Part shown: one piece after another, positions 1 to 64,000 of the stretch | How positions within the stretch are numbered: position 1 is the first letter of the stretch | Layout: each line of letters opens with the position of its first letter | Virus record (IMG/VR): IMGVR_UViG_3300031994_000065 | Span: 17,295-81,294 of that record | DNA: 64,000 bases | From: a virus | Lineage: Duplodnaviria > Caudoviricetes | Reading direction: 5' to 3' (one strand) | The notes under the pieces: model-generated | Databases searched by the model: none | The model's input: the letters and a program-made list of their open reading frames with translations, nothing else | What the model was told of the DNA's origin: nothing | Position numbers and translations under genes: made by a program

Positions 1-2
1 AA

Positions 3-251
3 CAACTTGGTGATATTAAAGACATTATGAACACATTCCAAAACGATTTTGATGAAGAAATCGACATTGTAAATGGAATGGACAAATCAGATAACAATAA
101 TGCTATTCGTATTCGTAACCACGTTGAAGTATTTACTATCGCAAAAAATGTATTCATGGAATATTTCAATTTAGTAAAGGACGTAATGATCGAGCGAAAC
201 AACACATATAAACGGTGTTTGAGCGCTGCGCTCCATTATAATGCTAAATGA
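3..251 (+). CDS. Partial (5'-truncated) virion head protein, paralog of the 317-1576 protein
   Basis: Frame is open to the window edge; C-terminus RIRNHVEVFTIAK...SAALHY matches NRIKVFTIAK...SAALHY of the next ORF. Confidence 0.75.
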   Translation, partial: QLGDIKDIMNTFQNDFDEEIDIVNGMDKSDNNNAIRIRNHVEVFTIAKNVFMEYFNLVKDVMIERNNTYKRCLSAALHYNAK

Positions 252-280
252 ATTAGTAGAATGCACAATTGAATACTTTC

Positions 281-292
281 AACAACAAGATA
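281..292 (+). promoter_or_regulatory. Late promoter AACA-N6-TA
   Basis: AACA-acaaga-TA upstream of a structural gene; motif recurs at 20 intergenic sites. Confidence 0.6.
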
Positions 293-316
293 AAATTGAT
301 AAGGAGTTGAAATCCC

Positions 317-1576
317 ATGATGATGTGGAACAAAGGGAAACCTGTTGGTCATGGTTATGGTTTTAACCCTTCTGATTATACGGTTGAAAATGATGGGCTC
401 CTTGCAGCTTTTGAAGAAGCGTATCATGACATTGCCGTTATTGAGGGGATTGAAGCCAGAGCTAATTCAAGACTCGTTAATATGTATTCCAGAGCATATC
501 ATGAAAACGGCGGACCGGAGATTGCTCAAGAGTCGGTTTCCAAATTCATGAAAACGCCTGTTATGGAAGGTTTTTTGGGAGATATAAAGAAGAAATTGAT
601 TAGTCTTCTGGAAAAGCTCAAAGAAAAGATCAAAGCCTTCTTCCATTCCGCGATGCAATATTTCGATGCGTTTTTTAAAAGCGAAGCGAAATTTGTCGAA
701 AAGTACAAGGAGGAGGTTACTGGTAAAACTCTCACAAACTTCAAATACGATCTCTATGACTGGAATATTGATGTCGATTTTGGAAAAACATGGAAAGATA
801 TCATGAATAAAGCTATAGATTTAGCTGAAAAAGGTGGAGTGGCTATTGCTTACGAAGCGCTCAGATTTTTTAGCAACGATTGGGTTGCGGCGCTAGAAGC
901 AAAAACAACCCGACGAAACCGCAACTCTAATCCGACCCCTCCTCCCGACCCTCCTCCTCAAGGCGGTGGTGACAGCGGTGACGGCGGCGGTGGTGACAGC
1001 GGTGACGGCGGCGGTGGTGACAGCGGTGACGGCGGCGGTGGTGACAGCGGTGACGGCGGCGGTGGTGACAGCGGTGACGGCGGCGGTGGTGACAGCGGCT
1101 CTACTAATGCACGTCCCAAAGCTGAGAGCATCACGTCTACACAGAAGAAAAATATTATGCTCGAAATTTACGCGTTCCTTGTAGGTAATTCAAACTCGAA
1201 AAGCACGGAGTCTTTCAGGAAGGCCTTGAGAAAAAAATTACAGGGTAATCGTGAAGAGCCGAAAGAAACCAAGTCCCCTGACATGTCTAAAATAATCAAA
1301 GCTCTTGAAGATTATAAAGAGACGCTTGACAACATTGAAGAAGCCAAAGACACTTTATTGTCTGAATTTGACGATGAAATCGATTTGATCAAGTCTAAAG
1401 ATATTGAAGACGAGAATAACAAGACAGGTGCGTCTAATAGAATCAAAGTGTTTACAATCGCTAAAGATGCTTACATGACGTATTTTGACGTATACAAGGA
1501 TTGTATTAAAGCCCGTGCCTCTCAGTATAAATCATGTTTCTCAGCTGCACTGCACTATACTGAACCTGAAGACTAA
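317..1576 (+). CDS. Putative internal head protein (paralog family)
   Basis: 419 aa, SD AAGGAG; xxE-G site followed by an amphipathic KKLISLLEKLKEKIKAFF helix shared with the neighbours; Gly/Asp repeat insert. Confidence 0.6.
   Translation: MMMWNKGKPVGHGYGFNPSDYTVENDGLLAAFEEAYHDIAVIEGIEARANSRLVNMYSRAYHENGGPEIAQESVSKFMKTPVMEGFLGDIKKKLISLLEKLKEKIKAFFHSAMQYFDAFFKSEAKFVEKYKEEVTGKTLTNFKYDLYDWNIDVDFGKTWKDIMNKAIDLAEKGGVAIAYEALRFFSNDWVAALEAKTTRRNRNSNPTPPPDPPPQGGGDSGDGGGGDSGDGGGGDSGDGGGGDSGDGGGGDSGDGGGGDSGSTNARPKAESITSTQKKNIMLEIYAFLVGNSNSKSTESFRKALRKKLQGNREEPKETKSPDMSKIIKALEDYKETLDNIEEAKDTLLSEFDDEIDLIKSKDIEDENNKTGASNRIKVFTIAKDAYMTYFDVYKDCIKARASQYKSCFSAALHYTEPED
962..1099 (+). repeat. 24-bp in-frame tandem repeat, 5.75 copies (GGGDSGDG)
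   Basis: ggcggtggtgacagcggtgacggc repeated without spacers. Confidence 0.97.
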
Positions 1577-1594
1577 ATGAAAGGAGGAATTGTA

Positions 1595-2785
1595 ATGAGA
1601 TTTTTTGGAAACGCTAGACCTATTGGTTCTGGTAATACATTTGATGTTCCGCATGACGGTCTCGCTTTCGCAATGCACGAATCTTTCTGTGATCTGGAAA
1701 TTTATTTTGGTGATTCCGAAGTTATGATGGCAAATATGTACGAAAACTGGATTATGGACACTAAACACAGTGCAACTCAGAAAGTTGTTATGTACGAAGG
1801 CGTCATTGCTAGTGCTTGGAAGAAAATCAAAGATTTTTTTATCTCCATCGGAAAAAAGATAAAATCGTGGTTTAATTCCGTTGTCAAGTTTTTCCGTGCT
1901 ATGTTCTCTAGCAATGCGAGTTTCATCAAGAAATATAAAGAATACATTAAAGGCAAAGAAGACAAAGATTTTGAGTTTGAAGCTCATGCTTGGAATCTCC
2001 ACCCTATGAAGCAAGTTAGAGACGACAGTAACACTTTTAGTGATTCGATCGATTTCGATAAACTTGTGGAAAAAATTGCTAAAAAGGCAGGTGGAAACGC
2101 TGCTACAGGTGGAAACGCTGCTACAGGTGGAAACGCTGCTACAGGTGGAAACGCTGCTACACAAGCAGAGGAAAGTTGGCGCATCGTTCGAGAATCTGGA
2201 GACAGCGACGACGCCGCTTGGGGTGGTACCGACGATGAAGTCAAAAAACTGAAAAAATCTATCGACGCACGAATGTTTAAAAGTTTGAAAGGCGAAAGTG
2301 CCACTGGGACAACAACGATCTCTAAATTCAAAACAGCACTTAAGAAAGCTATCACAAATGGTGAAAAGAAATCTTGTAAAGGTTTTGGTTCAAAAAACAC
2401 TTTTTCCCGTGATGAAATGATTCGATGGGTTGAAGATGAAAAGACCATTATTAGTGAAATAGAAGAAAATGCGAATGCTATTTCCGAAGACGCAGATTCG
2501 TATGCTGAAAAAGTATCGAACTTGATCGATAACGTTAATAAAGAACAGTATGATGTTGATGCATATAGAAGAGGTGTAAACGGAGCCGCGTCTGTCGCCA
2601 AATACGCTTTGTCATATCAAACGGCGGCTGCCTCAATAACGAAAGAGATGTATCAAGAAATCGTGGATGAATGCCGTAGCATTTTGGGGCAGTTCGTGCG
2701 TTATAGTGTAAAAGAATCTGGAAGCGGTTATCGTCATACCAAAAATAATGTTTCATTGATGGAAACATGGGTCAGAGGATGGTAA
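1595..2785 (+). CDS. Putative internal head protein (paralog family)
   Basis: ATG 1595 after SD AAAGGAGG; EGVIASAWKKIKDFF motif; N-terminus aligns with 317-1576 (DGLAFAMHESFCDL vs DGLLAAFEEAYHDI). Confidence 0.6.
   Translation: MRFFGNARPIGSGNTFDVPHDGLAFAMHESFCDLEIYFGDSEVMMANMYENWIMDTKHSATQKVVMYEGVIASAWKKIKDFFISIGKKIKSWFNSVVKFFRAMFSSNASFIKKYKEYIKGKEDKDFEFEAHAWNLHPMKQVRDDSNTFSDSIDFDKLVEKIAKKAGGNAATGGNAATGGNAATGGNAATQAEESWRIVRESGDSDDAAWGGTDDEVKKLKKSIDARMFKSLKGESATGTTTISKFKTALKKAITNGEKKSCKGFGSKNTFSRDEMIRWVEDEKTIISEIEENANAISEDADSYAEKVSNLIDNVNKEQYDVDAYRRGVNGAASVAKYALSYQTAAASITKEMYQEIVDECRSILGQFVRYSVKESGSGYRHTKNNVSLMETWVRGW
2090..2161 (+). repeat. 18-bp in-frame tandem repeat x4 (GGNAAT)
   Basis: ggtggaaacgctgctaca x4, perfect. 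Confidence 0.97.
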
Positions 2786-2808
2786 ACCACTTAACGACGC
2801 AGTGAATA

Positions 2809-2842
2809 AAAGGACACACAGATAATGTACTGTGTGTCCTTT
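2809..2842 (+). terminator. Intrinsic terminator-like hairpin
   Basis: 13-bp stem AAAGGACACACAG/CTGTGTGTCCTTT. Confidence 0.6.
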
Positions 2843-2869
2843 GTGACGTTAAAGAAAGGAGGAATAGGA

Positions 2870-5548
2870 ATGTTTAAATTCAAAAACACAGAACCTTCAA
2901 TTATAAACTCATCCGTGTTTAATGTTGCTGAACCTTCTGGTGGTATAGCGACAATCAATTTGTTTATTGATAACACTGAAGATGATTCGTATAGAACAAT
3001 GGCTGAATCAATGAGTGCATTATATCATGCGGTATCATGTAACGATATGGAAATTGCTCTTGAAGGTTTAGGAGATATGTTAAAATCAGCCTGTGAGTTT
3101 TTCAAAACGATCATTAAGAAAATCGCTGCATTTATCAAGAATACGTTTTACTACCTTATGTCATATGTGACAGATTTCGAGAAATTCATCGATAGATACA
3201 AAGAAAATATTCAAAACTTCAAGGAGTTTGAGGTTAATGGATATACATATACTATTGACAGTCAACCCATAGACAGTTCGGGAATAACGAATATCATTAA
3301 TCAATATAACAAGAATATCAAAACTATCAACAGCAAGGAGTATAGTGATATTCAAACAATGATTTCCAAAGAAATGGGTAAAGAGTCATTAGGGAAACTT
3401 CGTAGCACACTATGTGGAAAAACGTCTGGATTTATTAGGCCGGAGAAATTTATTGATGAAATGAATAAACGATTTCGCAATGGAAAAACTTCCACAAGCA
3501 ACATCAAAGTCAATTCTGGAACAGTGAATAGTTTTATCGATGAATTTAAAAGATGCAAAGCGATGTTACCGGATGTTAAAGAAGATGGTTATAACGTACA
3601 GAGTGTCTTAGATGACATGGAAAAATTCTTCTATAGTCTACCCAAATATGAATATGTCGATTCTGATGATAAACGCATAAAGCATTATAAGTTATCGACA
3701 GATCTCAAAAAAGGCGATTTTACAGCGGATGAATCGGATGAAGAAGGATATTCCACAGAGTATTACAAAAAACTCACTGCTTATTACAACTTCTGCTATA
3801 GGATGTGTAGAGAGATAGCTGGTATGTATACGAAAGCATATACTACAAAAATCGAAGCCATAAAAGAAGCCATCAGTTTCTATACATCAGTTATTAGAAA
3901 AGCGATCAGTCCATTTAATGAAAGAGAGACAGATAGTGTTAAATCTTCTAAAGAGTCAGTATCGATAATTCAAGATGGTTATACTGACTGGATGACTGAA
4001 TATGGTTTGAACGCATTTAAAGGTGAAGAATTATCGACACATGAGAGAATAAAAGCGTTCAATGAACTCAAGGCTATAGTTAAAACAACGAATACATCTT
4101 TTAAGTCAGAAATACAATATGGTGGCGAAAATTGTGTTGCTATTTTCAAGGCTGCAGGTCGTGGAGATGCAGAGAAAGATGCTAAAAATGCTGTCAGACT
4201 TGCCAATTCCAAATCAAAAGATTTTGTGTATAGTATACCCAAACCGAGTTTTTTCAATAAAGGGATTCTTGTGAATTACATTTGGGTTTATGCTAAGCAT
4301 AAAAAGAAGATGAAACTTCAAGAATCAGTCGGAATTATTCCTGCTATGGAAAATCTTCCTAAAATTCATGTTGGAGATGTCGACGACTATTCGATTCAAG
4401 CTATGGAAGCGATGCATGAGATTGAAGTTGCTAAATGGGATGCTCATTTCCGTGAATATCTCGATGAAATTGATGTTTTGGCCGAAGGTTATCGTCGCGG
4501 CTACATTCTCATGGAAGATGTAGAAGTGAAGGAGAAATCAGGACAAGATGCAAAAGAATCCACATTCTCCAAGATAATTGAGTTCATCCACACTATCATT
4601 GCAAAGTTTATGGATAAAGCATCTAATCTTTTTAACTCTAATCAAGAATGGTTTGATAAATACTCGGGCAAACTTAATGAAGTTAATGCTGAAGCATATG
4701 ATAATATTAAGATTACGATGCTTGCATATCATAAACAAAATAAGTACGATATACCTAGAACCAGCGTGTCACCAGATGATGCAAGACTTGGCACTGAGAA
4801 ATTCAAAACACTTGGAGAAGTTGCCGAATTGATGTACCCCGGAATTTGCAAATTATCTGCCACGAAAGATATTACTGAAGGCACGAAGATATATTTCCGA
4901 GGTGGTTCGAATACAGTTGAAACGTATTCAAATGGTGCAGATGTTAAGAAGCAAGTTACAATGATGGTGGAATGGTGTAAAGAATATACTGATACATGCC
5001 ATCACATAAAAGATCAGATTGATAAAATGACCGAAGAAATGGAAAAGATGGATAAAGCTTACGAAGCATCAAAAGAAGCGTCATATTCTTACGTTCTTTC
5101 TGAACAAGCATTATTGGAAGAAACTGGTCTGGCTTGGTTACCGTTTATTGATTCTAAAGGTAATGCTAAATTCCTTGTGCTCAAAGAAGCAGAAGGTGAT
5201 GCGAATAAAGAAAAGGCTAATAAGGAGAAGAAAGAAGGACAAGACGCTGCTAAAGCTGCTGGTGCAACTGTTGCTAATGATGATAAGAAAGAAACAAAAC
5301 CTGAGACTGAAGAGGAAAGAAAAGCTCGTGAGAAAAAAGAAGCTGATGATAAGAAAGCTAAAGACGATAAAATTTCTAGAGCTCTTGCTGCTAAATACTA
5401 TTATCAGGTTAAAGTTAAGGTTGCTACAGCAATGCTCACAATAGCTGAAGAGCGTTTCGTGTCATATATCAAAACATTACGTAATGTAGTTGCTTTGGCT
5501 CACATTGCTGCAGATAAAGCCGAGAAACCCGATAAAGCAAAAAAATGA
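2870..5548 (+). CDS. Large virion protein with two copies of the head-protein family domain
   Basis: ATG 2870 after AAAGGAGG; two LEG/MED...FFKTIIKKIAAFI and FSKIIEFIHTII segments like the upstream paralogs. Confidence 0.6.
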   Translation: MFKFKNTEPSIINSSVFNVAEPSGGIATINLFIDNTEDDSYRTMAESMSALYHAVSCNDMEIALEGLGDMLKSACEFFKTIIKKIAAFIKNTFYYLMSYVTDFEKFIDRYKENIQNFKEFEVNGYTYTIDSQPIDSSGITNIINQYNKNIKTINSKEYSDIQTMISKEMGKESLGKLRSTLCGKTSGFIRPEKFIDEMNKRFRNGKTSTSNIKVNSGTVNSFIDEFKRCKAMLPDVKEDGYNVQSVLDDMEKFFYSLPKYEYVDSDDKRIKHYKLSTDLKKGDFTADESDEEGYSTEYYKKLTAYYNFCYRMCREIAGMYTKAYTTKIEAIKEAISFYTSVIRKAISPFNERETDSVKSSKESVSIIQDGYTDWMTEYGLNAFKGEELSTHERIKAFNELKAIVKTTNTSFKSEIQYGGENCVAIFKAAGRGDAEKDAKNAVRLANSKSKDFVYSIPKPSFFNKGILVNYIWVYAKHKKKMKLQESVGIIPAMENLPKIHVGDVDDYSIQAMEAMHEIEVAKWDAHFREYLDEIDVLAEGYRRGYILMEDVEVKEKSGQDAKESTFSKIIEFIHTIIAKFMDKASNLFNSNQEWFDKYSGKLNEVNAEAYDNIKITMLAYHKQNKYDIPRTSVSPDDARLGTEKFKTLGEVAELMYPGICKLSATKDITEGTKIYFRGGSNTVETYSNGADVKKQVTMMVEWCKEYTDTCHHIKDQIDKMTEEMEKMDKAYEASKEASYSYVLSEQALLEETGLAWLPFIDSKGNAKFLVLKEAEGDANKEKANKEKKEGQDAAKAAGATVANDDKKETKPETEEERKAREKKEADDKKAKDDKISRALAAKYYYQVKVKVATAMLTIAEERFVSYIKTLRNVVALAHIAADKAEKPDKAKK

Positions 5549-5553
5549 TGATT

Positions 5554-5588
5554 AAAGAGAAGAATCTAAATCCAAGATTCTTCTCTTT
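5554..5588. terminator. Bidirectional terminator
   Basis: 14-bp stem AAAGAGAAGAATCT/AGATTCTTCTCTTT between convergent genes. Confidence 0.75.
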
Positions 5589-5598
5589 GACCCCGTTT

Positions 5599-7035
5599 TT
5601 AACCAACTCCGGGAAGCCCCTTCCCACCAGTAACTCCACCCGATGTGGATTGAACCAATAACGGTGACGGAACAACTTGAGTTTCAATCGCGCGTTTGAT
5701 TGCGTCGTCTATAGGTTCTTTCTTAACCATATAGATATTTGCTGTTAATGTCAACTGCTCGCCGTTGCGATTGAAGATGAAATCCGTTTTTCTTATTCTG
5801 TAATACCCGCTGTAATTTGGATCGATGTTGGAATCGAGATAATGTAGGATAAATTCCTTATTGGGGGTTAGCGCCCACATATATGGATCAAACACAGTCA
5901 TCCGGACCGTGATGTTTCCTTCTTGTATATCGTTAGCGTATTGAGTCTGCATATAAGGATTCGCGTTAGCGTTGTTATCGACTCGCGTGTTTCCTTTACC
6001 ACGTTGCTCTCCAGTCCCTTCAATATGAGTTGGAGCGTTGGTCTTTGCATTTAATGCGGTCAAGTTATTCCCCATTATGTGGTCATTGATTGCCGCAGGA
6101 TTATGCATTGTAACACGATGTGGGTCAGGGAAAATGTAATACTCTTTTCGTTCATCACAGGTTGTAGTACCAGACAGCCAACTTTCTGACAGTTTCGTTT
6201 TATTGACAGTGAATATAGTAGTCGGGTACTCACCTTCTTCAACACAGTCTGGATGTCCAGTCTTATTCATGATATATACACAGCGGTAATCGAAAAAAGT
6301 TAACGTACCAGTTTGATGCATTCCGTATATATCAGAAAGATACTGGAATAAATTCAACAGGTTTTGAGGTTGAATAATGCATTGGTCTATCGGATCTTTG
6401 TTATCTGACGGACTCATGAGTATTGCATCGAATCCGTTCTTAGATAACATATCCGCACAGATTGTAGGAATATCTGTATTTGAATAAACTTTGTTAACTA
6501 CGTTCTTGCTGTTGACCAAATCTCTCTCGACGTAGAAATAGTAGCTTACACGTTCTCTCACGTCTGCCGGCATATTTTTACCGCCAAGATCATTAACGCT
6601 TCCACCAGCGGCAGCAATATTCTGTAAATCATTCACGGTCATATTGTAAATAGCCGCATCCATAAACGGAACGTTGCTTGCGATTACCGGAATGAAAATC
6701 GTGTCGAATACTGTTTCGCTACTGACGGGTTCAGTACGAGAACCGGAACCTGACACGTCATAACCTTCACATCTGAGAGCGATATGGAATTTGACCTCAT
6801 TTCGACGAACTTCAATGAATTCTTTGACTTTTGGATTGACGACGAAATGGATCATAAGCATCGGGTACAAATTATTGTCGTAATCTTTGCCGATATACAT
6901 CTCGCTTATTGAACCTGGGACCATATCAACAGGTCCTTCAAGTTCCGGTGCCAATAACTCAAATTTTGAGATACGGTAACGATAGAGTTTATGAGACATC
7001 GCAGCGACTTCTTTTTCGTACAGCTCTTTTACCAT
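5599..7035 (-). CDS. Putative baseplate hub/tail structural protein
   Basis: 478 aa, SD AAGGAGG; beta-rich; C-terminal LTPNKEF...YSGYYRI pattern typical of gp27-like hubs. Confidence 0.45.
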   Translation of the reverse strand: MVKELYEKEVAAMSHKLYRYRISKFELLAPELEGPVDMVPGSISEMYIGKDYDNNLYPMLMIHFVVNPKVKEFIEVRRNEVKFHIALRCEGYDVSGSGSRTEPVSSETVFDTIFIPVIASNVPFMDAAIYNMTVNDLQNIAAAGGSVNDLGGKNMPADVRERVSYYFYVERDLVNSKNVVNKVYSNTDIPTICADMLSKNGFDAILMSPSDNKDPIDQCIIQPQNLLNLFQYLSDIYGMHQTGTLTFFDYRCVYIMNKTGHPDCVEEGEYPTTIFTVNKTKLSESWLSGTTTCDERKEYYIFPDPHRVTMHNPAAINDHIMGNNLTALNAKTNAPTHIEGTGEQRGKGNTRVDNNANANPYMQTQYANDIQEGNITVRMTVFDPYMWALTPNKEFILHYLDSNIDPNYSGYYRIRKTDFIFNRNGEQLTLTANIYMVKKEPIDDAIKRAIETQVVPSPLLVQSTSGGVTGGKGLPGVG

Positions 7036-7080
7036 TCAAATCTCCTCCTTTACAAAAAAGTTAGAGAGCATAAATTTTGG

Positions 7081-7148
7081 GAAAAAGAATCCGCACCGCA
7101 TTTGTTGAATGCGGCGTCCGATACCGTAATACGGCGCGGACTCTTTTT
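7081..7148 (-). terminator. Branched 3' structure/terminator (copy 1) after a cassette-driven gene
   Basis: Closing stem AAAGAGUCCGC/GCGGAUUCUUU, two internal hairpins, U-tail; homologous to 16071-16133. Confidence 0.7.
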
Positions 7149-7152
7149 GGTT

Positions 7153-7590
7153 TTAAGCTTCGACGAGATTGATGTGGATCAATTTTTGCGAATTGTTGAA
7201 ATCGTCAATCATTTTTTCAAAGCGGGTTTTAACAACCGGTTTTTCGACGAGTTCGAAATACCAGCGTTCGAAACCGTTGTCGATTGACGGGGTCGCATAA
7301 AACGCGTTGAGTTTCTCGATCGCTGTTTCCAGCGAATCAACGCGCATGTCAACGACCGGTCCCAAAGCCGCTTTGGACAGTGTTACCTGTCCTTTGCTTT
7401 TCCAGAGAGGGTTGACGCTGAAGTAACGCGCTTTTCTCGTGGCGAAGCAGGGGAACCAGTTGCCGTTGTCGTTTTCCGCAATGATTGCAACATCGAGTTG
7501 TTTGGCTTTGTTGTCGTGCAGGTCGACAAAACCATTCAACATTGCGAACGTTGCGATTGCGATTGCCGAAGTCTTTTCCATGATAAACAT
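7153..7590 (-). CDS. Hypothetical early protein (cargo of cassette A)
   Basis: 145 aa, SD AAGGAGG inside the repeated leader. Confidence 0.8.
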   Translation of the reverse strand: MFIMEKTSAIAIATFAMLNGFVDLHDNKAKQLDVAIIAENDNGNWFPCFATRKARYFSVNPLWKSKGQVTLSKAALGPVVDMRVDSLETAIEKLNAFYATPSIDNGFERWYFELVEKPVVKTRFEKMIDDFNNSQKLIHINLVEA

Positions 7591-7710
7591 CCTCCTTAAA
7601 GATGTGGATCGTAGGTTTTCGTCAATTTAGTACAAGAGAACTCCTACTAAACTCTCATACACCACGATAATATATATTCATAGGTGGGGGCGATGTCAGA
7701 TCGGAAAATT
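7591..7710 (-). promoter_or_regulatory. Repeated early expression cassette, copy A (type 1)
   Basis: CTGACA-N17-TATATATTAT, then leader GAGAGTTTAGTAGGAGTTCTCTTGTACTAAATTGACGAAAACCTACGATCC and SD; near-identical to 15874-15985 and 16715-16834. Confidence 0.9.
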
Positions 7711-7748
7711 AGGTATATTGCTATAATACATGAAAAAGATAGATAACA

Positions 7749-7772
7749 AAGGAGGGAACTAAACCCCTCCTT
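7749..7772 (-). terminator. Terminator of the exonuclease gene
   Basis: AAGGAGGG/CCCTCCTT stem at the gene end. Confidence 0.55.
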
Positions 7773-8901
7773 AAAATAATGATTTTTTCGAACGTGCAGA
7801 ATATTGATTCAGTTCGACGACATTAATTGGACTCATCTCGAAATATTTAGAATTCAGATTTTTCAATGCGTCATTCTCATACTTATCCACAAGCTGTTTC
7901 GTTATGTTGAGTTGTTGCGGTTCTGAGACCATGCCAAGTTGTCTGTCTAAATCGACGCACATGATACTGTTAGCAATTCGCTCTTTGTTATCATCATTAG
8001 GACCGTCTTTGATTGCCATTATAAGGTGTTCTAATCCAATTATTTCAGCTTCACTTATATCCAGCTCTTTGAACAATTTGTGTAATCTCTTGTATATGGT
8101 TTTCCATCCACAACCTTTGATCTTTCCGATACCGCGACGTTTATCTCCAACTATGGCAAGAATGAAAGTAATCAGGTATGCAGGAAGTTTGTGTGAATTC
8201 TTTATATCGTGTTTCTCTCTGATGATGGTAAAAAGATTCTCTTTGGTTACTATGTAACTTTCGTCACCTTTTGGATACATAACCAAGAAGTTCTTGTTGA
8301 CGTATTGCAAATCGTATTCGTCTCTGGTTATCAAAATATTCAATTGACCATCGAGTGCTTTAGAGTTGCATAACAACAGAGGAACGAGAGAACTTTCGAG
8401 TCTATTTGATGTTACCAAATATACACCTTCCACATAACCCACTATGGTTCTGAGAGCTTTGATGACAGACTCCAGAACCATATTAGTTGCCTCGTAGTTT
8501 GGATTGTCGGTGTAATCGTAAATGAATCTCTCGCGATAGTGTTTAAGAAACATCGTATTATTCAGTGTCGTGTATTTATCGTATTCATTCATGAATAGAA
8601 CGATATTAGTCTTGATTCTGTTTTTGGTAAAGAATCGACGATAATGCCCGGCAAGATTCAGAATGTTACTGATAATGGAAAAATGAAAGTTCTTGGTTTC
8701 AGTTTTATCCATAGAAAGAATGAATTCTTCTACGGTTTGGTTATGTATGCAATGAATAATTGATTCGAGATTGATGAATATATTTACTCGATCTATTACT
8801 TCTCTAATACCAACAGAACCAAATAGAAGATTCATTTTTTCGAACTTAATCTTGTGAGCATTGAATATCTTATCAATCGTTTCAGATGAACTTGAAATCA
8901 T
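7771..8901 (-). CDS. 5'-3' exonuclease / flap nuclease (T4 RNase H-like)
   Basis: H3TH-like motif GDKRRGIGKIKGCGWKT; acidic residues in LESSLV and ITRDEYD. Confidence 0.7.
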   Translation of the reverse strand: MISSSSETIDKIFNAHKIKFEKMNLLFGSVGIREVIDRVNIFINLESIIHCIHNQTVEEFILSMDKTETKNFHFSIISNILNLAGHYRRFFTKNRIKTNIVLFMNEYDKYTTLNNTMFLKHYRERFIYDYTDNPNYEATNMVLESVIKALRTIVGYVEGVYLVTSNRLESSLVPLLLCNSKALDGQLNILITRDEYDLQYVNKNFLVMYPKGDESYIVTKENLFTIIREKHDIKNSHKLPAYLITFILAIVGDKRRGIGKIKGCGWKTIYKRLHKLFKELDISEAEIIGLEHLIMAIKDGPNDDNKERIANSIMCVDLDRQLGMVSEPQQLNITKQLVDKYENDALKNLNSKYFEMSPINVVELNQYSARSKKSLF

Positions 8902-8930
8902 TTCAATCCCTTCTTCAGATAAAAAATATT

Positions 8931-8951
8931 GGGCGGGAAAGGTTCCCGCCC
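8931..8951 (-). terminator. Intrinsic terminator
   Basis: GGGCGGGAA/TTCCCGCCC stem with downstream T-run on the minus strand. Confidence 0.65.
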
Positions 8952-8976
8952 TTAACGTGTGTTTCCTTGTCAGATT

Positions 8977-9864
8977 TTATTTCGTCGTGATGTGTTCGAT
9001 GATTTCGCGGATGTCACTGCCGCCATTGCCGAGTTCGCGCAAACGTGCGACTCGGTACATCACATTGCTGCCTTGCTGAGCTGTATCGAGCAGAATGACA
9101 CGGTAAGCTCTGTTGTGCAAGAACAGCGCACTCAGAACGGCGTCCGGGTTGAGTTCGATATAGCAAAATGCTCTGCCGTTTTTGTCGCGTTTCTGAGACT
9201 CGTTCACTACGAGTTTGCTCGTATCGACAAACGGTTTGACAAGCTCTTTCAATTTTGCATCCAAACGAACGTGTGCGCCACGCGCTTTGCCGCCGAGCAA
9301 TTCGAGTTCGATGTCGTTAGCCGAGCGACCATTCACGACAAGATGTTCCATCTTCGGAAAGATGAGATACATCTTGGGAATGTCGTTCAGTACTGCAGCG
9401 CCATCCCCGAAATAGATGTAGCGGTAACCGTGATGCTCGAAGTATTTTTCGAAATACGTCGAAATGTCGCGACTCGTGAACGTGAAGATCGACCCACTGG
9501 GATCGAGTCCGAGACGATTGTCGTTCGCGCGGTTCCCAATGACACATCCGCCTTCGTAGTTATACAAACCATTCGGATCGCTCACGTCGGATTGTGGACG
9601 AGTGAAAGGTTTACCACCTCCGTCTTTCGGACGTTGCGGTTGCGGATTCGGCTGACGCTGTTCGCGCTGTTGTTGACGCGGTTGATGTACTTGCTGCTTG
9701 GGTTTCGGAGTAGGTTCAGGTTTAACCACCGGCTCTGCCTCCTCTTCTTTTTCGAATTCGTCGTTGTCTTCAAACGGATCGGGCAATTTGCTCGCTGCCG
9801 ATTTGACCGTGCTTTCTTCGCCGACTGCACGGTACAAGCGAATTTCCTCGCTGCTTACTTCCAT
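8977..9864 (-). CDS. Hypothetical early protein with Pro/Gln-rich N-terminal linker
   Basis: 295 aa, SD AAGGAGG, early promoter at 9909-9918. Confidence 0.8.
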   Translation of the reverse strand: MEVSSEEIRLYRAVGEESTVKSAASKLPDPFEDNDEFEKEEEAEPVVKPEPTPKPKQQVHQPRQQQREQRQPNPQPQRPKDGGGKPFTRPQSDVSDPNGLYNYEGGCVIGNRANDNRLGLDPSGSIFTFTSRDISTYFEKYFEHHGYRYIYFGDGAAVLNDIPKMYLIFPKMEHLVVNGRSANDIELELLGGKARGAHVRLDAKLKELVKPFVDTSKLVVNESQKRDKNGRAFCYIELNPDAVLSALFLHNRAYRVILLDTAQQGSNVMYRVARLRELGNGGSDIREIIEHITTK

Positions 9865-9908
9865 GAGTAATGCGCCTCCTTCTTTAATTTGTGGTCGTAA
9901 CCGAGTTT

Positions 9909-9918
9909 ATAATATATA
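9909..9918 (-). promoter_or_regulatory. Early promoter core TATATATTAT
   Basis: Exact match to the motif found 9 times upstream of minus-strand genes. Confidence 0.7.
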
Positions 9919-9993
9919 CTTAGAAATCGCGTTAAAATACAGCCACTCCTATAGTTAGTTGTGACTGCATTTATAATAGATTAGCGATTCCTT

Positions 9994-11040
9994 TTATCTG
10001 TTGACTTTTGCAAAATTTCTTTCCATAAGTGACCTAACTTGCGGAGCCCAGTTATAGTTATCCGGGCAGTAGACGGGGTTGATCGAACTGACCGTATCTA
10101 AGCCGCGTGCAAAATAACACTCATTGATAAGTTGCCCGAATGCATCGATATTTTCTTTTTTCGAGCTGTAACTTAATCCCATCATTCCGAAAAGGTTATT
10201 ATCATTCAACGCCATAAATGAAGTCCCATGACCGCTTTCGAGTTGTGCAACAGCCAAAGCAAATACGGCATTGACTCCGTATGTGGATTCCATTTCGTAG
10301 AACACATGACCTAACCCTTCGAGACCGGTTCCGGCAACAATCGATTCCAGTTCATCCATACTCAATCCACATCGTTCGGTTATTACGTCTGAAAGCGGAT
10401 AAACCGGTGGAATAAGGTTGACTCTGTAATGTTCGATTTTGCCACTGCTAAGAAACGGTTTGACGTGTTCATAGTAATACGAACTGGGATAGTAATCGAC
10501 TTTAACGAATCGTTTTTCAATATATGCTGCTTCGCCGATGCAATAGAAGTTGCTGTTGTAGATTAACGGAACAATCTCGTATGTATTGTACTTGTCTAAT
10601 TGTATCGGTTTGTCGTCTTCAGCAGGCTGTTTGTAACATATCGCGTCGAGTTCGTTTCGAGTGAATAACACGCCGACGATTTTTTCTGTCGAAGGCTTCT
10701 CAAATTTGTCAAGTTCGCAGTACGCTCTGTATTCGCCAGCTACTCCCCATTGTGGATTAATGGGGCTGACCGAGATAGCAGTACCACTAGGAAGCGTGCC
10801 AATGAGTCGAGCCGAAGAATCGGGTTCGGCATACATCGGAACATCTTGTGTAGAGACGCAAACCAAGTCTGCAAATTTGTCTATTTCTACAAGGGGTTCC
10901 GCTTCCGCAACGTTTGTCTGAACAATCTGTTCATCTGTCGCCGGATTGACTCGAGGATTGAAGAAGTTGTGATTGATTCCGGCTCCAATCAGCATCGCAC
11001 CAGTTACACAGATCGCCGCGATTAGATGTTTAGTATACAT
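9994..11040 (-). CDS. Cell-wall hydrolase: N-terminal signal/TM, SH3b-like domain, glucosaminidase (GH73-like) domain
   Basis: YGVNAVFALAVAQLESGHGTS...NNLFG motif; SH3-like MYAEPDSSARLIGTLPSGT; late promoter at 11069-11080. Confidence 0.8.
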   Translation of the reverse strand: MYTKHLIAAICVTGAMLIGAGINHNFFNPRVNPATDEQIVQTNVAEAEPLVEIDKFADLVCVSTQDVPMYAEPDSSARLIGTLPSGTAISVSPINPQWGVAGEYRAYCELDKFEKPSTEKIVGVLFTRNELDAICYKQPAEDDKPIQLDKYNTYEIVPLIYNSNFYCIGEAAYIEKRFVKVDYYPSSYYYEHVKPFLSSGKIEHYRVNLIPPVYPLSDVITERCGLSMDELESIVAGTGLEGLGHVFYEMESTYGVNAVFALAVAQLESGHGTSFMALNDNNLFGMMGLSYSSKKENIDAFGQLINECYFARGLDTVSSINPVYCPDNYNWAPQVRSLMERNFAKVNR

Positions 11041-11283
11041 TAGTGGATTCCTCCTTTGAGATTGAGTTTACCACTATGTCCGCAGCTTTTAGGAAATAAC
11101 CGTATCTTATTTTGCTTAAATCAAGCAATATTTGAGTTACACCAAACCAATTATTAAAATTTCATTAAAAATGTACTGGTCAAGATATATACATCGAATC
11201 ATTGCGTGTATTCTGATGTGAATATCGGCTGATTTGGGCTGAAGACAAAGCGATAATACACTACACAGAAAGAAGGTGAAGAA

Positions 11284-12594
11284 ATGGGTCAATTATTACG
11301 AGGACAGATGTTCGGAACAGGTTTTGAGAAGCAAATTTATCATGATAATCATTCTGAGTTCGAGCAGAAAGTCCATAGCCAGTATGCGAAATATCTCAGT
11401 GAACTTCCAATATTCACTGAATACTTTCACATAGTTAAAGCATTAACTACGGAAGATACCGGTTTGTTAAACATTGATAAATTGACTGGAGACAGCTCAC
11501 CGTTCAGATACAATCTCATTAAAGATTTTCCTCTGTTTGGTCTCGAGCAGATTCTTCTCGATATCGAAGATAATGATGATGTTGGTTTACAGACAAACTA
11601 CGAGGGTGAGGCAATAATTCTTCCACAAACTATAACTCCGTTACCGGATGATGCATTTATTGCAACAGCTCTTGGAAAGAAATGGTTTTTCCGTGTAATC
11701 GAAATTCATTACGACACAATTCTTGCGAAGAACTATTACAAGATTAATTTTGTGGTAAAAGGTGTCGATAATGGTTATTATTACGAGGATTATCTTAAGA
11801 AGGTAAACGACACATTCATTTGCGTTTACGACAATTATGGAACACAAGACGCATTTCTCATAAAGGAAGAGAATTATGATATTACTAATAAGCTCCAGAA
11901 AATGGCAGATGAATTATCAAGGAAATATCTCACTTTCTTCTATAATGAGAAATATAATGCGTTGATGGTTAAGAATCCACATGGTTACAATATGCTGTAT
12001 GATGCTTATGTGAATTACTTCTGTAATGAGCAATCGATATTTGCTCAGAATCCAAGAAACTTTTGGAATTATAAGTTCTATGTAGAAACCAGACCGGAAT
12101 TTGAGTTCTTCTATAACGCAAACTCAATTCAATCGGTTGTCATTAACAAAGATTTGGAATTGATTCAATCACCAAGATTTATGCGGTATTATGATACTAT
12201 TCCCACTTTCACCGATTCAATATTCCAGTTCTATGGAGATTTTGACACTTCCGGAATAACGATAAGTGAACGACATATAAATCCATTTGGTAGACAGATT
12301 CATCCGTTAATACCTCAAGATTTGTTTGAAGCAATCTGCTCTAATGGAAACGTTGATACCACAAATTTGATCTACAATGTCTTGGTGAAATACATCAATA
12401 ATGATATTGAAAGTGTAGGAAAACTTTTAGGTAATTTCAATGACAAAATTCGCGTTAGACCCACATACTTGGATTATGTCTTGATACCTCTATTCCTGTA
12501 CATTCTTTATCAATACAAGAAGTCTGTTACCAAGACAAACAATAATTATGTTGAGAATGAACAGCTTCGACAAAAACTTAAAATCTCACACTGA
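11284..12594 (+). CDS. Conserved jumbo-phage virion structural protein
   Basis: 436 aa; TGDSSPFRYNLIKDFPLFG motif recalled from phiKZ/AR9-like virion proteins. Confidence 0.5.
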   Translation: MGQLLRGQMFGTGFEKQIYHDNHSEFEQKVHSQYAKYLSELPIFTEYFHIVKALTTEDTGLLNIDKLTGDSSPFRYNLIKDFPLFGLEQILLDIEDNDDVGLQTNYEGEAIILPQTITPLPDDAFIATALGKKWFFRVIEIHYDTILAKNYYKINFVVKGVDNGYYYEDYLKKVNDTFICVYDNYGTQDAFLIKEENYDITNKLQKMADELSRKYLTFFYNEKYNALMVKNPHGYNMLYDAYVNYFCNEQSIFAQNPRNFWNYKFYVETRPEFEFFYNANSIQSVVINKDLELIQSPRFMRYYDTIPTFTDSIFQFYGDFDTSGITISERHINPFGRQIHPLIPQDLFEAICSNGNVDTTNLIYNVLVKYINNDIESVGKLLGNFNDKIRVRPTYLDYVLIPLFLYILYQYKKSVTKTNNNYVENEQLRQKLKISH

Positions 12595-12597
12595 AGA

Positions 12598-12939
12598 ATG
12601 GAGGAATTTGAGATGCTTAAGACATTACGTTCACAATTGGCAACTAAAAAGGCAGATGCTTCGTTTGAAGGATTTGTCCTTGATGCTATTGAACGCGCAC
12701 CTCAGAGAGATATCATGCTCGAAGAATGCGATGCTCCGGAATGTTGGCATGAAGACGACGATTACTGCGATGAAGATATTGGCAAGTTGATCGATGCTCT
12801 TCCCGAATCCGACATCGATTTGGATAATGAAGCGATTATTCAAGGAATTATTCGTGGTCGCGACGAACAGGGTAACGAGAAAGATATGTCAGTGGAAGAA
12901 TGTTGCGAGGCGTATATACCGCCCACTGAAGAAGTTTAA
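12598..12939 (+). CDS. Small acidic hypothetical (virion) protein
   Basis: 113 aa, cotranscribed, very acidic. Confidence 0.65.
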   Translation: MEEFEMLKTLRSQLATKKADASFEGFVLDAIERAPQRDIMLEECDAPECWHEDDDYCDEDIGKLIDALPESDIDLDNEAIIQGIIRGRDEQGNEKDMSVEECCEAYIPPTEEV

Positions 12940-12954
12940 GAAAGGATGAAACTA

Positions 12955-13464
12955 ATGGAAACTGATATGACTACATTCGTAGACAAGAAACTTGTAAAAG
13001 TTACAGATCGTGGTCCGATTATGCCGCTCGGTGGAATCTATGGACCCACTCTTCCTCAGATTATGACCGTTAAAACGATTGCGATTCTCTTGCAAAAGGG
13101 TTATCACGTTACGGAAATTCTGAATAATAAGTCTGAAGTTAAACTCAGTCTTTCGAACTACAATGTCGACATCAATGGCGATGGTGGTGAAGGTCTTAAA
13201 AAGGTTAAGAAACCTGATGAAGATATTAAGCCTCTGCCGAAGAAAAATGCCAAAGTCGAAACTCCTGCGCCTGAAGCAAAAACTGAAAAACCTGCTGAAA
13301 AAGAATCGGTTAAAGTTGAGACTGCCGTCGTTGAGAATAAGATTACCGTATCAGCGGCTGGAGGTAAGGCTGAAGCCGATTCTAAAAGGAATGGTAATGA
13401 CGCTGGAGGTCTTATGAGTACCAAAAAAAATAAGCCTAAGGCGGACGAACTTACCTCTAAGTAA
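12955..13464 (+). CDS. Hypothetical protein with Lys/Glu-rich tail
   Basis: ATG 12955 after AAAGGA; followed by a terminator. Confidence 0.7.
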   Translation: METDMTTFVDKKLVKVTDRGPIMPLGGIYGPTLPQIMTVKTIAILLQKGYHVTEILNNKSEVKLSLSNYNVDINGDGGEGLKKVKKPDEDIKPLPKKNAKVETPAPEAKTEKPAEKESVKVETAVVENKITVSAAGGKAEADSKRNGNDAGGLMSTKKNKPKADELTSK

Positions 13465-13481
13465 TTTGGGATTAAAACGAG

Positions 13482-13526
13482 AAAAAAAAACCGGGGAGCA
13501 ATCTGATAGAATTTGCTCCCCGGTTT
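13482..13526. terminator. Bidirectional terminator
   Basis: AAACCGGGGAGCAA/TTGCTCCCCGGTTT stem with a 9-T tail on the minus strand. Confidence 0.8.
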
Positions 13527-13553
13527 AACCGTTTTTTGAACTGCTGCTACTGA

Positions 13554-13589
13554 TTAGCGGCGAGTTCCACAAGTGCTATTGTCACCCAT
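13554..13589 (-). CDS. Candidate 11-aa micro-peptide MGDNSTCGTRR
   Basis: SD AAAGGAGG 8 nt upstream of ATG; lies between an early promoter and a terminator. Confidence 0.35.
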   Translation of the reverse strand: MGDNSTCGTRR

Positions 13590-13635
13590 GGTCGTCACCT
13601 CCTTTCAGTAACAGGAGGGTGGTTTTACGTTTCAT
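13582..13635 (-). CDS. Candidate 17-aa leader peptide MKRKTTLLLLKGGDDHG
   Basis: SD GGGGGAGG upstream; overlaps the SD hairpin of the 11-aa ORF. Confidence 0.35.
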   Translation of the reverse strand: MKRKTTLLLLKGGDDHG

Positions 13636-13700
13636 TTACCTCCCCCCACATTTATTAGATTTAAGTCGCAGCTACTAATTTCACTGCGTCTTATACCTAT

Positions 13701-13733
13701 ATAATATATATTTTCGATTCTAAGATATGTCTA
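13701..13733 (-). promoter_or_regulatory. Early promoter TAGACA-N17-TATATATTAT
   Basis: Same architecture as the cassette promoters. Confidence 0.7.
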
Positions 13734-15120
13734 AATCGATTTCTCCAGTTCTACTGACAGAAATACCTTCAATTGTCGATTCCAAAACCGTTTTGGTTCT
13801 GTAGAATGTGATTCTCCGTACAGGCATCTTCGGCAATTTTCTTTCTCTGGAACGTAAGAAAATGTCAGATATATGAATGAAGTAATTCTTGTGAACATCG
13901 TTATCAAACATTTTCACCATAGTTACGATTGACTTTTCTTCGTCTCGATACACATGAACCGGGATATATATCGTATCTTTCATCTTCACTGCTACTTTGA
14001 ATGCAGTATCTCGCTCAATATCGTCATTGTCTCCACATATGTAATATCCGTCTATGATGCCTCTGCGGTCCATTTCCAATACATCGTGCGCAACACTGGT
14101 TCCCTCTTTAATTGGTGGGAATCCAAAATTTTCGACCATGTTTAACAGAGCCATATCACATATCTTATTGACGATGCGATAATTGCTTAAGAATTGATGG
14201 ATTTCTTCATCGGAGAAATTTCGAAAGTTTGAAGGTCTGGCTAAGAAACCGAAATCATTCATATTACTGAGATTAATTCCATTAGTAGCCCAATCTCTTG
14301 GATTTAGAAGTTCATCTTTCATTCGCCAGTCATATTCGCTAGTGAGTGGCCATTGGTCATCATCCGGTTTACTTTGTCTAATAACAAAGTCAATATCGTC
14401 ACACATCTTAGTGATTATCGGAGCATCAATATGCTTCTTGATTTCACCAAATGCATTTATTAACATATCTTTGTTAGCAACTCGCCGAATCTTTTCTAAC
14501 ATATTGGCGTCGTACACCGATTTTGTATAGAAAAAATTTCTGGTTATGTCGTAGCAAAGTTTCAGGTCTGTGTCATAGACGTAATCCGAAATTCTTGTGG
14601 TGTTAAATCGTCCGTTCAGAATATAATCTTTATCGAGATAATTCTGAGCGGATTTCTTAATAGCTTGGTTTATTGCGTCATTTAATCTGTCACTAAACTG
14701 ACATGAATGATGTTGATGCGCTGGATCTACCAGTTGATTCCTGAAGATATTAGACCATTTATCAAATGTGAGCACACCTTCAGCATAATCAGTCGCGTTC
14801 ATTATGACGTGTTTTTCTTCCATTGTGATGGTTGGGGCTTCTAAGTAATCTATAGAAGACGATTCTGCTGCGATAATATCTTTATCTGCGTATGGTTTAA
14901 ATGCCGAATATTTCTTCAGTTTGACTTTCATGTTGTATTGTTTGGCGAGTCTGTTTATATTCGCAGCTAATTGCTTACGCTTTTTTGGTGGGCATGTATG
15001 GAAGTACGCAATCGCACTACGGACGTGATTTTCGTCGGGCATTGGAAAAGCTCTATCTTCCGGAAGACCGAACTGATCTGCGGGGAGTTCTTTTCTTTGA
15101 GCACTAGAAAGTTTAGGCAT
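13720..15120 (-). CDS. Hypothetical virion protein with N-terminal DUF6582-like domain
   Basis: FGLPEDRAFPMPDENHVRSAIAYF motif; late promoter at 15138-15149. Confidence 0.65.
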   Translation of the reverse strand: MPKLSSAQRKELPADQFGLPEDRAFPMPDENHVRSAIAYFHTCPPKKRKQLAANINRLAKQYNMKVKLKKYSAFKPYADKDIIAAESSSIDYLEAPTITMEEKHVIMNATDYAEGVLTFDKWSNIFRNQLVDPAHQHHSCQFSDRLNDAINQAIKKSAQNYLDKDYILNGRFNTTRISDYVYDTDLKLCYDITRNFFYTKSVYDANMLEKIRRVANKDMLINAFGEIKKHIDAPIITKMCDDIDFVIRQSKPDDDQWPLTSEYDWRMKDELLNPRDWATNGINLSNMNDFGFLARPSNFRNFSDEEIHQFLSNYRIVNKICDMALLNMVENFGFPPIKEGTSVAHDVLEMDRRGIIDGYYICGDNDDIERDTAFKVAVKMKDTIYIPVHVYRDEEKSIVTMVKMFDNDVHKNYFIHISDIFLRSRERKLPKMPVRRITFYRTKTVLESTIEGISVSRTGEIDLDIS

Positions 15121-15180
15121 CGTTTATCACCTCTTTTTAGTGCTTTGTCGCGAGGGGTAAAAATAGGTGAAATTCGGAGA

Positions 15181-15206
15181 AAAAAAAACCACGCGGTTTT
15201 GCGTGG
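15181..15206 (-). terminator. Intrinsic terminator after cassette B cargo
   Basis: CCACGC/GCGTGG stem plus 8-T tail on the minus strand. Confidence 0.75.
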
Positions 15207-15216
15207 CTGAATTGTT

Positions 15217-15873
15217 TCAATATGCGAAAGTCATAGGAATACCCATGTCTTTCAACATGTTGAAACAGCTGATGAAACCTTCTCTTGGTTTGAGATACTC
15301 AAACCGAAAGAAGACTTTCCAATTTTCGCCGTAGCGTTTCTTGTAAACTTTTTCCGCTTCTCCGGATTCGAAATTCGTGACGTAGTTTTCGTACGCCTTT
15401 TTCGAAATCCAGAACCCCACGATTTTTTGCGGAGCGACAAACGCCTCGGTGTAGGCGCTGTATTCGTCGTCGAGTTTTTCATAGTCGTCAACGATGAACT
15501 CCTCACGAATTGATGGGTAACGCTTCCCATCAATCGTGTAGCTCCCGCAATCAACGGAGGCCATTAACGACGTTTCGCCTTTCACATAAACGCCTATTAC
15601 GCCGAGTCCTCCGTTCATGAGCCTAGATTCAGGCCCGGGTTTCGAGCAACTTATCTCGGCTCCGGTGCCAAGAATGGTCAACAGTTTTTCGAGTGCGACC
15701 GCAGGCGACTGCGATCTGTTGACAGCGTTGAGGCCGTGCGCCCAGACCACTCCGTCAGTTCCTCTCGGAACATGACGTGATTTGAGCGCCTTAGCGTTTT
15801 CGAACGCCTTTCTCTCCTCGTCGTTCAAATCATCTGATTTCACACCATTGACGTAAATGCTCATTTCAAACAT
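15217..15873 (-). CDS. Hypothetical early protein (cargo of cassette B)
   Basis: 218 aa, SD within the repeated leader. Confidence 0.8.
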   Translation of the reverse strand: MFEMSIYVNGVKSDDLNDEERKAFENAKALKSRHVPRGTDGVVWAHGLNAVNRSQSPAVALEKLLTILGTGAEISCSKPGPESRLMNGGLGVIGVYVKGETSLMASVDCGSYTIDGKRYPSIREEFIVDDYEKLDDEYSAYTEAFVAPQKIVGFWISKKAYENYVTNFESGEAEKVYKKRYGENWKVFFRFEYLKPREGFISCFNMLKDMGIPMTFAY

Positions 15874-15985
15874 CCTCCTTAAAGATGTGGATCGTAGGTT
15901 TTCGCAATTTAGTACAAGAGAACTCCTACTAAACTCCTATACACCACGATAATATATACTTATGGGAGAGGGTAATGTCGGAACG
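15874..15985 (-). promoter_or_regulatory. Repeated early expression cassette, copy B (type 1)
   Basis: CCGACA-N17-TATATATTAT plus conserved leader and SD. Confidence 0.9.
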
Positions 15986-15998
15986 TAAAAAGGAGAAA

Positions 15999-16041
15999 AA
16001 GCCAGAACCTATTAAGGTTCTGGCTTTGTCACGCTTCTTGT
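15999..16041. terminator. Hairpin terminator, duplicate of 17044-17085
   Basis: AAGCCAGAACCT/AGGTTCTGGCTT followed by TGTCACGCTT in both copies. Confidence 0.75.
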
Positions 16042-16070
16042 TGTGGGAGGTAAAAAATATCTCCTTGAGG

Positions 16071-16133
16071 GAAAAAGAATCTGTGCCGCAAATGTGTGCG
16101 GTGTCTGTGCCGATTTACGACACAGATTCTTTC
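16071..16133 (-). terminator. Branched 3' structure/terminator (copy 2)
   Basis: AAAGAAUCUGUG/CACAGAUUCUUU stem, CCGCA/UGCGG hairpin, U-tail; covaries with 7081-7148. Confidence 0.7.
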
Positions 16134-16138
16134 GTGAA

Positions 16139-16714
16139 TCATTTCCAGCCTTTTGCGCAGATAACCTTCGGAATATATTTCCAATACTGCACCGATTGCG
16201 CGCAGGTGTAAAGACGTATTGTCTTGTCAGCCCAACACACAAGCTTTCCATTGTTATATGGAAGTAGTATTGTTTCATATAAACTGATAGTGTTTTTGTC
16301 GCGTTTGAAACTGCGCCCGTTGAAATGGAAGTCTTGATGGCTACCATTACAACAAGAGATGAGTGTGTACTCTCCCTTGTCGAATTTGTTCGCCATCGAG
16401 AAATGATTTTCTTTCTTGCCTTCGATAATGAATTCTGCGAATCCTCCGTGAACGCAAGCAACCAGCCCCTGATCTGTTACTAACGGGACTGCTTCCATCT
16501 GGACGGCGAACCTTTTCAAGAATGACCATATGGTCAATTTCTTTCCAGTATCCGCGTATCTCACATCGGTGTACAACGACGCAGTTCCGTTTTTGACTTT
16601 GAAGTACGCGATAACGTACATCGCGCCGAACAGAATTGCCCCTCCTGTGAGACCCCAAATGACGTTAATAACGGAGACGATCGAATTTACCAGAGCGTTT
16701 TTCATTTCAAACAT
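16139..16714 (-). CDS. Hypothetical early protein with N-terminal transmembrane segment (cargo of cassette C)
   Basis: 191 aa; hydrophobic SIVSVINVIWGLTGGAILFGAMYVIAYF. Confidence 0.8.
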   Translation of the reverse strand: MFEMKNALVNSIVSVINVIWGLTGGAILFGAMYVIAYFKVKNGTASLYTDVRYADTGKKLTIWSFLKRFAVQMEAVPLVTDQGLVACVHGGFAEFIIEGKKENHFSMANKFDKGEYTLISCCNGSHQDFHFNGRSFKRDKNTISLYETILLPYNNGKLVCWADKTIRLYTCAQSVQYWKYIPKVICAKGWK

Positions 16715-16834
16715 CCTCCTTAAAGATGTGGATCGTAGGTTTTCGTCAATTTAGTACAAGAGAACTCCTACTAAACTCTCATACACCACGATAATATATA
16801 CTTAGGAGGGTGGGCGATGTCAGATTGAAAAATT
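16715..16834 (-). promoter_or_regulatory. Repeated early expression cassette, copy C (type 1)
   Basis: CTGACA-N17-TATATATTAT plus leader identical to copy A over the core. Confidence 0.9.
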
Positions 16835-16855
16835 ATATCGTGTCAACATATCATT

Positions 16856-17034
16856 AGATGCATCTATAATACTAATGTGCGGGCAATAGCTCCACTTTAA
16901 GGGAAGATAGGTTATTGGTGACAAACGCCTAAGTTGTACTCGGCTTATATAGTAGACTTCGGATTAACCCGCCTCGAAGTCGCCGCGTAACAGAATTGGC
17001 GGCTAGGCCTATCTTCCTGGGAGTCGTTTTTTTT
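16856..17034 (+). ncRNA. Candidate structured ncRNA (multi-way junction), family unknown
   Basis: Late promoter at 16845-16856; 12-bp closing stem GGAAGAUAGGUU/GGCCUAUCUUCC, four internal hairpins, G-U pairs favour the plus strand; ends in an 8-T run; no ORF. Confidence 0.65.
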
Positions 17035-17043
17035 GCGGACAAT

Positions 17044-17070
17044 AAGCCAGAACCTTGTAGGTTCTGGCTT
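17044..17070. terminator. Terminator after nrdD
   Basis: 12-bp stem AAGCCAGAACCT/AGGTTCTGGCTT. Confidence 0.75.
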
Positions 17071-17091
17071 TGTCACGCTTTTTGTAGTTTG

Positions 17092-19377
17092 TCAGATTGA
17101 AATCATCGGTACGGTTTTGTGATGCCACGATTCGTGTTCTTTGCGTTTGCAGTGTGGGCATTCGTTTTTTATAATACCGGTATAACCACAGACCGGGTCG
17201 CGGTCGACAGGGTGGTTCACACTGAAATATCCCATATTTGCATCGTGCATGGCTCGTACAAGTTTTTCAAAAGCTTCTACATTTTGGAGAGGATCCCCAT
17301 TGTACTCAATATAGCTTATCGCGCCAGCATCACATTTTTCATGGTATGGTGCTTCGATACGAATTTTATCGATAGCTCGTATCTTATAATACACAGGAAC
17401 ATGGAAACTGTTCGTGATGTACAATCTATCGGTGACACCACGTATGATTCCATAATCTTTGCGATTCGCTTTTTGAAATGTATTTGCTGTCCCTTCGGCT
17501 GGAGTTGAAAAGGTTGACCAATTCATTTTTTCTTCAACTTTAAACTTGTCGGTTTTGTCACGAAGATGTTGGACGATTTCCAATCCGAACCGTTGCGAAT
17601 CCTCATTCTCTCCATGATGTTTTCCTGTTAATGCTATTAAAGTTTCTGCAAGACCACAGAATCCAATAGAAAGGGTAGCATTTTTCAAAACTTTTCGTAT
17701 AGTATCATTTGGCGATAATTCATCGCTTCCCATCCAAACGCCTTGACCCATCAAAAACGGAAAATTGAAAACGTGTTTATCTGCAATAATTTGAAAACGG
17801 TAAAGAAGATAATCGTGACTAAGTTGAATATAGTGATCGTATATCTCGTAGAAACGTTTTATGATCTCTTCTTGTGGTGCGTTGTTTCCAAGTTGACGTT
17901 TTGCTTCGAGTGCAAATTTTGGAAGATTAAGAGTCACAAAACTAAAATTTCCTCTTCCACCAGTTTCTTCAGGTCCATTCACATTTCCGATAACACGGGT
18001 ACGGCATCCCATCGTTGCAGCGTATGTATTATAATTTCCTGGTTTATAATACTTCAAGTTAAAAGTGGCATCACACGATACAAAGTTCGGGTACAACCTC
18101 TTAGCACTCACTTCACATGCACGCTTAAATAAGTCGTAATTTGGATCGCCTGGGTTGAAATTGATTCCTGATTTAATCTGAAAAATCGAAATTGGAAATA
18201 GTGGAGATTCTCCCTTTCCCATTCCAGCATCAATAGCGTTGAGAGTTTCTCTTATTGCCAATCGTCCCTCTGGAGAAGTATCCATACCAAAGTTGATAGA
18301 ACTGAACGGAACTTGCCCGCCTGACCTAGCGTGTAAGCTATTAAAATTATACACCATTGCTTCCATAGCTTGACGTGTCTCTTCTTCAGTGGCATCTTTT
18401 GCTATTTCATAAATTGAATGAAGACCATCCCATTCGTTTCGCTCGACTTCCATGAAAACTTTACAGAAAACTCTCCATATTTCTTCTATGGTTTCCCAAT
18501 AATCACTAGAATTCTTAATGTCTTTATCTTCGACGTAATGTATCTTTGTTCTATCGAATTCTTCTTTGACTTCTTTACTAACCGTGTGCTTGTCGTACAT
18601 GTTCGATGTCACAAATTGTCCAAATTCAACCGTTTTAGATATAATTTCTTTCACGAATGTTTTTCTGATCCCTTCAGCCATCGCATAATCTTCTGCATTT
18701 AGTGACTGGCCTCCGAAACAGTCGTTCTGGTCTGATTGAATTGCCACACATGCTAAAGCTGCATATGATCGAATAGAGCCTGGTTCTCTTATATGACCAT
18801 GACCTGTTGAAAACCCACCGTGAAACAGTTTCAGTAGATCAATTTGACAACAATTCAACGTTATCATTGAGAAATCGTTATCGTGTTCATGAATGAAATG
18901 TTGACGATGTGCTTCAGCAAATTCTTTTGGTTGGGTATTAAGCGCGAATTCTTTTGCTCCATCTGATCCAAGTTTAAGCATTATGCCCATTGGACCATCA
19001 GTGTTAATATTTGCATTTTCCCTCTTATCGTCCATCGCTGAGGCATCAGTAAACAAAATGTCTTTATAAGTTTGCATGAGATTCTTCTTCGATTCCCGAC
19101 GAAGCATATGTTTATATCTGTAACAAATATACTTCTTGGCTATCTCGAAAAATCCGTGTTGCATAAGACGACGTTCCACGACATCTTGAATATCTTCGAC
19201 TGATATTTCAGTACGATCACCAATATCGGACTCTATCTGTTCAATGATATTCTCAAGATCGCGTTCGGTCATTTGTTCGACGGAAGCGTTGTTAGCTCCA
19301 ACAATCGCTTTGTAAATTTTCGATCGGTCGTATGAAACCAACGAACCGTCGCGTTTGATAACGCGTTCAAGATTCAT
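17092..19377 (-). CDS. nrdD: Anaerobic (class III) ribonucleoside-triphosphate reductase large subunit; C-terminal glycyl-radical motif absent
   Basis: N-terminal ATP-cone VIKRDGS; LNCCQID; GGQVPFSSINFG; finger-loop MGCRT; NHPVDRDPVCGYTGIIKNECPHC. Confidence 0.93.
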   Translation of the reverse strand: MNLERVIKRDGSLVSYDRSKIYKAIVGANNASVEQMTERDLENIIEQIESDIGDRTEISVEDIQDVVERRLMQHGFFEIAKKYICYRYKHMLRRESKKNLMQTYKDILFTDASAMDDKRENANINTDGPMGIMLKLGSDGAKEFALNTQPKEFAEAHRQHFIHEHDNDFSMITLNCCQIDLLKLFHGGFSTGHGHIREPGSIRSYAALACVAIQSDQNDCFGGQSLNAEDYAMAEGIRKTFVKEIISKTVEFGQFVTSNMYDKHTVSKEVKEEFDRTKIHYVEDKDIKNSSDYWETIEEIWRVFCKVFMEVERNEWDGLHSIYEIAKDATEEETRQAMEAMVYNFNSLHARSGGQVPFSSINFGMDTSPEGRLAIRETLNAIDAGMGKGESPLFPISIFQIKSGINFNPGDPNYDLFKRACEVSAKRLYPNFVSCDATFNLKYYKPGNYNTYAATMGCRTRVIGNVNGPEETGGRGNFSFVTLNLPKFALEAKRQLGNNAPQEEIIKRFYEIYDHYIQLSHDYLLYRFQIIADKHVFNFPFLMGQGVWMGSDELSPNDTIRKVLKNATLSIGFCGLAETLIALTGKHHGENEDSQRFGLEIVQHLRDKTDKFKVEEKMNWSTFSTPAEGTANTFQKANRKDYGIIRGVTDRLYITNSFHVPVYYKIRAIDKIRIEAPYHEKCDAGAISYIEYNGDPLQNVEAFEKLVRAMHDANMGYFSVNHPVDRDPVCGYTGIIKNECPHCKRKEHESWHHKTVPMISI

Positions 19378-19413
19378 AAGCGTTACCTCCTTTGAATTAG
19401 TTTAAGGGTAAGT

Positions 19414-19441
19414 TGAGGAAGAGATTCGAATCTCTTCCTCA
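19414..19441. terminator. Palindromic hairpin after the amidase gene
   Basis: TGAGGAAGAGA/TCTCTTCCTCA. Confidence 0.6.
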
Positions 19442-19449
19442 TTTTGAGT

Positions 19450-20052
19450 TTATTTGTAATTCTTTCTGAATTCTGGGAGATACCAAAGAGCTTTTCCTCT
19501 GAGAACGTCTCCACCGCGAGAACCGTCTATTGCATGAGGATTAAACTTTGGGGATTCTGAAGTTTCAAGATATTCCAAATCCCAGCGTTCACAAGTTGAT
19601 TTCGGTCCATATTGTTCATGACACCACAAACCATCTTCATTATCTGCAGCTTCTCCATGTGTCATTACATGACCTGGATTGATTGTGAGCCATAATCCTT
19701 CAGCTACTGCACAAACAGCCAAAGCCATACTTTCAATCTGTGCAGCGGTTGGAGGATTCGGACCTAAGTCTTTGGTATCCGCATATACCGCACAACATAT
19801 TGTGATGTTGATAGCTCCACTGTTACGTTTGTATGTTCCGGCGATAACATCAGCAAAATTATCTGTACTGGCATAATATTTGCCATTCTTATCGATATTG
19901 ATATGGTAGTCGTCAGACTTATTATCGTACCAACCAGCAGTCCAGTGGAGATAAATCTTTGGTTCTCTACCAAGTGCTTTTGCTTTATCCCAAACTTCTT
20001 CTCGGGCAGCAGAAGCGAGTTGATAGATTTCTTTAAGTGTAACTTCACGCAT
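19450..20052 (-). CDS. N-acetylmuramoyl-L-alanine amidase (Amidase_2-like endolysin)
   Basis: IYLHWTAG, YHINID, RNSGAINI, VMTHGE motifs; late promoter at 20070-20081. Confidence 0.8.
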   Translation of the reverse strand: MREVTLKEIYQLASAAREEVWDKAKALGREPKIYLHWTAGWYDNKSDDYHINIDKNGKYYASTDNFADVIAGTYKRNSGAINITICCAVYADTKDLGPNPPTAAQIESMALAVCAVAEGLWLTINPGHVMTHGEAADNEDGLWCHEQYGPKSTCERWDLEYLETSESPKFNPHAIDGSRGGDVLRGKALWYLPEFRKNYK

Positions 20053-20105
20053 TTTCGTTCACCTACCTTTATGAGATTGTCTTGAATATTAAGAGGTTAG
20101 AAATG

Positions 20106-20134
20106 AAAAAAAAATCTCGCCCATATGAGCGAGA
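20106..20134 (-). terminator. Terminator after cassette D cargo
   Basis: TCTCGC/GCGAGA stem plus 9-T tail; homologous to 20957-20988. Confidence 0.7.
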
Positions 20135-20147
20135 CCGCAGCGGAGCG

Positions 20148-20636
20148 TTATTGCTCCAAGAGTTCATTGAGATAAACGACATCTTCAAACGAAAGATTGT
20201 TTTCCTTGATTATGGCGCGAGCCCAGTTGATGTAGCCGCCGAAGCAATACTGATCGTCAAAATAGTAGCGAATACCGTTGATGTCGACATACTCGCATTC
20301 TATTTCATCATCGAGCGTTTTGAACCATTGGCTTCCGACACTGATGCGGTTGGCGCGTTCGATCCGGGTAGGATTCGTTGCTCCATTGCAAATTATTTCG
20401 GCCGCCTGTTTCGGTGTTACGATGTCAACATCAAAGATGCCAACCTCGTGCCAATCATCGCTCACAACAGCATACTTTTTGTAATATGCCGTGCTGATGT
20501 AGTAATGCGGATGACTATGGCACTCATGGAAGTTCGGGCACCGGGATCCGATGCACTCACCATCGAAATCCTCTGGTTCAGTGCATTGAAAGTTGAGTAT
20601 TTGACCCAGCTCGTATCCGAAATCGTCTGTGGTCAT
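20148..20636 (-). CDS. Hypothetical early Cys/His-containing protein (cargo of cassette D)
   Basis: 162 aa; SD AAGGAGG 8 nt upstream. Confidence 0.75.
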   Translation of the reverse strand: MTTDDFGYELGQILNFQCTEPEDFDGECIGSRCPNFHECHSHPHYYISTAYYKKYAVVSDDWHEVGIFDVDIVTPKQAAEIICNGATNPTRIERANRISVGSQWFKTLDDEIECEYVDINGIRYYFDDQYCFGGYINWARAIIKENNLSFEDVVYLNELLEQ

Positions 20637-20640
20637 TCCA

Positions 20641-20751
20641 AATCCCTCCTTAAGGGATCGTAGGTTTTTTCATCTTAGTAGTGAGCTGCCTACTTAACTC
20701 TTCTACGCGTATATAATATATAAATGTGGGTGGGGGTGATGTCGGATTGAA
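20641..20751 (-). promoter_or_regulatory. Repeated early expression cassette, copy D (type 2)
   Basis: CCGACA-N17-TATATATTAT plus leader GAGTTAAGTAGGCAGCTCACTACTAAGATGAAAAAACCTACGATCC; identical core to copy E. Confidence 0.9.
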
Positions 20752-20815
20752 ATTAAACCCTTCTTAAAAAAGGTAATTCGATTCCGATGATGAATCATAT
20801 AAGGAGGCAAACATC

Positions 20816-20995
20816 ATGAAATTTGGTGGTATTACACTTGGTGGTCGGAACATTATCGTACCAACCAGCAGTCCAGTGGAGATAAATCTTTGGTTCTCTA
20901 CTAAATGCTTTTGCTTTACCCCATACTTCTTCTCGGGTATTGCGAGGTTGGAAAACAAAAAAAAATCACGCCCGTATAATGAGCGTGACCGGTGA
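20816..20995 (+). pseudogene. Chimeric remnant: 5' end of the 21684 gene fused to an amidase fragment
   Basis: MKFGGITLGG start, then 20852-20937 matches 19921-20006 at 82/86 nt; its late promoter is degraded. Confidence 0.85.
20957..20988 (-). terminator. Terminator after cassette E cargo
   Basis: TCACGC/GCGTGA stem (compensatory variant of TCTCGC/GCGAGA) plus 9-T tail. Confidence 0.7.
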
Positions 20996-21010
20996 GCGTG
21001 ACGTGACCAG

Positions 21011-21496
21011 TTAGAAGAACCATCCCATTTTGCGGGCGGTTTCGCGGAAACGTTCCCAATTTTCGTCGCGGATCGTTGATACCGCTTTGTCTTTGACGCT
21101 TTCTACAATCGCATCGTAGACATCGCAGTCCCACTTATCGGGCAACTTGATCTCATCGTCCCAATCCCAGTTCTCAATAAATGTGATCTGGTTGCGGCGG
21201 ATGATGTCATCATGGCCTGATTCCGGCGGAAAGATCTCGTAGTACTCATCGTACATTTCGTCGAGCTTCGACGAGCTGTAATAGTCGAGATGATACGTCG
21301 AAACGAACGCCTTCACGTCCATCTCATCTGAGATGAGCGCTTGGAAATCATCGAGATAATCCGAATGGACCGTCTCGAAAAACTCCCAGTTTTTCGCATA
21401 ACGTTGATCGTATGGGAGCACTTTCTTGACCATCTTGTCCTTGAGAGAGTCAAGAAGCGCCCTTTCTCTCACGTCGAGGTCGCTGTACTTAATCAC
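21011..21496 (-). CDS. Hypothetical acidic early protein (cargo of cassette E)
   Basis: 161 aa, GTG start 8 nt after AAGGAG. Confidence 0.75.
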   Translation of the reverse strand: MIKYSDLDVRERALLDSLKDKMVKKVLPYDQRYAKNWEFFETVHSDYLDDFQALISDEMDVKAFVSTYHLDYYSSSKLDEMYDEYYEIFPPESGHDDIIRRNQITFIENWDWDDEIKLPDKWDCDVYDAIVESVKDKAVSTIRDENWERFRETARKMGWFF

Positions 21497-21500
21497 TCTA

Positions 21501-21620
21501 CCATCTCCTTACGAGGCGAGGATCGTAGGTTTTTTCATCTTAGTAGTGAGCTGCCTACTTAACTCTTCTACGCGTATATAATATATAAATGTGGGTGGGG
21601 GTGATGTCGGATTGAAATTA
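21501..21620 (-). promoter_or_regulatory. Repeated early expression cassette, copy E (type 2)
   Basis: Same promoter and leader as copy D. Confidence 0.9.
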
Positions 21621-21630
21621 AACCTCTCTT

Positions 21631-21642
21631 AACAAGAAGGTA
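21631..21642 (+). promoter_or_regulatory. Late promoter AACAAGAAGGTA
   Basis: AACA-N6-TA; identical 12-mer on the minus strand at 36614-36625. Confidence 0.6.
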
Positions 21643-21683
21643 ATCCGATTCTAATGATGAATCATATAAGGAGGCAAAACATC

Positions 21684-22247
21684 ATGAAATTTGGTGGTAT
21701 CACCCTTGGTGGGAAACTTGGTGGTTGGAACATTATCAACCAACCTGCAACTTCACTTCCTCAGGCTCTCGCCTCGGCAAAGCCCATTTTGTTTGGGTCG
21801 ACATTTACCCCGATTTGGCTCGTTGCGGATCAGATTGTGAATGGTACTAACTATTTGCTGGTCGCAGAGGCAGTTAGTACTACCTTGAAGACAATCAAAA
21901 GAATCGTCGGTATTATCGTTAACATTCCGGCTGGTTCGTTTGATGGTGAAGGCGCGAAAGTCGTCGAGGTTATCGAAGATGACGAGCTTGTCGAAGGAAC
22001 CGATCCCGAAGATAAAGTCAAGGAATACTTCGACTCGATTATCGAACCTGCAGGCGAAAAACTCACTGGCGTCGGTATTACACCCGTTCTTTACATGGGC
22101 AAGAAAGTTACCAAAGGCGTCAATCACGTTGTCGTTGCTCAACGCCGCATGATTTCTTCAGACGCGGATCCGGAAGCTCTCATCATTGAGTTCAATGTCT
22201 TCAATGGAAAAGCAACTCTCTACTCAATGGAAAAAATTGGTGTGTGA
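21684..22247 (+). CDS. Hypothetical protein with two tandem homologous domains
   Basis: FTPIWLVADQIVNGTNYLLVA is repeated as ITPVLYMGKKVTKGVNHVVVA; SD AAGGAGG. Confidence 0.75.
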   Translation: MKFGGITLGGKLGGWNIINQPATSLPQALASAKPILFGSTFTPIWLVADQIVNGTNYLLVAEAVSTTLKTIKRIVGIIVNIPAGSFDGEGAKVVEVIEDDELVEGTDPEDKVKEYFDSIIEPAGEKLTGVGITPVLYMGKKVTKGVNHVVVAQRRMISSDADPEALIIEFNVFNGKATLYSMEKIGV

Positions 22248-22281
22248 CTAAAATAGTTCTAACGAACGAAAACGAACAAAT

Positions 22282-22316
22282 AACCCCGAGATGGATTCAA
22301 TTCCATTCTCGGGGTT
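22282..22316. terminator. Bidirectional terminator
   Basis: AACCCCGAG/CTCGGGGTT between convergent genes. Confidence 0.7.
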
Positions 22317-22318
22317 CG

Positions 22319-23107
22319 TCACGCTTTTTGTTCCGGTGTAATTTTGATTTTCTCTCGTTGTTCTTTTTCGGTCAAATCATCATTCGCAAGTCTTTCAATT
22401 AGTTCAAAGAACGCACCATAATCTTTGTTCTCAATCTTGATATAGTGAAAGTCACGTTGTTTCATCAATGCTTCATCTTTGAGTTTTTCTTTGACTTTAT
22501 CAACGTCTTGAATTTTGTGGTGCATGTTCGGATTATCTCCACCATCCTTAATCTCAACTTCGAGCATTAACGATGGAATGAATACATCCGGAAAGTAAAA
22601 ATGTTTCTTACCTTCATACTCGTATTCATAAACGTGAGGAGATGGCATAATAATATCAGTAGACGGAAATTGCAGAAACGTATCCATCATTTTGCAGAAG
22701 TCTTCCTCAAAGGTTCCTGTATAAGTCAACACTCCACCATCTGAATGCATGTATCGTCCACTAATAGATCGATTCGCCAACATCTTCTTCTGTACATCGG
22801 GATTGTCAAGAATACATTCTTTACCATAAACTTTCTTCATTCGAGCCTTAGCAATTTTAACATACTCTTGTTTGCAAGCATCACTACAGAACGCATTGTA
22901 TTTATTGGTTCTGACATTCCACTCTGTTGGCTTCTTACATATCATACATTTACGAGGTTCACCATTGTGTTCTCTTAAATAAATGAATTCTCCCGGATTC
23001 TGGTTTTCTGGTATAAGATCATCATGCTCTTTCTCTACGTGAATTATCATGTTTTCCTTAGAGCCCACAATCTTTTCTTTACATACAGGGCATTTCTTGT
23101 AATCCAT
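22319..23107 (-). CDS. Zn-finger plus PD-(D/E)XK (TnsA-like / T4 gp4-like) endonuclease
   Basis: CPVC...HVEKEH C2H2; CMIC...CSDAC; HFYFPDVFI...EVEIKD nuclease motif; late promoter at 23133-23144. Confidence 0.6.
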   Translation of the reverse strand: MDYKKCPVCKEKIVGSKENMIIHVEKEHDDLIPENQNPGEFIYLREHNGEPRKCMICKKPTEWNVRTNKYNAFCSDACKQEYVKIAKARMKKVYGKECILDNPDVQKKMLANRSISGRYMHSDGGVLTYTGTFEEDFCKMMDTFLQFPSTDIIMPSPHVYEYEYEGKKHFYFPDVFIPSLMLEVEIKDGGDNPNMHHKIQDVDKVKEKLKDEALMKQRDFHYIKIENKDYGAFFELIERLANDDLTEKEQREKIKITPEQKA

Positions 23108-23216
23108 ATGAATTCACCTCCAATGTTTGTTTTAGCATTCTGTCGCTTTGATAAATAACTGACGCTACTAAAAACTAAATTCTTCACCAGTATTTAAAAG
23201 AAAGTAGAGGTGATGA

Positions 23217-23630
23217 ATGATGCCTTCGTTTTACAAAGATAACAAAGAGCTTGATTTTGACCTTGACGGATTTGGTAGACAGAAAGTTTTGACAGAAGCG
23301 GAATCAGCATACAGACAAATTCTCTTATTACTGTTTTTACGTCCGGGAGATTATCCCTCGTTACCTGAAATGGGAATCAATATCTCGAGAGAGATTCGTT
23401 ATAAGAATATGGATTACGTTTTAGGTACAACCCTCAAAGAGAAGATTGTCGATCAAATACGCAAATATGCTCCACAGGTAGACATGGTGGACATGAATAT
23501 CTGGAATTCTCGTTATAAAGGTGAGTATTACGTTATTCTCGACTTCGAATTGCAAGCCGAAAGAACCATCAGTATAGCGATGACTAGAAAGTCAACTTCT
23601 CTACTCGATATAAAGGTCGAATTCAATTAA
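23217..23630 (+). CDS. Baseplate wedge protein, gp25-like
   Basis: LLFLRPGDYPSLPEMGINI motif, 137 aa. Confidence 0.7.
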   Translation: MMPSFYKDNKELDFDLDGFGRQKVLTEAESAYRQILLLLFLRPGDYPSLPEMGINISREIRYKNMDYVLGTTLKEKIVDQIRKYAPQVDMVDMNIWNSRYKGEYYVILDFELQAERTISIAMTRKSTSLLDIKVEFN

Positions 23631-23643
23631 GGAGGAAGAGTAA

Positions 23644-25275
23644 ATGGCAGAGAAAAAAGGAGCTCTTGATGGTATGGACATCAGTAAGCTCAGAAAACAA
23701 GCCGCTGGAAGTTTCGAATCTGATAAGTCTGGTGATAAAGATAAAATCAGAACTAACCCGGCGACTACAGAAAACTCAGAAATTTTCCAGTGGGATGACG
23801 AGCAAGGTAAAATGGAAAAGGCTGAAACTTCAAGTATCCCCAACATCGGAGAACTTCGTGAACACAAAGCTGACGAATCTACTAAACCGGCTGAAATTGC
23901 TAATATCGAAGATCCGATGGCGAAAGCTCGCGCTAACGAAAAGGCTATCACTAAAGAAGAACTTGGTGGCGGTATCATCATTGAAGAAAAACCCAAAGAA
24001 CCGGAAGGGTTGACAGTCGGTCCTATGGCAGAAGGCTCAGACATCCAGCAACATGTCAAAGAAGCTGAGAAAATGCTTGACGACATGGGTGAAGTTGCAA
24101 AGAAACGTATGGCTATTGAAGGCAAAGGTCGTAAAGCAGTCAATACAGTTGTCGAAATCCTTATGGATAAAACCGGTATGCGTAGCGTCGAATTCACTAA
24201 TGAAGAACGTGAAAAGCTTCGTGTATCTAAGAAGATTAAAGTTGTGCAAGTTGATGAGCATAAACTCAAATCCGTTAAGATGACTAAGCCGAAAGCTATT
24301 CGCCAGAAGACTTTGATTGAAAAAGCTTTCAGTAGACAATTCGCTCCGTTCGTTGCGGCGGCGTCTGGTTATGTTGGTAAAATGCGCAATCTTTCCAGTA
24401 TCGAAATTATTAACTTGATTACCATAGATGAACGCGAAAATATGAATTCTGCTGAAAAACTCAGTCAGAAAGCAAGTCTTGTTTGGTCGAAACTCGTCGA
24501 ATGTAGCACTGGCGAATTTAAGAGCTTTGATGATTTTGCTAAGAATACCGCGGAAATCGATCTTCCGGTCTTTATCTATGCTCTTACACGCGCTACTTAT
24601 CCCGACAAAGAAACACTTCTTATGAATTGCGGAAATCCTGAATGTACGAGAAAAGTCCGTGATGAAAACGGCAGAATCGTTACACGTCCGAATCAATTCA
24701 ACCACGAATATTCTAATACGGAAATTCTCTTAGTCGATCGCATTTCAGACAAACTCAAAGATGAAGCCGAGCGTATTTATCAGGCGTCATTTACTATCGA
24801 AGACGCACTTAAGGCTCGCGAAGAAGCTGTCATCAACAAATCTTTCAGATTTGCACTTGGCGAAGACGAAGATATCATTATCGATGTTTATTGCCCGAGT
24901 ATTTACGACGTTATCGAAAACTTTGAACGTAAGATTGAAAGTTCACAGTATGTCGAAGACGAAGTTTATGAAGGTTTGATTACGACAGCCAGATATATTC
25001 GTAGCATTGCTCTTAAGAATGACGAAACTGGTGATTATGACATGTTTGATGATGCGGTTACGATTATTGATATTCTCGCCCGCATGAATCAAGAAATTCT
25101 CGAAGTCGTTCAGCAATGCATCACGGATAACATCTTCGAATACATGTATCGTTATGGCTTCAAAGCTTCGTCTGTGGTTTGCCCGATTTGCGGACACGCA
25201 TTCACAGAAGACGTTGTTATCAGTATCGAGAGGCTCCTTTTTCTGGAGGCTCAACGCCATATGATAAACGAATAA
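23644..25275 (+). CDS. Baseplate hub assembly / tail chaperone protein (T4 gp26-like C-terminal part)
   Basis: CGNPEC and CPICGH Zn motifs; follows the gp25-like gene. Confidence 0.55.
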   Translation: MAEKKGALDGMDISKLRKQAAGSFESDKSGDKDKIRTNPATTENSEIFQWDDEQGKMEKAETSSIPNIGELREHKADESTKPAEIANIEDPMAKARANEKAITKEELGGGIIIEEKPKEPEGLTVGPMAEGSDIQQHVKEAEKMLDDMGEVAKKRMAIEGKGRKAVNTVVEILMDKTGMRSVEFTNEEREKLRVSKKIKVVQVDEHKLKSVKMTKPKAIRQKTLIEKAFSRQFAPFVAAASGYVGKMRNLSSIEIINLITIDERENMNSAEKLSQKASLVWSKLVECSTGEFKSFDDFAKNTAEIDLPVFIYALTRATYPDKETLLMNCGNPECTRKVRDENGRIVTRPNQFNHEYSNTEILLVDRISDKLKDEAERIYQASFTIEDALKAREEAVINKSFRFALGEDEDIIIDVYCPSIYDVIENFERKIESSQYVEDEVYEGLITTARYIRSIALKNDETGDYDMFDDAVTIIDILARMNQEILEVVQQCITDNIFEYMYRYGFKASSVVCPICGHAFTEDVVISIERLLFLEAQRHMINE

Positions 25276-25484
25276 AGGATTATGTTCGTTACTTGGAGGA
25301 AACTTTAGAATTATTCAAGTCTGATATTGGTTCCGTTCCTAATCTTATGGAATTGCCGTTTAGGGTTATCACAATATTGCGTGAAGCTAGAATCGAAAGA
25401 TATAAGGCTGAAGCTAAGCGACAAGAAGAAATTCGCAAGAAACAAGAACGAGAGCAAATACGTAATCAGATATTGAAGAAATGA
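25239..25484 (+). CDS. Putative -1 frameshift extension of the upstream chaperone
   Basis: Open -1 frame with no SD-supported start; CTC CTT TTT C site at 25234-25243. Confidence 0.4.
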   Translation, partial: FSGGSTPYDKRIKDYVRYLEETLELFKSDIGSVPNLMELPFRVITILREARIERYKAEAKRQEEIRKKQEREQIRNQILKK

Positions 25485-25855
25485 TAAAGTTTCCTCCCTT
25501 GTCACGTGGAGGGTTGAGCGAAATGGATAGATGTGAGCTTTTCGCCCAATTAACGAAATCTAATGATGAAAGTTGTACTTTATTCGAAGAGATACTCGAT
25601 GAATTCTTTGATGAATACAGTTTTTTGTATGGAGCTATAAAGCACAATGGATTCATTGATAACGTTAATATGCGGTGTCTCGATAATCAAAAATCAAAAC
25701 TAGAAATTGAAGTAATACTAACTAAAGACATAGTGTCCGATTTCTTCATTGATAAAGTCGGAAGTTTCTTAAATGAAAAATTTGCTGGCGATTGTAGCTT
25801 GAATGTATCTGCGGTCTGTACTGACACGGTGTTAATCATATTCAAGAAGAGGTGA
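25481..25855 (+). CDS. Hypothetical protein
   Basis: 124 aa, ATGA overlap with the upstream frame. Confidence 0.65.
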   Translation: MIKFPPLSRGGLSEMDRCELFAQLTKSNDESCTLFEEILDEFFDEYSFLYGAIKHNGFIDNVNMRCLDNQKSKLEIEVILTKDIVSDFFIDKVGSFLNEKFAGDCSLNVSAVCTDTVLIIFKKR

Positions 25856-25860
25856 ACACT

Positions 25861-27438
25861 ATGCAACTGAATCTGATGGACGTTGAAAAATTCGTAAAAA
25901 TTAATCCGACCATGATTAAGGAAGTCACTAATCCGATATTCTTGGATAGAAACAAGACTCCCACATATGACGGATTGCTTTCGACAGAAATATTTGGAAA
26001 CACGACCAAAGAACGATCCAGAAAATTTGGATTTATCTCATTAGGTGGATATTATTTCCAACCTATAATCTATAAGAATATCCGAAGACTTGACCGACGG
26101 ATTGATGGAATTTGTTCCGGGAGAATTAATGTAGTAATACAGAAAGACGGAACTATGGTTGAAGATCCCGAGAAAGGTCAAACAGGAATGGATTTTCTCT
26201 ATAAGAACTGGGAGAAAATCCATTACAAGAAGAATGAATCTGCAGAACACAACGATCGTGTCGATGTGTTGGAGAATCATAAGAAAAACGAGGTATTCAC
26301 CAATATGTGGTTAGTATGTCCTGCGATGTACCGAGACATCAATATGCAAGACATAGATACCAGAAAGATTGGAGCGGATACAGTTAACGGAATATATTCT
26401 AAATTGATTCGATTGACTGCAATGCTAAAACAAGATGCTTCGTTTACTCCGGTAATGCATAACACACGCTATATGATTCAAATGACTCTAATCGAAATAT
26501 ACGACTATTTCAAGAACTTGATTGAGAAGAAGAATGGAATGGTTCGAAAATCTTTGCTTGGAAAAAATGTTGATTATGGTGCAAGATTGGTTATTACATC
26601 TCCTAACTACAATTCCAATTCTTATAAAGATACCGAAGTTGACTTTTTCCACGCAGGAGTTCCGTTGGCTAACTGCTGTTCGTTATTTACACCATTTATC
26701 CTCGGATGGGTTCGAAATTTTCTCCAAAGAGAACTTGAGTTTATCGGAACGAAATATCCTATTGAGAATAAGGGCAAACTCGCTTTTGAACCACTTAAAG
26801 ACCCAATGTCGTATTACAACGATGAAATGATTCGTAAGATGATGGAAACGTTCATTTATTCTTTCAGCGGAAGATTTCAAACTATCGAAATCCCGCACAC
26901 TAACATGGATAAAGTTCATTACGATTTGAAGTTTATGGGTCAAAAATATGAGCAAACAGGAGAACCCAGTCCAATATTCAATCGTCCGTTTACATTGACC
27001 GATTTATTCTTCTTAGCTGCGGTAAATGTGTGTGAAGATAAACATGTGTATATCACGCGTTATCCAATGACTGATACGATGGGAACGTTTCCGACAGGAA
27101 TAAATGTTCTCAGCACACTCAGAACGATACCGATTGAACTTGATGGGAAGTTGTATAAGAAATATCCGGTAATAGATTTGAGTCTAAGTCCGGATGAAAT
27201 AGCTTCCCAATTCGTTGATACTCTTAGATTCCAAAATGTGTTTTTGAAAGCGATGAATGGTGACTATGACGGTGATACTGTCTCAATTAAGGGTGTTTTT
27301 AGCCAGTCAGCAAATCAAGAAGCAGAACGTATAATGCATTCGAAAATTTATGTTCTGAATATGGCTGGTCAAAGCGTGAGAACAACTACAAATGAAACGA
27401 TTCAAACGCTGTACTCAATGACGAAATTCAAAGAATGA
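25861..27438 (+). CDS. rpoC-like: Multisubunit RNA polymerase beta-prime N-terminal/catalytic subunit (probably virion RNAP)
   Basis: Catalytic NGDYDGD; DGLLSTEIFG; LLGKNVDYGARLVI; located in a structural operon. Confidence 0.9.
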   Translation: MQLNLMDVEKFVKINPTMIKEVTNPIFLDRNKTPTYDGLLSTEIFGNTTKERSRKFGFISLGGYYFQPIIYKNIRRLDRRIDGICSGRINVVIQKDGTMVEDPEKGQTGMDFLYKNWEKIHYKKNESAEHNDRVDVLENHKKNEVFTNMWLVCPAMYRDINMQDIDTRKIGADTVNGIYSKLIRLTAMLKQDASFTPVMHNTRYMIQMTLIEIYDYFKNLIEKKNGMVRKSLLGKNVDYGARLVITSPNYNSNSYKDTEVDFFHAGVPLANCCSLFTPFILGWVRNFLQRELEFIGTKYPIENKGKLAFEPLKDPMSYYNDEMIRKMMETFIYSFSGRFQTIEIPHTNMDKVHYDLKFMGQKYEQTGEPSPIFNRPFTLTDLFFLAAVNVCEDKHVYITRYPMTDTMGTFPTGINVLSTLRTIPIELDGKLYKKYPVIDLSLSPDEIASQFVDTLRFQNVFLKAMNGDYDGDTVSIKGVFSQSANQEAERIMHSKIYVLNMAGQSVRTTTNETIQTLYSMTKFKE

Positions 27439-27541
27439 CCCTTACTTATTTACCGCGTGCAGTAAAATATATAAGGGCTGGCGTATCTAAGGCAGAGATT
27501 CTAGTCTCTGCCTAAATAGCCGCTTAAAGGGAGGTGATGAT

Positions 27542-27808
27542 ATGAGAGTAAGACCTGTCGTTGGTGAAGTCTACAAACATTTCAAAGGTAAGGACTATAA
27601 AGTCATTGCCGTTAATGTGCGTAACTCCAACGAAAACGACACAAAGACTTATGTTATTTACGAAGCTTTGTACGAAAATCATCCGGTGTTCTTTAGAACG
27701 ACAGATGAATTCGTGTCTCCAGTGGACAAGGAAAAATATCCGGATGCCACACAAGAATTCCGTTTTGAGAAAGTTAACCGTGTAGAGGATGAAATCGTAT
27801 GGGATTGA
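27542..27808 (+). CDS. DUF1653 family protein
   Basis: VYKHFKGKDYKVI...YVIYEALY...EFVSPVDKEKYP. Confidence 0.85.
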   Translation: MRVRPVVGEVYKHFKGKDYKVIAVNVRNSNENDTKTYVIYEALYENHPVFFRTTDEFVSPVDKEKYPDATQEFRFEKVNRVEDEIVWD

Positions 27809-28065
27809 TTGTCTGCAAACAAGATTTTCAAACTAAGCGAATCCGCCCTTATGGAATTGAATCAACTACATACTCAGAACTTCGTAAAGGTGATTTGTTT
27901 ATGGTTAAAAGCTCAGGAACTAATTGTGTTTGTAAGGCCGAAGAAGATGCAACTAAATATCCTGATGGTTCGATAAGCGTCAAACACGGTTTCGTAGTTC
28001 TTTCAATTATTGGCAAAGATTCTATTAAGGAGGTTACAACCTATGGCGAAAGAGATAGAGCGTAA
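27799..28065 (+). CDS. Small hypothetical protein
   Basis: 88 aa, overlapping operon neighbours. Confidence 0.6.
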   Translation: MGLIVCKQDFQTKRIRPYGIESTTYSELRKGDLFMVKSSGTNCVCKAEEDATKYPDGSISVKHGFVVLSIIGKDSIKEVTTYGERDRA

Positions 28066-28699
28066 ATACCTCGTCGACAAAGAAAAATTTGATGCATCGT
28101 TGCGTACTGGAATTTGGACTCATTATCCATCAAAACAAGGATACATCAAAATCGACACTGCTTCTGAACCTAATATTTCTCAGGTGAGAGTTTCTATTAC
28201 GGGTCATGAAGAATATGAAACACTCAAGAAATTCGATCCCGAAGGGAAAGTTTACCGAGCTCCGAGAGCATATCTCAACATAAAAGGACCAGTGTTCGAT
28301 AGTTGTGTTCGTGATGAATTTGAGTACGAAATTCCTGTTGAAGAAGCGTTTGAGATTTTCAGTCGTTGTGCACACAAGATTTTCAAGGAACGTTATAAAG
28401 CGACGATAGATGGAATCGAGTGGGCGGTTGATGTATTCAAGCTCGATAATGATGGTTTGATAATCGCAGAGACGGAAATTGAGTCACCAAAAGTTGTGAT
28501 AAAGAAACCTGAATGGATTGGAAAAGAAGTCACATATCTCCCACAATATTACAACGTCTCGCTTTCACAGTATCCTTATAACTGTTATGATTTCGAGAAA
28601 TTGTCGAAAATAGAGAACAAAAAAATTGCGAAGGTTAAATGTAGTTCTTGCCCTCGCTATCGGAAATGTGGAAGTTCTAATTACGACGAGCCGCGCTAA
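28043..28699 (+). CDS. CYTH-domain protein (adenylate cyclase-like / triphosphate tunnel metalloenzyme)
   Basis: EIERKYLV, RDEFEYEIP, IIAETEI, PEWIGKEVT; ATG 28043 after AAGGAGG. Confidence 0.88.
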   Translation: MAKEIERKYLVDKEKFDASLRTGIWTHYPSKQGYIKIDTASEPNISQVRVSITGHEEYETLKKFDPEGKVYRAPRAYLNIKGPVFDSCVRDEFEYEIPVEEAFEIFSRCAHKIFKERYKATIDGIEWAVDVFKLDNDGLIIAETEIESPKVVIKKPEWIGKEVTYLPQYYNVSLSQYPYNCYDFEKLSKIENKKIAKVKCSSCPRYRKCGSSNYDEPR

Positions 28700-28711
28700 A
28701 TCAGAAATTTT

Positions 28712-28745
28712 AGAGGTACCGAGATTTGAATCTCTCGGTACCTCT
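28712..28745. terminator. Bidirectional terminator
   Basis: AGAGGTACCGAGA/TCTCGGTACCTCT. Confidence 0.75.
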
Positions 28746-29785
28746 TATAACACGAGTTTTGCTTGACGAATATCGATATGGTCTCTTGTGGTTCCCAAAT
28801 CTTTTTCTCCCGGATATTGGTTGTAGAACAGATTGATTGACTTGCAGTATTCTCTCACCGGTTTGATCGATTTGAAAAACTCGATGGGTTTATCGGTATC
28901 TGCGTATATATTCAAATTGAGATTATCGATAAATCCAATATGAAGTATTCGTTTGATTACGCCGAGAAATCCAGCTCCATTAACCGCCGAGTATAATTTG
29001 TTTGTTTTATCCGCATTATTGAGATGATAATAACACCCAAGAATGTCGAATATTCCCTCCGTGATATTGCAATCAATGTCATTTGCCATCAAGTCATACA
29101 TTCCAGGAATTATGTAGAGTTTAGAACCCCAGTTACCACTATTCTTAAATACGGGGTAATTGATGTATCTATGCTCGTTTTTCTTAGTATCCCGGAATAT
29201 GATGTAAGAACTGTCAGCGGATAAAAATCCGACATAGTCATCTTCGAGTTTTTGAGCTACACGTATCGGCAGGTTAACTCCGAAACCATTGATGTCAAGA
29301 AAGTCTTTGAGTGAAAGTATAATCTTCAGATTGACACAATCTTGATATGTCAATTCAATACCGAGACGATTTTCGATGTATTTAAGTTTGTCAATGTGTC
29401 TACAAGTTTTGTAGAATGGAACGATACTCTTTTTGGAACCATGAATTATATAATGAGATTCAGTTCGAGCTTTCGAATCCATAAATCTCTTATTATGATT
29501 CCAAACCGCACTTAACAAACTCAAATCTGTTACCCCAGCGGCACGTAAGAAATCCGAATTCACCCAGTGACCTTCGCTACAGCTCGAAAAACAGTAGTAA
29601 GATACTGGTTTGTTTCCTTCGATATTAACGTAACAATGCACACTGTCTTGATGTTTGAGGCTGTCGCCACATATTGGGCAACGGATTATCACGTGAGTAT
29701 GAGCACTGTTTTCTTTGGCAAACGGAGTCTTCAGAAGAACTTGTTTAAGTTTCGCAAGAGCATTAATCTCGTTTATATCAATCAT
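28745..29785 (-). CDS. DNA primase (Zn-binding plus TOPRIM)
   Basis: RCPICGDS Zn motif; ITEGIFD and YADTD TOPRIM motifs; ATG 29785 after AAAGGAGG. Confidence 0.8.
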   Translation of the reverse strand: MIDINEINALAKLKQVLLKTPFAKENSAHTHVIIRCPICGDSLKHQDSVHCYVNIEGNKPVSYYCFSSCSEGHWVNSDFLRAAGVTDLSLLSAVWNHNKRFMDSKARTESHYIIHGSKKSIVPFYKTCRHIDKLKYIENRLGIELTYQDCVNLKIILSLKDFLDINGFGVNLPIRVAQKLEDDYVGFLSADSSYIIFRDTKKNEHRYINYPVFKNSGNWGSKLYIIPGMYDLMANDIDCNITEGIFDILGCYYHLNNADKTNKLYSAVNGAGFLGVIKRILHIGFIDNLNLNIYADTDKPIEFFKSIKPVREYCKSINLFYNQYPGEKDLGTTRDHIDIRQAKLVL

Positions 29786-29862
29786 AATAATACCTCCTTT
29801 AGAAAAACGTGTAAAAACGGGTAAAAAGGAACAGCAAACGTAGTTCACTGCTCCCCTAACGC

Positions 29863-31440
29863 CTAAATGTTGTTGACGAATTTGAGATATTCTGCCGCGA
29901 GTATTTCGTTCTCGATCTCGATTGGTTCATCGAGCATGTCTTGCATGTCATAATCGACATAAGTCCAATTCGTATTGATTATCTTGCTGAGAAGTGTAAT
30001 CACCGGACTCCCGTTCTTTTCATCGAGTAATGAGGGATATTTCTTTTCCATGAGTTCCTGATATACCGATGACGAGGTTACCTTCTCAAGAAATTTTGAA
30101 TTACGAATGACTCTAGCCGACGATTTTCCATGAGCATTCGCGGTTATCAACTGGTCCATGTATATATTGCCGTTCGCTTCCAGCATTTTCTTCATGATGA
30201 CCATGAGCTGAATGTACTGCTCCCTTTTGACGAAGTTCAAATCACGAAACCCACCGAACCATTTCGCGAAGAAGTAAAAGACCAATTCTTTGGAAAGATT
30301 GTTGAAATCGTGATGCTCTTTGTAGAATTCGAGTTCCTTATCTGTGATCTTTATCTTCATTTTCGCCTTGATGCGTTCGAGTGTGTCGGCGATATTGACT
30401 TGAGAGAACAGAATCATGAAAGTATCAATTTTCGTCGTGTACATTTCCATCTTATCAAGTCCGGACAATCCTTCGGGTTCTTTTTCCGTAGATACCGCAA
30501 GGAAATCCATTTTCAAGTCTTCTTTAGAATGGAATGCAAGTTGATACTTCAAAACTACCGAATTGTAGCTGATGATGTTCCCGTTGAACCGGTAGCTGAA
30601 CACGGTGTCGGTTATAAGATTCTTGTGGAACAAATCTTCGATGAATGTTTCCACTGAAGAACCTAACGCCTCATGCTTTCCGTACATCGCACGATCCGGT
30701 TTTGAATAGCTATTGACGCGAGACGCAATTGTGTGATGAAGTTTGCCGAGTATATTGACATCCTCTATGAGAATTGGATTTACAAACAGCGGCTCGAAAT
30801 ATTTGTACAGATTCAATTTCGCTTCATCTTTGTTATAGAACGTCTTTATGTAATGCATGATAACGGGAATCGCAAATTTGATTGCCACCGAAATTCTCAT
30901 CAATATCTCCGCGTGATGTTCATTGAATTGCATTACCGGAGCATAAGATTTGTTTGATGTCTTTTTCGTTTTGACATCGGTGGTTAAATCGACCCGATAA
31001 TTATCCATGCTCATTCTCTTAATCTTTTCGCACATAGAATCAGAGAACAAGATTTTTTGGATTGCTTTTATCATCGATTCGCGTTTCAATTCGGTGATGT
31101 GTTTGGCGTCAATCATATATTTCAGCTTCATGTACGCCATTATGAGCTCTTTATCTTCGTCGTAGAACTTCAGAAAATAGTTGATATACAACGAAATCAC
31201 ATCGAGCTGTTTGTAGTACGCTTCCTTCAGACTTATGTCAAAGAAATTGTACTCGTGAATTATGTCGCGTCCGAATATCTTATCAAACGCGATGAAAAGA
31301 ACCTTGCCTTGATGTCCCGCGTAGATATCTTGGTCTTCAGGTTTCCACAAGTCTACCGGGATGACACCTTCTGGAACCGGCATAAGTATTGCTTCACCGA
31401 TTACATTGTTTTTGCGCTCAGCACGCTTAATTAACTTCAT
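29863..31440 (-). CDS. Putative sigma-like promoter-specificity subunit of the non-virion RNAP (phiKZ gp68 / AR9 gp226-like)
   Basis: 525 aa; colinear motifs resembling gp68 as recalled (HAEILMRISVAIKFAIPVI; ELMEKKYP; INTNWTY); early promoter; two genes from the chaperonin as in AR9. Confidence 0.6.
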   Translation of the reverse strand: MKLIKRAERKNNVIGEAILMPVPEGVIPVDLWKPEDQDIYAGHQGKVLFIAFDKIFGRDIIHEYNFFDISLKEAYYKQLDVISLYINYFLKFYDEDKELIMAYMKLKYMIDAKHITELKRESMIKAIQKILFSDSMCEKIKRMSMDNYRVDLTTDVKTKKTSNKSYAPVMQFNEHHAEILMRISVAIKFAIPVIMHYIKTFYNKDEAKLNLYKYFEPLFVNPILIEDVNILGKLHHTIASRVNSYSKPDRAMYGKHEALGSSVETFIEDLFHKNLITDTVFSYRFNGNIISYNSVVLKYQLAFHSKEDLKMDFLAVSTEKEPEGLSGLDKMEMYTTKIDTFMILFSQVNIADTLERIKAKMKIKITDKELEFYKEHHDFNNLSKELVFYFFAKWFGGFRDLNFVKREQYIQLMVIMKKMLEANGNIYMDQLITANAHGKSSARVIRNSKFLEKVTSSSVYQELMEKKYPSLLDEKNGSPVITLLSKIINTNWTYVDYDMQDMLDEPIEIENEILAAEYLKFVNNI

Positions 31441-31475
31441 GCTCTCACTTCCCCTTCTTTAATAGATTCGGATGG

Positions 31476-31485
31476 ATAATATATA
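31476..31485 (-). promoter_or_regulatory. Early promoter core TATATATTAT
   Basis: Exact motif upstream of the sigma-like gene. Confidence 0.7.
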
Positions 31486-31492
31486 CCCGAAT

Positions 31493-32308
31493 TTATTTTC
31501 GACGAGAACTTCCTCCGATTTTAGGTTTTCCAGTGATTTTCCCGCGGGAATTTCGATGTTCATTAGAGCCAGAAGTGTGAGTAAGTCCTTTAATGGTTCT
31601 GACCGCAGAGCTGATTTTCTTTTTGACCGCTTTCTTGGTTCTAGAATAATCCGTCTCCCTCACTTTTCGTGTAAGTGAAGTCGCGTCCATTTTCTTACCA
31701 CGTTCACCAGACAATTCGGACATTATCGAATCGAATGTTCTAATGGTTGCTGCAAAATTCTCTTGATTAAATTCACGAGAATTTCGTTTGACAAAGTACC
31801 GCTGGGAGAATTGCGTCTGCGTCATTATATGATGAATCGCGTAGAATATGCTTTTATCCCACAATAACAACAAATTTGGATTCTTTTCGTTGGGTTTATT
31901 TCCAAGAACTTCATTTCCAAGTTTATCGCTTAACCAACTGATCAACAAATTGTTTTTATTGTACGCGTAAGCATATGTGAAAACGAAACTGGGACAGTTT
32001 GAGAAGAATTCAACTTGCCAATCCTTCAAAGACATGTGAGTTTTCTCGGGGTCTTCCACAGTTTCAAAAAAGTGAATAACTACGTCGTAATCCATACTTC
32101 TGGTGTCTGACGGCACAAGAAGATGATAGTAAAACGACGTATCACTTTCCCGGAATATAGTAACTGGTATTTTCTTTTTAAGCTTCTTTGTAACCCCTTC
32201 GTAACGTCTTTCGAATCCATAACGTACTGCTCCGAGAGCTAAAGCTGAAGAACTTCCGCCGCTGGGATTCTTGTAGAAGTTGCGAAGGGTTATTGGTCCC
32301 TTTTCCAC
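31493..32308 (-). CDS. Conserved hypothetical protein
   Basis: 271 aa, GTG start after AAAGGAG; basic C-terminal tail. Confidence 0.75.
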   Translation of the reverse strand: MEKGPITLRNFYKNPSGGSSSALALGAVRYGFERRYEGVTKKLKKKIPVTIFRESDTSFYYHLLVPSDTRSMDYDVVIHFFETVEDPEKTHMSLKDWQVEFFSNCPSFVFTYAYAYNKNNLLISWLSDKLGNEVLGNKPNEKNPNLLLLWDKSIFYAIHHIMTQTQFSQRYFVKRNSREFNQENFAATIRTFDSIMSELSGERGKKMDATSLTRKVRETDYSRTKKAVKKKISSAVRTIKGLTHTSGSNEHRNSRGKITGKPKIGGSSRRK

Positions 32309-32342
32309 ATTGCGTCTCTCCTTTCAGAAAAAAGCGCGAGAA

Positions 32343-32380
32343 GAACCTAATGCAGGATCCCTCTCCAATACATTAGGTTC
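32343..32380 (-). terminator. Hairpin after the chaperonin gene
   Basis: GAACCTAATG/CATTAGGTTC. Confidence 0.6.
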
Positions 32381-32411
32381 ATGTAATTGATGTGATTATT
32401 CAGTATCGCAG

Positions 32412-34181
32412 TTATTTGCTGTCTGTGTGTTCAACCGTTGGAATCTGAGAAATGTATTGATTTGCCGTCATAAGAGTCAGACAAATGTTAATTGCGCCTT
32501 TAAGAATTTCGATGTCAGTTTGTGCTGAATTGATTATATTTTCGGAAAATTCTCCGGTTATCAAATCATAACATTTATCATCTCCGGCAATACATATCAT
32601 TCCAATCTCTTTCAATTTTTCTTTCAGGTTGTCATCAAGCACGTCGTAACCGTCTGAATCATATTTATTCGCAAATACTTCCATGAGAGTATCAAAGAAT
32701 GCATTAGCGATTGCTTTATAAGCAGATTCGAGTTTGTCGTCGAGATTATTAGTTCGTGCCATGAGACAATTGGCCGCATAACAAATGATGACATTGCCAC
32801 CGATATTATATCCGTGAGTTGCAACTGATTCACAAGCTCTTGTAGCATCTTCTGCCGCATCAAACTTGAGAGTCATTTCAATTTCGTTTTCTGCTCCTAC
32901 GGTAACTTCGGTGATTCTACGTCTGAGACGTTGTATTCTGTTTCGCAATGCAACTAATGAAGCTGATTGGATTCTGCGGTTGAGATTTTCTCCGACTTCA
33001 CGTTCATATTCGGCAGAAAGATTATAGAACACCAATGACATCCGTTCTTTATCCATTCTCGGATAACCATCGATAATGGTATATTCGTTACGGTATGTCT
33101 CGATAGAATCAACTTTGCCTATTGCACGTTTAAGAATTTCATCGTCGAAGTGTTCTTCAGATGTAACTACGTCAACCATTTTATTGAAATCGGACGCAGT
33201 TATCGGATTCGAACCACAGAGCAATGCGAAGTCCATATACTCATTACGTTGAAATGCGTTTACATTCAAGCATCTCATGTAGCGAATGGACAAATGTTTT
33301 TTCTGTTTTGCTCGCATAAGTTGCAAATCCATATCGACATCTCGTTTTACCATATCCAAGAAGTTCTGACTATAACTCGGAGCTACAATTATAACTTCTT
33401 TTGGGTTATGGATATCTTCATCTTGTTGATGCGCCAGCTGTTCGAGACGATGAATCATATTGTAGTGGTACGGTTCTATTGCCATATCAAAACAGATGAT
33501 GTAGACATCTCTTCCAACAAAACCAGATGGTTGATTGTGGAAGATATTGTCGATCATATAGTAATGATTTGCCTTATAACCGTTGATATGTTTAACGGTT
33601 GTTTCAGTAGACCAGATCGGGGAACGTCTTACATTAAACGCGCTGTTCGGTTCTTTCTTGTAAGCCTCTTTAATCATTTCGGCAAACTTAGTATCGCCGT
33701 TAGTGGAGATGTAAGCAGTTTTATACATCACATCAGGAAGCTCTTTTTCCGATGGATGTTTTGCGTGTTCTTGAATGAATTCGACGATATTGTTTATCGC
33801 AGTTTTGTAAGTTTCGTTTAGTTCTCTTGGTCTTATGAACTTTCCATTGTTTGTTTTGGTAAGCCATTTAGCGAATTTCCATGCCGCTACGACCGCTGAT
33901 GATGAACCGTCACCAACAGTTGCAACCATTCTATGGCTGATAGTTTGAATGACATTCATCACATTATTTGCGAAAATGTCCTCGGGTGCAAAGCGAATAC
34001 GTTGCAGTGTATGGAATCCGTCCTTAGACGCCACTAACGGACCCATCTCTTCGATAATCGAAGTGTTCGCACAAGGTCCAAGAGTTTTACTTACCGTTTT
34101 GCCGGCAAACTCAAGAACCTCGAGAACCATATTCTTATAATCGGTTGCACTGATGACATTACTTTTGGTAATGGCCTTCAT
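32412..34181 (-). CDS. groEL-like: Phage chaperonin (GroEL-like)
   Basis: KTLGP, SKDG, VGDGSSSA, ISTNGD, VTVGA, EDATRAC...IGGN motifs. Confidence 0.93.
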   Translation of the reverse strand: MKAITKSNVISATDYKNMVLEVLEFAGKTVSKTLGPCANTSIIEEMGPLVASKDGFHTLQRIRFAPEDIFANNVMNVIQTISHRMVATVGDGSSSAVVAAWKFAKWLTKTNNGKFIRPRELNETYKTAINNIVEFIQEHAKHPSEKELPDVMYKTAYISTNGDTKFAEMIKEAYKKEPNSAFNVRRSPIWSTETTVKHINGYKANHYYMIDNIFHNQPSGFVGRDVYIICFDMAIEPYHYNMIHRLEQLAHQQDEDIHNPKEVIIVAPSYSQNFLDMVKRDVDMDLQLMRAKQKKHLSIRYMRCLNVNAFQRNEYMDFALLCGSNPITASDFNKMVDVVTSEEHFDDEILKRAIGKVDSIETYRNEYTIIDGYPRMDKERMSLVFYNLSAEYEREVGENLNRRIQSASLVALRNRIQRLRRRITEVTVGAENEIEMTLKFDAAEDATRACESVATHGYNIGGNVIICYAANCLMARTNNLDDKLESAYKAIANAFFDTLMEVFANKYDSDGYDVLDDNLKEKLKEIGMICIAGDDKCYDLITGEFSENIINSAQTDIEILKGAINICLTLMTANQYISQIPTVEHTDSK

Positions 34182-34595
34182 TTAGTTATTACCTCCTTTA
34201 ATGAGTTTATCATCGGGAAGATTATTGACTAATACATCGTAAATCTCACGATAAGTCAAATCTCCCCAGAACTTTTCGGAAGCTACCATTATTGACGGTG
34301 CCGATTTAGGGTTATCGCGCATAATCTTGAACTGATCATTCAATATGGCAACGATGAATTTTTCAGGGCTTTCATAAGTCCAATCTATCGCTGTCGAATC
34401 TTCAGTCCGTGCGACCCATTCTTCGAGAGTTTCAATAGTTTCATTTTCGTTTTCTTCAGTAATTTTGACGAAAACGATAGAACCATCGAAGCGTTTAACC
34501 ATTTTGAGATAATTTCTCGCAGGCCAAATCGTACGACGAACAGGCTGACCCTTCAAAAGACACTCAACAGCTCTTCCGTAACCAAAAGTGTTCAT
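34182..34595 (-). CDS. DUF2829 / Tad2-like (Thoeris anti-defence 2) domain protein with C-terminal extension
   Basis: FGYGRAVECLLKGQPVRRTIW...WVARTEDSTAIDW pattern; ATG 34595 after AAGGAGG. Confidence 0.65.
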   Translation of the reverse strand: MNTFGYGRAVECLLKGQPVRRTIWPARNYLKMVKRFDGSIVFVKITEENENETIETLEEWVARTEDSTAIDWTYESPEKFIVAILNDQFKIMRDNPKSAPSIMVASEKFWGDLTYREIYDVLVNNLPDDKLIKGGNN

Positions 34596-34652
34596 TTTTG
34601 ATTCCTCCTTTATAATCTGTGCGAAAGACGTTTCATTTATATATTCTCTCCT

Positions 34653-34808
34653 GAAAAAGACGCGCACAAGGCAGACATTATCATGCGGAGCTTCCGAAAT
34701 CCCATGTTGTCTGCCTATGTGGTGGTCACTAAGACCGTCCCCTTTAAAGATCGATAAACCACAATGATTACCCAGCAAGAATCAGGATCATTGCTCCTGA
34801 TTCTTTTT
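34653..34808 (+). ncRNA. Candidate structured intergenic RNA (strand uncertain)
   Basis: TATATATTCT promoter-like site at 34638-34647; stems AGGCAGACA/TGTCTGCCT and TGTGGT/ACCACA; 11-bp hairpin with T-run at 34777-34808. Confidence 0.45.
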
Positions 34809-34835
34809 ACATATTTTGTATACTCGATGTTCTTT

Positions 34836-35555
34836 TTAACCATTTACGGTGTGTTCATATTTCAGTTTGAATGGTATAAACTCCACAAGATTTATCTTCT
34901 TCCGTATGGCATGACTCACAATTCGACCTTTAAGCTGTGGAGTTGTTTCGCCGGCAGGAAGTTCGTAGTTGTATCCATATTGAGCAATCATAAATGCACT
35001 TCCATAATATTCCGGCATATACATGACTGCACTCAATCTGTCAATATCATTATCGATGAACAAATCAATTTCTCCGATTGCACTAATGACATCGAGATAT
35101 GGTCCGGTCACATATTGAATCTTTTCGTTTTTGTTAAAAGTACGAGATAAATCATACATGGTTCGAATATCTCTTTTTTCTCCATATATGATAACTCGTT
35201 TAACGAAATCTTCTCGAACCATACTAGTCAAAGCAACGTACATATCCAGAGGTGGAGATTCTTCGAACATCTGTGGAAATTTTTCATACAGTTTCCTGTA
35301 GTTCTTTTCATAATCGAACTTCTTAATCGCCAACCATTCAAGTATGTTTTTCTTCGTTCGATTCATTATGAGAACTCTGATTCGCATATCTGTCTGACAT
35401 TCAAATCTTTCGAACGATATATATGGTTCAAACTGTTTCCGAAGATTTGGAGTGTCCATTATTAAATGAAGCAAAAAAGTATTGTGATCACGAAGAATTT
35501 CGTTATACGGTACGAACACCGTAATTGGATTTTCGAATAACCTAGGATCTATCAT
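34836..35555 (-). CDS. Hypothetical protein, possible HAD-like fold
   Basis: 239 aa; DLFIDND resembles HAD motif IV, but no clear DxD motif I. Confidence 0.6.
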   Translation of the reverse strand: MIDPRLFENPITVFVPYNEILRDHNTFLLHLIMDTPNLRKQFEPYISFERFECQTDMRIRVLIMNRTKKNILEWLAIKKFDYEKNYRKLYEKFPQMFEESPPLDMYVALTSMVREDFVKRVIIYGEKRDIRTMYDLSRTFNKNEKIQYVTGPYLDVISAIGEIDLFIDNDIDRLSAVMYMPEYYGSAFMIAQYGYNYELPAGETTPQLKGRIVSHAIRKKINLVEFIPFKLKYEHTVNG

Positions 35556-35582
35556 ATTTTCACCTTCTTTTTTGGTAAAAAA

Positions 35583-35614
35583 GAGCTTGGAGATGAATGA
35601 ATATCTCCAAGCTC
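35583..35614 (-). terminator. Terminator after the SSB-like gene
   Basis: GAGCTTGGAGAT/ATCTCCAAGCTC plus T-run on the minus strand. Confidence 0.8.
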
Positions 35615-35626
35615 AAGTACTCGTTT

Positions 35627-36436
35627 TTAGAACGGTGAAGTTTCTTCGTTCAAGTCGGGAAGTTTGTTACTCACCGCTTTTTCAGCTTCACGCATTACCG
35701 ATTCCATGTTTTCCGTGTCGGTCTGGTTATTACCAAACAATCGTGTCGAACCTACACCGTATTTAGTAACGGGGTCGAACTTTGCATTTGTTGCTTTGCC
35801 GATTGCATCGAGCTTACTTTCGAGTCTCGTCAAAACCATGTCAAACGCCACGCGAACGCTATGTGCTGTTGCCTTGTTAACCGCTCTAACTTGTTCTTCG
35901 AGACACTTCACGAAGAGATGGAACTCCCCGCTATCGATTCCGTTCATGCCGTGTTTGCCGGTCTTCGGATCATAGTCTTCGATGCGGTAAGACTTCGGGA
36001 ATTCAAAGTACGCGCTAACCTCGGGAATTTTATTTTCATCAAGATTGCGATGTATTGCGAAGTAATAAATTTGTTTCCCGTTGTGTTTCATGGTACCAAA
36101 TCCGACAAGGTTGTTGCCGGCTACATCGACATACGCATTTGCGTCTTTACCTTCTTCGAACGCTTTTACGATTCTCGGAACTGCGTCCAAAAGTTCGCTG
36201 ACTTTATTAGTCGGAATTGCCGATGAGACCTGACGCTCGTAATCGTATTTCTCTTTGTCGGTCTGCTCATGTTTCGGGCGAGCCGGATGAATGCGAACTG
36301 AGATGAAAATGTCGTTCCACAAATCGACTTTCAATGTGCTGTTACCGAGTCCTTCGAGATTGTAGAACTGGTAACCTTTGGTGTTAATAGAACGTTTCCC
36401 ATCAATTCCATTGGGCTGCTGATTAAATAACGCCAT
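35627..36436 (-). CDS. Putative single-stranded DNA-binding protein
   Basis: 269 aa; acidic tail ending DLNEETSPF like SSB tips; replication-gene context. Confidence 0.5.
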   Translation of the reverse strand: MALFNQQPNGIDGKRSINTKGYQFYNLEGLGNSTLKVDLWNDIFISVRIHPARPKHEQTDKEKYDYERQVSSAIPTNKVSELLDAVPRIVKAFEEGKDANAYVDVAGNNLVGFGTMKHNGKQIYYFAIHRNLDENKIPEVSAYFEFPKSYRIEDYDPKTGKHGMNGIDSGEFHLFVKCLEEQVRAVNKATAHSVRVAFDMVLTRLESKLDAIGKATNAKFDPVTKYGVGSTRLFGNNQTDTENMESVMREAEKAVSNKLPDLNEETSPF

Positions 36437-36625
36437 TATAGTTTCCTCCTTTATTCAGATTAAATGCTTGTGAGCTTCCAAGTAAATCGGTACTGCTAAG
36501 AAAAGTGGCGACTGGGAACGAGCTCGGCGTCTACTCGTTCCCAATCAATTACAGCTTTTCAAAAATTTTTAAAGGAGGCAAGATAACAGAAGTAAATACC
36601 AAAACTATTACCTTACCTTCTTGTT
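36437..36625 (-). promoter_or_regulatory. Long 5' leader with two late-type promoters, a hairpin and an anti-SD
   Basis: Promoters at 36614-36625 and 36461-36472; 10-bp stem 36513-36543; CCUCCUUUA complementary to the gene SD. Confidence 0.5.
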
Positions 36626-36626
36626 T

Positions 36627-37250
36627 TTAGTCGATACTGATACCAATTTCTTTTTTCAAAGTGTGTTTTGCTCGAGAAGAGCGACTGCGTACGGTGATGT
36701 CGCAATGAAGGTCAAGCACTTCACACCACCGCAGAAAATACTTCATCGATAACGGATTTGGTTTGGTAAGAGAACCTTTGAGATTAGACATGTCGTAGTC
36801 TTTATCAAACTTGCCGTAATATTCACGCATGTCGATCTGAAGTTCTTGAAGTGCCATTTTCACAATCTTCTTCAGCGGATCGTCTTCTTCCTTTATAGGT
36901 GGCGCGAACACTTTCGGGTCTGTCAAATCGATGTCTTCCGTCTGGTCTTTGAAGTTAGCACGGTCAACCATCTCCCGTTTAATCATCGTCACGTTTTTGA
37001 TGTTGTTAACGGAACTCATCTCTGGGTCGTTCGCCGGTACAAATACCAGTTTACCAGAATTCTTGTAGAAATAGCCGTGCTTGATTTTTTCCTTGAGTTT
37101 ACCACCATAGATATAGCACTGACCTTCGTGTACATAGGCGTAGTCTTTCTCAAGGGTATCGTCTTCGAAATGTTTCTGAGCATCGCCTCCAACGGCGACG
37201 AATATACCATCGATGACGATAAAATAGCTGTCTCCGCTGTTCAAGTCCAT
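36627..37250 (-). CDS. Hypothetical protein, possible C-terminal HTH
   Basis: 207 aa; NLKGSLTKPNPLSMKYFLRWCEVLD. Confidence 0.7.
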   Translation of the reverse strand: MDLNSGDSYFIVIDGIFVAVGGDAQKHFEDDTLEKDYAYVHEGQCYIYGGKLKEKIKHGYFYKNSGKLVFVPANDPEMSSVNNIKNVTMIKREMVDRANFKDQTEDIDLTDPKVFAPPIKEEDDPLKKIVKMALQELQIDMREYYGKFDKDYDMSNLKGSLTKPNPLSMKYFLRWCEVLDLHCDITVRSRSSRAKHTLKKEIGISID

Positions 37251-37262
37251 TAAATTACCTCC

Positions 37263-38045
37263 TTATATTATTTCACCTTCGAGACCCATGAACACATCGG
37301 TTTTCATTCCGACGCTGGTCATACGTTCTTCTCCATTATTAGACTCTTCTAAATCCTGTATGCTAAATAACTTCTTTTTTGTTGTACGAGTCTCTTGGTT
37401 TTTGACCACGACATGCTCGGATTCTACCTTCTTTTTGTACAGGTAGTAGAAGTTCAGCAAACTCTGAGAATATAGAAACAGATCAATTTTAGAGAGAATG
37501 TCTCTGATAGCCTCCAGTTCATCCAAAACTAATCCACCAGTATTTGTAGATGTATTGATGCTTAACGCAGCACCTTCATATTCCACATTGTCTTTATCGG
37601 TAATAACTGCCGGTCTCAATTCGAAGACATTATCGTCACCGACACTATCGACAAATACAATTTGGGTTTCTTCCGGAGTATAAGTTTTGAGATGTCCATG
37701 CTCTTGGTAAAATGGGTCATTGGTTTCATCATAAAGAATTTTCAACATATCGTCGAACGCTTTGACGAATATATGTTGAGTTCTCGATGTAACGTAGAGC
37801 GAACGTTTACGCCAATCAATATCCTTATCGGAATTTTTCGAGGTATTCTTTATTACCAGGAACGTAGAACCATCGATGTAGTAATTGTGTTCAGTCCATA
37901 ATGAATTTACTTCACGTTCCCAATCAATCACACCAGGTTTACCGTCCGGCTGTGTTAACAAGACGTGTAATTCCAATTTAAACGAGGAAAAATTGGCTAT
38001 GGTTCTGACAATTCGCTTATCAATGTGCTTCATTTCATCGCTCAT
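37263..38045 (-). CDS. Hypothetical early protein
   Basis: 260 aa; early promoter at 38096-38105. Confidence 0.75.
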   Translation of the reverse strand: MSDEMKHIDKRIVRTIANFSSFKLELHVLLTQPDGKPGVIDWEREVNSLWTEHNYYIDGSTFLVIKNTSKNSDKDIDWRKRSLYVTSRTQHIFVKAFDDMLKILYDETNDPFYQEHGHLKTYTPEETQIVFVDSVGDDNVFELRPAVITDKDNVEYEGAALSINTSTNTGGLVLDELEAIRDILSKIDLFLYSQSLLNFYYLYKKKVESEHVVVKNQETRTTKKKLFSIQDLEESNNGEERMTSVGMKTDVFMGLEGEII

Positions 38046-38095
38046 ATGTCACCTCCATCTTTGATATTAACCGAGATATCCTTATTTACTAGGTG

Positions 38096-38105
38096 ATAAT
38101 ATATA
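38096..38105 (-). promoter_or_regulatory. Early promoter core TATATATTAT
   Basis: Exact motif. Confidence 0.7.
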
Positions 38106-38180
38106 TTCGAAATAAAAGCGCAAATACAAGCCCTGGCTGCGATAGCCAAGGCTTATACTTGTCTTTTTTCGGAGGTGTAT

Positions 38181-38654
38181 TTAATGAGTTTTAAGCTGCG
38201 CTTTAGCTTTACTGATTGCATTTTTAACAGCTGCAGAATTCTTACCATGATTGCTGACGCTAGGAAGTGAACTCGTGGGTTTAGCACTCAGAGATTTTTT
38301 CGCCTTCAGTAACGCTTCATTATGGTATTTCTTATACAACTCTTTTTCAAGTTGAGATTCCATACGCCACAACGTCAAAAGCTTTTTAAACTTAGGATCT
38401 TTACGTTGACGTGCGATGGTATAAACTGCGGTGCGAGTAGCACCTTTAAGTTTCGCCTTTTTATCCAATTTGATGATAGTCTTTTCCGTCACGATGTCAG
38501 CACGAATCAGTTCATCGGTAAAACGAGAATCTTCACAAATGGATGCAGCTTCTTCCGAACTCAATCCTTCAAGAAGAACTGCTTCAGTTATAAGAGTGGA
38601 GTCCGATTTAGAGATAATAGGTTCTCCACCACCAAATCCTTTGAAGAATTCCAT
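38181..38654 (-). CDS. Small basic virion/head protein
   Basis: 157 aa; late promoter at 38678-38689. Confidence 0.6.
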   Translation of the reverse strand: MEFFKGFGGGEPIISKSDSTLITEAVLLEGLSSEEAASICEDSRFTDELIRADIVTEKTIIKLDKKAKLKGATRTAVYTIARQRKDPKFKKLLTLWRMESQLEKELYKKYHNEALLKAKKSLSAKPTSSLPSVSNHGKNSAAVKNAISKAKAQLKTH

Positions 38655-38703
38655 GGTTATTTCCTCCTTTTGTTTTTTAGTGTCATGTCAATTGCGCTCA
38701 TTT

Positions 38704-39456
38704 CTATATCCAGAATATGTTTGGTTGGTCGAGATGATAAAGGTCTTCCCATTCCTTAATCATATCATTAAGTTCATCTTCAGCACCAGACCAGTCATCG
38801 ATTTTCAAATCAACTTCACCATATGCAGTTCTGAATCCGGAATAATGAATCATGTTATTATACATAAATGATTTCGCAAATAACAGAGCGAGTTTATAGA
38901 ATGAACCTCTCTGGCTCATTGGAATAGTGTGCAATTCGGGATGATGTTCGTATTTGACTTCTACTTCTATCTTGGAAGTATAAGTGTGATTGTTGTATAA
39001 ACGAACTTTATCCGGTTTGATATATTGAAAAGTCATTGGTGGGATCAATATAGAAGCCAAATCAGCAAGACTTTGTGCTTGAGCTAAATCTTGATATGAT
39101 TCAACAGCTTCGAACGAACTACTCATCGATAGATTACTGAGACGATTATGAGGTCTGACAGAAGCCACACCTAATATTCTCTGAGCTTTAACCGGTGGAA
39201 TTCTCAACAGCGTGTTTATTGTCACACTGTCACCATCTATGTTAACCGGGTCTTCTCTATCTGCTACTGCGTCCGTATAAATGTCCATAATGATCTTTTC
39301 AATATAAGGCATTAACGCGGAAAATTCTGGTAGAGCTCTATCAAGTATAATGTGTTGATAAAACTCTTCATCATCGAATGGAAGTGGACGCGACGCAATT
39401 CCTAAATCTCCTTTGAGTAATCTCAACAGATGGTTTTTATCTCGCCATGTTGCCAT
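38704..39456 (-). CDS. Putative head-tail adaptor/neck protein
   Basis: 250 aa next to the protease; TFQYIKPDKVRLY; resembles gp13-like adaptors. Confidence 0.45.
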   Translation of the reverse strand: MATWRDKNHLLRLLKGDLGIASRPLPFDDEEFYQHIILDRALPEFSALMPYIEKIIMDIYTDAVADREDPVNIDGDSVTINTLLRIPPVKAQRILGVASVRPHNRLSNLSMSSSFEAVESYQDLAQAQSLADLASILIPPMTFQYIKPDKVRLYNNHTYTSKIEVEVKYEHHPELHTIPMSQRGSFYKLALLFAKSFMYNNMIHYSGFRTAYGEVDLKIDDWSGAEDELNDMIKEWEDLYHLDQPNIFWI

Positions 39457-39459
39457 GAT

Positions 39460-40344
39460 TTACCACCTCTTTCTTGGTTTAGAAAGATTAGAGAAGAAAT
39501 CAGAAACTTGGTTATACACGTAATCTTCCATCAGTATATTGAATCGGTCACCGGTTTCGGTGTCTTTAATCATTACCGAGCGACCATCTGGTGCAACGTT
39601 TATAGTCTCATAGCATACGTCAAATATATTCACGATGTCCTTAAATCTTTTGGATTCTTCACCCATGAACTTTCCGGCGGATTCCATTACCAAATTTTGC
39701 GCTTCTTTTTCTGAAAGCTTGTAAGTCCAATCTTCTTGAACTACATTGATTGGAGATGGTTGCTTAAGTTTGATAGGTGCAGTCGAATCTTGGTAAGCTT
39801 CAGGATGGCTAGGTAAACATACTCTATCGTAACACACAATATGAGGTTGAGTTTTTACAATCCCTCTTCCTCCATCAACTCTGGTAATAGAAGCTAATGC
39901 TCTGAGAGAGAATGAAACTTCCATGCCTTGAAGAATATGACCTGTCATCTGTTGACCCCATTGTTTGTCGTTTAATGTAGTTACCTGACCATACAACGTG
40001 TTCCCTTTGATATTGTAAGAGTCAACCTTATGGCAAACTTTTGTCAAATCAATATTGAGAACTTTCATAGGGTCATTAGTTTGGGGGTGACCATTTTCAC
40101 CAACCCAAGCTTTTTTTGCTCTAAGTTCGACAAGATGAGGAGCTTCCAACGCGGGTATCATCGCTTCACGAAGATATTGTCTTTTGTTACGATTCCAAGT
40201 ATTGAAAGTTTGCAATACTGTATCTATCGTAACATAGAACATATTCGCTCTGTCGACTACCTGCTTTATATTCGGTTTTGTCCAAGGACCTTCAGATTCC
40301 ATGATCACATACGCTTCAACAGGATTCAATTTACCTGAAATCAT
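39460..40344 (-). CDS. Prohead protease (T4 gp21 / phiKZ gp175-like)
   Basis: WVGENGHP (His), VSFSLRA (Ser), YDRVCLPSHPEAY; late promoter at 40377-40388. Confidence 0.85.
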   Translation of the reverse strand: MISGKLNPVEAYVIMESEGPWTKPNIKQVVDRANMFYVTIDTVLQTFNTWNRNKRQYLREAMIPALEAPHLVELRAKKAWVGENGHPQTNDPMKVLNIDLTKVCHKVDSYNIKGNTLYGQVTTLNDKQWGQQMTGHILQGMEVSFSLRALASITRVDGGRGIVKTQPHIVCYDRVCLPSHPEAYQDSTAPIKLKQPSPINVVQEDWTYKLSEKEAQNLVMESAGKFMGEESKRFKDIVNIFDVCYETINVAPDGRSVMIKDTETGDRFNILMEDYVYNQVSDFFSNLSKPRKRW

Positions 40345-40412
40345 TGTTATCCACGTCCTTTCCTGACTGGTTATCTTATTCCTTTGTTTGAAAGGGCGAA
40401 AATCACCGAAAA

Positions 40413-40424
40413 AACAAGGCTATA
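40413..40424 (+). promoter_or_regulatory. Late promoter AACA-N6-TA
   Basis: AACA-aggcta-TA. Confidence 0.6.
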
Positions 40425-40465
40425 AATAAACCAAGATTTTACCATAGAAAGCGAGGTTCTCTGTT

Positions 40466-42067
40466 ATGACAGAAAAAGAGTTCAGAGCTCTGAAGGAAGA
40501 CCTCAAAGGTAGCGTCGGTAAGGTCAAACATCACGTCAAACGAGTAACGGATTCTATAAGTCAAAAGCTGAAAGATGGACGAGCTAAAATTAATGCCAAA
40601 TATGAAAAGGGCGTTGTGTCCACTCAGAAGAATCCGATTGTTGATAAAATGGCAGACCTTACTGCTGGATTAACCGAAAAAGATGAAGAAGAGCTCTTGA
40701 AAAACGAGGACGATACATTCAGGAAAATCCGTAAGGTAATCGTGAATGGTTCCGTTATATTAACTCCGTTTATCATCGGCATTCCCATTAAGATGATTGA
40801 TACTGCGGTTCAAAACAATGTCGATATGAAGAATGCTGAAAAGTATGATAAAATCTATGAGAGAGAAATTCTTTGGACTGAAGACGAGATCAAGAAACGT
40901 AAGAAGGAAGGTAAAGATACCGAAGACTTACAGAAATATCTTGCCAATTTGAAAAAGTCCAGAGCTAAAACTCAAGCTCATATTCAGAAACTCAAAGAAT
41001 CTGAGGCGGAGACTTCCAAGAAGGATAAAGCTGCTAAAGAATCTATGCGATTTATCACTGAGGGAAATAATCTTAATCCATTCGTAAGATTTACCCTCAT
41101 GCAAAGAGAAGATTTCCGTTCCGATGACGATTTCGATAACGCACTGATCAGCACATTTGAACAACTTCTTTACGGAGCTACTCAAAGTGTTGATTATTAC
41201 GAGAAATTTGGATTTGATAAAGAAACTCCAGTCACAGAATCGTCAGATACCGAACCTGTAGTTGATACAGGTAAACGTAAGTCCGCTTATATCATCACTA
41301 ACGGTATCATGATGGAATCACTTTCTAAAGACAAAGAACTGATGAAAGCTTTCGAAGACCATTCTGGTTATGGTTATCAGATTAGTTTCAATAACGGTTC
41401 TTCGGACAAATACCAATTATACGGGTTTGATTATGAGAAACTCAATTCGTCTAATACTTCAGGAATCGATTCCAAAGTGAAATCTCTTGTTGAATATATT
41501 AATGGGAAAATTGCTTATACCGATTGCAAACTGGTCATCGGCGGAAAAGATTCTTATCCTGTAATAACACTCGAGGGAATAACTCAAACCGCACAAGATG
41601 TGGTTCGAAAAGCTGTTCATACAGCTCGTAATGTTCTTCCTGAAGAAAGCCCGGTTAAAAATGCTGAACGCGCATCTGAACCTCTTGATGATGCTGTAAA
41701 TAAGATCATCAACGGCGCAAGAGATGCTCTCAGTCATGATAAGCGTGAAGAAATCATCCAAGGCAAGTACAGATTTAAACTTGTTCGTATTATTGCGAAA
41801 TGTATTGCGTATGGTGGATTGGCTGTATTAATTCACCCTGCAGCTGCAGCTATCGCGTTCTTAGGAAAAATGGCGTACGATAGACACATCGACCGTAATG
41901 AACGTAGTGCAATAGTACACGATTTGGAATCTGAACTCGAAATTTGTAAAGAGAAAATCAAAGATGCTGAAGCTAAAGGTGATAACGAAAACAAATATAA
42001 ACTCATGCGTATTCGTAAATCTCTTGAGACTGAGGTCGGAAGAATCAAACTTCACCTTGATAAGTAG
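40466..42067 (+). CDS. Virion/head protein with internally duplicated domain
   Basis: N- and C-terminal hydrophobic-helix plus coiled-coil modules. Confidence 0.6.
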   Translation: MTEKEFRALKEDLKGSVGKVKHHVKRVTDSISQKLKDGRAKINAKYEKGVVSTQKNPIVDKMADLTAGLTEKDEEELLKNEDDTFRKIRKVIVNGSVILTPFIIGIPIKMIDTAVQNNVDMKNAEKYDKIYEREILWTEDEIKKRKKEGKDTEDLQKYLANLKKSRAKTQAHIQKLKESEAETSKKDKAAKESMRFITEGNNLNPFVRFTLMQREDFRSDDDFDNALISTFEQLLYGATQSVDYYEKFGFDKETPVTESSDTEPVVDTGKRKSAYIITNGIMMESLSKDKELMKAFEDHSGYGYQISFNNGSSDKYQLYGFDYEKLNSSNTSGIDSKVKSLVEYINGKIAYTDCKLVIGGKDSYPVITLEGITQTAQDVVRKAVHTARNVLPEESPVKNAERASEPLDDAVNKIINGARDALSHDKREEIIQGKYRFKLVRIIAKCIAYGGLAVLIHPAAAAIAFLGKMAYDRHIDRNERSAIVHDLESELEICKEKIKDAEAKGDNENKYKLMRIRKSLETEVGRIKLHLDK

Positions 42068-42078
42068 AGGTGACAGAT

Positions 42079-43080
42079 ATGAGTTTTAGAGCATTTTTCA
42101 ACAGTATTCTTATGGAAGCTAAGGATGATAAACCCACTGACTATTCCAAAGAAGAACCCAAAGATGATGACAAAGAAGAAGACAAGGATACTGATAAAGA
42201 CGACGATAAAAAGCCTGACGCTGGAGCGGATACAAAAACTAATGATAACAAAGATGATGATTCCACAGATTATACTGTGGAAGACGAGACGATCGGTGAT
42301 GATAATGAGGAAACCACAGATTACACCGCCGATGTTCCAGATGATGAAGATACTGGCGAAGACAAACCTGATGCCGGAACGGATACTGGTGGTACAGATG
42401 ATAAACCTACAGATTATTCTGATAATGGCGATGACGACCCGACTAATGATACTGCTGACGCTGGCGATGAAGACTCTGGAGAAAATGCTGATGACTCTGG
42501 TGGTGGAAATGAAGAAACCACAGATTATTCGGCTGGCACAGATGACGCAATGGGTGATGATGCCGATAGTGAAGGTGAAGACTCAGGAGACGATGATAAA
42601 GAAGGCAGTGATTCTGAAGAAGGAAGCTCTGATGATTCATCTAAAGAAGACAAACTTCGTAAATTCTATCTTCTAAAAGATTTCCGTGAGTTACAAGCGT
42701 TCATCAAAGATGCAGCGGATAAGATCACCGAGAAGAAACGTAATTCTTTTGAAGAAAAACAAATCGATATGCAAGTGGTCAATAACTTTAGCAAACTCGA
42801 AGATGTCGTTGGTGATTATATGGTTTTCAAGTTTGATGAAGATGATTACACCACTGCTCTATATAACTACAGAAGATTTGTCATCGCAATTGATATAAAT
42901 CTGGAATTACTTCAGAAGGTCAATGAAATCAATCAAAGGAATCGTGACAGTAAATCTTCTAATACCACAAATGAAAACAATACTGATTCCACGAAGAAAC
43001 AATCTAAGCCTTCTAAATCTAAGGCTAAAACGAAGAAAACTTCAGAGAAAGACTCTGACGACGGTGAAGAACCGTCATAA
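42079..43080 (+). CDS. Highly acidic scaffold-like protein
   Basis: Asp-rich region with five TDY[S/T] motifs; directly upstream of the capsid gene. Confidence 0.55.
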   Translation: MSFRAFFNSILMEAKDDKPTDYSKEEPKDDDKEEDKDTDKDDDKKPDAGADTKTNDNKDDDSTDYTVEDETIGDDNEETTDYTADVPDDEDTGEDKPDAGTDTGGTDDKPTDYSDNGDDDPTNDTADAGDEDSGENADDSGGGNEETTDYSAGTDDAMGDDADSEGEDSGDDDKEGSDSEEGSSDDSSKEDKLRKFYLLKDFRELQAFIKDAADKITEKKRNSFEEKQIDMQVVNNFSKLEDVVGDYMVFKFDEDDYTTALYNYRRFVIAIDINLELLQKVNEINQRNRDSKSSNTTNENNTDSTKKQSKPSKSKAKTKKTSEKDSDDGEEPS

Positions 43081-43082
43081 GC

Positions 43083-43094
43083 AACAAGTAGTTA
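43083..43094 (+). promoter_or_regulatory. Late promoter of the major capsid gene
   Basis: AACA-agtagt-TA. Confidence 0.65.
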
Positions 43095-43122
43095 AAATTC
43101 ACAGAGAAAGGATGTGCTTATA

Positions 43123-44967
43123 ATGTTCGAACAAAACGACATTATAGCGAGACAGGGTGCTGTAGGTCTGTTTCAACCTAATGTGGATACATCGTTCACT
43201 GATGGTTTAAAAGCGGCTATGGAAGCTGCTAGGGACACCACTCATTATAGCCCGATTCAGGATTTTAAGAACATTCTTCAGGACGATCAAGCTTTTGAAA
43301 GTTATCGTGATATTATGTTTAGCGATGTGCTTGGAGATCAGCCGATGGCAGAATCTTCCACGTATTCCTACCTTTCTGCTAATACGGAGAATAATCTTGA
43401 TTTGGGATATATGGCTCTTCACAACGAGAAGTTGGATCAGCTCATTGAAAATACCAGACAAGCGCTTTACGAAGCAAGTACTGTCGGTCAGTTGGAACCT
43501 ATCGTTGCTCTCACTCTTCCGCTTATGAAAAAGGCGTACATTAAGAGTGCGTACAAAGATGCTATTCCTACATTGACTGCGGATAAGATGCTTATCAATA
43601 TCGGTTATGAAAGAGACTTCTTGAAAGACCGTGAAGGTAAGAAATATTATCTGCCTGATATTTTCTATCCTGAGAATGAAGATACATATAAAGAGGTTCT
43701 GAAAGGAACTGTCGGTAAGCCTATTTCAGATAAATTCTATCCTGAAGCTGACGGCGCCGCGTTGCCTTTTGCTGAACTGAATCTTCTTACAGAATCTGGT
43801 GGTAGTCTTGCAACTCGTGACGTTCTTGGTTACGATCTTATGATTGACCAAGTTGTCATGACCGTTCCTGTCGCCAAAACTGCAGACGACGCTATCGACG
43901 GCAAAACTTTTGATGTGTCTGGATTCAAAGATCTGACCATTAAAGGTTTGAAGATTAAACCGCATTATCAAACTGCAACATTTACTGGCGAAGTTCGTCA
44001 GAATTCTTTGATTAAAAAGAACGACACTGCAACCGTTGATACTATTACCGGAACGATTGAGTTCTATTCTGGTAAAGTTTCGATTGCATGTACTGCCGGC
44101 TTGATAAAGAAAGTTCATTTCACCGGTCATTTGTCAAGTGCTAACAACGATGTCGGAACTGAGCTTGACCGCGAACGTAGAAATGAGCAGATTCCGATTC
44201 CTGAACAGGAAAGATTGAATACTGGTCTCACTGTCGAAAAGATTCGCGACGAAAAGATGCTCAGTAATATCGACGTTACGGTTGAAACTGTCAGCAAACT
44301 GTCCGACACCTGCTATCAATTCAAAGATACTAATACGAAGCTGTTCCTCGAAGATAGCTTCCAGACTGCCGTTGAAGACGTTAACGGCAGCCGCAATCCC
44401 ATGGGTTACACGATTCAGTTGGCGGATTCTATTAAGTTTGAACTCCAAAAACCTGACCGTTACCTCTTGCCGCAATCCGAATGGCGTACGACTCAGCTTC
44501 GTTACTACCTCGAGAAATATATTATCCAATTCGTGCAGAAACTTAAGAATAGTAATATCATGGTTGTTATGGTTGCAAACCCGACAATGATTAGCTATCT
44601 GCAGGATATTCAATGGGTAGTCGATGAACGTACGAAAGTCGGTGGCGTCAAACTCGATTATAAATTTGGTGTTACGACAATCGCGGGCACTCGCGTTCAT
44701 GTCATCGCCACGATGAAAGAAACCTTTGCGAAAGGATTCCGTCTGATTGGTTATCCGCTCACTCAGGAATTCATCACGTATCGTAAATACGATTACAGTT
44801 TCTTCATCGAAAACAACTATCGCAATATGAACACTCCTCTCATTCCGAACGTCATGGTTGCTCAGCGTTATCTCAACTATGAGTATTTGCCGTTGCAATC
44901 TGAAATGTACTTCGACGAAGTTCGTAATGACGCTCAAATTCGTATGCAAGGTTATGCTATATGCTGA
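43123..44967 (+). CDS. Major capsid protein
   Basis: About 614 aa; head-gene context, own late promoter and terminator; N-terminal xES/xEA propeptide sites. Confidence 0.7.
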   Translation: MFEQNDIIARQGAVGLFQPNVDTSFTDGLKAAMEAARDTTHYSPIQDFKNILQDDQAFESYRDIMFSDVLGDQPMAESSTYSYLSANTENNLDLGYMALHNEKLDQLIENTRQALYEASTVGQLEPIVALTLPLMKKAYIKSAYKDAIPTLTADKMLINIGYERDFLKDREGKKYYLPDIFYPENEDTYKEVLKGTVGKPISDKFYPEADGAALPFAELNLLTESGGSLATRDVLGYDLMIDQVVMTVPVAKTADDAIDGKTFDVSGFKDLTIKGLKIKPHYQTATFTGEVRQNSLIKKNDTATVDTITGTIEFYSGKVSIACTAGLIKKVHFTGHLSSANNDVGTELDRERRNEQIPIPEQERLNTGLTVEKIRDEKMLSNIDVTVETVSKLSDTCYQFKDTNTKLFLEDSFQTAVEDVNGSRNPMGYTIQLADSIKFELQKPDRYLLPQSEWRTTQLRYYLEKYIIQFVQKLKNSNIMVVMVANPTMISYLQDIQWVVDERTKVGGVKLDYKFGVTTIAGTRVHVIATMKETFAKGFRLIGYPLTQEFITYRKYDYSFFIENNYRNMNTPLIPNVMVAQRYLNYEYLPLQSEMYFDEVRNDAQIRMQGYAIC

Positions 44968-45017
44968 TATTAGTGCCTTAATCTCTACGGGGACAGGTGC
45001 GTGAAAAAGAGCTCTAC

Positions 45018-45049
45018 GGGACAAAGGGTTAAAATAAACCCTTTGTCCC
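45018..45049 (+). terminator. Hairpin after the capsid gene
   Basis: GGGACAAAGGGTT/AACCCTTTGTCCC. Confidence 0.7.
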
Positions 45050-45091
45050 TAATAGCGTCTTTATTTGGGTAAAGAGAAAGGAATGATAAAA

Positions 45092-46540
45092 ATGAACGAT
45101 AGATCGACGTTACTCCAAGGCTCTTGTCTTTATAACTTAGACACGAATGCCTATCCTATAATCATCGACCATCCTGATTATCGTTATCTGTGCAGGTTGA
45201 TTCAAGACATCCAACTTAATGTCGGTTCTGATTCTGCAGACCAGAAACCTAAACCGATGTATTATATTGGACAACTTACCGAAGATCTGAACAGTATGCG
45301 AACTGTGCTTCGACGGATGTTCGGAGTAAGCTTTGACATCACCATTGTGGATAATTGTGGCTCAAGTGAATTTTTCGGATGCAATGTTTATCCGAGCGAA
45401 AGAAGTTGCAATATCATCGCTGATAGAATACTTGAAAAAGAAGTTGCTACCACTAAGATTCTTAAAGAGGTTTGGCTTAATACCACAGAATGGCAACTTG
45501 ACTTAGACAGCAGAATCTTCTACGACAATCATATTGGATTCAACGCTGCGGAGATAACCACTTTGATTTTTTTCAATATCGAGAATGTCGTCTTTAATCT
45601 TCGTATAGCTGAAAGAACCAACTATATCCTCAGCTCATTGCTTGATACTAAATCTCTGCTGGCTACGAAATTGGTTAGAGCTTCTATATGCAAGAAAGTT
45701 TTCATTATTCCGTTAATCATAGCATGTAGATTCAAGAGTTATCCGTACCACAATCGCAATTTCTTAGAAGGTTCTTGTCTCACTAGAAATACCAGTGGAC
45801 ATCTTATGACGATTTATAATAACATGGTTCGGAAGATGATAGTTGCTGTTGGTAATAGCCAAGTCGATGTTCCGATTAAACGGATGGATGAGGATATTAC
45901 TCAGGCGGTAAATTGGTTCTTTGCATGTGTGGAAGAAATGAAATTTTCTACAAGAATGCTTAGTGAAGCAATGGACAAACTTTTGCGAATTGAAATCAGT
46001 CCGTATGTCAAAAATATCATTTCCGGTATTATGATGAATATTGGAGACTATAATCGCAAACAAATCATTACGAAAGAAAGTGCGGTTCCACATGTTCAGG
46101 AGATGTTTGCGAAGAATAACAAAGCAATCGAATTTCGAATGAAGCAATATAAGGCTGCCGCTAATAAGAAAATTACTGCACAAGTCGACCAAGCTATCAA
46201 AGAAGGTTTATTTGATTTAATTGATAACATTGGAAATATGAAACGAATCAGTCAGAGGGAGATTGATATGATTCGTGTGCAGGGTCAAAAGGTTCAGAAC
46301 GCGGATGACAAAATGTTTGTACTTGATAATCTTCACTCTAAACTCGAAGTTGTTGATGCTTCTCTCTCCATATTGGAAAGTGGCGATAAAGAGAAGATGA
46401 AAAAGGTCAAAATGAGCAAAGCACAGTTACTTGACCAAAAGAAACAACTTGATGCAATACGTGAAGAAATCATCAAACGCCAAGTAGACGACTCGAAAGT
46501 TTCATTAATTATTGGTTATCCAAAAGGATACGAAGGTTAA
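45092..46540 (+). CDS. Virion structural protein (hypothetical)
   Basis: About 482 aa between capsid and terminase; coiled-coil C-terminus. Confidence 0.65.
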   Translation: MNDRSTLLQGSCLYNLDTNAYPIIIDHPDYRYLCRLIQDIQLNVGSDSADQKPKPMYYIGQLTEDLNSMRTVLRRMFGVSFDITIVDNCGSSEFFGCNVYPSERSCNIIADRILEKEVATTKILKEVWLNTTEWQLDLDSRIFYDNHIGFNAAEITTLIFFNIENVVFNLRIAERTNYILSSLLDTKSLLATKLVRASICKKVFIIPLIIACRFKSYPYHNRNFLEGSCLTRNTSGHLMTIYNNMVRKMIVAVGNSQVDVPIKRMDEDITQAVNWFFACVEEMKFSTRMLSEAMDKLLRIEISPYVKNIISGIMMNIGDYNRKQIITKESAVPHVQEMFAKNNKAIEFRMKQYKAAANKKITAQVDQAIKEGLFDLIDNIGNMKRISQREIDMIRVQGQKVQNADDKMFVLDNLHSKLEVVDASLSILESGDKEKMKKVKMSKAQLLDQKKQLDAIREEIIKRQVDDSKVSLIIGYPKGYEG

Positions 46541-48732
46541 TGAATACTGAAGAACATGGGCGAAAATTTTACACTAACATTCTCACTAATGGGGATGTGT
46601 ATAGAGGGATTGTAACGGTCAATTGTCATAAGTATAAACAGTACGTAGAGAAATCGACACGTATGTTGTATATTATAGACTCATTCACCGACAATCTCTC
46701 GTTTCTTCGCACCGCAAAAGATTTGTCGGTACTTGGAATTCGCAACTACCAGTTTATGCTTAAACTGTACGATGCGAATCTTTTGAACGTTGACCCTTAT
46801 TCTCCCGCTTTAACACCAAATGAAGTTAAGAGAGTCCTTGTGGAATGTAAACGGAACATCTGGTATTTCTTGCGAGTTGTTGCAAGGGTTCCCGTCGAGG
46901 GTGGTGCTGTCGGTCCCGGAGCAGGAATGCGATATCAACTTAATCGCGGGAATCTTGCTTCCACTTGGTGTTTCATCAATAACATAGACCATTATCAAGT
47001 TCTTCCTCGTCAGATAGGTAAGACTATAGGTTCTTTAGAAGAAATACTTTGGACCTACATCTTCTCATCTAATACTAAGATGATGTTACTTTGTAAGGAT
47101 AGCCCGGGTAGTAAAGAGAATCTAAAGAAACTTAAAGATTTGAGGGATTTATTGCCTTTATATATGCAATGCAAAATTGTGCTGAATGAAGATGGAGAGA
47201 AGAAGACTGCTAAAGGCGATAACTTGACGTATCTAATGAACCCAAACAATGGTAATAGAATAACTACTGCTACTGGCGGAGCAAGTGAAGATGCCGCTGA
47301 CCGTTGCGGTCGCGGTCTCACACAAGCCATACAAATGTTCGATGAGGTTGAGTTTACTAAACACATCGGCGTAATTCTTGACAGTGCCGGGCCAGCATAT
47401 GGAACCGCTGCACGTAATGCTGAGGCAAATGGAGCTCCACATTGTCGCATCATGCTGAGTACGCCTGGAAACCTTGACTCTCAACCGGTCATTAGTACAA
47501 ACGATCTACGAAGACAAATGATTCGATTTTCAGAAGGTTTCTATGACAGAGATGTCAAAGAAGTCAAAGAAGTCATCTCAATAAATTCGCCAGTTAATAT
47601 TGTTTACATTGAGTTTAGCTATAAGCAACTCGGTAAAGATGAAAAATGGTTCATTGAGACTTGTGCTAAGGTATCTAATAATAAGACGAAGATACGTAGA
47701 GAAATTCTTCTTAAACGTATCAGAGGTTCGTCGCTTTCTCCATTTGAACCAGAAGATTTGGAAGAAATTGGTAATCATCAAAGAGAACCCATTGAGGAAA
47801 TCTACATACAAGAAGTCTATCCACTTTATGTATACGAATCTCTCAATAAGAACATTCCGTATATAGTTGGTGTCGACGTTGCTGCTGGACGTTATGGAGA
47901 TAATTCTGCAATTACTGTATTAGATCCATATTCCATCAGGCCCGTAGCAGAATTCAAGTCTAACATAACTACTACCAGCAAACTTAAATCATTCTTGATT
48001 TCTCTGATAATGACTTATATTCCGAAGTCTATATTGGTAATCGAGAATAACAATATGGGAAGTTCGGTTATTGACGATCTTCGGTTGACACCGATTAGTC
48101 CAAATCTGTATTTCGATAATAATAAGTATTTCATTCCCGAAGCTACTCAGAAAATGGATGCTAAAGGGTTTGCGATACTTGAAGCGAAAAACGCCAGAAC
48201 GTTTGGATTAAATACAAATCCGAAAACTAGAGAAACAATGATAAATCTCTTATTTGAACGCGTCAAAGAATACAAAACAGATTTCGTTACTAGAAATATC
48301 ATCGCAGATTTAAACTCGTTGGTCAGAATGCCTTCAGGGAAAATTCAAGCTGTCAATGGAGCACATGATGACTCAATTATGAGTTATCTCATTTGCTTAT
48401 ACACATTGACATTCGGTTCTAATCTTGACCGTTATGGATTTACCAGAGGAGATGTAGCACCTGAACCGGAAAGACCTAAAACTCGTCAAGAATATTTCGA
48501 TGAACTTCCAGAAGATGTTCGCGAATATTTCTCCGGAGTTAAAGATATGCAAACTTCTGAAGAATATGATAACGAGCTGCGCAGATTGTTTATGAGGCAG
48601 CGTTCTCAAATGATGGTAACGAAAAACGATTCTGGTGCTGTCAGTAGAAATATTGATTATGACACAGATCCGGATACCGGAATCCAGTTTGAACGTCAAG
48701 ATTTAACATGGCTCGATGATTTAAATCACTGA
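46540..48732 (+). CDS. terL: Terminase large subunit
   Basis: Walker A PRQIGKT, Walker B MFDEVEF, nuclease IVGVDVAAG and HDDSIMS. Confidence 0.92.
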   Translation: MNTEEHGRKFYTNILTNGDVYRGIVTVNCHKYKQYVEKSTRMLYIIDSFTDNLSFLRTAKDLSVLGIRNYQFMLKLYDANLLNVDPYSPALTPNEVKRVLVECKRNIWYFLRVVARVPVEGGAVGPGAGMRYQLNRGNLASTWCFINNIDHYQVLPRQIGKTIGSLEEILWTYIFSSNTKMMLLCKDSPGSKENLKKLKDLRDLLPLYMQCKIVLNEDGEKKTAKGDNLTYLMNPNNGNRITTATGGASEDAADRCGRGLTQAIQMFDEVEFTKHIGVILDSAGPAYGTAARNAEANGAPHCRIMLSTPGNLDSQPVISTNDLRRQMIRFSEGFYDRDVKEVKEVISINSPVNIVYIEFSYKQLGKDEKWFIETCAKVSNNKTKIRREILLKRIRGSSLSPFEPEDLEEIGNHQREPIEEIYIQEVYPLYVYESLNKNIPYIVGVDVAAGRYGDNSAITVLDPYSIRPVAEFKSNITTTSKLKSFLISLIMTYIPKSILVIENNNMGSSVIDDLRLTPISPNLYFDNNKYFIPEATQKMDAKGFAILEAKNARTFGLNTNPKTRETMINLLFERVKEYKTDFVTRNIIADLNSLVRMPSGKIQAVNGAHDDSIMSYLICLYTLTFGSNLDRYGFTRGDVAPEPERPKTRQEYFDELPEDVREYFSGVKDMQTSEEYDNELRRLFMRQRSQMMVTKNDSGAVSRNIDYDTDPDTGIQFERQDLTWLDDLNH

Positions 48733-48736
48733 TTAT

Positions 48737-48770
48737 AAAGTTAGCGAATCTGATGATTTTCGCTAACTTT
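48737..48770 (+). terminator. Terminator
   Basis: AAAGTTAGCGAA/TTCGCTAACTTT plus T-run. Confidence 0.75.
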
Positions 48771-48822
48771 TTAGCCGTTTTTTCACATCAATCTAAATTA
48801 CGAAGAAAGGAGTTGCGCATCT

Positions 48823-49593
48823 ATGTCGTCTATGTATGATACTGAGGATTTGGATTCTGAATTGGTTCTGATTCCTCAGATACAGGATCTTCACACATCG
48901 CTGATTCAAGAAGATATTCGAATGCAAATAGAAAATCCGTTTGAATCCAGCAATGACTTTGTTGAAGCGTTTAACGAACAATGTGAAGAAGCTCTTGAAG
49001 AAGACGATTATAGTGATGATGTCATGAAGCGAGTCAACGAAGAACGAATCAAGTTCTATATAGACGTAATTGAATTGATAAGCGATAAGTTTCATTTGGA
49101 TTGTGATCTCGATACAATAGCGGATAAAAGAGTTGACTTGATTGATGACATTTGCTCAGCAATGTATAGCTTTTTCGTCCTTAAACGAAAAAAGAATATC
49201 AAGAATATGATGCTCAACTATATTTTGGAGCACGAAGACCAAATAGCTGAATCTCTGGAATATTTGAAGAGCAAGAAAGACGTTGTAACCGTAGAAACAA
49301 GAACTAAGTTAGAAGACGAGAATCTTTCAATGTTCTTGGCTAATATTCAAAATGTATTGCGATATGTTAAATCGATTAATAACTCCATGGATGAAATGAT
49401 TCAATATATCGACTTGGAGTTATTCAATAATGCAATGATTCAATACTTACTGGATAATGCTATCATTAGCGGCAATTTTCAGGAGTTATATTTTGCGCCT
49501 TTATTCTCATATCAAGATACGATATACGATGAGATAGTTTCGAAGATTGAAAACGGGATTGTTAAGGCAGCACATAAAAGGAGGAAAGGTTGA
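48823..49593 (+). CDS. Hypothetical (structural-region) protein
   Basis: 256 aa; late promoter at 48784-48795; SD AAAGGAG. Confidence 0.75.
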   Translation: MSSMYDTEDLDSELVLIPQIQDLHTSLIQEDIRMQIENPFESSNDFVEAFNEQCEEALEEDDYSDDVMKRVNEERIKFYIDVIELISDKFHLDCDLDTIADKRVDLIDDICSAMYSFFVLKRKKNIKNMMLNYILEHEDQIAESLEYLKSKKDVVTVETRTKLEDENLSMFLANIQNVLRYVKSINNSMDEMIQYIDLELFNNAMIQYLLDNAIISGNFQELYFAPLFSYQDTIYDEIVSKIENGIVKAAHKRRKG

Positions 49594-50735
49594 TGGACAA
49601 TCAGATTGATGAAGAGGTCAAAACTACTGAAGATGAACCCGTCGTCGTAACTGAAACCTCTAAAGAAGATGTTCCCGAAACGACCATTTCCAATTCGTTA
49701 CAGTCAGAAATACATCTTACACCAGAACAGCAAGAAGTATATGATCTGATGACTTCGGACAAAAAATTCGTTGCGATTCACGATATTATGCAAATCAAGA
49801 ACAAGCTCAACGAAATTTCTGCAGTCAAAGAACATGCTATTGAACAAGTTAAGAGCATGATACCGGATGACAGGATCAGTCTTCTTGAAGCCAGAGCGGT
49901 CGCACTTGATAAAGACGCTTTGATCAATCTCGATATGGAAAAAGATGCGGACTGGGAAAAGGTCAAATCCATCTATACTTTTGAAGACGGCGGAATGATT
50001 CATTTTACCAATGATCCTGATACAGAAATTAAAAAAGTTCGTGAGATGCATCGAGATTATTTGATTTATCTCAAATCCATTAAGGAAGAGACTGCTAAGT
50101 TTGAGATAATCGAAAAAGAATCTAAAGAGACTCTCAATAAACTCTATAAAGAACTTGATGAAGCAATTGGTGAAGCCGAATCTGCCAGAATCAAACAATA
50201 TTCCGCGTTCGCCGATTACTATCGCGATTGGATTAAAGAGTCGCTTAAACGTGATGACATCAGTGACCAACTGCGTGAACAGCTCCAGAAAATTTTGGAC
50301 GCGGATAATCGCGGAATTGATCTTGAATTTCTTAAGAAAGAAATCCGCGAATTAATTTCTCGCAAAGGAAACGCAGATTCATTACGTTACGGTTACCGCA
50401 ATAATTTTGTCGAAACTGCGCGTAAAGCTACGGCGGTATTAGCCAGCAAATTCTCTAAATACAATTATCACCTTTCGCTCATAAAGTTCTACGATTTGGA
50501 GAAACGTTTATTCCCCGACAAATACGGTGAAAAATTCAATAACCTTTTCATGTTTATCATCTTCAGATTCATTAAAGCAAATTGTGGGAAATTCGATAAG
50601 TTTTGGATGATAACTATTGGAGAAGTCGTTACGCAACTCGGATTCTTATTCAGAGACGAATCTGAACGCCCGGAAAGTTCTAAAGAATTCGTTAAAAATC
50701 TTCAAGAAGTTATGGATTTAGTGATTGACCATTGA
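49590..50735 (+). CDS. Hypothetical helical protein
   Basis: 381 aa, overlapping start. Confidence 0.75.
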   Translation: MMDNQIDEEVKTTEDEPVVVTETSKEDVPETTISNSLQSEIHLTPEQQEVYDLMTSDKKFVAIHDIMQIKNKLNEISAVKEHAIEQVKSMIPDDRISLLEARAVALDKDALINLDMEKDADWEKVKSIYTFEDGGMIHFTNDPDTEIKKVREMHRDYLIYLKSIKEETAKFEIIEKESKETLNKLYKELDEAIGEAESARIKQYSAFADYYRDWIKESLKRDDISDQLREQLQKILDADNRGIDLEFLKKEIRELISRKGNADSLRYGYRNNFVETARKATAVLASKFSKYNYHLSLIKFYDLEKRLFPDKYGEKFNNLFMFIIFRFIKANCGKFDKFWMITIGEVVTQLGFLFRDESERPESSKEFVKNLQEVMDLVIDH

Positions 50736-50808
50736 GACAACGAGGTAAGGATATGCTTGATTACATTCCTTACCTTTAATAACGCTTTTAGAAAGGAGAT
50801 ATTTACAA

Positions 50809-51555
50809 ATGGCTTCATTTTTCAAAACAGAAGGGGAAAAGATAATCCTCTTTGGTGCTGCATCTATGTTAGCTTACATACCTATGGATTATTTTGAAAT
50901 GGATATTGCTCAGGATTATGGCGGAGAACATTTCGAAGCATTGGGATTGTTCAACGTGGAATTCTTTAGTGATTCTGATGCAACTAAACGTATCGGGAAA
51001 CTTGAGACATTAAATCTCCCGACAAACATCAATCTTTATCCGAGTTCGTCTGAAATTAGAGATATAGAACTGATTAAAGAAGTTGGAGTGCAGAAATATC
51101 ACGTGATGAAATTTTTAAAAGGTGAACCGTTCACTGATAAATATATCATACAGAAATCGAAAGCTGTCGAAGGATTCATGAATCTGATTGAGGGTGGGAA
51201 AATTCCAAGAACTATTCCCTATGATAAGCTCTTTGGAATTTGGACAGCTAATATGAAACTCAACGGTGTCACAATGTCTGATGTTCCGTCATCTTCACGC
51301 GAAATGATTCTTGCTGAGAAATATCGAGATAAAAAGAATCCGGCATTCAGATTCGGCATTAAAGCCGGAAAGAATCCGAAAATTTCGATGTATGATTATA
51401 CACCAGCATCTGCAAGAACCCTTACAAAATATTCATCAACTTTCTCCGGATTTACGTTTGAAGATTTCGATACTATGGTCACTAACGGATTAAACATCAG
51501 CAAGAGTGGACGCAAACAAACTGATTCTCCAATAGAGCCCATAATCAAGTATTGA
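50809..51555 (+). CDS. Putative RNAP beta-prime extreme C-terminal fragment
   Basis: NGVTMSDVPSSSREMILAEKYRD and SSTFSGFTFEDFDTMVTNGL parallel the beta-prime QGVxINDKHIEVIVRQM and SFISAASFEET segments. Confidence 0.5.
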   Translation: MASFFKTEGEKIILFGAASMLAYIPMDYFEMDIAQDYGGEHFEALGLFNVEFFSDSDATKRIGKLETLNLPTNINLYPSSSEIRDIELIKEVGVQKYHVMKFLKGEPFTDKYIIQKSKAVEGFMNLIEGGKIPRTIPYDKLFGIWTANMKLNGVTMSDVPSSSREMILAEKYRDKKNPAFRFGIKAGKNPKISMYDYTPASARTLTKYSSTFSGFTFEDFDTMVTNGLNISKSGRKQTDSPIEPIIKY

Positions 51556-51577
51556 GCGCAGACGCCTCTTTTGTTAA

Positions 51578-51589
51578 AACATTAGTGTA
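51578..51589 (+). promoter_or_regulatory. Late promoter of sheath/tube
   Basis: AACA-ttagtg-TA. Confidence 0.65.
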
Positions 51590-51614
51590 AAATAAACCAA
51601 AGGAGGAAAAAACC

Positions 51615-53492
51615 ATGGCTGCAACACCTATTGGGCAACTGATTCCTGATTGGCAACATCCGTCGGAAACTACGTTTATCTTTGATAACACTGTGGTCCA
51701 AGACACTGAGTCCATAAATACCGAATCGGTTACTCTTTTGACTATTTTCGCATCTTCTAAAGGATACGACAATAAGTTGCTGAAGAAGCGGAGTTTGTAT
51801 GCTCACGTCGAAGAATATGGCTATCCTGACTATAAGAGATATGGTCAGGCTGGTTACATCCCTTATACCGCGCTTTCTTCTGGTAATGCGATGTGCTGGG
51901 AAATGCGTGTTATGCCTACGGATGCGACGTATGCCAACGTTATTTATGCGGTGTATTTCAAAGTCATTGGTGAAGGAACAGAAGACGACCCGAAGAAACT
52001 TCAGGTCGAATTTAAACCCTTTGCACAAGAAGGACTTAGTGACGCTGCTTTGCTCCCCGTTTATATGGAAACACTTAAGAATTTGACACCCGATCCCGAT
52101 ACTGAGCAAATGTGTTTGCCTTATATTGGCTTCCGTATGCTTGGTCGTGGTGAATATGGCAAATACTATCGTGTTCGTCTCTCTCATGACACTAGTTCTG
52201 ATAGAGAAAATGGTTATAAAAATTATACGCTCGCTCTTATCTCTACCGAAGTTGGTACCGTTCAGAAAGAAACTTTCCCGGCACTTGCTTTGACAGAAGA
52301 TGCTATCGACCCGAAAACCAACGTTACGTCTTACATTAGCGAAGTTGTTAACGACTATGAAGGTGATGGTTCGCGGCGTATTGCTGTCGAATTTATGCCC
52401 GATTATCACAAGTATCTCTTCAACTACTACAAAGAAAACGTTGATCCGGATACTGAATTGACGGTTGAATCATTCGACATTTTTGGTTATGATAAAACTC
52501 GCGATGACGGAATTAACCCGCACATTGAAGTGGTCAATGGTATTTCCTCAGTTGCTCTCTTTAGCGTCACTGGCATTAAAATGTCTGCTGGCGATGACGG
52601 TTCATTCTCCGATTCTGCAGACCCGTCTGAAAAAGAGAAAATGATGGAACAGCTCTACAACGACGCATTTAGCGGCGGTATTGACCCGCGTGTGTTCTCC
52701 AAACTTCGTTCTCCTTGTAACGTCTGCTTGGATGCTAACTATCCTCTTTCCGTCAAGAAATCACTCATCGCTTTGGTACTCAAACGTGGCGATATGATGG
52801 GTTATGTCGATTGTGGTCTTTTAACCACGGTTAACCAGGTTAAATCCTTCATGAATCAACTGGTCGATATCGATACCTATTACATCTCAAAGAATGCCGG
52901 TATGTTTACCACTCGCGATGCAGTTAGCGGAAAGAAGATTCCTGTCACTGTCACTATGTGGCTGGCATATAAGATTCCGATGCACTGGAGACAGAATGGT
53001 TTGTATACCGCTATGGCAGCAGAAGATTATGCGACGTTGTCTGGCTATACCAAAAATTCCGTCTATCCTGAAATTGATGCTGATGATCACGAGACTAAAG
53101 AAGAGTTCTATAAAGCTCGTTGGAATTACATTGAATGCATTGCAGAAGATGTATACGTCCGTGGCACACAGCAAACTAGCCAGAGAGAACTCTCTGACCT
53201 CTCTGAAGAAAATAATGTCCATGTCATGCTTCAAGTCAAGCGTCGTCTTGAACGTCTCTGTGCTCAGAAACGTTACCACTTTGGCGAAGCTTCTGACCGT
53301 AAGCTGTATACTGAAGACGCGCAAGAACTCTTCAGTACTTGGAAGGGCACATATTTGCGCGACATTAATATTACTTTCTCCATGACGAGATATGAAGAAT
53401 TGCGTTCGATTCTCCATTGTACGTGCTCGATTATCTTCAATACGCTTATTAAACGTAGCATCATTGAGATTAATATCAATCCGCGTGCTTAA
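51615..53492 (+). CDS. Tail sheath protein
   Basis: 625 aa; LDANYP, C-terminal IKRSIIEININ; precedes the tube gene. Confidence 0.85.
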   Translation: MAATPIGQLIPDWQHPSETTFIFDNTVVQDTESINTESVTLLTIFASSKGYDNKLLKKRSLYAHVEEYGYPDYKRYGQAGYIPYTALSSGNAMCWEMRVMPTDATYANVIYAVYFKVIGEGTEDDPKKLQVEFKPFAQEGLSDAALLPVYMETLKNLTPDPDTEQMCLPYIGFRMLGRGEYGKYYRVRLSHDTSSDRENGYKNYTLALISTEVGTVQKETFPALALTEDAIDPKTNVTSYISEVVNDYEGDGSRRIAVEFMPDYHKYLFNYYKENVDPDTELTVESFDIFGYDKTRDDGINPHIEVVNGISSVALFSVTGIKMSAGDDGSFSDSADPSEKEKMMEQLYNDAFSGGIDPRVFSKLRSPCNVCLDANYPLSVKKSLIALVLKRGDMMGYVDCGLLTTVNQVKSFMNQLVDIDTYYISKNAGMFTTRDAVSGKKIPVTVTMWLAYKIPMHWRQNGLYTAMAAEDYATLSGYTKNSVYPEIDADDHETKEEFYKARWNYIECIAEDVYVRGTQQTSQRELSDLSEENNVHVMLQVKRRLERLCAQKRYHFGEASDRKLYTEDAQELFSTWKGTYLRDINITFSMTRYEELRSILHCTCSIIFNTLIKRSIIEININPRA

Positions 53493-53527
53493 ACGCGATT
53501 ATAATCTGAGAAGGGAGGAATTAAGTC

Positions 53528-54406
53528 ATGGCTACTGATTATACCATTAGCTACAATGAGACGACGCCTGGTGATAAGACTATCATGCTGAATCTCAAGC
53601 GAAATCGTCGTGACTTCAAATCATATTCCATGTTTATGGGTGGTTTGGATGTCACTCATAAAAATATCGACATGCTTGACCCGCTTAGAACAAACTATGT
53701 CCGTATATTCATCACACAGCTCCCTAAGTTTATGACGGATAAAGACAAAGAATTTGCAATGCGTTTCAAACACTACGTCGAAATGGGTTTCATCGGCATT
53801 GACGGCATCGCCAATACGACGATGGACACTGAGGAAGTTACCGGTGGTTACGCAGGTAACAAATTCAAAGTTCCTGGCGTCGTTAAGGACGAAACCGATA
53901 CCGTTACAATTAAGATATATGAACTTACCGGTTCACCTGTTCGTGAGTTCATTGATACTTGGGTCACAGGTATTTCTGACCCGCTTACCGGTCTGGCTCA
54001 TTATCATGGGTGGATTTCTGACACATGTCACTTCAGTGCACGCAACCATACAATGGAAATGTTCTACGTATCTACCGACCCGACAGGTCGCGACGATGCT
54101 ATTGAATACGCGTGTCTGTTCGCTAACATGTTCCCGACTGAAGTCAAGAAAGATCACTTCAATTATGAGTCCGGGACTCATCCGGTTGTACAAATCGACA
54201 TTCCGTTCACGGCGAACCGTTACGAATCTCCGCAAATCAACGAGATCGCCCACAGATTGCTTCAGAAGTACAGAATCTTGAGAGATTATCTGAACTTCCA
54301 GTCTGGTTACTTGGCTTCGGATCTCGACGCAATGAACGATTATAACCAATCTGTTACTCGTGGTTGGGAAACCTACGAATACACCAGTGGTGCAGAAAAA
54401 AATTAA
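53528..54406 (+). CDS. Tail tube protein
   Basis: 292 aa after the sheath; ELTGSPVREFIDTWVTGISDP motif. Confidence 0.8.
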   Translation: MATDYTISYNETTPGDKTIMLNLKRNRRDFKSYSMFMGGLDVTHKNIDMLDPLRTNYVRIFITQLPKFMTDKDKEFAMRFKHYVEMGFIGIDGIANTTMDTEEVTGGYAGNKFKVPGVVKDETDTVTIKIYELTGSPVREFIDTWVTGISDPLTGLAHYHGWISDTCHFSARNHTMEMFYVSTDPTGRDDAIEYACLFANMFPTEVKKDHFNYESGTHPVVQIDIPFTANRYESPQINEIAHRLLQKYRILRDYLNFQSGYLASDLDAMNDYNQSVTRGWETYEYTSGAEKN

Positions 54407-54435
54407 TCGTACCGGAAATAAAAACGTTATTACAA

Positions 54436-54460
54436 GGGTATACCCAGCTCGGGTATACCC
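54436..54460. terminator. Hairpin between convergent tube and portal genes
   Basis: GGGTATACCC-agctc-GGGTATACCC. Confidence 0.6.
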
Positions 54461-54472
54461 ATTTGACCGCTT

Positions 54473-56848
54473 TTAATACGGATTGTTGTTATCGTTTTCT
54501 CCATTTGTAGCAAGTTTAGCTTGCTTCTTATCTTGACCAATTTTGGTAATGAAATTATCTGCGACTTTCTGCAAATCATCCCAATCATACATTCCAGGGA
54601 GAATTACATTAGCAATCAGATAATTAGTCATTTTATCTTTGACTTCATCCGTGTATTTCTCGGTATTTTCTCCACAGATTATCTTGACCATAAAAGCTGC
54701 GGCTTGTTCCGCATTACTATACACATCTGCATCGTTCTGAATTGCGAGAGATTTAGGTCTGTTGAATCTGTAAGTGATTGCCATCAGTTCATCTTCGGTA
54801 ACTTCAGGATGTTCAAAGTGAATTAATGCGCGATAGAATGCTGTGCAAGGATTACTAAGTTCGCGCTGAACTGAGCAAATCTTGCTGGCATATTTGATGT
54901 GACCCATATCAATAGAACGTGCAAAGTCTGCAGAGTCATTATATTCCAAAATAACTGCGGGGACATCGGTTCCATTTATCATGTTTTTGCGTAAGAATTC
55001 GATGAAATCTGTGTTTAAATCGATTTGTTGCCCAGATACAATATCTATTTCAAGTGGGCGTTCTCCAGATTTACCTGTGGCTACAAACATGTCTTTCGCA
55101 TGACCTGCTTTGCTCATAAGAGTATTAACAGATGCAACATCATTAAACGAAATTTGATTTTCTTTGTATTCTCGTGCTGCTCTCTGAACTTGAGCTTGAA
55201 CATCTCGGTCTATACCCGACTGTTTCACATAAAATACACGAGTATCATTTGAACGAGTTACTGTGCTGACAACTTTGAATATGAGCGTAGTCATATAGAG
55301 TTTCGCATAGAATAAAGAACGTCTAAGCATCGATACCCCGAGATGAGTTTCAACATCTTCGTTTACTTTGAAATGGGTCATGTATTCTGCTGAGACGAAT
55401 TGAACTTTGAAGTCTCTACGGTACAGGTCTTCATACATTAACGCATTTACCATAAGTTCTCGGAACTTCGGATTATTCTTGACGTACTTATTATCAATTT
55501 TCTGTATAATGCGCATTGCAATAACATCTACGATAGAAGTTGCAGCGTCTTTATTCCGCACATGTTGGAAAACCAAACTCGTTCTGTTAAGTTGGTTATT
55601 CTGAAGCATATTATTGCGTATTGTGCCATATGTTTCATACAGCAAGTAATACCCGATACATTCATCAAGAATGTATACAGGAACAGTTCGCAATGGAGAC
55701 ATGAGTTTCATATAGATTCCTGAAACATCTTTGTATTCAGGCAACACAGCGTCATCCTGACTTATATCTGCAGTATTAACAACGCTATCAGGAGTACCGA
55801 TGTCCTTCATATCTCGGAATGTTTGTTCTTTTTTCTCTTTCGATTCTTTGCGTTTATGCGCCGCCAACATCTTCAAGATATTTGGGTCGCTTAATGATGA
55901 GATTTCCACATCTTCCATCAGAGGCATTCCACCATCGTTTATTACTTCGATATTAGCATATTTATCGAGAAGATATTGTTTAATGTTCGCTCTGGTTATC
56001 TGTCGTCTATCTTGCTGATTAGTTAATGGAATTGCTGCGTCGAATGCTTCGTATATTATATCAACATCTTTGTCAATTCCCTCTACTTCAATTCTTTGAG
56101 TTGGTTTCCCGTTTACTGTAGTCTCTTTAACTACCGCAAGTCTACTGATTGATTCGTAAGTTGCACCAGTGTAACTTTCTTTATACAACATCGGATTCGA
56201 TTTTCTCATCAACTCAAATTTTGAAAAGATTCGATTGTATGGTTGATGAAATACGAAGAAATCTCCATAAGTTAACACATTTGGAATGATTGTATCGTGC
56301 ATTTTTGCATCAAGATTATATTGTTGCTCCATATCTCGAATTATTTCATTTAACTCTTCACGTCGGTCTTCAGAAATTCCTTCTATAGCAATAGTTTTAG
56401 AAACATCGGCAAGTATACCATCAGATGCAGTAACGTTGTCTCTCAATGTAGTAACCGCCGTAGCTAATTCACACAACTGTTCCGTTACCATTCGCAAGTC
56501 TTCGTATTTGTTATTGATATTCTTGTATCTTTCGTAGAAGAATGTGCTGAATGTAGTGGCATCTTCGTTGATGATTTTCTCGAGATTAGTTTCGTTTCCG
56601 GATGGATCTTTTAAAGCATCATTTATGAACTTCGAAAAGTCTGGTCCGGAGAACGAAGTCATTTCGTCATACTGCTGGTTAATTACTTTATTCAACTTCT
56701 GGCGTTTTGCATCAAGTTCAGTTGAATTAGTTTGTGAGTAACCAACAGTGGATCTTGAAATGTCGGAGAAATAGTCAGCAAACCGTTGACTGATTGTCTT
56801 AAGTTCTTGAGCGTCAGATTCACTCATTCCACCACTCGGTTTAGCCAC
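54473..56848 (-). CDS. Portal protein
   Basis: About 791 aa; LTYGDFFV, RVFYVK, GTDVPAVIL patterns of gp20-like portals; GTG 56848 after AAAGGAGG; late promoter at 56872-56883. Confidence 0.75.
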   Translation of the reverse strand: MAKPSGGMSESDAQELKTISQRFADYFSDISRSTVGYSQTNSTELDAKRQKLNKVINQQYDEMTSFSGPDFSKFINDALKDPSGNETNLEKIINEDATTFSTFFYERYKNINNKYEDLRMVTEQLCELATAVTTLRDNVTASDGILADVSKTIAIEGISEDRREELNEIIRDMEQQYNLDAKMHDTIIPNVLTYGDFFVFHQPYNRIFSKFELMRKSNPMLYKESYTGATYESISRLAVVKETTVNGKPTQRIEVEGIDKDVDIIYEAFDAAIPLTNQQDRRQITRANIKQYLLDKYANIEVINDGGMPLMEDVEISSLSDPNILKMLAAHKRKESKEKKEQTFRDMKDIGTPDSVVNTADISQDDAVLPEYKDVSGIYMKLMSPLRTVPVYILDECIGYYLLYETYGTIRNNMLQNNQLNRTSLVFQHVRNKDAATSIVDVIAMRIIQKIDNKYVKNNPKFRELMVNALMYEDLYRRDFKVQFVSAEYMTHFKVNEDVETHLGVSMLRRSLFYAKLYMTTLIFKVVSTVTRSNDTRVFYVKQSGIDRDVQAQVQRAAREYKENQISFNDVASVNTLMSKAGHAKDMFVATGKSGERPLEIDIVSGQQIDLNTDFIEFLRKNMINGTDVPAVILEYNDSADFARSIDMGHIKYASKICSVQRELSNPCTAFYRALIHFEHPEVTEDELMAITYRFNRPKSLAIQNDADVYSNAEQAAAFMVKIICGENTEKYTDEVKDKMTNYLIANVILPGMYDWDDLQKVADNFITKIGQDKKQAKLATNGENDNNNPY

Positions 56849-57029
56849 AATTAGCCCTCCTTTACTGGTTTTAGTAAACTGTCTCAAGCGTAGAAAAGCG
56901 GTTACAAGAGGCAGGTATCGTCAATCCTGCCTCTAATGCGTTTTGTTTACTAAAAGATGTCGCAGGTTTTCGTCTTATGCTTAATGTCTTATATGACGAT
57001 ATTACAACGCATTATCACTTTGTATTGTA

Positions 57030-57725
57030 TCACATTCGCAAAAATCTTCTTTTCAAGAAATGAGATTCGTTCCCCTGATATGTTTCAAACACGACATCGA
57101 ACCAGATTCCATCGGAAGAATAATGATTCGTATATGCTCGAAGATTCTTGAATTTCTTTAACAACGGGAACTCGCTAATTGTGAGATACATTTGATAAGA
57201 TTCGTCATCGAAAAAACACGGCTTTATCAGCTGATAATCTATGAGTTGTTCTATTTGAGAATCGCTGAATTCGTACCGTTCAAGTCCGTCATCTTTCAAT
57301 ACTGTCAATACATCGGAAGACGCTATAGACATCATCTTTTTCGCCGATACTATATCGGATTCATTTGCAACTCGTCCGATATCCTTGGGCTCTTCATCGA
57401 TACTTTTAACCCTGACGATATTATCTTCGATGACAATTTCATCGTAATGCTTCAAATCTCTGCTCGCTTCGAATGTTGATTGTGAAGACATGATAGTGTT
57501 TTTAAGTTCGGGAAATGTGTTAAGGATTGCAGTTTTATAATAGCCGTGGATGTATTTTATCTTGACTTTCTTATCCGCATCAGATACCGGAATACCGACT
57601 ATGTGACCGGTATCCAATATAAACCATTGTTTGTAAATCAACTTCAACCCCTGATTCAATTCCATAAACTGCTTGACTTTTCGTTTTCTTTCACGATATT
57701 CGTTGGAAGAAGCCATATACATCAC
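57030..57725 (-). CDS. Hypothetical protein cotranscribed with PolB
   Basis: 231 aa, overlaps the PolB stop. Confidence 0.7.
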   Translation of the reverse strand: MMYMASSNEYRERKRKVKQFMELNQGLKLIYKQWFILDTGHIVGIPVSDADKKVKIKYIHGYYKTAILNTFPELKNTIMSSQSTFEASRDLKHYDEIVIEDNIVRVKSIDEEPKDIGRVANESDIVSAKKMMSIASSDVLTVLKDDGLERYEFSDSQIEQLIDYQLIKPCFFDDESYQMYLTISEFPLLKKFKNLRAYTNHYSSDGIWFDVVFETYQGNESHFLKRRFLRM

Positions 57726-59527
57726 TCCATTCCAATTACAGCTTCTTCGAAATCACTATATTGATTATCGATTTTGATATGTTTTGAACATGGATGTATT
57801 TCGTCAAGTTCATCTAACATTTCTTCTACACTCGGAAGATTATGCCAGTTCATACCCATACGGATAACGTCTTTTGTGAGATAGTTCTCAAGGTATTCTT
57901 TTCCACATTCGAATTTGAGATTAGGATCCTCCTCGTAGACATCTCTCGCGTTACCGTTGTAATGTTTGTTATCTATAAGGAGTTTACCAACCATTGTTTT
58001 GGCGCTGATGTTGAATGAGATTATTGTGTTCGGATAGAGCGCCGCAAAGTCCATGTCTATCACGTACTTGAACACATACTTGCTCGGATTACCGAAAAGA
58101 ACTTCACCGACATTTTCGTTCAATTCGGGATTTCCGACAACCGCACCATCAAACTTTTCGTCGTCATCATCATCTTCACCGTACGGTTTAGAATAATCCA
58201 TATTACAATTATTCCCAGCCACAAAACCTTGATTGATACACTCAATATAGAATCGATTCTTCAAGAATTTCGTCTGTGAGAAAATCTCTTTGTAAGATGA
58301 ACCATTAACCGTTGCTCTCGATAATACATCGTCCATATCTTCGGTTTTATTCTCGATTCCATATAACAAAAGAACGTCTTTGATGGAATAGAGAATGAAT
58401 TTGCGGTAATCTGTATACGGAAGAAATTTATCATAACTCCCGCTATATTCAAATTTTCCGCTTCCTATTTCGGTTCTGGCAATGTAATCGAGTTTAGACG
58501 AACGAAGTTGCGCACGATTCTTTCTGAGCTTACCGTAATTCAACATCGCATCCGTCCAAACTATCTTGGAAGTCACGTCGAAAAAGTCTTTCTTGAGAAC
58601 TGGTTTGCCGGTGTTTTTATCTTCCCAATAGTTAAGCTTTTCCAACTTGAATTCCGGGTCACAAAATAACTCATGAGCATCTCCTCCGAGTTGATAAGTT
58701 CTGGCTATAAGATTCTGAACATCATATCCCATATTCCAGATTCCGAGCATATCCGGGTCAATCATTCGAAGAACTTCAAAGAGCTTATACAACATCTTCA
58801 GTTCATCATCGAACATATAAATCTGATATCCAAATCCCGGAAATTCTTCATCGTAAGTTTCGTGACAGAGTTTGTAGAAGTTATCGATGTCGTCTTCGAA
58901 TTCTTGTATTAACGGATTTGGTCTGGCGGCATTGCGTAAACAGAAAGTGTGAACCTTCTTATTGTAGCCATCACAAACACTTACCGCGTTAACTGGGGCT
59001 CTACCTTTTTCGGGCATTCCGATGTAATCGACAACATCGTTCTCGATATCCAGAAACGCTTTTTTCAAAACGACTTTTGTCTCCGGATGATAGTAATGAA
59101 TCGTCCACCAGCAACGATAAAAATCGCATATATCCAAGTCGGCTCCGAAACTATACGGATAATGAAACAGGTTATTCATCGTTCTGAAGTTTCGTTGTTG
59201 AATACACTGATTGCGAAATTCTTTCCACTTACCACCAGCTTCTTCCGCGATGACTTTTAAAACATCTCTGTACGGCACCGTTTTTGAGTAAAGTTTATCT
59301 TTCTCTATGGCAGTAAGATTGTTAGTAAAATCTCTGTATTCTGGTTTGACGAAGAAGATTTCGACTTTTGGGTTTGGAATATTATGAACGAATTTCAAAC
59401 CCGTGCGAACGTTTTTAAACAACAACATCGCATAGTCGGTATCGTCTTCATCTCCTGCTCTAGGTTTAACGTATTTGACATCGAGAAGAATTATATCTCT
59501 CGTGTCTAAGTCTCCTAAAAATTTCAT
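57722..59527 (-). CDS. polB: Family B DNA polymerase, N-terminal half (3'-5' exonuclease plus motif A)
   Basis: ExoI FLDIEND, ExoII WNMGYD, ExoIII YSIKDV, motif A DMDFAALYP; motifs B and C absent. Confidence 0.88.
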   Translation of the reverse strand: MKFLGDLDTRDIILLDVKYVKPRAGDEDDTDYAMLLFKNVRTGLKFVHNIPNPKVEIFFVKPEYRDFTNNLTAIEKDKLYSKTVPYRDVLKVIAEEAGGKWKEFRNQCIQQRNFRTMNNLFHYPYSFGADLDICDFYRCWWTIHYYHPETKVVLKKAFLDIENDVVDYIGMPEKGRAPVNAVSVCDGYNKKVHTFCLRNAARPNPLIQEFEDDIDNFYKLCHETYDEEFPGFGYQIYMFDDELKMLYKLFEVLRMIDPDMLGIWNMGYDVQNLIARTYQLGGDAHELFCDPEFKLEKLNYWEDKNTGKPVLKKDFFDVTSKIVWTDAMLNYGKLRKNRAQLRSSKLDYIARTEIGSGKFEYSGSYDKFLPYTDYRKFILYSIKDVLLLYGIENKTEDMDDVLSRATVNGSSYKEIFSQTKFLKNRFYIECINQGFVAGNNCNMDYSKPYGEDDDDDEKFDGAVVGNPELNENVGEVLFGNPSKYVFKYVIDMDFAALYPNTIISFNISAKTMVGKLLIDNKHYNGNARDVYEEDPNLKFECGKEYLENYLTKDVIRMGMNWHNLPSVEEMLDELDEIHPCSKHIKIDNQYSDFEEAVIGME

Positions 59528-59639
59528 TTATCTCAACTCCTGACTGTATTCAGATTAAATAGTTGTGTCTGGGTGGGTTGTTCTTTAATTCCGTAGATAA
59601 TTGACACCAGTTTAATATGTCTAAAGGAGGCGATAAACG

Positions 59640-60827
59640 ATGAATATAGATGCTGAACTTGAAGAATTGAAAAAGTCTAAAGATAATCCGTTCGGTTCAG
59701 TTGAAGAACCTGAAGAAGATTTAAGTCTTGGACTTTCTAAACGGGTTAAAGACGAAAAGAAAAAGAAGAAAAAGAAGAAAGCGGTCGCTGATGAACTTGA
59801 TGATTTACTTGGCGGAATAGATTCTTTTTCTTCTACTGCAAGTGTCGATGCTGAAATCGAAGGCATTATGGAAATGGCTAAAGACATAAAGAAAGCTTTG
59901 AAGAAGAAAGATGGGAAGATGGAATTTGACCCAGACAAATTTATGAATGGTGAAGGTAAAGGACGCAAGAAACACAAAGATTTGGTCAAGAAATACTCGG
60001 CAATGTTCAAGACCGAAGAAGCGTTGATGTTAGCTTTGCTTAAAGAGTCCGACAATGATACTCGAGTGATTCGTGAAGCTTTTATGTCATTAGCTAAAAA
60101 TGGATCTGTTCGTGGTGTTATGGGTAAAACTGCTACAGATTTTGCTTCAGCATTAGTATCGGCTAGCTCTCATAGGTTGGCTATCATAAAACAACTTGCT
60201 GACCTTAAGAAGATCGCTAATGATTTGGCGTTTAAAGAGGAATCTAAACGTAAAGATTCTGACGAAAACGGACTTGACCAAGAATCTCTCGGTGCAATGG
60301 CTCTTCGCAGTTTGTTTGGTCAAAGTACTCGCGAATTCTCTAATGTGTTACAAAGTTCCACAGCAATTAGTGAAGAAGAATTTAATCGACTTGAAGAAAA
60401 CGCAAAACGTGAGATTCCGGTTGAATCATATACAGAAGATTTCGATACAGGTCCGGTTATTGACAAAGATGGCAATACTCGTCAGATCGATTCACAAGAA
60501 CGAATGTCTGTTGATTTTGACCCAGATATGGAAGAACACTTGAGTAGTTTATCTGAGCAATATAAAGACGATCCAATATATGGAAGGTCAAGTGCCGGAG
60601 ATAGTTTAATCAGAAACGAATCTCGTGGTGTCAAGATAAAAGTGAGACGCTGGTCTGATGAATCTACAGGGAAATACGAATTTGAATTTGTTGCGGTCGA
60701 TAAAGATGACATTGAAGTTCCGGATTACGAAGTTCCTGATAAAACCAGAATTAAGATGACTTGGAATGACGAAACTGGAGTTGCTAAAGATAATCGTGGA
60801 CGAATCTATGAGATTATCGATTATTAA
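59640..60827 (+). CDS. Hypothetical protein (Lys-rich N-terminus, helical core)
   Basis: 395 aa; late promoter at 59603-59614; SD AAAGGAGG. Confidence 0.75.
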   Translation: MNIDAELEELKKSKDNPFGSVEEPEEDLSLGLSKRVKDEKKKKKKKKAVADELDDLLGGIDSFSSTASVDAEIEGIMEMAKDIKKALKKKDGKMEFDPDKFMNGEGKGRKKHKDLVKKYSAMFKTEEALMLALLKESDNDTRVIREAFMSLAKNGSVRGVMGKTATDFASALVSASSHRLAIIKQLADLKKIANDLAFKEESKRKDSDENGLDQESLGAMALRSLFGQSTREFSNVLQSSTAISEEEFNRLEENAKREIPVESYTEDFDTGPVIDKDGNTRQIDSQERMSVDFDPDMEEHLSSLSEQYKDDPIYGRSSAGDSLIRNESRGVKIKVRRWSDESTGKYEFEFVAVDKDDIEVPDYEVPDKTRIKMTWNDETGVAKDNRGRIYEIIDY

Positions 60828-60836
60828 GCGGATTAA

Positions 60837-60861
60837 GGGAGCACTAATTATTAGTGCTCCC
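60837..60861. terminator. Bidirectional hairpin
   Basis: GGGAGCACTAA/TTAGTGCTCCC. Confidence 0.7.
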
Positions 60862-60872
60862 ACGATACGCGT

Positions 60873-61136
60873 TTACAACGGCAATTCTACATTTACAACC
60901 GGATGACAGTCGATTTGATACGTGAATCCATTTTCGGTATGAGATTTTCTGTCTGCCATGAAAGCCCAGTGACCTTCAGCATCTTTATTCAATACTTTAT
61001 TCTTGTAATCGCTGTAGGTACGGAATATCTCACCACGTTCAATATCCTCGAATTTCTTAAGAAGCCACACACCATCAACGTACACCTCTGCTTTGACCAA
61101 TGCTTCTCTGAATGAAGTCTTAGCCATAAAACTCAC
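60873..61136 (-). CDS. Small hypothetical protein
   Basis: 87 aa, SD GAGGTG. Confidence 0.65.
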   Translation of the reverse strand: MSFMAKTSFREALVKAEVYVDGVWLLKKFEDIERGEIFRTYSDYKNKVLNKDAEGHWAFMADRKSHTENGFTYQIDCHPVVNVELPL

Positions 61137-61137
61137 C

Positions 61138-63759
61138 TCAATTTATTCTATTGATATTCTTATATGAATCAAGCTGATTATCTTGCTCGATAGTTACGAA
61201 TACGTCTACCGGATAATTCTCGAACAGTGGATTGTGCGTTATCATAAACAATTGTTCGCAATTCATTGCTTGCATTCGTTTTTCCAACATTCTCAAGAGG
61301 TGAGCTTTGATGTCGATGTCGAGTGGTCCGTCTACTTCGTCCAACAGAAGTATGTTATAGCCGTCCGTTCCGATGAACTCTTCGATTAACGCAAATGATA
61401 ATGCCATTGAGATTACTGAAGTTTCTCCCTGTGACGCTTGAATTGCATCTGATATGACGATTCCGTTTTTCGTATATGGAATGCGGAATTCTTTATCGTC
61501 TATTATAATGCGTTCAAGTTGAATTGCATCACCGCAGACCTCGGATATGATTCGATTAGCAATATTTCTGGCTCTTCCAAAATGAGCATTAAGATAGAGC
61601 AACGGAATTCCTCGATTACTGGAGACCGCATTCTTCACTAACTCAACCTCATTATACTTGGCAGTTAATGCTTCTTTTTGCTCTCTAAGCTGAATATATT
61701 CCATTAACTTGACTTTTGTTTGGAAATGTAACTGCTCAAGTTCTTTAATCTGCGCTTTCATCTGTTCGATGTTTCGGTTAGTCGAAACCACGTAAGTATC
61801 AAATTCGTTAAGTAGTGTAATCTTCGAATCTAATACTTTCAGCTCGTTATCGACTTCTTTCAAAGATTTGGAATATTCTTCTTTTCGGCGCAATAATTCA
61901 AAGAAATGTTTCGCGTCATCGATAATCTCTTCGCAAATCTCTATATCTTTCTTCAGATGTTTCTTTTTCTTGTGAAGATCGTTAAGAGTTTTTTCCATAT
62001 TAGAGATTTGGATAATGAGTTCATTTCGCCTATCGATAACAGATTTATCCGCTGATTCTTTTCGCTGCTGAATAATTTCGAGCTGAGACTCATACTTCTG
62101 AATTCTTTCTCGAGTTTCTTTCCATTCTTCGAACTTTTCAAGGAACGTAACCATTTGACCGACTTCGTCGAAGTCGAAAAATTTCATCGAACCTTCCATT
62201 GTATCGAGTATCACATTTGCAAATTCGACGTTATACGGAAAGATTTTTCGCCTGGCATCTAACACCGATTTGATATGCGACATGGCGTCACAAACTTTAA
62301 GAGCTTCATTTCCAACATCAATATCTTTTTTAATGTCGTGGATTGAACGAAACTCTTTTTCTCTGAGAGCATTGAAAAACGGACAGATTTCAGTTTGATT
62401 ACATCCGATAGGGGGAATCATTTTGACTTCGGAATGTGCTTTATCTATACTGCATAAACTAAGCTCCGTTTTCAACTTAATCAGTTTCGCAACACAATAA
62501 TCTCTCGGGTTCTTTTTCTTTTGATACCCCTTGAAATACATTTCTCTTGCAGAAGAAGAAAGTTCTCTAACAGAAAGAATCATATCACGGATGGTTTGCA
62601 TCAACGCAATATCTTCCAGAATATCATCTCTTGTACATTTCGGATTGAAGTTCTCGTAGTATTTCTTATACTGGTTATCGAACTTGAGAGCCTCTTTTAA
62701 TTCTGCTCGAATACTGGTTTCGTCATCGATTTCTTGAATAGAACGAACTTGATTGTCTAAATCGGTTAACGAATTTTGATTTGTTTCAAGCGATTGTGAG
62801 ATTACTTCTATCTTTCCGATAATTCGAGCGAGTTCACGTTCGTTTTCGTTTTTCTCTGAATTCAACTCATCGATATAAGATTGCTGATCATCCACAATAA
62901 CGAACACACTCCGAATGTTTTCAATTTCTCTCGACATATTCATCAATTCAGAGATAATTCCTGAGCGTGTTTGGTTCAAGTTGATTATGAGTTCTCTCAA
63001 TGATTCGACACTTGAATTCACTTGGGTTTCAATTTTTCCCTTAGCAGTATACAAATTTCGGTTGGCTTCTTCGACATCTTGCTTCAACTTCTCGAGACGT
63101 TGTTCGATATTCCAGAGTTCTTCTTTGTAACGAGTTTCAGCAGATTCATCTCCAAACTTCTTCAGTTTATCCACAATGATTGCTAGCTCGGAATTACACT
63201 CTCTCGAAGACGCAACTGCGTTCTTATAGTCACGAATATATTCATCAATCTCGCTAAGAAGTTTAACCGCGAATTCTTTTCGGTTTGTATGACCTAATCT
63301 GACGAGATTATTCACATTTGAACCAAGACGCAATATTTTCAAAAATCCGATGTCGATTCCGAATTCAATCTCTACCAACTCGTTAAAGCTAGTAACTAAT
63401 CCAGATGTATTCATCTCGATTCCATTCTTCTCTATATAAGAGCGAATCTGTCTTCCACTTTTTTTGGCAATGTAATAATGACGAATGACGTATACATCTC
63501 CGTTTGACTTAAGGTAATGGATTTCTTTCTCACCATCTTTACCGGAGATAATCATATCTTCACCGTGTCGCAAATCCACATTTCCCATATATGCAAATGG
63601 TTGCAGTTGACTGAGAATATAAGTTTTGCACGAGCCGATTGGACCGATAAACAGCAGTATCGGATTAACCATTTTAGAGAAATCGATTTCCAGACGTTTT
63701 GTGTGTAAAGTTACATCTATTGCCGCAAAGTTCTTGAGTTTGAGATATGTGATTTTCAT
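61138..63759 (-). CDS. sbcC-like: SbcC/Rad50-like SMC ATPase
   Basis: Walker A GPIGSCKT, Q-loop, Zn-hook-like CNQTEICPF, signature SQGE, Walker B LLLDEVDG. Confidence 0.9.
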   Translation of the reverse strand: MKITYLKLKNFAAIDVTLHTKRLEIDFSKMVNPILLFIGPIGSCKTYILSQLQPFAYMGNVDLRHGEDMIISGKDGEKEIHYLKSNGDVYVIRHYYIAKKSGRQIRSYIEKNGIEMNTSGLVTSFNELVEIEFGIDIGFLKILRLGSNVNNLVRLGHTNRKEFAVKLLSEIDEYIRDYKNAVASSRECNSELAIIVDKLKKFGDESAETRYKEELWNIEQRLEKLKQDVEEANRNLYTAKGKIETQVNSSVESLRELIINLNQTRSGIISELMNMSREIENIRSVFVIVDDQQSYIDELNSEKNENERELARIIGKIEVISQSLETNQNSLTDLDNQVRSIQEIDDETSIRAELKEALKFDNQYKKYYENFNPKCTRDDILEDIALMQTIRDMILSVRELSSSAREMYFKGYQKKKNPRDYCVAKLIKLKTELSLCSIDKAHSEVKMIPPIGCNQTEICPFFNALREKEFRSIHDIKKDIDVGNEALKVCDAMSHIKSVLDARRKIFPYNVEFANVILDTMEGSMKFFDFDEVGQMVTFLEKFEEWKETRERIQKYESQLEIIQQRKESADKSVIDRRNELIIQISNMEKTLNDLHKKKKHLKKDIEICEEIIDDAKHFFELLRRKEEYSKSLKEVDNELKVLDSKITLLNEFDTYVVSTNRNIEQMKAQIKELEQLHFQTKVKLMEYIQLREQKEALTAKYNEVELVKNAVSSNRGIPLLYLNAHFGRARNIANRIISEVCGDAIQLERIIIDDKEFRIPYTKNGIVISDAIQASQGETSVISMALSFALIEEFIGTDGYNILLLDEVDGPLDIDIKAHLLRMLEKRMQAMNCEQLFMITHNPLFENYPVDVFVTIEQDNQLDSYKNINRIN

Positions 63760-63889
63760 ATCCTCACTCCTTTCTTAGTTTAAAGTGTCTGCTGGTAGAA
63801 AAAACAAAGTGGTGTATAAATGTTATAAAAAAATCCGAGCGCTATTGTGCGTTCGGTCGCAACCATATAGGTTGCTAAATTGGTTTGTC

Positions 63890-64000
63890 TTACCAGGCGA
63901 CGTGTTTGACGTAGACGCCACCATCTTGATCGATGCGCGCCATAATTGTCACGTCGTGAACTGTGCCGATTGCGAAGACTTTGTACACGCCGGGGACGCG
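63890..64000 (-). CDS. 3' end of a hypothetical gene entering from outside the window
   Basis: Open frame RVPGVYKVFAIG...KHVAW*, followed by hairpins and a T-run. Confidence 0.55.
   Translation of the reverse strand, partial: RVPGVYKVFAIGTVHDVTIMARIDQDGGVYVKHVAW

Follow-up and report, generated by a model that had tools for sequence, protein, structure and literature searches.

Several described systems resemble, in part, the element reported here. TerR, a terminator of the Bacillus plasmid pLS20, has a 15-bp stem closed by a simple 7-nt loop, where the Bacillus average is 9 ± 2 bp, and long stems of this kind are known as strong terminators which resist antitermination (PMC10325885). In lambda sib/tI, a terminator hairpin lies within a longer duplex, which is complete only after downstream transcription. 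In attenuators, one strand of a terminator has two mutually exclusive partners, the first-transcribed of which wins kinetically; the competitor lies upstream of the terminator in a 5′ leader, and a sensor (i.e., a leader peptide, a tRNA, a ligand or a protein site) provides the input. Finally, the PeSL motifs of T4-type phages combine an early promoter and a stem-loop in one composite motif; these modules surround orphan genes that are unrelated to each other, within a plastic part of the genome of large virulent phages, and mosaic breakpoints coincide with them (PMC2839356, PMC4122927).

Two copies of one element behind unrelated early genes

The stretch of DNA analysed in this study (the window, 64,000 nt) belongs to an 81-kb record of an uncultured AR9-like (AR9/PBS1-like) giant, or jumbo, phage. 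On its minus strand, it carries two RNA elements of the 65-nt class, copy 1 at 7148-7079 and copy 2 at 16133-16069, which are homologous by computed pairwise alignment (84% identity over 73 columns; divergence between the copies 16-23%). Both copies close early genes, and in both the gap from the stop codon to the element is 4-5 nt (minus-strand ORFs 7153-7590 and 16139-16714). The gene of the first cassette, cassette A, is an orphan of 142 aa (7153..7581, minus strand) whose translation probably begins at the second ATG (7581); that at 7590 directly adjoins the SD, and the database copy also has 142 aa. The gene of cassette B is an orphan of 188 aa (16139..16705, minus strand). Neither protein was assigned to a Pfam or PHROG family, and IMG/VR yielded no usable relatives of them. 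In ENA/Logan assemblies, the cassette A gene (as 145 aa) has homologues at 89-49% identity, and the cassette B gene (as 191 aa) has one homologue at 60%. Protein comparison of the two (E 0.74) rejects the idea that they are paralogues, and the statement in the initial annotation that homologous elements follow unrelated genes is thus borne out.

The element is rare. A 22-nt pattern shared by the 3′ parts of both copies occurs exactly twice in the window, vs. 0 expected, and also twice in the whole 81-kb record; roughly 110 kb of sister records contain no copy, giving a copy number of two in ~190 kb of the phage lineage. These counts, together with the position of both copies against stop codons, rule out a dispersed repeat of the REP or MITE kind. 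An integron attC-like site was considered by eye only and set aside, no GTTRRRY-type core sites having been seen and no integrase lying nearby.

Searches for relatives covered RNA families, sister contigs and public collections. Rfam gave nothing for the window at the gathering score and, at permissive thresholds, chance hairpin matches only (e.g., mir-2450 at 28.7 bits, the gathering score being 59). IMG/VR contained 0 matches to the patterns of the element, exact or gapped, and blastn against cultured phages gave nothing meaningful. A covariance-model search of relatives, which had been suggested as a check, was run with model R1. Its sole match on two sister contigs is a weak relative (L015:2665-2714, minus strand), a simple 14-bp hairpin that shares the GGAUUCUUUUUCCCU tail but lacks the insert. 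A metagenome scan with the stem-base pattern produced 107 stretches, from which 80 loci were scored with R1 and reached at most 29 bits, without the inner motifs; a genome scan produced 99 stretches, and the best among the 80 loci scored were plain palindromic terminators from bacterial MAGs. A terminator from a Clostridia MAG (L135, 39.5 bits) is a plain long palindrome with a 4-nt loop and a very similar stem sequence. The conservation initially claimed for the element therefore holds only between its two copies, as no true homologue was found in the related contigs or among the loci scored from public collections.

A 21-bp hairpin as the computed ground state

The minimum free energy (MFE) structure of each copy is a single 21-bp hairpin on the minus strand, with −33.1 kcal/mol and a z-score of −5.84 for copy 1, and −30.2 kcal/mol and −7.96 for copy 2. 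The 5′ arm, apical insert and 3′ arm lie at 7148-7128, 7127-7103 and 7102-7082 in copy 1, and at 16133-16113, 16112-16094 and 16093-16073 in copy 2. The stem itself measures 16-17 bp and is lengthened to 21 bp through pairing of the A-tract with the U-tract (five A:U pairs). It ends in GAUUC followed by UUUUU, the U-tracts occupying 7086-7082 and 16076-16072, after which comes a conserved CCC (7081-7079 and 16071-16069). Both copies hence have the anatomy of an intrinsic terminator: the gene ends, on its coding strand, in a stable, G+C-containing hairpin directly followed by a U-tract. Folding is far more favourable on the minus strand (z-scores −5.8 and −8.0 for copies 1 and 2) than on the plus strand (−2.7 and −3.6) because all wobble pairs are G-U on the former. 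A plus-strand function is unlikely, given the weaker fold with A-C mismatches and the lack of any plus-strand gene converging on either copy. The fold and the strand z-scores agree with the earlier assignment of a terminator-type RNA element to the minus strand.

Like that of TerR, the stem is far above the Bacillus average, and it exceeds the length of about 15 bp, flanked by A- and U-tracts, that we took from PMC10325885 as the threshold for a TerR-type stem. The likeness extends to the upstream A-tract, the downstream U-tract, the position at the end of a transcription unit and the toleration of an interrupted U-trail (GAUUCUUUUU). However, where TerR has its 7-nt loop, the element has a loop of 19-25 nt, which holds decoy copies of both arms.

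Among the 21 pairs, the two copies differ by four compensatory and four one-sided compatible changes with no pair broken. The basis of all covariation is n=2, with one weak relative in addition, and in a pair shuffle 23 of 500 trials reached the observed value. In the closing stem, covariation had been noted from the start, and it consists of C-G to U-A changes at two pairs. The same annotation had described the element as branched. The energies in this study are equilibrium nearest-neighbour estimates; on this scale, the corresponding three-way junctions come to −26.5 kcal/mol (copy 1) and −22.1 kcal/mol (copy 2), which is weaker than the extended hairpin by 6.6 and 8.1 kcal/mol, respectively. 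Furthermore, two of the four compensatory changes sit in the upper stem, a region left unpaired by the branched model, vs. none in the internal helices of that model in this two-copy comparison. A three-way-junction RNA was thus rejected, since the branched fold is not preferred energetically and its inner helices lack covariation support.

The length of the hairpin raises the question of RNase III. With 21 bp and 0 mismatches, about two helical turns, the duplex reaches the ~20 bp of continuous pairing taken as the criterion for this enzyme. The element could be, in the first place, a site of RNase III-type processing or retroregulation, comparable to lambda sib, in which the full duplex would exist only with the whole U-tract and would then be cut, setting the 3′ end and the half-life of the mRNA. 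The complete stem does require a free U-tract, and the poor co-transcriptional formation predicted below favours a post-transcriptional role. However, any long terminator hairpin would have the necessary duplex length, and we consider this reading improbable. The element is also only partly like sib/tI: it shares the terminator hairpin within a longer, late-completed duplex, but its extra pairing is that of A-tract with U-tract only, and no integrase-type regulatory logic accompanies it.

The ground state by itself is compatible with something simpler, namely a plain, constitutive, strong intrinsic terminator with a long stem, whose apical repeat is an accidental tandem duplication without a role, tolerated as the 21-bp hairpin wins at equilibrium. 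The extended hairpin is indeed the MFE, not only over the branched form but also over the open form, by 10-15 kcal/mol. Long stems, commonly of 12-18 bp, are general in the phage, copy 2 having the longest T-run-linked stem across ~190 kb of the lineage, and plain long terminators of a similar kind exist in the Clostridia MAG and in the sister contig. The strength reported for long stems fits as well. We regard this explanation as possible, although doubtful in view of what the loop contains.

Decoy strands and the predicted order of folding

The tip of the element, 19-25 nt, is a tandem repeat which supplies decoy partners to both arms. Its two internal units, U1 and U2, are tandem direct repeats, and both differ between the copies in the same way, CGGU(AU/G)CGGA in copy 1 corresponding to CGGCACAGA, twice, in copy 2. 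In copy 1, the proximal hairpin H1 (7116..7141, minus strand) pairs strand X (GUCCG, 7141-7137) with the decoy X′1 (CGGAC, 7120-7116) and encloses a small hairpin (7135-7123). Hairpin H2 (7095..7115, minus strand) joins the upper 3′ arm (AAUGCGGU, 7102-7095) to a decoy of the upper 5′ arm (GCCGCAUU, 7115-7108), and the true partner X′2 (GCGGA, 7094-7090) follows directly. In copy 2, H1 (16104..16126, minus strand) pairs UCUGUGUCG (16126-16118) with CGGCACAGA (16112-16104) around the loop UAAAU; H2 (16080..16101, minus strand) pairs CCGCA (16101-16097) with UGCGG (16090-16086), after which comes the distal partner X′2 (CACAGA, 16085-16080). An exact second occurrence of CGGCACAGA lies at 16088-16080, and CACAGA is found at both 16109-16104 and 16085-16080. 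The two partners first ascribed to the 5′ strand are therefore present in both copies.

Since each arm has a local decoy, the RNA should fold first into H1 and H2. In the computed transcript prefixes of copy 1, H1 belongs to the MFE structure of every prefix until the RNA reaches nine nucleotides short of the end of the U-tract (U-end minus 9), and H1 plus H2 is the prefix MFE (−23.7 kcal/mol for copy 1, −20.4 kcal/mol for copy 2) until U-end minus 7 to 9. The U-tract would at that point still lie inside the polymerase, under a rule of nine hidden nucleotides which describes bacterial RNAP geometry and may not fit the phage's own polymerases. The probability of a mid-stem terminator pair is 0.03 at U-end minus 9 and 0.00 at minus 10 in copy 1, and 0.24 and 0.09, respectively, in copy 2. 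When the loop was shuffled, the medians were 0.87-0.999, with nearly all shuffles at least at 0.94; values as low as those observed arose in 0 of 300 and in 4-5 of 300 shuffles. Among the other long-stem T-run hairpins of the lineage, 19 of 24 reach at least 0.92 at U-end minus 9. The findpath barriers from the decoy fold to the terminator, which are upper bounds only, amount to ~15 kcal/mol at U-end minus 9 and to 4-8 kcal/mol with the U-tract free.

The decoy partners are thus not due to chance. The alternative of proximal and distal pairing, already seen in the initial annotation, is far stronger here than in loop shuffles or in the phage's other terminators, and as, by calculation, the proximal fold is the earlier one and prevails up to the emergence of GAUUC, the verdict "not a plain terminator" was a fair reading. 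Against a constitutive terminator with a roleless repeat, this outlying competition is joined by the decoy complementarity, which the two copies have retained although they diverge by 16-23%, both units having changed in parallel. In addition, an ordinary 13-bp terminator (15998..16027, minus strand) stands 40 nt downstream of copy 2 and would be redundant if copy 2 were efficient, yet it is also part of the frame of the next cassette. Alternatively, the decoys could be a tolerated slippage duplication that was kept alike by template switching instead of selection.

Mutually exclusive pairings that involve a terminator strand, and that are of near-equal energy at the decision point, also recall a regulated terminator/antiterminator switch, as originally suggested, in which a trans factor (a protein, an RNA, a terminating ribosome or the identity of the polymerase) would tip the balance between proximal and distal pairing. 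In both copies, no more than 4-5 nt separate the stop codon from the A-tract, and the phage brings at least two polymerase types in addition to that of the host. In copy 2, furthermore, a GAUUC upstream, which overlaps the stop codon, is another possible partner for GAAUC in the 5′ arm; however, this competitor is missing in copy 1. While related to attenuators by its double pairing, the element differs from them in three respects. First, the competitor lies inside the terminator loop, rather than upstream of the terminator. Second, the element follows a gene instead of forming part of a 5′ leader, and after copy 2 only the second terminator is left to regulate. Third, nothing resembling a sensor domain, a leader peptide, a T-box or a riboswitch was recognised, and the inner hairpin loops are not conserved (UAUUA vs. 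UAAAU; CAACA vs. CACAUU). With no input found, and neither an Rfam match nor a regulated gene downstream of copy 2, we consider a regulated switch improbable.

The explanation to which we give about an even chance is that the element is a long-stem, delayed-folding and probably leaky terminator or 3′-end hairpin, spread within a shuffled regulatory frame. As such, it is an odd form of a familiar signal rather than a novel class of RNA. It would serve as the RNA 3′-end signal of two monocistronic early-gene cassettes, with a very long hairpin of the intrinsic-terminator type as the probable ground state and a tip that may have arisen by internal tandem duplication of the upper stem plus the 3′ strand, giving each arm its local decoy. 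During synthesis, the RNA would fold first into H1 and H2 in tandem, leaving the real 3′ strand and the U-tract single-stranded, and would rearrange into the 21-bp hairpin only after GAUUCUUUUU becomes available for pairing with the A-tract. Some polymerases would meanwhile read on, in copy 1 into a 478-aa gene (5599..7035, minus strand) which starts 45 nt after the element and is distantly homologous to a hypothetical protein of AR9, and in copy 2 into the back-up terminator. Afterwards, the blunt long hairpin may protect or mark the 3′ end of the cassette mRNA. What the computations show directly is the homology of the copies, their strand specificity and extended fold, the compensatory changes, and the competition by the decoys; how efficiently transcription ends, which polymerase takes part and whether the hairpin acts in stability or processing is inferred.

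A more specific version, which we think rather unlikely, makes the element a kinetic terminator, whose efficiency would be set by polymerase speed and pausing. It would discriminate between virion RNAP, non-virion RNAP and host RNAP, or between early and late infection, and thereby control readthrough in time with no protein or ligand sensor; the 21-bp duplex formed later would mark the readthrough RNA for processing.

A shared frame around orphan cassettes

Both cassettes also share their 5′ ends. Upstream of cassette A (7591..7711, minus strand) lies an AR9-type early promoter, ATATATATTAT-N6-G (7677-7660), with a predicted transcription start at the G at 7660, after which comes a conserved leader containing AAGGAGG; cassette B is preceded by the same two parts (16715..16835, minus strand; promoter 16801-16784). 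The motif matches the AR9 early promoter consensus (PMC5312081) and occurs 10-13 times per record, vs. 0 in the reversed control, and three records together contain 11 instances of the promoter-leader module. Among the ORFs of the lineage are split RNAP beta and beta′-like ones. The ordinary terminator downstream of copy 2 is itself a repeated module (family D10), found also after nrdD at about 17075-17045, and is directly followed by the early promoter of cassette C (15959-15942).

The same element stands after unrelated genes, in our explanation, because promoter-leader and terminator modules would be common frames shuffled through recombination. Early-promoter and stem-loop motifs flank unrelated ORFs here as in PeSL, although in another phage group and for another polymerase, the promoter being of the AR9 type for a phage-encoded RNAP, and with promoter-leader and terminator at opposite ends of the ORF rather than in one composite motif. 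If this were the main function, the element would act mostly at the DNA level, the 3′ hairpin and the 5′ promoter-leader being homology patches for ORF swaps and the RNA fold secondary. On both sides, the limits of homology coincide exactly with the ORF borders, a 12-nt remnant is common to the terminators of two other cassettes, and a mosaic breakpoint falls exactly at the U-tract end of another terminator, where window positions 63827-64000 match G001 27408-27581 at 100% and are unrelated beyond. However, such a frame accounts for the spread of the element, not for its anatomy, and that selection, or repair, has acted on the fold itself is shown by the compensatory changes and by the G-U wobbles, which are strand-specific. 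No swap with a breakpoint inside this element was seen, the only breakpoint being at that different terminator, and no early promoter motif lies between copy 1 and the 478-aa gene. We therefore assign a low probability to a mainly DNA-level role.

The termination signals of the multisubunit RNAPs of phiKZ/AR9-like jumbo phages are poorly characterised. The element is no more than a terminator of unusual length if its decoys are neutral duplicates. If the proposed mechanism is true, a self-decoying terminator would be a compact, sensor-free means to set readthrough at a fixed or polymerase-dependent level, and a valuable component for synthetic biology. The frames shared by unrelated orphan genes point to a shuffling of early genes via regulatory modules in AR9-like phages, as in T4-type phages.

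Early cassettes of the phage lineage

The 81-kb IMG/VR record (CheckV completeness 32%) encodes, within the window, NrdD, an endolysin, terminase, major head protein, tail sheath, DNA polymerase, GroEL and an SbcC-like protein, together with a 478-aa ORF distantly related (25% identity) to a hypothetical protein found in AR9 and PBS1, jumbo phages of Bacillus. The lineage also includes two further IMG/VR contigs, G001 (54 kb) and G002 (79 kb), and encodes split β and β′-like RNA polymerase ORFs. The SbcC-like protein (61138–63759, minus strand) is a subunit of a palindrome-specific nuclease, and the genome is rich in long inverted repeats. ORF 317–1576 contains an in-frame repeat array at 938–1122 with a period of 24 nt (GGCGGTGGTGACAGCGGTGACGGC), the product segment being Gly/Asp/Ser-rich and of low complexity.

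The three lineage records contain 10, 11 and 13 instances of the motif ATATATATTAT-N6-G, and a reversed control contains none. This motif matches the consensus of AR9 early promoters, AAATATATATTAT-(6N)-G, which is thought to serve the injected virion polymerase (PMC5312081). The genes of cassette A (ORF 7153–7590, minus strand, 145 aa) and cassette B (ORF 16139–16714, minus strand, 191 aa) have a common 5′ module of ~130 nt, consisting of this early promoter, a leader of ~70–80 nt and AAGGAGG; a third gene (15217–15873) has the same 5′ module with a different terminator. The promoter–leader module has five instances in the window (7591–7711, 15874–15993, 16715–16835, 20652–20752 and 21505–21617, all minus strand) and 11 over the three lineage records. 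Its conserved blocks, GAGTTWAGTAGG, TACT and AACCTACGATC, are separated by variable segments that resemble covarying stems, making it a candidate structured 5′ leader. In cassettes A and B alike, the ORF's first ATG lies directly against the Shine–Dalgarno sequence (7581–7590, 16705–16714); the starts are likely the second ATGs, giving 142 and 188 aa in agreement with database copies. A tandem duplication of ~870–930 bp at 19921–21737, with blocks 95–97% identical, contains two early cassettes whose genes encode 161 and 162 aa.

The 3′ elements and their surroundings

The minus-strand elements at 7148–7079 (copy 1) and 16133–16069 (copy 2), which each start 4–5 nt past an orphan gene's stop codon, align with 84% identity. 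Their 22-nt common 3′ end has two sites in the window against 0 expected, and the whole record likewise contains only those two. The cassette A and B proteins are unrelated to each other and neither matched a protein family; the initial annotation was thus right that the elements are homologous although their genes are not. Homology begins and ends at the ORF borders on both sides because the unrelated genes have in common the 5′ module and the 3′ element.

Searches for relatives found no matching Rfam family and no copies of the element in IMG/VR or in cultured phages. Pattern scans of metagenomes and prokaryote genomes with a covariance-model filter returned, among the matches listed, only long palindromic terminators of a generic kind that lack the inner motifs; the top-scoring one came from a Clostridia MAG (39.5 bits, 4-nt loop). 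Homologues of the cassette genes are present in ENA/Logan assemblies, at 89–49% identity for the 145-aa gene and as a single one at 60% for the 191-aa gene, on contigs of up to 174 kb.

The two elements form the longest uninterrupted T-run-linked stems in ~190 kb of the lineage (21 and 20 bp), and they are the only convincing terminator hairpins there with loops this large. Many other lineage terminators have stems of 12–18 bp, so that the phage favours long stems in general. Terminators of B. subtilis have an average stem of 9 ± 2 bp; TerR owes its resistance to processive antitermination to a stem of 15 bp (PMC10325885). GAATC/GATTC (GANTC) stands at the stem base just before the U-tract in many terminators of the phage (5552–5590, 34777–34810, 7128–7148/7082–7102 and 16113–16133/16073–16093 in the window; ~39800 in G001); it may serve as a termination or pause signal specific to a polymerase, reflect a methylation-site effect, or result from shared descent.

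The 478-aa gene lies 45 nt downstream of copy 1, with no early-promoter motif between them. An ordinary 13-bp terminator follows 40 nt downstream of copy 2, as a repeated module joined to the early promoter of the next cassette. This module, ACAAnAAGCGTGAC followed by a AAAGCCAGAACC...GGTTCTGGCTTT hairpin (15998–16044 and ~17045–17088, minus strand), stands after both nrdD and copy 2, an arrangement that suggests insertion of cassette B by duplication of a terminator–promoter frame. The nrdD terminator is separated from the promoter of cassette B by an ORF-free stretch of ~190 nt (16845–17034, minus strand), which includes a 10-bp complementary pair (gaagataggc ... gcctatcttc-like), closes with a U-run and could represent a small RNA.

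In the sister contigs, further early cassettes have related two-hairpin terminators at their ends, with fragments common among them. The record's last 174 nt (63827–64000) are 100% identical to G001 27408–27581 and to the start of G002 (1–127), across records from different samples; the identity stops precisely where the U-tract of such a two-hairpin terminator ends, beyond which the records are unrelated, and this point is a mosaic breakpoint. Cassette frames, related terminators and a breakpoint at a terminator are reminiscent of the PeSL promoter/stem-loop motifs, which mediate gene shuffling in T4-type phages (PMC4122927).

Stability of the extended hairpin

The minimum-energy fold of each copy is one 21-bp hairpin, in which the A-tract pairs with the U-tract and the apex is a 3-bp stem, at −33.1 kcal/mol for copy 1 (z −5.8) and −30.2 kcal/mol for copy 2 (z −8.0). 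On the plus strand the same regions reach −26.1 (z −2.7) and −25.3 kcal/mol (z −3.6), since minus-strand G–U wobbles turn into A–C mismatches; this computed asymmetry points to an RNA of the coding strand.

The three-way junction initially proposed is compatible with the sequence of both copies at 100%, as is the extended fold, but its energies are only −26.5 (copy 1) and −22.1 kcal/mol (copy 2). Four pairs of the extended stem are changed on both sides between the copies, although with n = 2 sequences the statistics are weak and 23 of 500 shuffles attain the observed value. Two of these changes (U–A to A–U, twice) fall in the upper stem, which is unpaired in the branched model, and the two inner hairpins of that model have no two-sided pair change between the copies.

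The covariance-model search suggested earlier, with a model of the extended fold, yielded a single weak relative (14.4 bits, E 0.17) in the sister contigs. This relative lies at G002 22665–22731, minus strand (L015:2665–2731 in locus coordinates), after a 73-aa ORF; it has only a plain 14-bp hairpin, which ends in the same GGAUUCUUUUUCCCU tail and lacks the apical insert. Given this relative and the fold evidence, the extended hairpin is the core and the 19–25-nt tip an addition; by these models the ground state is a long-stem terminator hairpin rather than a branched junction. The plain relative has a weak competitor upstream, a GGAUU able to pair with AAUCC in the relative's 5′ arm; it resembles the GAUUC found before copy 2, where it overlaps the stop codon.

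Decoy pairing in the tip

Behind the 5′ arm, both copies have a pair of tandem units: GCCGUAUUACGGUAUCGGAC and GCCGCAUUCAACAAAUGCGGUGCGGA for copy 1, GUCGUAAAUCGGCACAGAC and ACCGCACACAUUUGCGGCACAGA for copy 2. The lower 5′ arm (X) has two possible partners, the end of unit 1 (X′1, the proximal decoy) and the end of unit 2 (X′2, the true partner), and for the upper 3′ arm the start of unit 2 is an alternative to the upper 5′ arm. Between the copies both units change in parallel, CGGU(AU/G)CGGA to CGGCACAGA in each, matching C-to-U changes in X.

In model calculations with bacterial polymerase geometry, from which all decoy-competition figures derive, the two tandem decoy hairpins (H1+H2) are the minimum-energy structure of the growing transcript (−23.7 and −20.4 kcal/mol) until ~7–9 nt before the U-tract end. 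With RNA ending 9 or 10 nt short of that point, the equilibrium probability of the mid-stem terminator pair is 0.03 and 0.00 for copy 1 and 0.24 and 0.09 for copy 2. Loop-shuffled variants have median probabilities of 0.87–0.999, and values as low as the native one occur in 0 of 300 (copy 1) and 4–5 of 300 (copy 2). The two elements rank lowest of the lineage's 26 long-stem T-run hairpins at 9 nt short (0.02, 0.07), while 19 of the other 24 are at ≥ 0.92. The findpath barrier from H1+H2 to the terminator stem is ~15 kcal/mol at this length and drops to 4–8 kcal/mol with the whole U-tract free, the A-tract then being a possible toehold. The built-in alternative pairing of the initial annotation is therefore, in these models, real and unusual; there is no sign of a sensor-operated form of the terminator/antiterminator switch proposed with it.

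The element is a real, strand-specific RNA 3′-end signal of two early cassettes. The decoy copies of both arms in the tip should delay formation of the terminator stem, which would probably result in partial termination; a processing role, e.g., RNase III cleavage, or polymerase-dependent readthrough is possible.

Follow-up and report, generated by a model that had tools for sequence, protein, structure and literature searches.

The 64,000-nt stretch analysed here (the window) is a piece of the genome of an uncultured AR9/PBS1-like jumbo phage. AR9 and PBS1 are its nearest cultured relatives and are distant (proteins only about 25% identical to those of AR9); the probable host is a Firmicute. 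The phage encodes a homologue of an AR9 RNA polymerase subunit (22.6% identity, E = 6e-7, n = 1), before which stands one TATATATTAT-type promoter. The window was read together with an adjoining contig, giving about 160 kb in total. Pattern scans of IMG/VR and the JGI metagenomes returned this phage's own contigs as sole matches, and a 478-aa protein used as scan query against the metagenomes found no match.

Five minus-strand ORFs (A–E) lie in the window at the positions given in the preliminary description, and each is directly preceded by a copy of one cassette (Table 1). The 14-mer AAAACCTACGATCC occurs in the window exactly five times, once before each ORF (the boxes of Table 1); with up to two mismatches allowed, 0.65 occurrences are expected by chance, and five were reached in none of 100 shuffles. 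The alignment extends this to a conserved block of about 110–125 nt before each ORF and separates two subtypes, type I (A, B, and C) and type II (D and E). Type I copies are 84–94% identical to one another, D and E are 100% identical, and the two types share 65–75% identity. The claim that the same cassette stands before each ORF is thus confirmed by the 14-mer count and the alignment. The count of five holds for the window and becomes nine once the adjoining contig is read, where four further copies precede four further genes, making nine unrelated cargoes. Every one of the nine units has its own terminator.

Table 1. Positions of the cassettes, their cargo genes, and neighbouring features in the window
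Feature	Position	Strand	Details
Cassette A (type I)	7582..7707	-	upstream element 7677-7707
Cassette A promoter TATATATTAT	7667-7676	-	predicted transcription start G 7660; box 7606-7619; ATG 7581
Cargo A	7153..7581	-	142 aa counted from second ATG
3' element and terminator of A	7040..7152	-	stem 7094-7116
Cassette B (type I)	15865..15989	-	promoter 15949-15958; predicted start 15942; box 15889-15902
Cargo B	15217..15864	-	215 aa; terminator stem 15187-15208
Cassette C (type I)	16706..16831	-	promoter 16791-16800; predicted start 16784; box 16730-16743
Cargo C	16139..16705	-	188 aa; N-terminal segment hydrophobic
Tandem terminators after C	15998..16138	-	A-like 3' element, then nrdD-terminator copy (15998-16044)
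Terminator following nrdD	17040-17088	-	copied at 15998-16044
Amidase-like gene X and nrdD block	17092..20052	-	X 19450-20052; nrdD 17092-19377
Cassette D (type II)	20637..20753	-	promoter 20713-20722; predicted start 20706; box 20655-20668
Cargo D	20148..20636	-	162 aa, Cys/His-rich; terminator 20113-20136
Tandem-duplication junction	20767..20937	-	gene Y start copy 20767-20857 and gene X copy 20852-20937
Cassette E (type II)	21497..21618	-	promoter 21578-21587; predicted start 21571; box 21520-21533
Cargo E	21011..21496	-	161 aa, GTG start; terminator 20964-20990
Gene Y	21654..22247	+	divergent from cassette E; anchor for slot comparison in relatives
Cargo F (most of it) and terminator	63827..64000	-	79 aa, 63890-64129; cassette F just past window end

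Each cassette consists, in order, of an upstream element, a TATATATTAT-N6-G promoter, a leader, and a cargo-specific ribosome-binding site. The upstream element is made up of CYGACAT, located 16 (±1) nt from the promoter, and a C-rich tract. The leader is conserved over its first 52–55 nt, which end in AAAACCTACGATCC, referred to herein as the box. The promoter core is identical in sequence to that of the AR9 early promoter, which is read by the virion RNA polymerase and has the experimentally mapped consensus AAATATATATTAT-(6N)-G+1 (PMC5312081). This AR9-type core with a G six bases downstream is present in all nine cassettes. The 160 kb contain 24 exact TATATATTAT cores, 21 of them with G at the predicted start (by direct count); the AR9 genome itself has 26 occurrences of the core. 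By analogy with AR9, the virion polymerase would transcribe the cassette genes from this G right after injection. No other leader family is repeated among the about 30 early promoters. The cassettes are not among the matches of a sigma-70 promoter scan, and their upstream region is C-rich, not AT-rich.

Other readings of these elements were tried and rejected. The upstream element has the GACA of an AR9-type late promoter, but T-A/G is missing at the right distance; it could also be read as a sigma-A −35 box (TGACA), although it is absent from the promoter-scan matches. Read as part of a short upstream ORF, the box would fall in different frames in leader subtype Ia and in subtypes Ib/II; hence, it is not coding. 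Neither is it a feature of the AR9 clade at large, being missing in 18 AR9 early leaders and in the distant relatives L052 and L055. Judged by these comparisons, the cassette is specific to this lineage.

The cassettes of A, B, and C had been described as running into shared first codons (ATGTTT; MFEM in B and C), which are probably an untranslated spacer past the ribosome-binding site. The ATGTTT directly abuts AAGGAGG, whereas a second in-frame ATG, 9 nt farther downstream, is normally spaced, and copy-to-copy identity ends exactly at this second ATG in the A/F and B/C pairs. For both reasons, the true starts of A, B, and C are probably at 7581, 15864, and 16705.

The leader is a compact conserved RNA without a described family: Rfam 15 at gathering scores gave no leader match over the whole window, and a search of the leaders alone, run up to E 10, gave only chance-level microRNA matches for type I (E at least 2) and none for type II. 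All 12 cassettes examined allow a hairpin beginning at +1, whose loop contains GUAGG, the only 5-mer complementary to the box (CCUAC). The leader may form a 5'-terminal hairpin whose loop pairs with the box, which would place an H-type pseudoknot at the 5' end of the mRNA, where it would act by stabilising this end, by binding a regulator common to these genes, or both. All eight distinct sequences (100%) have the box helix paired, one of them through a double change from G:C to A:U. For the nine pairs scored, 98.6% of cells are paired versus 15–56% with the partner slid, and the covariation score is 0.254 versus 0.134 in shuffles (0 of 500 as high), values obtained on the same sequences from which the model was derived and with one compensatory change among them. 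Against the pseudoknot stand a rival hairpin in types Ia and Ib that is 4–5 kcal/mol more stable in nested folding, and an imperfect loop-to-box complementarity in B', a relative's orthologue of B. Hairpins over the ribosome-binding site also fold in most cassette copies. Occlusion of this site as a trait of the cassette was rejected, since the pairing probability is 0.55 versus 0.53 in 110 other genes of the phage (p = 0.5; scorable for five of the nine cassette genes).

As the preliminary description held, the five cargoes show no mutual similarity; blastp finds none, and their DNA identity (31–54%) is at background level. Over the nine copies, cargo sizes range from 79 to 215 aa, and compositions differ. 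None of the five proteins belongs to a Pfam, PHROG, or PADLOC family. An orthologue of cargo A (64% identical) stands behind cassette K2 of the relative L059. The AlphaFold model of cargo A is unusable (pLDDT 39); its Atlas features carry a weak likeness to N-terminal pieces of SMC/MukB (score 0.92, 141 shared; below the reliable range). Cargo D has no relative among 5.8 billion proteins, and the Atlas gave nothing usable for it. Cargo B is the sole cargo folded with confidence (pLDDT 91) and belongs to a family of 29 representatives with one invariant His and one invariant Glu. Its model probably has an ADP-ribosyltransferase-like fold: among 48,161 solved chains, the best match is the mono-ART CteC (Z 6.5, rmsd 3.8, 135 aligned residues), the only chain with a Z of at least 5, followed by DarT and Tpt1 (Z 4.1). 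Foldseek E-values for cargo B are all at least 0.05, the family has no match in the PDB by sequence, and its longer members contain no Pfam domain.

The 3' elements had been described as terminator frames. The matched pairs stand, A with C and D with E, joined by F with G (G lying beyond the window), but these are pairwise families only, with no frame common to all. The terminators of A and C are homologous, with compensatory changes in the stem. Variants of the 5' part are common to A and F and to C and G, whereas terminators are shared by A and C and by F and G, so that all four combinations exist. Furthermore, one variant of the upstream element is common to B (type I) and H (type II), and cassette K1 of L059 is a type I/type II chimera. 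The cassette copies are evidently mosaic, with 5' and 3' modules that reassort. The nrdD terminator is copied after C; hence, the C unit is bracketed by direct repeats. D and E belong to a tandem duplication in which the cassettes are identical over 99 nt and the flanks 91–100% identical, but the cargo is unrelated. At its junction, the copy of the gene Y start meets a copy of about codons 25–53 of gene X at a short microhomology.

Relatives of this phage differ at the same slots. Next to gene Y, where E is found here, relatives carry J, a 61-aa gene, q62, or r104, and the cargo of this slot differs across five relatives. Identical cargo at each slot, or cargoes that are diverged paralogs, had been named as arguing against swapping; instead, relatives carry different cargo in a given slot, and no cargoes are detectable as paralogs. 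A larger rearrangement is seen in L059, which has the gene order 376–[K1]–k61–X–nrdD–[K2]–A'–478, compared with 376–[A cassette]–A–478 at the same locus here. The X–nrdD block is located between cassettes D and C in the window and between K1 and K2 at the A locus in L059, which retains both cassettes. The left flank of A matches that of K1, and the upstream flank of C matches that of K2; both endpoints of this 3.8-kb difference lie in cassettes. The flanks in L059 indicate agreement with what recombination from cassette to cassette would predict. The orthologue B' (64% amino acid identity) keeps the upstream element, promoter, and box (one C to T), and its leader middle is unrelated to that of B; likewise, the upstream element and box survive in relatives' orthologous cassettes where the leader middle has changed past recognition. 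In the more distant L052 and L055, the early genes of these slots vary although no cassette accompanies them; slot variability thus does not require it.

Taken together, the repeat is probably a self-contained early-gene expression cassette whose dispersed copies double as recombination sites. Homologous recombination between cassettes, within one genome or between co-infecting relatives, would excise, insert, stack, and replace genes, a mechanism already suggested for the PeSLs of T4-type phages. The earlier proposal that recombination between conserved frames moves cargo fits the differing slot cargo and the L059 endpoints, evidence that is comparative throughout and drawn from metagenome assemblies, in which repeats can give rise to chimeras. 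A more far-reaching version, offered tentatively, is that the leader represents a new class of phage cis-regulatory RNA with a pseudoknot from the first base, read by a phage or host factor and controlling an accessory early regulon. The same DNA might then serve as portable homology for gene capture and relocation, including that of the 3.8-kb amidase–nrdD block, via circular intermediates.

The strongest alternative, itself unlikely, sees in the cassette a regulon only: the nine genes would answer one regulator (a leader-binding protein, a small ligand, or an RNase), and the rearrangements would be illegitimate events nearby. Functional selection predicts just such retention of the box and upstream element over a diverging leader middle, the sole readable duplication junction (D/E) is a microhomology in genes X and Y outside the cassette, and the distant relatives vary at these slots without it. 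However, identity within subtypes is 84–100% over the whole 100 nt, including positions that are free to vary between subtypes, and hence points to recent copying or conversion beyond constraint. Moreover, the mosaic copies and the K1 chimera need crossovers within the cassette, and the 3.8-kb difference ends in cassettes on both sides.

Recombination between homologous cassettes also accounts for the observation that would best suit integron-like mobile cassettes, in which a recombinase recognises the box and inserts promoterless genes. In every subfamily, similarity stops right after the box (GATCC), and seven different ribosome-binding segments follow; however, homologous recombination between partly homologous cassettes yields the same sharp edge. 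No integrase or recombinase is found by Pfam/PHROGs among the ORFs scanned or around the relatives' cassettes, A/F and B/C share sequence past the box up to the ATG, and the final bases of the box are not constant across relatives (GATCC, GTTCC, GTTTCC), all of which makes a site-specific system very improbable. Fast divergence of paralogs after tandem duplication, with no swap, is scarcely credible despite three tandem pairs (B–C, D–E, and H–I) and the nearly equal lengths of D and E, because identity between D and E falls from 91–100% in the flanks to the background level over just a few bases on either side, with no detectable similarity between the proteins, a pattern that divergence by point mutation cannot produce, and because cargo size and composition vary as described above. 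Mis-joining of metagenome contigs at repeats, which could fake mosaics and rearrangements, is equally hard to credit: the contig does break (127-nt overlap) about 130 nt from cassette F, and another assembly diverges directly after the F terminator, but repeats of about 100 nt that are mostly 84–94% identical would not readily mislead an assembler, independent samples show the same arrangements (L028, L031, and L032; L059 and L060; G001 and G002), and the cargo/cassette junctions are unique sequence.

Jumbo phages carry hundreds of orphan genes, whose acquisition and exchange are poorly understood. A recombining early-expression cassette offers a concrete and testable route for such exchange and extends the PeSL idea, developed for T4-like phages using host sigma-70, to a phage equipped with an RNA polymerase of its own. 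It also points to a group of genes (nine here, with others in relatives) whose expression probably falls in the first minutes after infection, the phase in which a phage is expected to take over the host and counter its defences; that the cargo itself has an anti-defence role may be surmised on this ground. For the engineering of phages of this kind, the promoter–leader unit could provide an off-the-shelf module for early expression.

Among known systems, lambdoid morons are likewise one-gene inserts between other transcription units, each equipped with a promoter and a terminator. However, they lack shared conserved flanks, whereas the flanks here form a repeated family that apparently guides recombination. 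Integrons rely on an integrase, one common promoter, and attC at the 3' end of every promoterless cassette; the units described here each have their own 5' promoter. Structures at the very 5' end and before the ribosome-binding site are found in the mRNA-stabilising stem-loops of ompA and B. subtilis and in the T4 gene 32 leader pseudoknot. The cassette leader resembles these in a predicted structure that starts from the first transcribed base with a loop paired to a downstream single strand, and has no sequence relation to them. The AR9 early promoters (Lavysh et al. 2017, PMC5312081) share with the cassette the identical core, the G six bases on, and leaders of tens of bases, but the 18 AR9 early leaders have neither box nor upstream element nor repeated leader, all of which the cassette has; a motif left without explanation in the 5' UTRs of early genes is noted in the AR9 paper (PMC5312081). 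Closest in function are the PeSLs (promoter-early stem-loop cassettes) of T4-type phages (Arbiol et al. 2010, PMC2839356; Comeau et al. 2014, PMC4122927), to which the preliminary description had likened the cassette. Both are dispersed motifs of roughly 100 nt before orphan genes that end at the ribosome-binding site and start codon, terminators insulate their units, the motifs mark the endpoints of the insertions, deletions, and replacements by which related phages differ, and nrdD is among the associated genes. A further trait of the PeSLs is the formation of mini-circles when neighbouring motifs recombine. The likeness holds for how the system works but does not extend to family membership. 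The PeSL promoter is of the sigma-70 type (−35, −10, and AT-rich upstream) and that of the cassette of the AR9 virion-RNA-polymerase type. The PeSL motif contains a stem-loop terminator, whereas the cassette has a C-rich upstream element and a transcribed leader with a conserved helix, its own stem-loop being located in this leader and the terminators after each cargo gene. Finally, PeSL phages are T4-like, and the phage described here is an AR9-like jumbo phage. The cassette is a functional analogue of the PeSLs and not one of their members.

One cassette, made up of an upstream element, an early promoter and a leader ending in a conserved "box", precedes a series of unrelated small genes (cargo) in this phage. 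The 14-mer AAAACCTACGATCC of the cassette has five exact matches in the window, all on the minus strand and 20-40 nt 5' of five ORFs (cargo A-E), which confirms that these ORFs lie behind a common cassette as the preliminary description had it; by chance, 0.65 matches are expected at ≤2 mismatches. The conserved block is ~110-125 nt long and occurs as two subtypes, type I (A, B, C) and type II (D, E). Type I cassettes are 84-94% identical to one another and the cassettes of D and E 100%; across the types, identity is 65-75%. Four further copies (F, G, H, I) are located on the contig G001. The nine cargo proteins (79-215 aa) exhibit no mutual similarity that could be found, as had been claimed for the first five, with DNA identity at the background level of 31-54%; none matched a Pfam, PHROG or PADLOC family. 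Downstream of every cargo gene, there is a stem-loop and a T-run. The shared sequence had also been read as the first codons of A, B and C, which probably has to be revised. These "codons" touch AAGGAGG without a gap, the next ATG, 9 nt downstream, is normally spaced, and the identity of the pairs A/F and B/C ends exactly there; hence, the starts are placed at the downstream ATG.

The window covers positions 17295-81294 of a viral contig of 81 kb, which by estimate makes up one third of a genome. Its genes include NrdD, a phiKZ-type internal head protein and a head-tail joining protein. Judged by protein similarity, AR9 and PBS1, jumbo phages of Bacillus, are its closest cultured relatives (~25% identity). 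G001 (79 kb) is taken as the continuation of this contig because its first 127 bases are the contig's last 127 bases; both together give the 160 kb that were read. Relatives were found via homologues of cargo B, of gene Y (divergent from cassette E) and of the 478-aa neighbor of A, and every sequence compared is a metagenome assembly. Over 26.8 kb, G001 is matched without any difference by G002, a contig of a different sample. It leaves the window's contig right after the T-run of the cargo F terminator, and its next 27 kb have no counterpart in the 160 kb, meaning either an assembly join or a structural variant whose breakpoint falls on the terminator of a cassette.

The promoter motif TATATATTAT is present in every cassette and at ~15 other intergenic sites, with a G six bases downstream at 21 of 24 exact sites (counted from the site listing). 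It is the core of the AR9 early promoter, which was mapped by experiment as AAATATATATTAT-(6N)-G+1 and is used by the virion RNA polymerase after its injection (PMC5312081). AR9 itself (KU878088.1) was confirmed to contain 26 such sites. Here, one of the copies outside the cassettes drives a gene homologous to an AR9 RNA polymerase subunit, which would be expected of an early promoter. Because of the match to the core of the AR9 virion-polymerase promoter, the cassette genes are, by analogy, probably immediate-early genes. TATATATTAT-N6-G is letter-for-letter equal in these 160 kb and in AR9, though identity of common proteins is only ~25%; it seems that the way in which the virion polymerase recognizes its promoter has been conserved much more strongly than the proteome. 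The upstream element CYGACAT keeps a constant distance of 16 (±1) nt to the promoter, with a C-rich tract in between that in relatives is a pure run of 8-11 C (L028, L031, L057, L058 and L059). The run differs in length between L028 and L031, samples of one phage, which hints at slippage altering the spacing of upstream element and promoter.

The leader is conserved over 52-55 nt with the box at its end and represents the only repeated leader family among 30 such promoters (27 kb of a third contig included). Nothing similar was found among AR9 early leaders, and an Rfam search gave no match even at E 10. RNAalifold chose a single helix between GUAGG and CCUAC of the box. In addition, a hairpin of 7-10 bp starting from the first transcribed base, with GUAGG in its loop, is formable in 12 of 12 cassettes examined. 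Judged from these sequences, there is about an even chance that both helices combine into an H-type pseudoknot with an A-rich linker. In variant J, a cassette of a relative, GUAGG is changed to AUAGG and the box to CUUAU, so that one G:C is replaced in a compensatory manner by A:U and a G-U pair arises in addition, and one position at the hairpin base is U-G, G-C or U-A depending on the variant. Pairing is found in 98.6% of cells over eight distinct sequences (slid partners, 15-56%), and the covariation score is 0.254 versus 0.134 in shuffles (0 of 500 as high), both scored on the same sequences from which the pseudoknot was derived. Types Ia and Ib can form a competing hairpin of greater stability, and the leader of B', the cargo B orthologue, fits the pseudoknot imperfectly. 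Hypothetically, the leader protects the 5' end or offers a common regulator a place to dock. A cassette-specific occlusion of the ribosome-binding site was discarded, as cassette genes do not stand out in this respect. A leader RNA without a described family would be a second, less secure novelty.

The cassette of B' (64% amino acid identity) retains the upstream element, promoter and box (one C to T change), and its mid-leader is unrelated to the leader here. Further variants occur in L057 and L059 (J, K1, K2). To judge from these relatives, the cassette is under selection. In the more distant L052 and L055, the cassette is absent, and the promoter core is retained as such or in closely similar form. 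Cargo at the same slot differs among relatives, in line with the gene slots described before: the slot beside Y contains E here and, behind a cassette, J in L057, whose Y is 84% identical. In a relative at 94%, it is occupied by a 61-aa gene; L031 (65%) has q62 there, and L055 (52%) has r104. A q62 homologue is found in this genome at a different locus, behind a non-cassette early promoter; thus, early orphan units change locus without the cassette as well.

The copies are mosaics. A and F share an upstream variant and the pre-ATG segment, likewise C and G. Terminators pair differently, A with C and F with G; therefore, each of the two 5' modules occurs with each of the two 3' modules, in four combinations. 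An upstream variant common to B and H precedes a type I leader in B and a type II leader in H. The matched 3' elements described before are thus confirmed for A with C, and likewise for D with E. The flanks of D and E, including copied pieces of Y and of the amidase-like gene X, are 91-100% identical around unrelated cargo. D and E lie within a tandem duplication of ~930 nt, in which identity gives way to unrelated sequence over a few bases, just past the box and again at the terminator; its junction is a short microhomology of X with Y. This would be most simply explained by unequal exchange involving two genomes that had different genes in the same slot. The C unit is flanked by direct repeats of the post-nrdD terminator. 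Terminators of one family, with a conserved prefix AAGCGTGACAAAGCC and stems varying by compensatory changes, follow nrdD, C and a 262-aa gene.

L059 shows 65-88% DNA identity (478-aa protein, 91%). Its gene order is 376 - terminator - K1 - k61 - X - nrdD - terminator - K2 - A' - k45 - 478, where A' is the cargo A orthologue and 376 and 478 flank the A locus. The window has 376 - terminator - A cassette - A - 478, and X-nrdD lies 10 kb off, between cassettes D and C. Alignment matches the left flank of A to that of K1, the cargo behind A to that behind K2, and the sequence 5' of cassette C to that 5' of K2. K1 is chimeric: its start is of type I and its linker of type II, with 13 of 14 positions matching H versus 10 of 14 for A. 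This pattern is what would be left if two cassettes recombined, X-nrdD were excised and then reinserted at a third cassette. For PeSLs, this route has been proposed as the mini-circle scheme (PMC2839356). Since the distant relative L055 has the arrangement found here too, it is probably older than that of L059. Taken together, the mosaics, the D/E duplication, the L059 flanks and the K1 chimera argue for the suggested movement of cargo by recombination between frames. nrdD is one gene in the window and split in L059 and L055, possibly by an intron or mobile insertion.

Coordinates of features in the window and in related contigs
Feature	Sequence	Positions	Remark
C-run	L028	3320-3345	
C-run	L031	861-885	minus strand
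q62 homologue	window	75907-76170	~55 aa, GTG start
nrdD	window	17092-19377	761 aa
Split nrdD	L059	6422-8986	gap ~290 nt, overlaps reverse ORF
Split nrdD	L055	5289-7812	gap ~270 nt, structured-looking
ORF-free stretch	window	16845-17034	between nrdD terminator and cassette C; cassette-proximal end conserved upstream of K2 (L059)
Terminator	window	15998-16044	after C
Terminator	window	17040-17088	after nrdD
Terminator	window	22305-22334	after 262-aa gene
Divergence of G002	window	63827-64000	at cargo F terminator
Divergence of G002	L018	6900-7860	

Cargo B belongs to a family of 29 representatives, with an invariant His and an invariant Glu in a 19-member alignment. In an unbiased search of 48,161 chains, its confident model (pLDDT 91) gave the mono-ADP-ribosyltransferase CteC as sole match with Z of at least 5 (Z 6.5), followed by DarT and Tpt1; hence, cargo B probably adopts an ADP-ribosyltransferase fold, at moderate scores. 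Cargo A has a 64% identical orthologue in L059, and its structure prediction gave no usable fold. No relatives of cargo D were found among 5.8 billion proteins, and cargo C starts with a hydrophobic N-terminal segment. An anti-defence role of the cargo is a guess, a reasonable one for early accessory genes.

An integron-like reading was rejected because the units carry promoters individually and the ORFs scanned contained no recombinase. The unit is moron-like, but with a common recombining frame. PeSLs are the closest known system in operation, and the resemblance noted previously holds to this extent. However, the motif that defines PeSLs includes a sigma-70 promoter as well as a terminator stem-loop, both of which this cassette lacks, and PeSLs belong to an unrelated phage group.

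Follow-up and report, generated by a model that had tools for sequence, protein, structure and literature searches.

Five repeated units of predicted early promoter and structured leader in an uncultured AR9/PBS1-like jumbo phage

The window analysed here, a 64-kb stretch of DNA within an 81-kb parent record, belongs to an uncultured AR9/PBS1-like jumbo phage from a sheep gut metagenome, whose Shine-Dalgarno (SD) signals are of the Firmicute type. A first-pass annotation had placed five copies of a structured leader in this window, and all five were found where it had placed them, on the minus strand. The sequence AAACCTACGATCC is found at five places in the window and no others, where chance would give 1.4 matches with two mismatches allowed; a window search with GAGTTWAGTAGG returned the same five sites, and no sixth copy was found across the 81-kb parent record. 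The positions stood, but the proposed unit was too short: the conserved stretch reaches approximately 60 nt further upstream, through an invariant TATATATTAT-6N-G that is preceded by an 18-nt C-rich block (TCYGACATyrCCCnCnCC). A 34-nt pattern running from this block to the promoter has five matches in the window vs. 0.00 expected. Each unit is therefore ordered as C-rich block (TCYGACAT..CCC), TATATATTAT-6N-G, reported core and SD hairpin, the core of copy A being made up of a 5' hairpin, AGUAGG, an A-rich linker and CCUACGAUCC. The features are as follows (TSS, transcription start site; RNAP, RNA polymerase).

7661..7700, minus strand: copy A upstream part, with C-rich block 7683-7700, TATATATTAT 7667-7676 and 6-nt spacer (AR9 consensus, PMC5312081)
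7606..7660, minus strand: copy A leader core, type 1a, 55 nt; predicted TSS G 7660; 79.5 bits
7579..7605, minus strand: copy A SD hairpin, ACAUCUUU/GAGGAUGU; likely start AUG 7581-7579; gene to 7153
15943..15982, minus strand: copy B upstream part, with C-rich block, TATATATTAT 15949-15958 and spacer
15889..15942, minus strand: copy B leader core, type 1b, AGGAG variant, linker 1 nt shorter; predicted TSS 15942; 81 bits
15862..15888, minus strand: copy B SD hairpin; likely start AUG 15864-15862; gene to 15217
16785..16824, minus strand: copy C upstream part, with C-rich block, TATATATTAT 16791-16800 and spacer
16730..16784, minus strand: copy C leader core, type 1a, same as A; predicted TSS 16784
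16703..16729, minus strand: copy C SD hairpin; likely start AUG 16705-16703; gene to 16139
20707..20746, minus strand: copy D upstream part, with C-rich block, TATATATTAT 20713-20722 and spacer
20655..20706, minus strand: copy D leader core, type 2; predicted TSS 20706; 69 bits
20634..20654, minus strand: remainder of copy D SD hairpin and start AUG 20636-20634; gene to 20148
21572..21611, minus strand: copy E upstream part, with C-rich block, TATATATTAT 21578-21587 and spacer
21520..21571, minus strand: copy E leader core, type 2, same as D; predicted TSS 21571
21494..21519, minus strand: copy E weaker SD pairing and GUG start 21496-21494; gene to 21011
25852..27438, plus strand: homologue of the AR9 virion RNAP beta' N-terminal subunit, belonging to the polymerase that presumably transcribes from these promoters

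In the Bacillus jumbo phage AR9, the consensus of the early promoters read by the virion RNAP is AAATATATATTAT-(6N)-G+1 (Lavysh et al. 2017, PMC5312081), and TATATATTAT-6N-G matches it in all five copies. The TATATATTAT core and the G six nucleotides downstream are identical to those of the AR9/PBS1 early promoters, whereas this phage does not keep the AAA that precedes the core. Exact matches to TATATATTAT-6N-G number eight in the window vs. 0.03 expected; all 10 matches in the 81-kb record are intergenic and oriented into genes, and the sites lie ahead of small hypothetical genes as they do in AR9/PBS1, with an AR9-like virion RNAP beta' subunit encoded in the same window. Each copy contains a virion-RNAP early promoter as judged from this match, and early timing of its transcription is presumed. 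The promoter inside the repeat had been overlooked in the first-pass annotation. Each predicted start site lies 6 nt upstream of GAGUU, and thus upstream rather than downstream of the motif, so that the motif would be transcribed as a leader; the earlier view of it as a 5' leader is most probably right on the basis of these predicted starts. The available metatranscriptome contigs cover only genes next to the leaders.

The genes behind the five leaders encode mutually unrelated proteins without a match in Pfam or PHROG searches, and each is followed by its own terminator; a terminator of the preceding unit gave scored matches only ahead of A and B. The repeats are genuine and form the front ends of five one-gene early cassettes, and at the D/E locus two alternative cassettes lie one behind the other, joined by a chimeric junction.

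Beyond the window, searches brought the total to nine motif loci on three contigs with five distinct cores, all confined to one phage lineage. Nine of the 28 early promoters considered here carry the 52-55-nt conserved structured leader together with the C-rich upstream block. The leader is absent from the examined genome parts of relatives whose virion RNAP is 59-86% identical and in which early promoters are present, as well as from the first 50 kb of AR9, where early leaders are short (~30-40 nt), AU-rich and unstructured, unlike those of this phage. The leaders fall into really two deep lineages, type 1 vs. types 2 and 3, which leaves comparisons with low power.

Conservation between copies A and D is uneven. 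Identity is high in the upstream block (16/18), the promoter (10/10), GAGTTWAGTAGG (11/12) and the tail (14/14), whereas the 6N spacer (1/6), the gap between block and promoter (1/6), the segment between head and tail (8/23) and the flanks (22%) are saturated. This mosaic of intact blocks and saturated segments points to selection on the blocks.

All of the pairings named in the first-pass annotation can be drawn (GAGAGUU/AGUUCUC, GAGUU/AGCUC, AGUAG/CUACU, GUAGG/CCUAC and the SD hairpins). According to the folding models, the conserved fold is a hairpin beginning at +1, formed by GUAUGAGAG/CUCUUGUAC in type 1 and by GUAG/CUAC plus GAGU(U)/(AG)CUC in types 2 and 3. The invariant AGUAGG sits in the loop of this hairpin, and an A-rich linker and the invariant AAACCUACGAUCC come after it. 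This hairpin is the minimum free energy structure in type 2 and type 1d and, for the first 40 nt, in type 3; in copy D it has GUAG/CUAC as the outer and GAGUU/AGCUC as the inner helix around the loop AAGUAGGC. Types 1a and 1b can also form it, with an energy of -8.5 to -9.1 kcal/mol, but there a competing hairpin, AGUUUAGUA/UACUAAAUU, is favoured by 3-4.5 kcal/mol. The +1 pairing survives G5A and A6G in type 1b, and a U4.G pair in one type is replaced by G4-C in another. Folding of the entire leader gives weak z-scores (-0.2 to -2.75). Among the early leaders that lack the motif, a stable hairpin starting at nucleotide 1-2 was found in six of 19 vs. 2.0 expected (P ~0.008), two of which also have an SD hairpin, with sequences unrelated to the motif, suggesting that this layout is a general design of early leaders in these phages.

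The proposed occlusion of the SD was borne out: the probability of an unpaired SD is 0.28 in the nine motif leaders vs. 0.58 for 18 of the 19 other early leaders, and the SD is sequestered in all nine by at least four different sequences. The AUG within the hairpin of copies A-C (GGAGGAUG, spacing 0), which had been described as covered, is unlikely to be where translation starts; 9 nt further downstream, another AUG in the same frame (7581, 15864, 16705) has normal SD spacing. In copy D the hairpin AUCCCUU/AAGGGAU begins inside the conserved GAUCC of the core (~20659 to 20641), and in copy E the pairing is weaker, as previously described. The notion of a conserved structure with divergent sequence thus holds for the SD hairpin and in part for the 5' hairpin; it fails for the pseudoknot, both strands of which are invariant.

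Combined, these results favor, at somewhat better than even confidence, a module for early-mRNA stability and translation control, to which a factor may bind, at the front of a one-gene early cassette. The analysis itself shows the repeats, promoter match, block conservation, folding potential, SD occlusion and cassette organisation; the TSS, early timing, RNA-level function and any bound factor are inferred. The cassette would run from the terminator of the preceding unit through the untranscribed C-rich block, the TATATATTAT-6N-G(+1) virion-RNAP early promoter, the 52-55-nt leader and the SD-sequestering hairpin to an orphan ORF, unrelated to those of the other cassettes, and the terminator of that ORF. 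The +1 hairpin may shield early-mRNA 5' ends against 5'-dependent decay, the SD hairpin may act as a brake on, or timer of, translation, and the two invariant single-stranded blocks could define a small regulon, read by an RNA-binding factor of phage or host origin or else through GUAGG/CCUAC loop-tail pairing stacked on the SD hairpin. The conserved flanks may, secondarily, permit recombinational exchange of cargo genes.

Phage translational operators such as the T4 gene 32 leader pseudoknot and the T4 RegA/RegB target sites share no sequence similarity with the motif, but leader structure or short conserved sequences common to several early mRNAs could likewise let one factor time translation or decay. 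The search for such a factor with RegA and CsrA profiles identified none in phage records that are 22-32% complete; the RegA result says little because of this incompleteness and because the profile also found no match in control genomes. Stem-loops at the 5' terminus and strong ribosome-binding sites are known to make mRNAs of E. coli and B. subtilis more stable (reviewed in PMC3997798). As in the 5' stabilisers of the B. subtilis aprE leader, E. coli ompA/papA and phage SP82 (PMC3997798), the hairpin here starts within 0-2 nt of the predicted 5' end and is followed by a strong SD (AAGGAGG), a layout that recurs in several early leaders of these phages that are unrelated in sequence. However, 5'-terminal stabilisers work without an invariant loop or an invariant block downstream. 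Invariant blocks of 12 and 13 nt would be superfluous in a plain stabiliser, which also leaves the untranscribed upstream block unaccounted for. A motif in early 5'UTRs that is left unexplained is noted in the AR9 paper (Fig. S3 of PMC5312081).

An unlikely alternative is that the head, tail and upstream blocks act as DNA, either as sites for a phage regulator or as an extended promoter defining an early subclass (e.g., immediate-early, roadblock shut-off), with incidental RNA folds. The upstream block is untranscribed yet conserved at 16/18 positions and accompanies the leader at eight of nine loci, a relative whose virion RNAP is 68% identical has a similar block ahead of early promoters that carry other leaders (L079), and the blocks are kept as sequence rather than as pairs. 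However, the G002 locus at ~60509 on the minus strand (L015/L072) carries an identical leader without the upstream block, indicating that the two are separable. The folds are also strand-specific, through their G.U pairs and in the SD hairpins, other early leaders are enriched in hairpins that begin precisely at their predicted +1, and the ~28-bp GTAGG...CCTAC spacing would be unusual for a dimeric operator.

It is improbable that the cassette ends are alike merely through spread by duplication or gene conversion, without function beyond the promoter. The model for this is the promoter-early stem-loop (PeSL) cassettes of T4-like phages, multi-copy composites of terminator and early promoter between unrelated, mostly orphan genes that mark gene-swapping sites (PMC2839356, PMC4122927). 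Unrelated cargo genes between conserved flanks and the D/E tandem of alternative cassettes with its chimeric junction fit such swapping, and a relative with an 84% identical virion RNAP (L083) has a similar divergent early promoter with a different leader a few kb upstream of the RNAP gene. In contrast, PeSLs use host sigma-70 early promoters rather than a virion-RNAP promoter and have no conserved transcribed leader, whereas the bulk of the conserved sequence here lies in the 5' UTR. Intact 12- and 14-nt blocks amid a saturated spacer (1/6) and inter-block segment (8/23) would not result from tract-wise conversion or recent copying, and the invariant blocks are too short to drive homologous recombination alone.

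The ligand-responsive switch originally proposed, a self-contained H-type pseudoknot in which AGUAGG of P1 pairs with CCUAC and a ligand shifts the AGUAG/CUACU balance and SD access, is possible but unsupported, and was judged quite unlikely. The pairings are all possible, with plausible loops of 2 nt and 0-1 nt, a pseudoknot duplex of approximately -7.3 kcal/mol and type 1 alternative folds close in energy. As in preQ1-I and SAM-II, the loop could pair with a 3' tail across an A-rich linker beside the SD, and invariant cores are typical of ligand pockets. No Rfam family matches the motif, even at E values up to 10, so that a riboswitch, if real, would be new. Unlike preQ1-I and SAM-II, however, the motif has an extra 16-20 nt between stem and A-tract and a tiny phyletic range, with nine loci in one lineage. 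All five GUAGG/CCUAC pairs are invariant across the five distinct cores and hence show no covariation, a 5-nt loop-tail complementarity arises in 3-34% of shuffles, and the alternative hairpin is broken at two of nine pairs in type 2 and three of nine in type 3. The cargo is five unrelated orphan genes, and the same two-hairpin layout recurs in leaders of other sequences.

A leader peptide whose translation opens the SD hairpin is very improbable: a UUG or AUG start at leader positions 36-38 is present in all variants, K/R-K-P-T-I (within M-[K/R]-K-P-T-I...) is common to five variants, and the frame ends in or just after the SD hairpin, the loop of which holds the stop UAA in copies A, D and E and in the G001/G002 copy (L006/L060). 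However, the 16 nt ahead of the start contain no SD, a 1-nt insertion shifts the frame in types 1a and 1d (three of nine loci), an in-frame UAA in four of six cases has P ~0.1 by chance, and codons 3-6 are without synonymous variation, pointing to constraint at the nucleotide level over coding.

The repeated element in the window is a predicted AR9-type early promoter combined with a lineage-specific, selected 5' leader. The five-copy motif proposed by the first-pass annotation was borne out: reading of the sites and alignment of their reverse complements yielded five minus-strand copies (A and C, type 1a; B, type 1b; D and E, type 2), each directly 5' of a minus-strand ORF.

7153-7590, minus strand, ORF of copy A
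15217-15873, minus strand, ORF of copy B
16139-16714, minus strand, ORF of copy C
20148-20636, minus strand, ORF of copy D
21011-21496, minus strand, ORF of copy E

The sequence AAACCTACGATCC occurs exactly five times in the window, the head block GAGTTWAGTAGG was found at the same five sites, and a repeat finder returned the same repeat families. A sixth motif copy was not found in the 81-kb parent record, for which the IMG/VR completeness estimate is 32%. The conserved unit as first described was correct in its core and too short in its extent, missing an upstream block and a promoter element common to all five copies: the pattern TCYGACATyrCCCnCnCC-N6-TATATATTAT is present in every copy about 60 nt 5' of the core (5 matches vs. 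0.00 expected). Separately from this motif, a 30-nt sequence (AGGTTCTGGCTTTGTCACGCTT...) occurs three times at gene ends (16015-16044, 17059-17088 and 22305-22334), its first copy overlapping a scored terminator hairpin at 15998-16027, and two large plus-strand ORFs contain in-frame tandem repeats with a 24-nt unit, GGCGGTGGTGACAGCGGTGACGGC (938-1122, plus strand), and an 18-nt unit, CAGGTGGAAACGCTGCTA (2088-2177, plus strand).

The window encodes a split multisubunit RNA polymerase (RNAP) subunit, a major head protein, a large terminase, a tail sheath and a DNA polymerase, as well as NrdD and a GroEL-like protein, and the runs holding this DNA are sheep-gut metagenomes. The ORF at 25852-27438, whose AR9 counterpart carries a virion RNA polymerase (vRNAP) annotation (beta' subunit, N-terminal), matches an RNAP beta/beta' PHROG. 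Its best isolate matches, at about 35% identity, are in the Bacillus phages BpSp, Goe21, AR9 and PBS1, with Listeria phage LPJP1 and Staphylococcus jumbo phages also among them. In two close relatives, the vRNAP beta' gene is shorter (474-484 aa; locus L083, 7758-8636, and locus L084, 6453-7316) and has a NUMOD4/HNH homing-endonuclease ORF downstream of it, recalling the intron-split AR9 gene; in the fetched locus L079 (498-3503), three ORFs together make up the NrdD homologue.

In AR9, 41 early promoters read by the injected vRNAP have been mapped experimentally, with the consensus AAATATATATTAT-(6N)-G+1 (PMC5312081). In each motif copy, an invariant G follows TATATATTAT after a spacer of six variable bases, and TATATATTAT itself is invariant in all five window copies and in the four unique copies of two further motif-bearing contigs, G001 and G002. 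The TATATATTATNNNNNNG pattern has 8 matches in the window vs. 0.03 expected. Each of the ten TATATATTAT sites in the record lies in an intergenic region, oriented into a gene; as a sequence match, G occupies the seventh position past TATATATTAT in all motif copies and at 9 of these 10 sites. The AAA that stands just 5' of this core in the AR9 AAATATATATTAT is absent, the triplets here being GAA, AAG and ATT; on this comparison, the AR9-type promoter core is kept and its 5' extension is not. Because every copy combines TATATATTAT, six variable bases and an invariant G, start sites are predicted at 7660, 15942, 16784, 20706 and 21571 (minus strand), six nucleotides before GAGUU. A host sigma-70 promoter in the upstream block was rejected, as its best reading, CTGACA-17-TATATA, has no T at the sixth position of the -10 hexamer and was not called by a promoter scan either.

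The leader is present at half of the ten TATATATTAT sites, and the other five have unrelated leaders, mostly of 29-69 nt (one is longer by the start call made here); therefore, the leader is an optional module on a subclass of early promoters, outside the promoter proper. Across the three records, 28 early promoters are predicted, 9 of them with the leader.

Exact and degenerate DNA scans, with three patterns over IMG/VR and one over JGI metagenomes, located the motif beyond the window only on G001 (54 kb) and G002 (79 kb); the other metagenome matches and four extra IMG/VR matches were chance matches. The two contigs overlap, and neither matches the 8-kb structural stretch of the window with which they were compared. 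They contribute four unique motif loci; among these are two type 1 copies, one lacking 2 nt of the 3' arm and the other differing in its SD hairpin, and a third type, GAGUUAAGUAGGAUUACUCACUACUGAUAUGAAGAAACCUACGAUCC. No match was returned by a megablast of the region against isolate phages or by a related-locus search using the 376-aa neighbouring protein. The leader was not found in the fetched loci of six relatives (vRNAP 59-86% identical), in which early promoters are present, and the upstream block is present in one of these relatives. In L079, from a bioreactor metagenome (vRNAP 68% identical), similar upstream blocks, GACATATCGCCACCTC and GACCGAGCCTCACC, precede TATATATTAT (11620-11690 and about 21020-21070) and are followed by unrelated short leaders, indicating that the upstream block and the leader are separable modules. 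The covariance model R1 scored 69-81 bits on known copies, and no score above 15.7 bits was obtained in the relatives' loci or the first 50 kb of AR9. The early leaders of that AR9 stretch are short and AU-rich and lack structure.

Comparison of type 1 (copy A) with type 2 (copy D) revealed a mosaic of identity.

Identity between copies A and D, segment by segment
Upstream block: 16/18
Block-to-promoter gap: 1/6
TATATATTAT: 10/10
6N spacer: 1/6
Head block GAGTTWAGTAGG: 11/12
Head-to-tail segment: 8/23
Tail block AAAACCTACGATCC: 14/14
Outer flanks: about 22%

Intact 12-14-nt blocks stand beside saturated spacers, indicating that the blocks are under purifying selection. A DNA-level function of the conserved blocks is unlikely. 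A pure recombination handle is quite improbable, since such a mosaic would not be expected from recent copying or from tract-wise gene conversion.

The leader RNA can pair in three competing ways that draw on shared bases. Of its conserved elements, the hairpin from +1 has the best support; it is formed by G1UAUGAGAG9/C23UCUUGUAC31 in type 1 and, in types 2 and 3, by GUAG/CUAC plus GAGU(U)/(AG)CUC. This hairpin is the minimum free energy (MFE) structure in type 2, in type 1d (from G001/G002) and, for the first 40 nt, in type 3. Types 1a and 1b can form it at -8.5 to -9.1 kcal/mol, and their MFE structure is the hairpin AGUUUAGUA/UACUAAAUU (-11.7 and -13.6 kcal/mol, respectively), of which pairs 9:36 and 12:33 are lost in types 2 and 3 and pair 10:35 also in type 3. 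Type 1b carries G5->A and A6->G with both pairs kept, and position 4 changes from U.G to G-C between types; among only 5 distinct sequences, the variation in the +1 hairpin amounts to two changes confined to one side of a pair and one replacement of U.G by G-C. The pseudoknot GUAGG/CCUAC, the third pairing, is invariant at all five pairs in these 5 sequences, so the alignment speaks neither for nor against it. Among composition-matched shuffles, 3-34% also had a 5-nt loop-tail complement, and whole-leader folding z-scores are modest. The pseudoknot and mutually exclusive switch proposed earlier therefore hold as possible pairings and gain no support from these measures.

Hairpins at +1 were also observed outside the motif. 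Stable hairpins begin at nt 1-2 in 6 of 19 non-motif early leaders (2.0 expected, P about 0.008), two of which add an SD hairpin, with unrelated sequences. Strong cases are the G001/G002 loci L057, L061, L062 and L076 and genome position 31004 (window 13710, minus strand); an example of a non-motif +1 hairpin is GACUAGGAUU-GAAA-GAUUCUGGUC, at -12 kcal/mol. The hairpins of these leaders begin exactly at the predicted +1, which supports the start-site assignment. Stem-loops at the 5' terminus and strong ribosome-binding sites are both known to stabilise mRNAs in E. coli and B. subtilis (PMC3997798), and the leaders resemble such stem-loops in having a stable hairpin within a few nucleotides of the predicted 5' end.

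The SD-occluding hairpin, also anticipated from the sequence as being built from differing sequences, was confirmed: the SD is sequestered in 9/9 motif leaders by at least four sequences, including ACAUCUUU/GAGGAUGU, UACCUUU/GGAGGUA, AUCCCUU/AAGGGAU and UCCGUUUU/AGGACGGA, with weaker pairing in copy E. The mean probability of an unpaired SD was 0.28 in the nine motif leaders vs. 0.58 in other early leaders (18 of 19, one having no callable start). In D and type 3, the conserved GAUCC itself forms the 5' arm of the SD hairpin. In A-C, the AUG inside the SD hairpin abuts GGAGG with zero spacing, and the start codon is likely the in-frame AUG 9 nt further downstream.

The cargo proteins of A-E are mutually unrelated, ruling out cargo-gene paralogy as the cause of the leader likeness, and none of the five matched a Pfam or PHROG family. 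Terminators lie 3' of all five genes and also 5' of copies A and B. Downstream of the A and C genes, the same type of branched, GC-rich 3' element occurs, with a U-run at its end (AAAGAGUCCGCG...GCGGAUUCUUUUUCCC), and the D and E genes share another terminator type; therefore, the cassettes have conserved 3' frames besides their 5' frames.

7040-7150, minus strand, shared 3' element at copy A
16030-16135, minus strand, shared 3' element at copy C
19921-20006, segment of the D/E locus
20811-20995, segment of the D/E locus
21654-21712, segment of the D/E locus

At the D/E locus, two different cargo genes lie between duplicated flanks. The junction is chimeric: in ORF 20816-20995, 12 codons from the start of gene 21654-22247 (plus strand) are fused with an 86-bp antisense copy, 95% identical, of a fragment from inside gene 19450-20052. 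Such a tandem would be expected if two alternative versions of the locus had been joined. This tandem of alternative cassettes with a chimeric junction resembles the PeSL cassettes of T4-like phages, in which a composite terminator and early promoter are likewise repeated between unrelated genes; the early promoter there is of the host sigma-70 type, whereas the window has a vRNAP-type promoter. Among the relatives compared (vRNAP 59-86% identical), L083 carries another leader at a site in a comparable position.

The role of the leader would most likely be post-transcriptional, exerted on a small set of orphan early genes. It may protect the 5' ends of early mRNAs and time or throttle translation of these genes, and the invariant blocks could serve as a recognition site for a putative factor or as a loop-tail contact. 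A more specific proposal is a new cis-regulatory RNA of jumbo-phage early transcripts, in which the +1 hairpin and loop-tail pseudoknot would form an operator recognised by a small ligand or by an RNA-binding protein that the phage encodes or the virion delivers, co-ordinately switching the translation, stability or subcellular routing of an orphan takeover-gene regulon made by the injected vRNAP; we regard this full scheme as doubtful. Profiles for RegA (PF01818) and CsrA (PF02599) had no match in the contigs G000-G002 (22-32% complete), and the RegA profile missed control genomes too, so these negatives do not speak for absence. Complementarity of the blocks to 16S rRNA spans only 5-7 nt and does not extend to all types.

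A ligand-sensing riboswitch is very improbable. The pseudoknot and switch it could use are possible, but they are unsupported by the alignment or the shuffles; the motif was found in the scans on only three contigs of one lineage rather than recurring across diverse genomes; and the downstream genes are unrelated orphans, not a functionally related set. These data are not strong evidence for a new riboswitch class. The first-pass annotation had not recognised a known riboswitch or ribozyme, and a search of Rfam 15 agreed, with 0 matches at the gathering threshold over the whole window and noise only for two copies at E up to 10. An upstream ORF encoding a leader peptide is scarcely credible, given a frameshift in types 1a and 1d and the lack of both an SD and synonymous variation.

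For the promoter, these results carry the early-promoter rule of AR9, TATATATTAT-6N-G, over to an uncultured jumbo phage from sheep gut whose vRNAP is only about 35% identical; the early genes and start sites of such metagenomic phages are therefore predictable from sequence alone. A subset of early transcripts has the conserved structured leader and +1 hairpins are common among the remaining early leaders, together pointing to an unstudied layer of post-transcriptional control over jumbo-phage takeover genes. Additionally, with interchangeable orphan genes set in frames of promoter, leader and terminator, the cassettes suggest a route by which such phages may exchange early genes.

AR9-type late-promoter matches were seen as well, AACA-agaagg-TA at 21631-21642 (plus strand), 5' of gene 21654-22247, and GACA-atctca-TA at 20070-20081 (minus strand), 5' of the endolysin-like gene 19450-20052. 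Sheep-gut RNA contigs cover nrdD, 19450-20052 and 21654-22247, and none lies over the leader genes B-E. Contigs from three sheep-gut metatranscriptome runs end at 20057-20059, one with adapter sequence right after, and contigs from two of these runs start at 21659 and 21678; these ends all lie slightly inside the predicted starts.

Follow-up and report, generated by a model that had tools for sequence, protein, structure and literature searches.

The window, that is, the whole stretch of 64,000 nucleotides analysed here, belongs to an 81-kb IMG/VR virus record with a completeness estimated by CheckV at 32%. The genes of this fragment include those for a major head protein, a large terminase (TerL), a tail sheath, a prohead protease, a chaperonin, and a family-B DNA polymerase, and one of its proteins weakly matches the phiKZ internal head protein (phiKZ_IP). 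The fragment therefore comes from a large, giant-phage-type myovirus. Sheep and goat gut metagenomes contain near-identical DNA. Since the phage NrdD is nearest to the NrdD of Selenomonas, Anaerovibrio, and Mitsuokella (~60% identity), the host is probably a rumen member of the Selenomonadaceae.

The locus of interest is a 377-bp gap between two minus-strand genes: an orphan gene of 191 aa without family match (16139–16714), divergent from the RNA described below, and nrdD, which codes for a class III ribonucleotide reductase (17092–19377; Pfam NRDD, 2.9e-165) and is convergent with it. The left flank of the RNA module is the back-to-back cassette promoter of the orphan gene (CTGACA-N17-TATATATTAT, minus strand, 16796–16828; repeat D1), which is kept in all relatives. 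The repeated AT-rich TATATATTAT box of the cassette genes resembles the giant-phage early promoters described in PMC7598289. On the right, a hairpin terminator block (17044–17085, not assigned to a strand; stem-loop 17046–17070) is shared with the convergent nrdD; it is homologous across all forms of the locus and has a second copy at 15999–16041.

Some features of these flanks were observed along the way. The cassette-promoter spacer is a G9–G13 homopolymer in the relatives (L007:6045–6057, L012:11484–11492, L019:3628–3639, and, in reverse complement, near 4985 in L025), with GGAGGGTGGGCG in its place in the window. Contigs from several runs break at this G tract; either it poses a problem for assembly, or the spacer of the promoter varies in length. 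A 13-nt perfect direct repeat, TGTCAGATTGAAA (16818–16830 and 17090–17102), brackets the module and the terminator, one copy being the −35 region of the cassette promoter and the other spanning the stop codon of nrdD, and L007 has a 9-nt version; the repeat may be a recombination scar of cassette shuffling.

As regards nrdD itself, the encoded protein ends 17 residues after CPHC, without the glycine (window 17092–17150), no Gly_radical match was found anywhere in the 81-kb fragment, and the Prevotella copri enzyme structure 8p23 aligns with the phage protein only up to its own residue 703 of 743. Because the bacterial Selenomonadaceae homologs (~752 aa) end at the same point, the missing glycyl-radical tail is a family trait and not phage decay. 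The gene is uninterrupted in the window and variously interrupted in relatives, namely by a group I intron (L003:3669–5390; Rfam, 69.6 bits), two HNH-ORF inserts (L007:2032–5098), a 285-nt gap (L012:9739–10024, and likewise in L016), an intein with LAGLIDADG (L006:3149–6532), and a LAGLIDADG ORF (L019:372–2331), while in L025 it lies in three pieces (2750–4001).

Between the flanks lies the module (16833–17034, plus strand), an insertion with respect to empty sites that comprises an upstream element and a structured RNA. Within the former, block 1 (CATATCATTAGAT, 16847–16859) is unique in the window and is the sole upstream element kept in forms A, B, and C of the module (see below), where a single position varies (T/G). 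It may serve as a promoter or operator element. The RNA was modelled as 158 nt (16877–17034) with a 5' leader, a closing helix (P1), four hairpins, and a U8 tail. In P1, a purine-rich, SD-like 5' strand (GGGAAGAUAGGUU, 16901–16913) pairs with a pyrimidine-rich 3' strand (GGCCUAUCUUCCU, 17006–17018). Outside P1, ACUUU (16894–16898) pairs with GGAGU (17020–17024) in the MFE structure of a 218-nt stretch, and GCUCC (16889–16893) is an alternative partner of the same GGAGU. In X4, a low-depth contig, 16897/98 U>C would convert the U.G of this outer extension to C-G, and 16892 C>G disrupts the alternative pairing.

The fold places four hairpins inside P1: H1 (GGUG/CGCC, 16917–16929), H2 (UAAGUUG/CGGCUUA, 16930–16947), which includes the RUUGUNCNCGG block common to forms B and C, H3 (GACUUCGG/UCGAAGUC, 16955–16981), whose loop AUUAACCCGCC is the proposed pseudoknot partner, and H4 (GCCGC/GCGGC, 16982–17003), whose loop motif AACAGAAUUG also occurs in form B. 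In contig X12, 16926 C>U retains the H1 pair as G.U and the loop gains 1 nt; in X4, 16945 U>C disrupts one pair of H2. The H3 loop is 1 nt shorter in relatives, and 16986 C>G disrupts the innermost pair of H4 in relatives. The U8 run (17027–17034), read directly from the sequence, comes immediately after the closing helices.

This anatomy of closing stem, four hairpins, and U8 had been described in an earlier note made from the letters of the window, and it is present both in the sequence and in the MFE fold. The short elements named there (GCGGG/CCCGC, CAAUAGC/GUUAUUG, TGCGGGCAATA/TGCGGACAATA, and AGATGCATCT) were all located as well. Among them, the possible pseudoknot GCGGG/CCCGC and the competing 5' helix do not vary among form A sequences and have no direct equivalent in B or C, and the palindrome AGATGCATCT, supposed to start the RNA, is limited to form A and unconserved. 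The near-direct repeats said to flank the element are not supported as meaningful: 17037 G>A and the deletion of 16884 erode them in relatives, and the 3' copy is part of the flank that empty sites carry too.

The MFE of the 160 nt from 16876 to 17035 is −55.7 kcal/mol (z −2.68), and z reaches −5.7 when the downstream terminator is included. The reverse strand of the element folds with about equal significance, so the fold alone is little proof. The only ORFs overlapping the element are short mechanical ones (34–50 aa), which are disrupted by 1-nt indels in the nearest relative.

Relatives of the locus were reached via the neighbouring amidase and NrdD proteins and an exact-protein contig index. 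Contigs from four other runs, belonging to other studies, span 16828–17150 at about 92–94% identity. Form A consists of the window and L007, which scores 174.8 bits against the single-sequence CM R1. Form B (L012, equal to L013–L015, and L016) is shorter, rod-like, and without a U-run after P1. Form C (L019, L021, and L022) has a U5 run after P1 and an additional gene of 131 aa that separates nrdD from the terminator (L006:6561–6956, equal to L019:3001–3396). Form D (L025–L029) is without the element, and the neighbour's promoter directly adjoins the nrdD terminator.

A further empty site is found in the same genome, at the paralogous junction 15972–16044, where the cassette promoter is joined directly to the terminator block. 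This junction arose by tandem duplication of the promoter-leader and terminator blocks in an 842-bp register (15861–16044 versus 16702–17088). Identity between the copies is 100% and 86% for the leader-promoter block and 93% for the terminator block of 43 nt. They enclose different cargo, and the RNA module is present in the second copy only (16702–17088). The filled sites of form A (window, L007), form B (L012–L016), and form C (L019–L022) occupy the same junction. The comparison of filled sites with the empty ones, both the paralogous junction and form D, thus defines 16833–17034 as a discrete module of ~200 bp. In related rumen phage contigs it occupies this place in three diverged forms, A, B, and C.

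Form C also presented two loop inversions between otherwise identical copies: one hairpin loop reads ACATCTGT in L019 (3497–3510) and ACAGATGT in L022, and the terminator loop is inverted between the same two contigs, both being small loop inversions at palindromic stems. The 131-aa gene of this form bears a weak Acb2_Tad1_hairpin mark in the contig index; a Pfam scan at E ≤ 1 did not reproduce it, and the mark was given no weight.

Outside these contigs, searches for the element returned nothing: blastn of GenBank phages gave zero relatives, IMG/VR zero matches to two exact 20–21-mers and one degenerate nrdD-end pattern, and the JGI metagenome contigs zero matches to a 21-mer and a two-gap scaffold pattern. 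The orphan protein has zero homologs in IMG/VR and GenBank phages. CM R1 found nothing in three relatives of 193–238 kb and elsewhere matched just itself and L007; these negatives are weak because the single-sequence model also misses forms B and C. The P1 pattern had one chance, non-pairing match in the same three records. Amidase homologs (66–70% identity), tried as a route to relatives, ended at unrelated prophages. On the bacterial side, the module is absent downstream of bacterial nrdD loci, and blastn of 16840–17080 against 262 Selenomonadaceae genomes returned just ~27-nt matches to the terminator hairpin. The RNA family thus appears narrowly distributed among related rumen phage contigs, and the module, with no copy in those 262 genomes, does not appear to be host-derived.

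Then, we evaluated P1 across the forms. Pairs were counted in register by script in six sequences, because the MAFFT alignment splits the 3' strand of P1 into different columns per form. Positions 1–10 are paired in all six sequences, with zero broken pairs, and compensatory double changes occur at four of the ten: position 3 (G-C in A, A-U in B and C), position 4 (A-U in A and C, G-C in B), position 8 (U-A in A and C, A-U in B), and position 10 (G-C in A and B, C-G in C). At position 1, forms A and C have G.U and form B has G-C. That four variable positions should lie exactly opposite each other and all be complementary has a chance that we estimate at the order of 1e-4 or less, for a covariation that comes from three independent lineages only. 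The apical (terminal) hairpin of form B adds two more compensatory pairs.

Conservation of the primary sequence points in the same direction. Between the window and L007, the RNA (16877–17034) is 96.2% identical (153/159), compared with 86% for the upstream part of the module, 82.5% for the terminator spacer, and 75%, with third-codon bias, for the 3' coding region of nrdD. In this pair the RNA is the best conserved stretch of the locus; the 96% identity could also mean that the segment was exchanged laterally not long ago. Of the 17 variable sites in form A, 14 fall in unpaired columns (binomial 0.013, for sites that are not fully independent), and of the three changes in paired columns one retains the pair as G.U and two disrupt it; the interior hairpins of this form are supported just by this placement of variation. 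Three 1-nt indels between near-identical form A copies (16884, 16922, and 16966) exclude a protein on either strand.

The opposite pattern was found inside form B, in which nrdD is ~90% identical between B1 and B2 (L012 and L016) and the RNA interior 50%, with block 1, P1, and the tail conserved. The interior architecture also differs by form: A has a five-way junction, B a rod, and C a forked rod; what is shared there is a few sequence blocks (AUWAUG after P1, RUUGUNCNCGG, UUCGGAUKAACC in A and C, and AACAGAAYUG in A and B), and the structure in common is P1 only. The overall pattern is that of a conserved scaffold with an interior either frozen or replaced, which suggests allele exchange between backbones or diversifying selection on the interior.

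The P1 covariation, together with 96% conservation against 75–86% in the flanks, places the feature above chance. Taken at the level of sequence, these comparisons show a discrete, non-coding module under selection, its P1 kept by compensatory mutations. The interpretation in the earlier note is partly supported, in that the element does not code for protein, is structured and kept by selection, and ends in a U-run.

The element was also described as novel, which agrees with our searches, since cmscan with Rfam 15 (4,227 models) was negative for forms A, B, and C. The whole window had zero matches at the gathering score, the stretch 16700–17150 at E ≤ 10 with permissive filters gave only noise on the terminator hairpin, and a tRNA/tmRNA search found none. 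The element fits no known riboswitch or ribozyme family in Rfam. In particular, the hatchet ribozyme (RF02678), proposed as a weak lead, shares with it several stems and, according to the earlier note, a few short words, but its model did not match at the thresholds used, and the element has no conserved core across forms. We conclude that the feature is real and that the RNA family is new.

How the RNA would start and end is less uniform among the forms. The late promoter proposed for it corresponds to a sigma-70-like site, TCAACA-16-TATAAT (plus strand, 16843–16870), which scores 10/12. Matches of this type are no more frequent than chance in this AT-rich region, with 4 found against 3.5 expected. 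In place of the −10 box, L007, X4, X5, and X12 have TAATTA, form B has CTTAAT, and form C has AATAAT, and promoter scans of L007 and L019 called zero sites. The quality of the site is specific to the window, and its TATAAT box is not conserved. What is conserved, and unique in the window, is the upstream block CATATCAKTAGAT; all forms have an AT-rich hexamer 5 nt downstream of it, and 7 nt separate this hexamer from P1 in forms B and C. A late-promoter motif reported for phage AR9, AACA-N6-TA, fits block 1 in forms A and C but not in form B (PMC7598289). This match was given zero weight, as the motif is short and does not extend to form B, and as the 81-kb fragment yielded no phage RNA polymerase.

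At the 3' end, the run that stands two bases past the closing helices has 8–9 U in form A relatives and is U5 in form C. Form B lacks it, and there a 3' stem and U-run are supplied by the downstream hairpin with its T-rich tail. Because of this lack, the form B RNA must reach the shared hairpin. The T-rich tail on the plus side of the terminator, considered as a module-specific trait, was ruled out as such, the empty paralog having the same tail.

The reading that we prefer, at a probability of about 0.5, is that the module encodes a stable small RNA of the plus strand that acts in trans, in which P1 and the tail form the scaffold and the interior meets a fast-evolving partner. The module would be a self-contained small-RNA gene, with the promoter of a divergent accessory gene on one side and the terminator of the convergent nrdD on the other. 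Plus-strand transcription would start from the upstream block that is conserved and end either at the U-run that follows P1 or ~40 nt downstream, at the hairpin terminator shared with nrdD, giving a predicted RNA of about 155–200 nt. In P1 (10–13 bp), the SD-like purine-rich strand is locked by the pyrimidine-rich one. The product, by a weaker step of the argument, may be a stable RNA that binds in trans as a decoy or regulator, with P1 and tail as a constant scaffold and the interior hairpins as the surface for the fast-evolving partner. Such a partner would explain an interior that is near-frozen between distant phages yet replaced between close ones.

The trans role is read from the evolutionary pattern alone, because no partner, target, or mimicry was found. 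Antisense targets were searched for in the 81-kb genome, where the best matches were 11-mers, below shuffled controls. In duplexfold comparisons with the neighbouring cargo mRNA, the RNA did no better than shuffles (A1 108/200, B2 125/200, B1 6/200), and at the blastn level no sequence similarity to a host RNA or repeat was found in the 262 Selenomonadaceae genomes. The H4 loop motif AACAGAATTG recurs on the same strand in the orphan gene (16629–16638; 13/15 with flanks). A pairing of the H4 loop with the orphan mRNA through this motif was considered and rejected as probably due to chance; forms B and C are without a counterpart.

A narrower version of the trans-acting reading, which we put forward tentatively and regard as rather unlikely, sees in the module a novel class of phage RNA and takes the constant scaffold (upstream block, SD/anti-SD-like helix, and tail) with its swappable interior as a specificity determinant in conflict. 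The RNA would then be a host-defence decoy, or would serve exclusion or immunity between related giant phages, and its alleles would be exchanged among backbones via recombination at the conserved flanks.

Some known phage RNAs offer partial parallels to a trans-acting RNA. The c4 RNA of phages P1/P7 likewise has a conserved scaffold and a lineage-specific interior, with alleles differing between close phages, but here there is no complementary target in the 81-kb fragment or beside the module and no sequence or CM similarity. RNA anti-CRISPRs and phage RNA decoys are also small, quickly evolving RNA genes in accessory-gene hot spots; the present RNA differs from them in having no repeat-like unit and no resemblance at the blastn level to anything in the 262 Selenomonadaceae genomes. 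The phi29 pRNA (RF00044) is similar in size (about 120–174 nt), in its 5'/3' closing helix and branched interior, and in a structure more conserved than its sequence. A pRNA of this type was nevertheless rejected: a CM match is absent, and the fragment has a large terminase and a giant-phage-type head, not those of a phi29-like podovirus.

Among the alternatives to a plus-strand, trans-acting RNA, the functional strand might be the minus one, or the DNA itself might be what matters, which we consider unlikely. The element would then be a structured 3' extension of nrdD, acting as a read-through insulator or stability element before the next promoter, or else a DNA hairpin or protein-binding site. 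Watson-Crick covariation is strand-neutral, z-scores are similar on the two strands, and the lack of a conserved sigma-70 site on the plus strand agrees with such a role. Form C is 9–13 kcal more stable on the minus strand, and the X4 change at 16945 is a wobble on the minus strand only. On the other hand, the plus-strand MFE is lower by 10–17 kcal in form A and, by a small margin, also in form B; the form A fold contains seven G.U pairs, and the G.U at the base of P1 is conserved in A and C. The U-run just past the closing helices in forms A and C, and block 1 with its constant distance to the hexamer in all forms, are further cues for the plus strand. On the minus strand, A8 precedes P1 and no U-run follows it; the element would also lie behind the hairpin terminator with which, at empty sites, the upstream unit ends. 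Sites lacking the module work with an identical arrangement of promoter and terminator. Taken together, the plus strand is favoured on this comparative evidence.

Improbable to a similar degree is a mini-gene, relic or live, derived as a plus-strand copy of the promoter-leader-RBS cassette, with a tiny ORF whose RBS is hidden by P1; what counts would be the ORF product or the act of translation itself, as in an mRNA inhibited by fold-back. The 5' strand of P1 and its surroundings do resemble the cassette RBS (CCAC..UUUAAGGAGGAUGUUUGAAAUG versus CCACUUUAAGGGAAGAUAGGUUAUUGGUG), a start codon stands 6–9 nt past the purine tract in A (UUG/GUG), B1 (AUG), and C (AUG), and the block CUA-ARU-UGU-RCN-CGG is in one frame in both A2 and B1. 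Given the likeness of the P1 5' strand plus AUG/UUG to the ribosome-binding region of the cassette, the module may descend from a cassette. The ORFs themselves are less coherent: the number of codons is 5 in the window, 12 in L007, ~17 in X4, 13 in C, and 74 in B1, where the ORF runs through a terminator, and B2 is without a start. Form A contains frame-shifting indels, zero hydrophobic peptides are encoded, and there is no downstream gene to regulate. A type I toxin mRNA with fold-back inhibition was rejected for like reasons, as the translations vary from form to form in both length and sequence, and a hydrophobic one is not among them.

There is also a small chance that the RNA is a cis-antisense regulator of nrdD in the style of the lambda OOP RNA, which would pair with the 3' end of the nrdD message and trigger its processing. 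In this case the RNA would reach or pass the shared bidirectional terminator, and its body would stabilise it or tune read-through. The OOP RNA, of 77 nt, is largely antisense to cII and has no multi-helix body. Like it, the present element is a short non-coding unit convergent with a protein gene, has a stem and U-run end, and meets the neighbouring gene's terminator with its 3' region; unlike it, the overlap here is at most a shared terminator hairpin, and the conserved part is the 5'/3' closing helix. In favor of this role, one hairpin block (17044–85) is shared in all forms in a convergent layout, form B has to extend to it, and the linkage to the 3' end of nrdD holds in A and B. However, this geometry is common to any convergent gene pair, form C has another gene between nrdD and the module, the tandem terminators in A and C argue against intended read-through, and the conservation of P1 and of the interior blocks is left unexplained.

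Functionless, decaying spacer DNA with an incidental fold is very improbable. The narrow distribution, the unconserved interior architecture, and the negative partner search would agree with it, but the four compensatory positions of P1 with zero broken pairs, and an RNA 96% identical beside a gene at 75%, would not, so that the absence of function is already disfavoured. Finally, a self-cleaving ribozyme, hatchet or other, is hardly credible despite the multi-stem architecture and the mobile introns abundant nearby, as Rfam ribozyme models match none of A, B, and C even at E ≤ 10 with permissive filters and the interior, where a catalytic core is expected, is the least conserved part.

Giant phages have so far yielded few structured non-coding RNAs, and none is known to us from phages of rumen Negativicutes. 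The evolutionary pattern of the present RNA is unusual: the RNA is the best conserved stretch of the locus in one phage pair, and its interior is the most diverged one in another. Should it act in trans, as a decoy or specificity RNA, the accessory-gene hot spot next to nrdD would gain an RNA component; as a local regulator only, it would be an ordinary orphan sRNA. Under either reading, it is a candidate for an Rfam-style family with comparative support.
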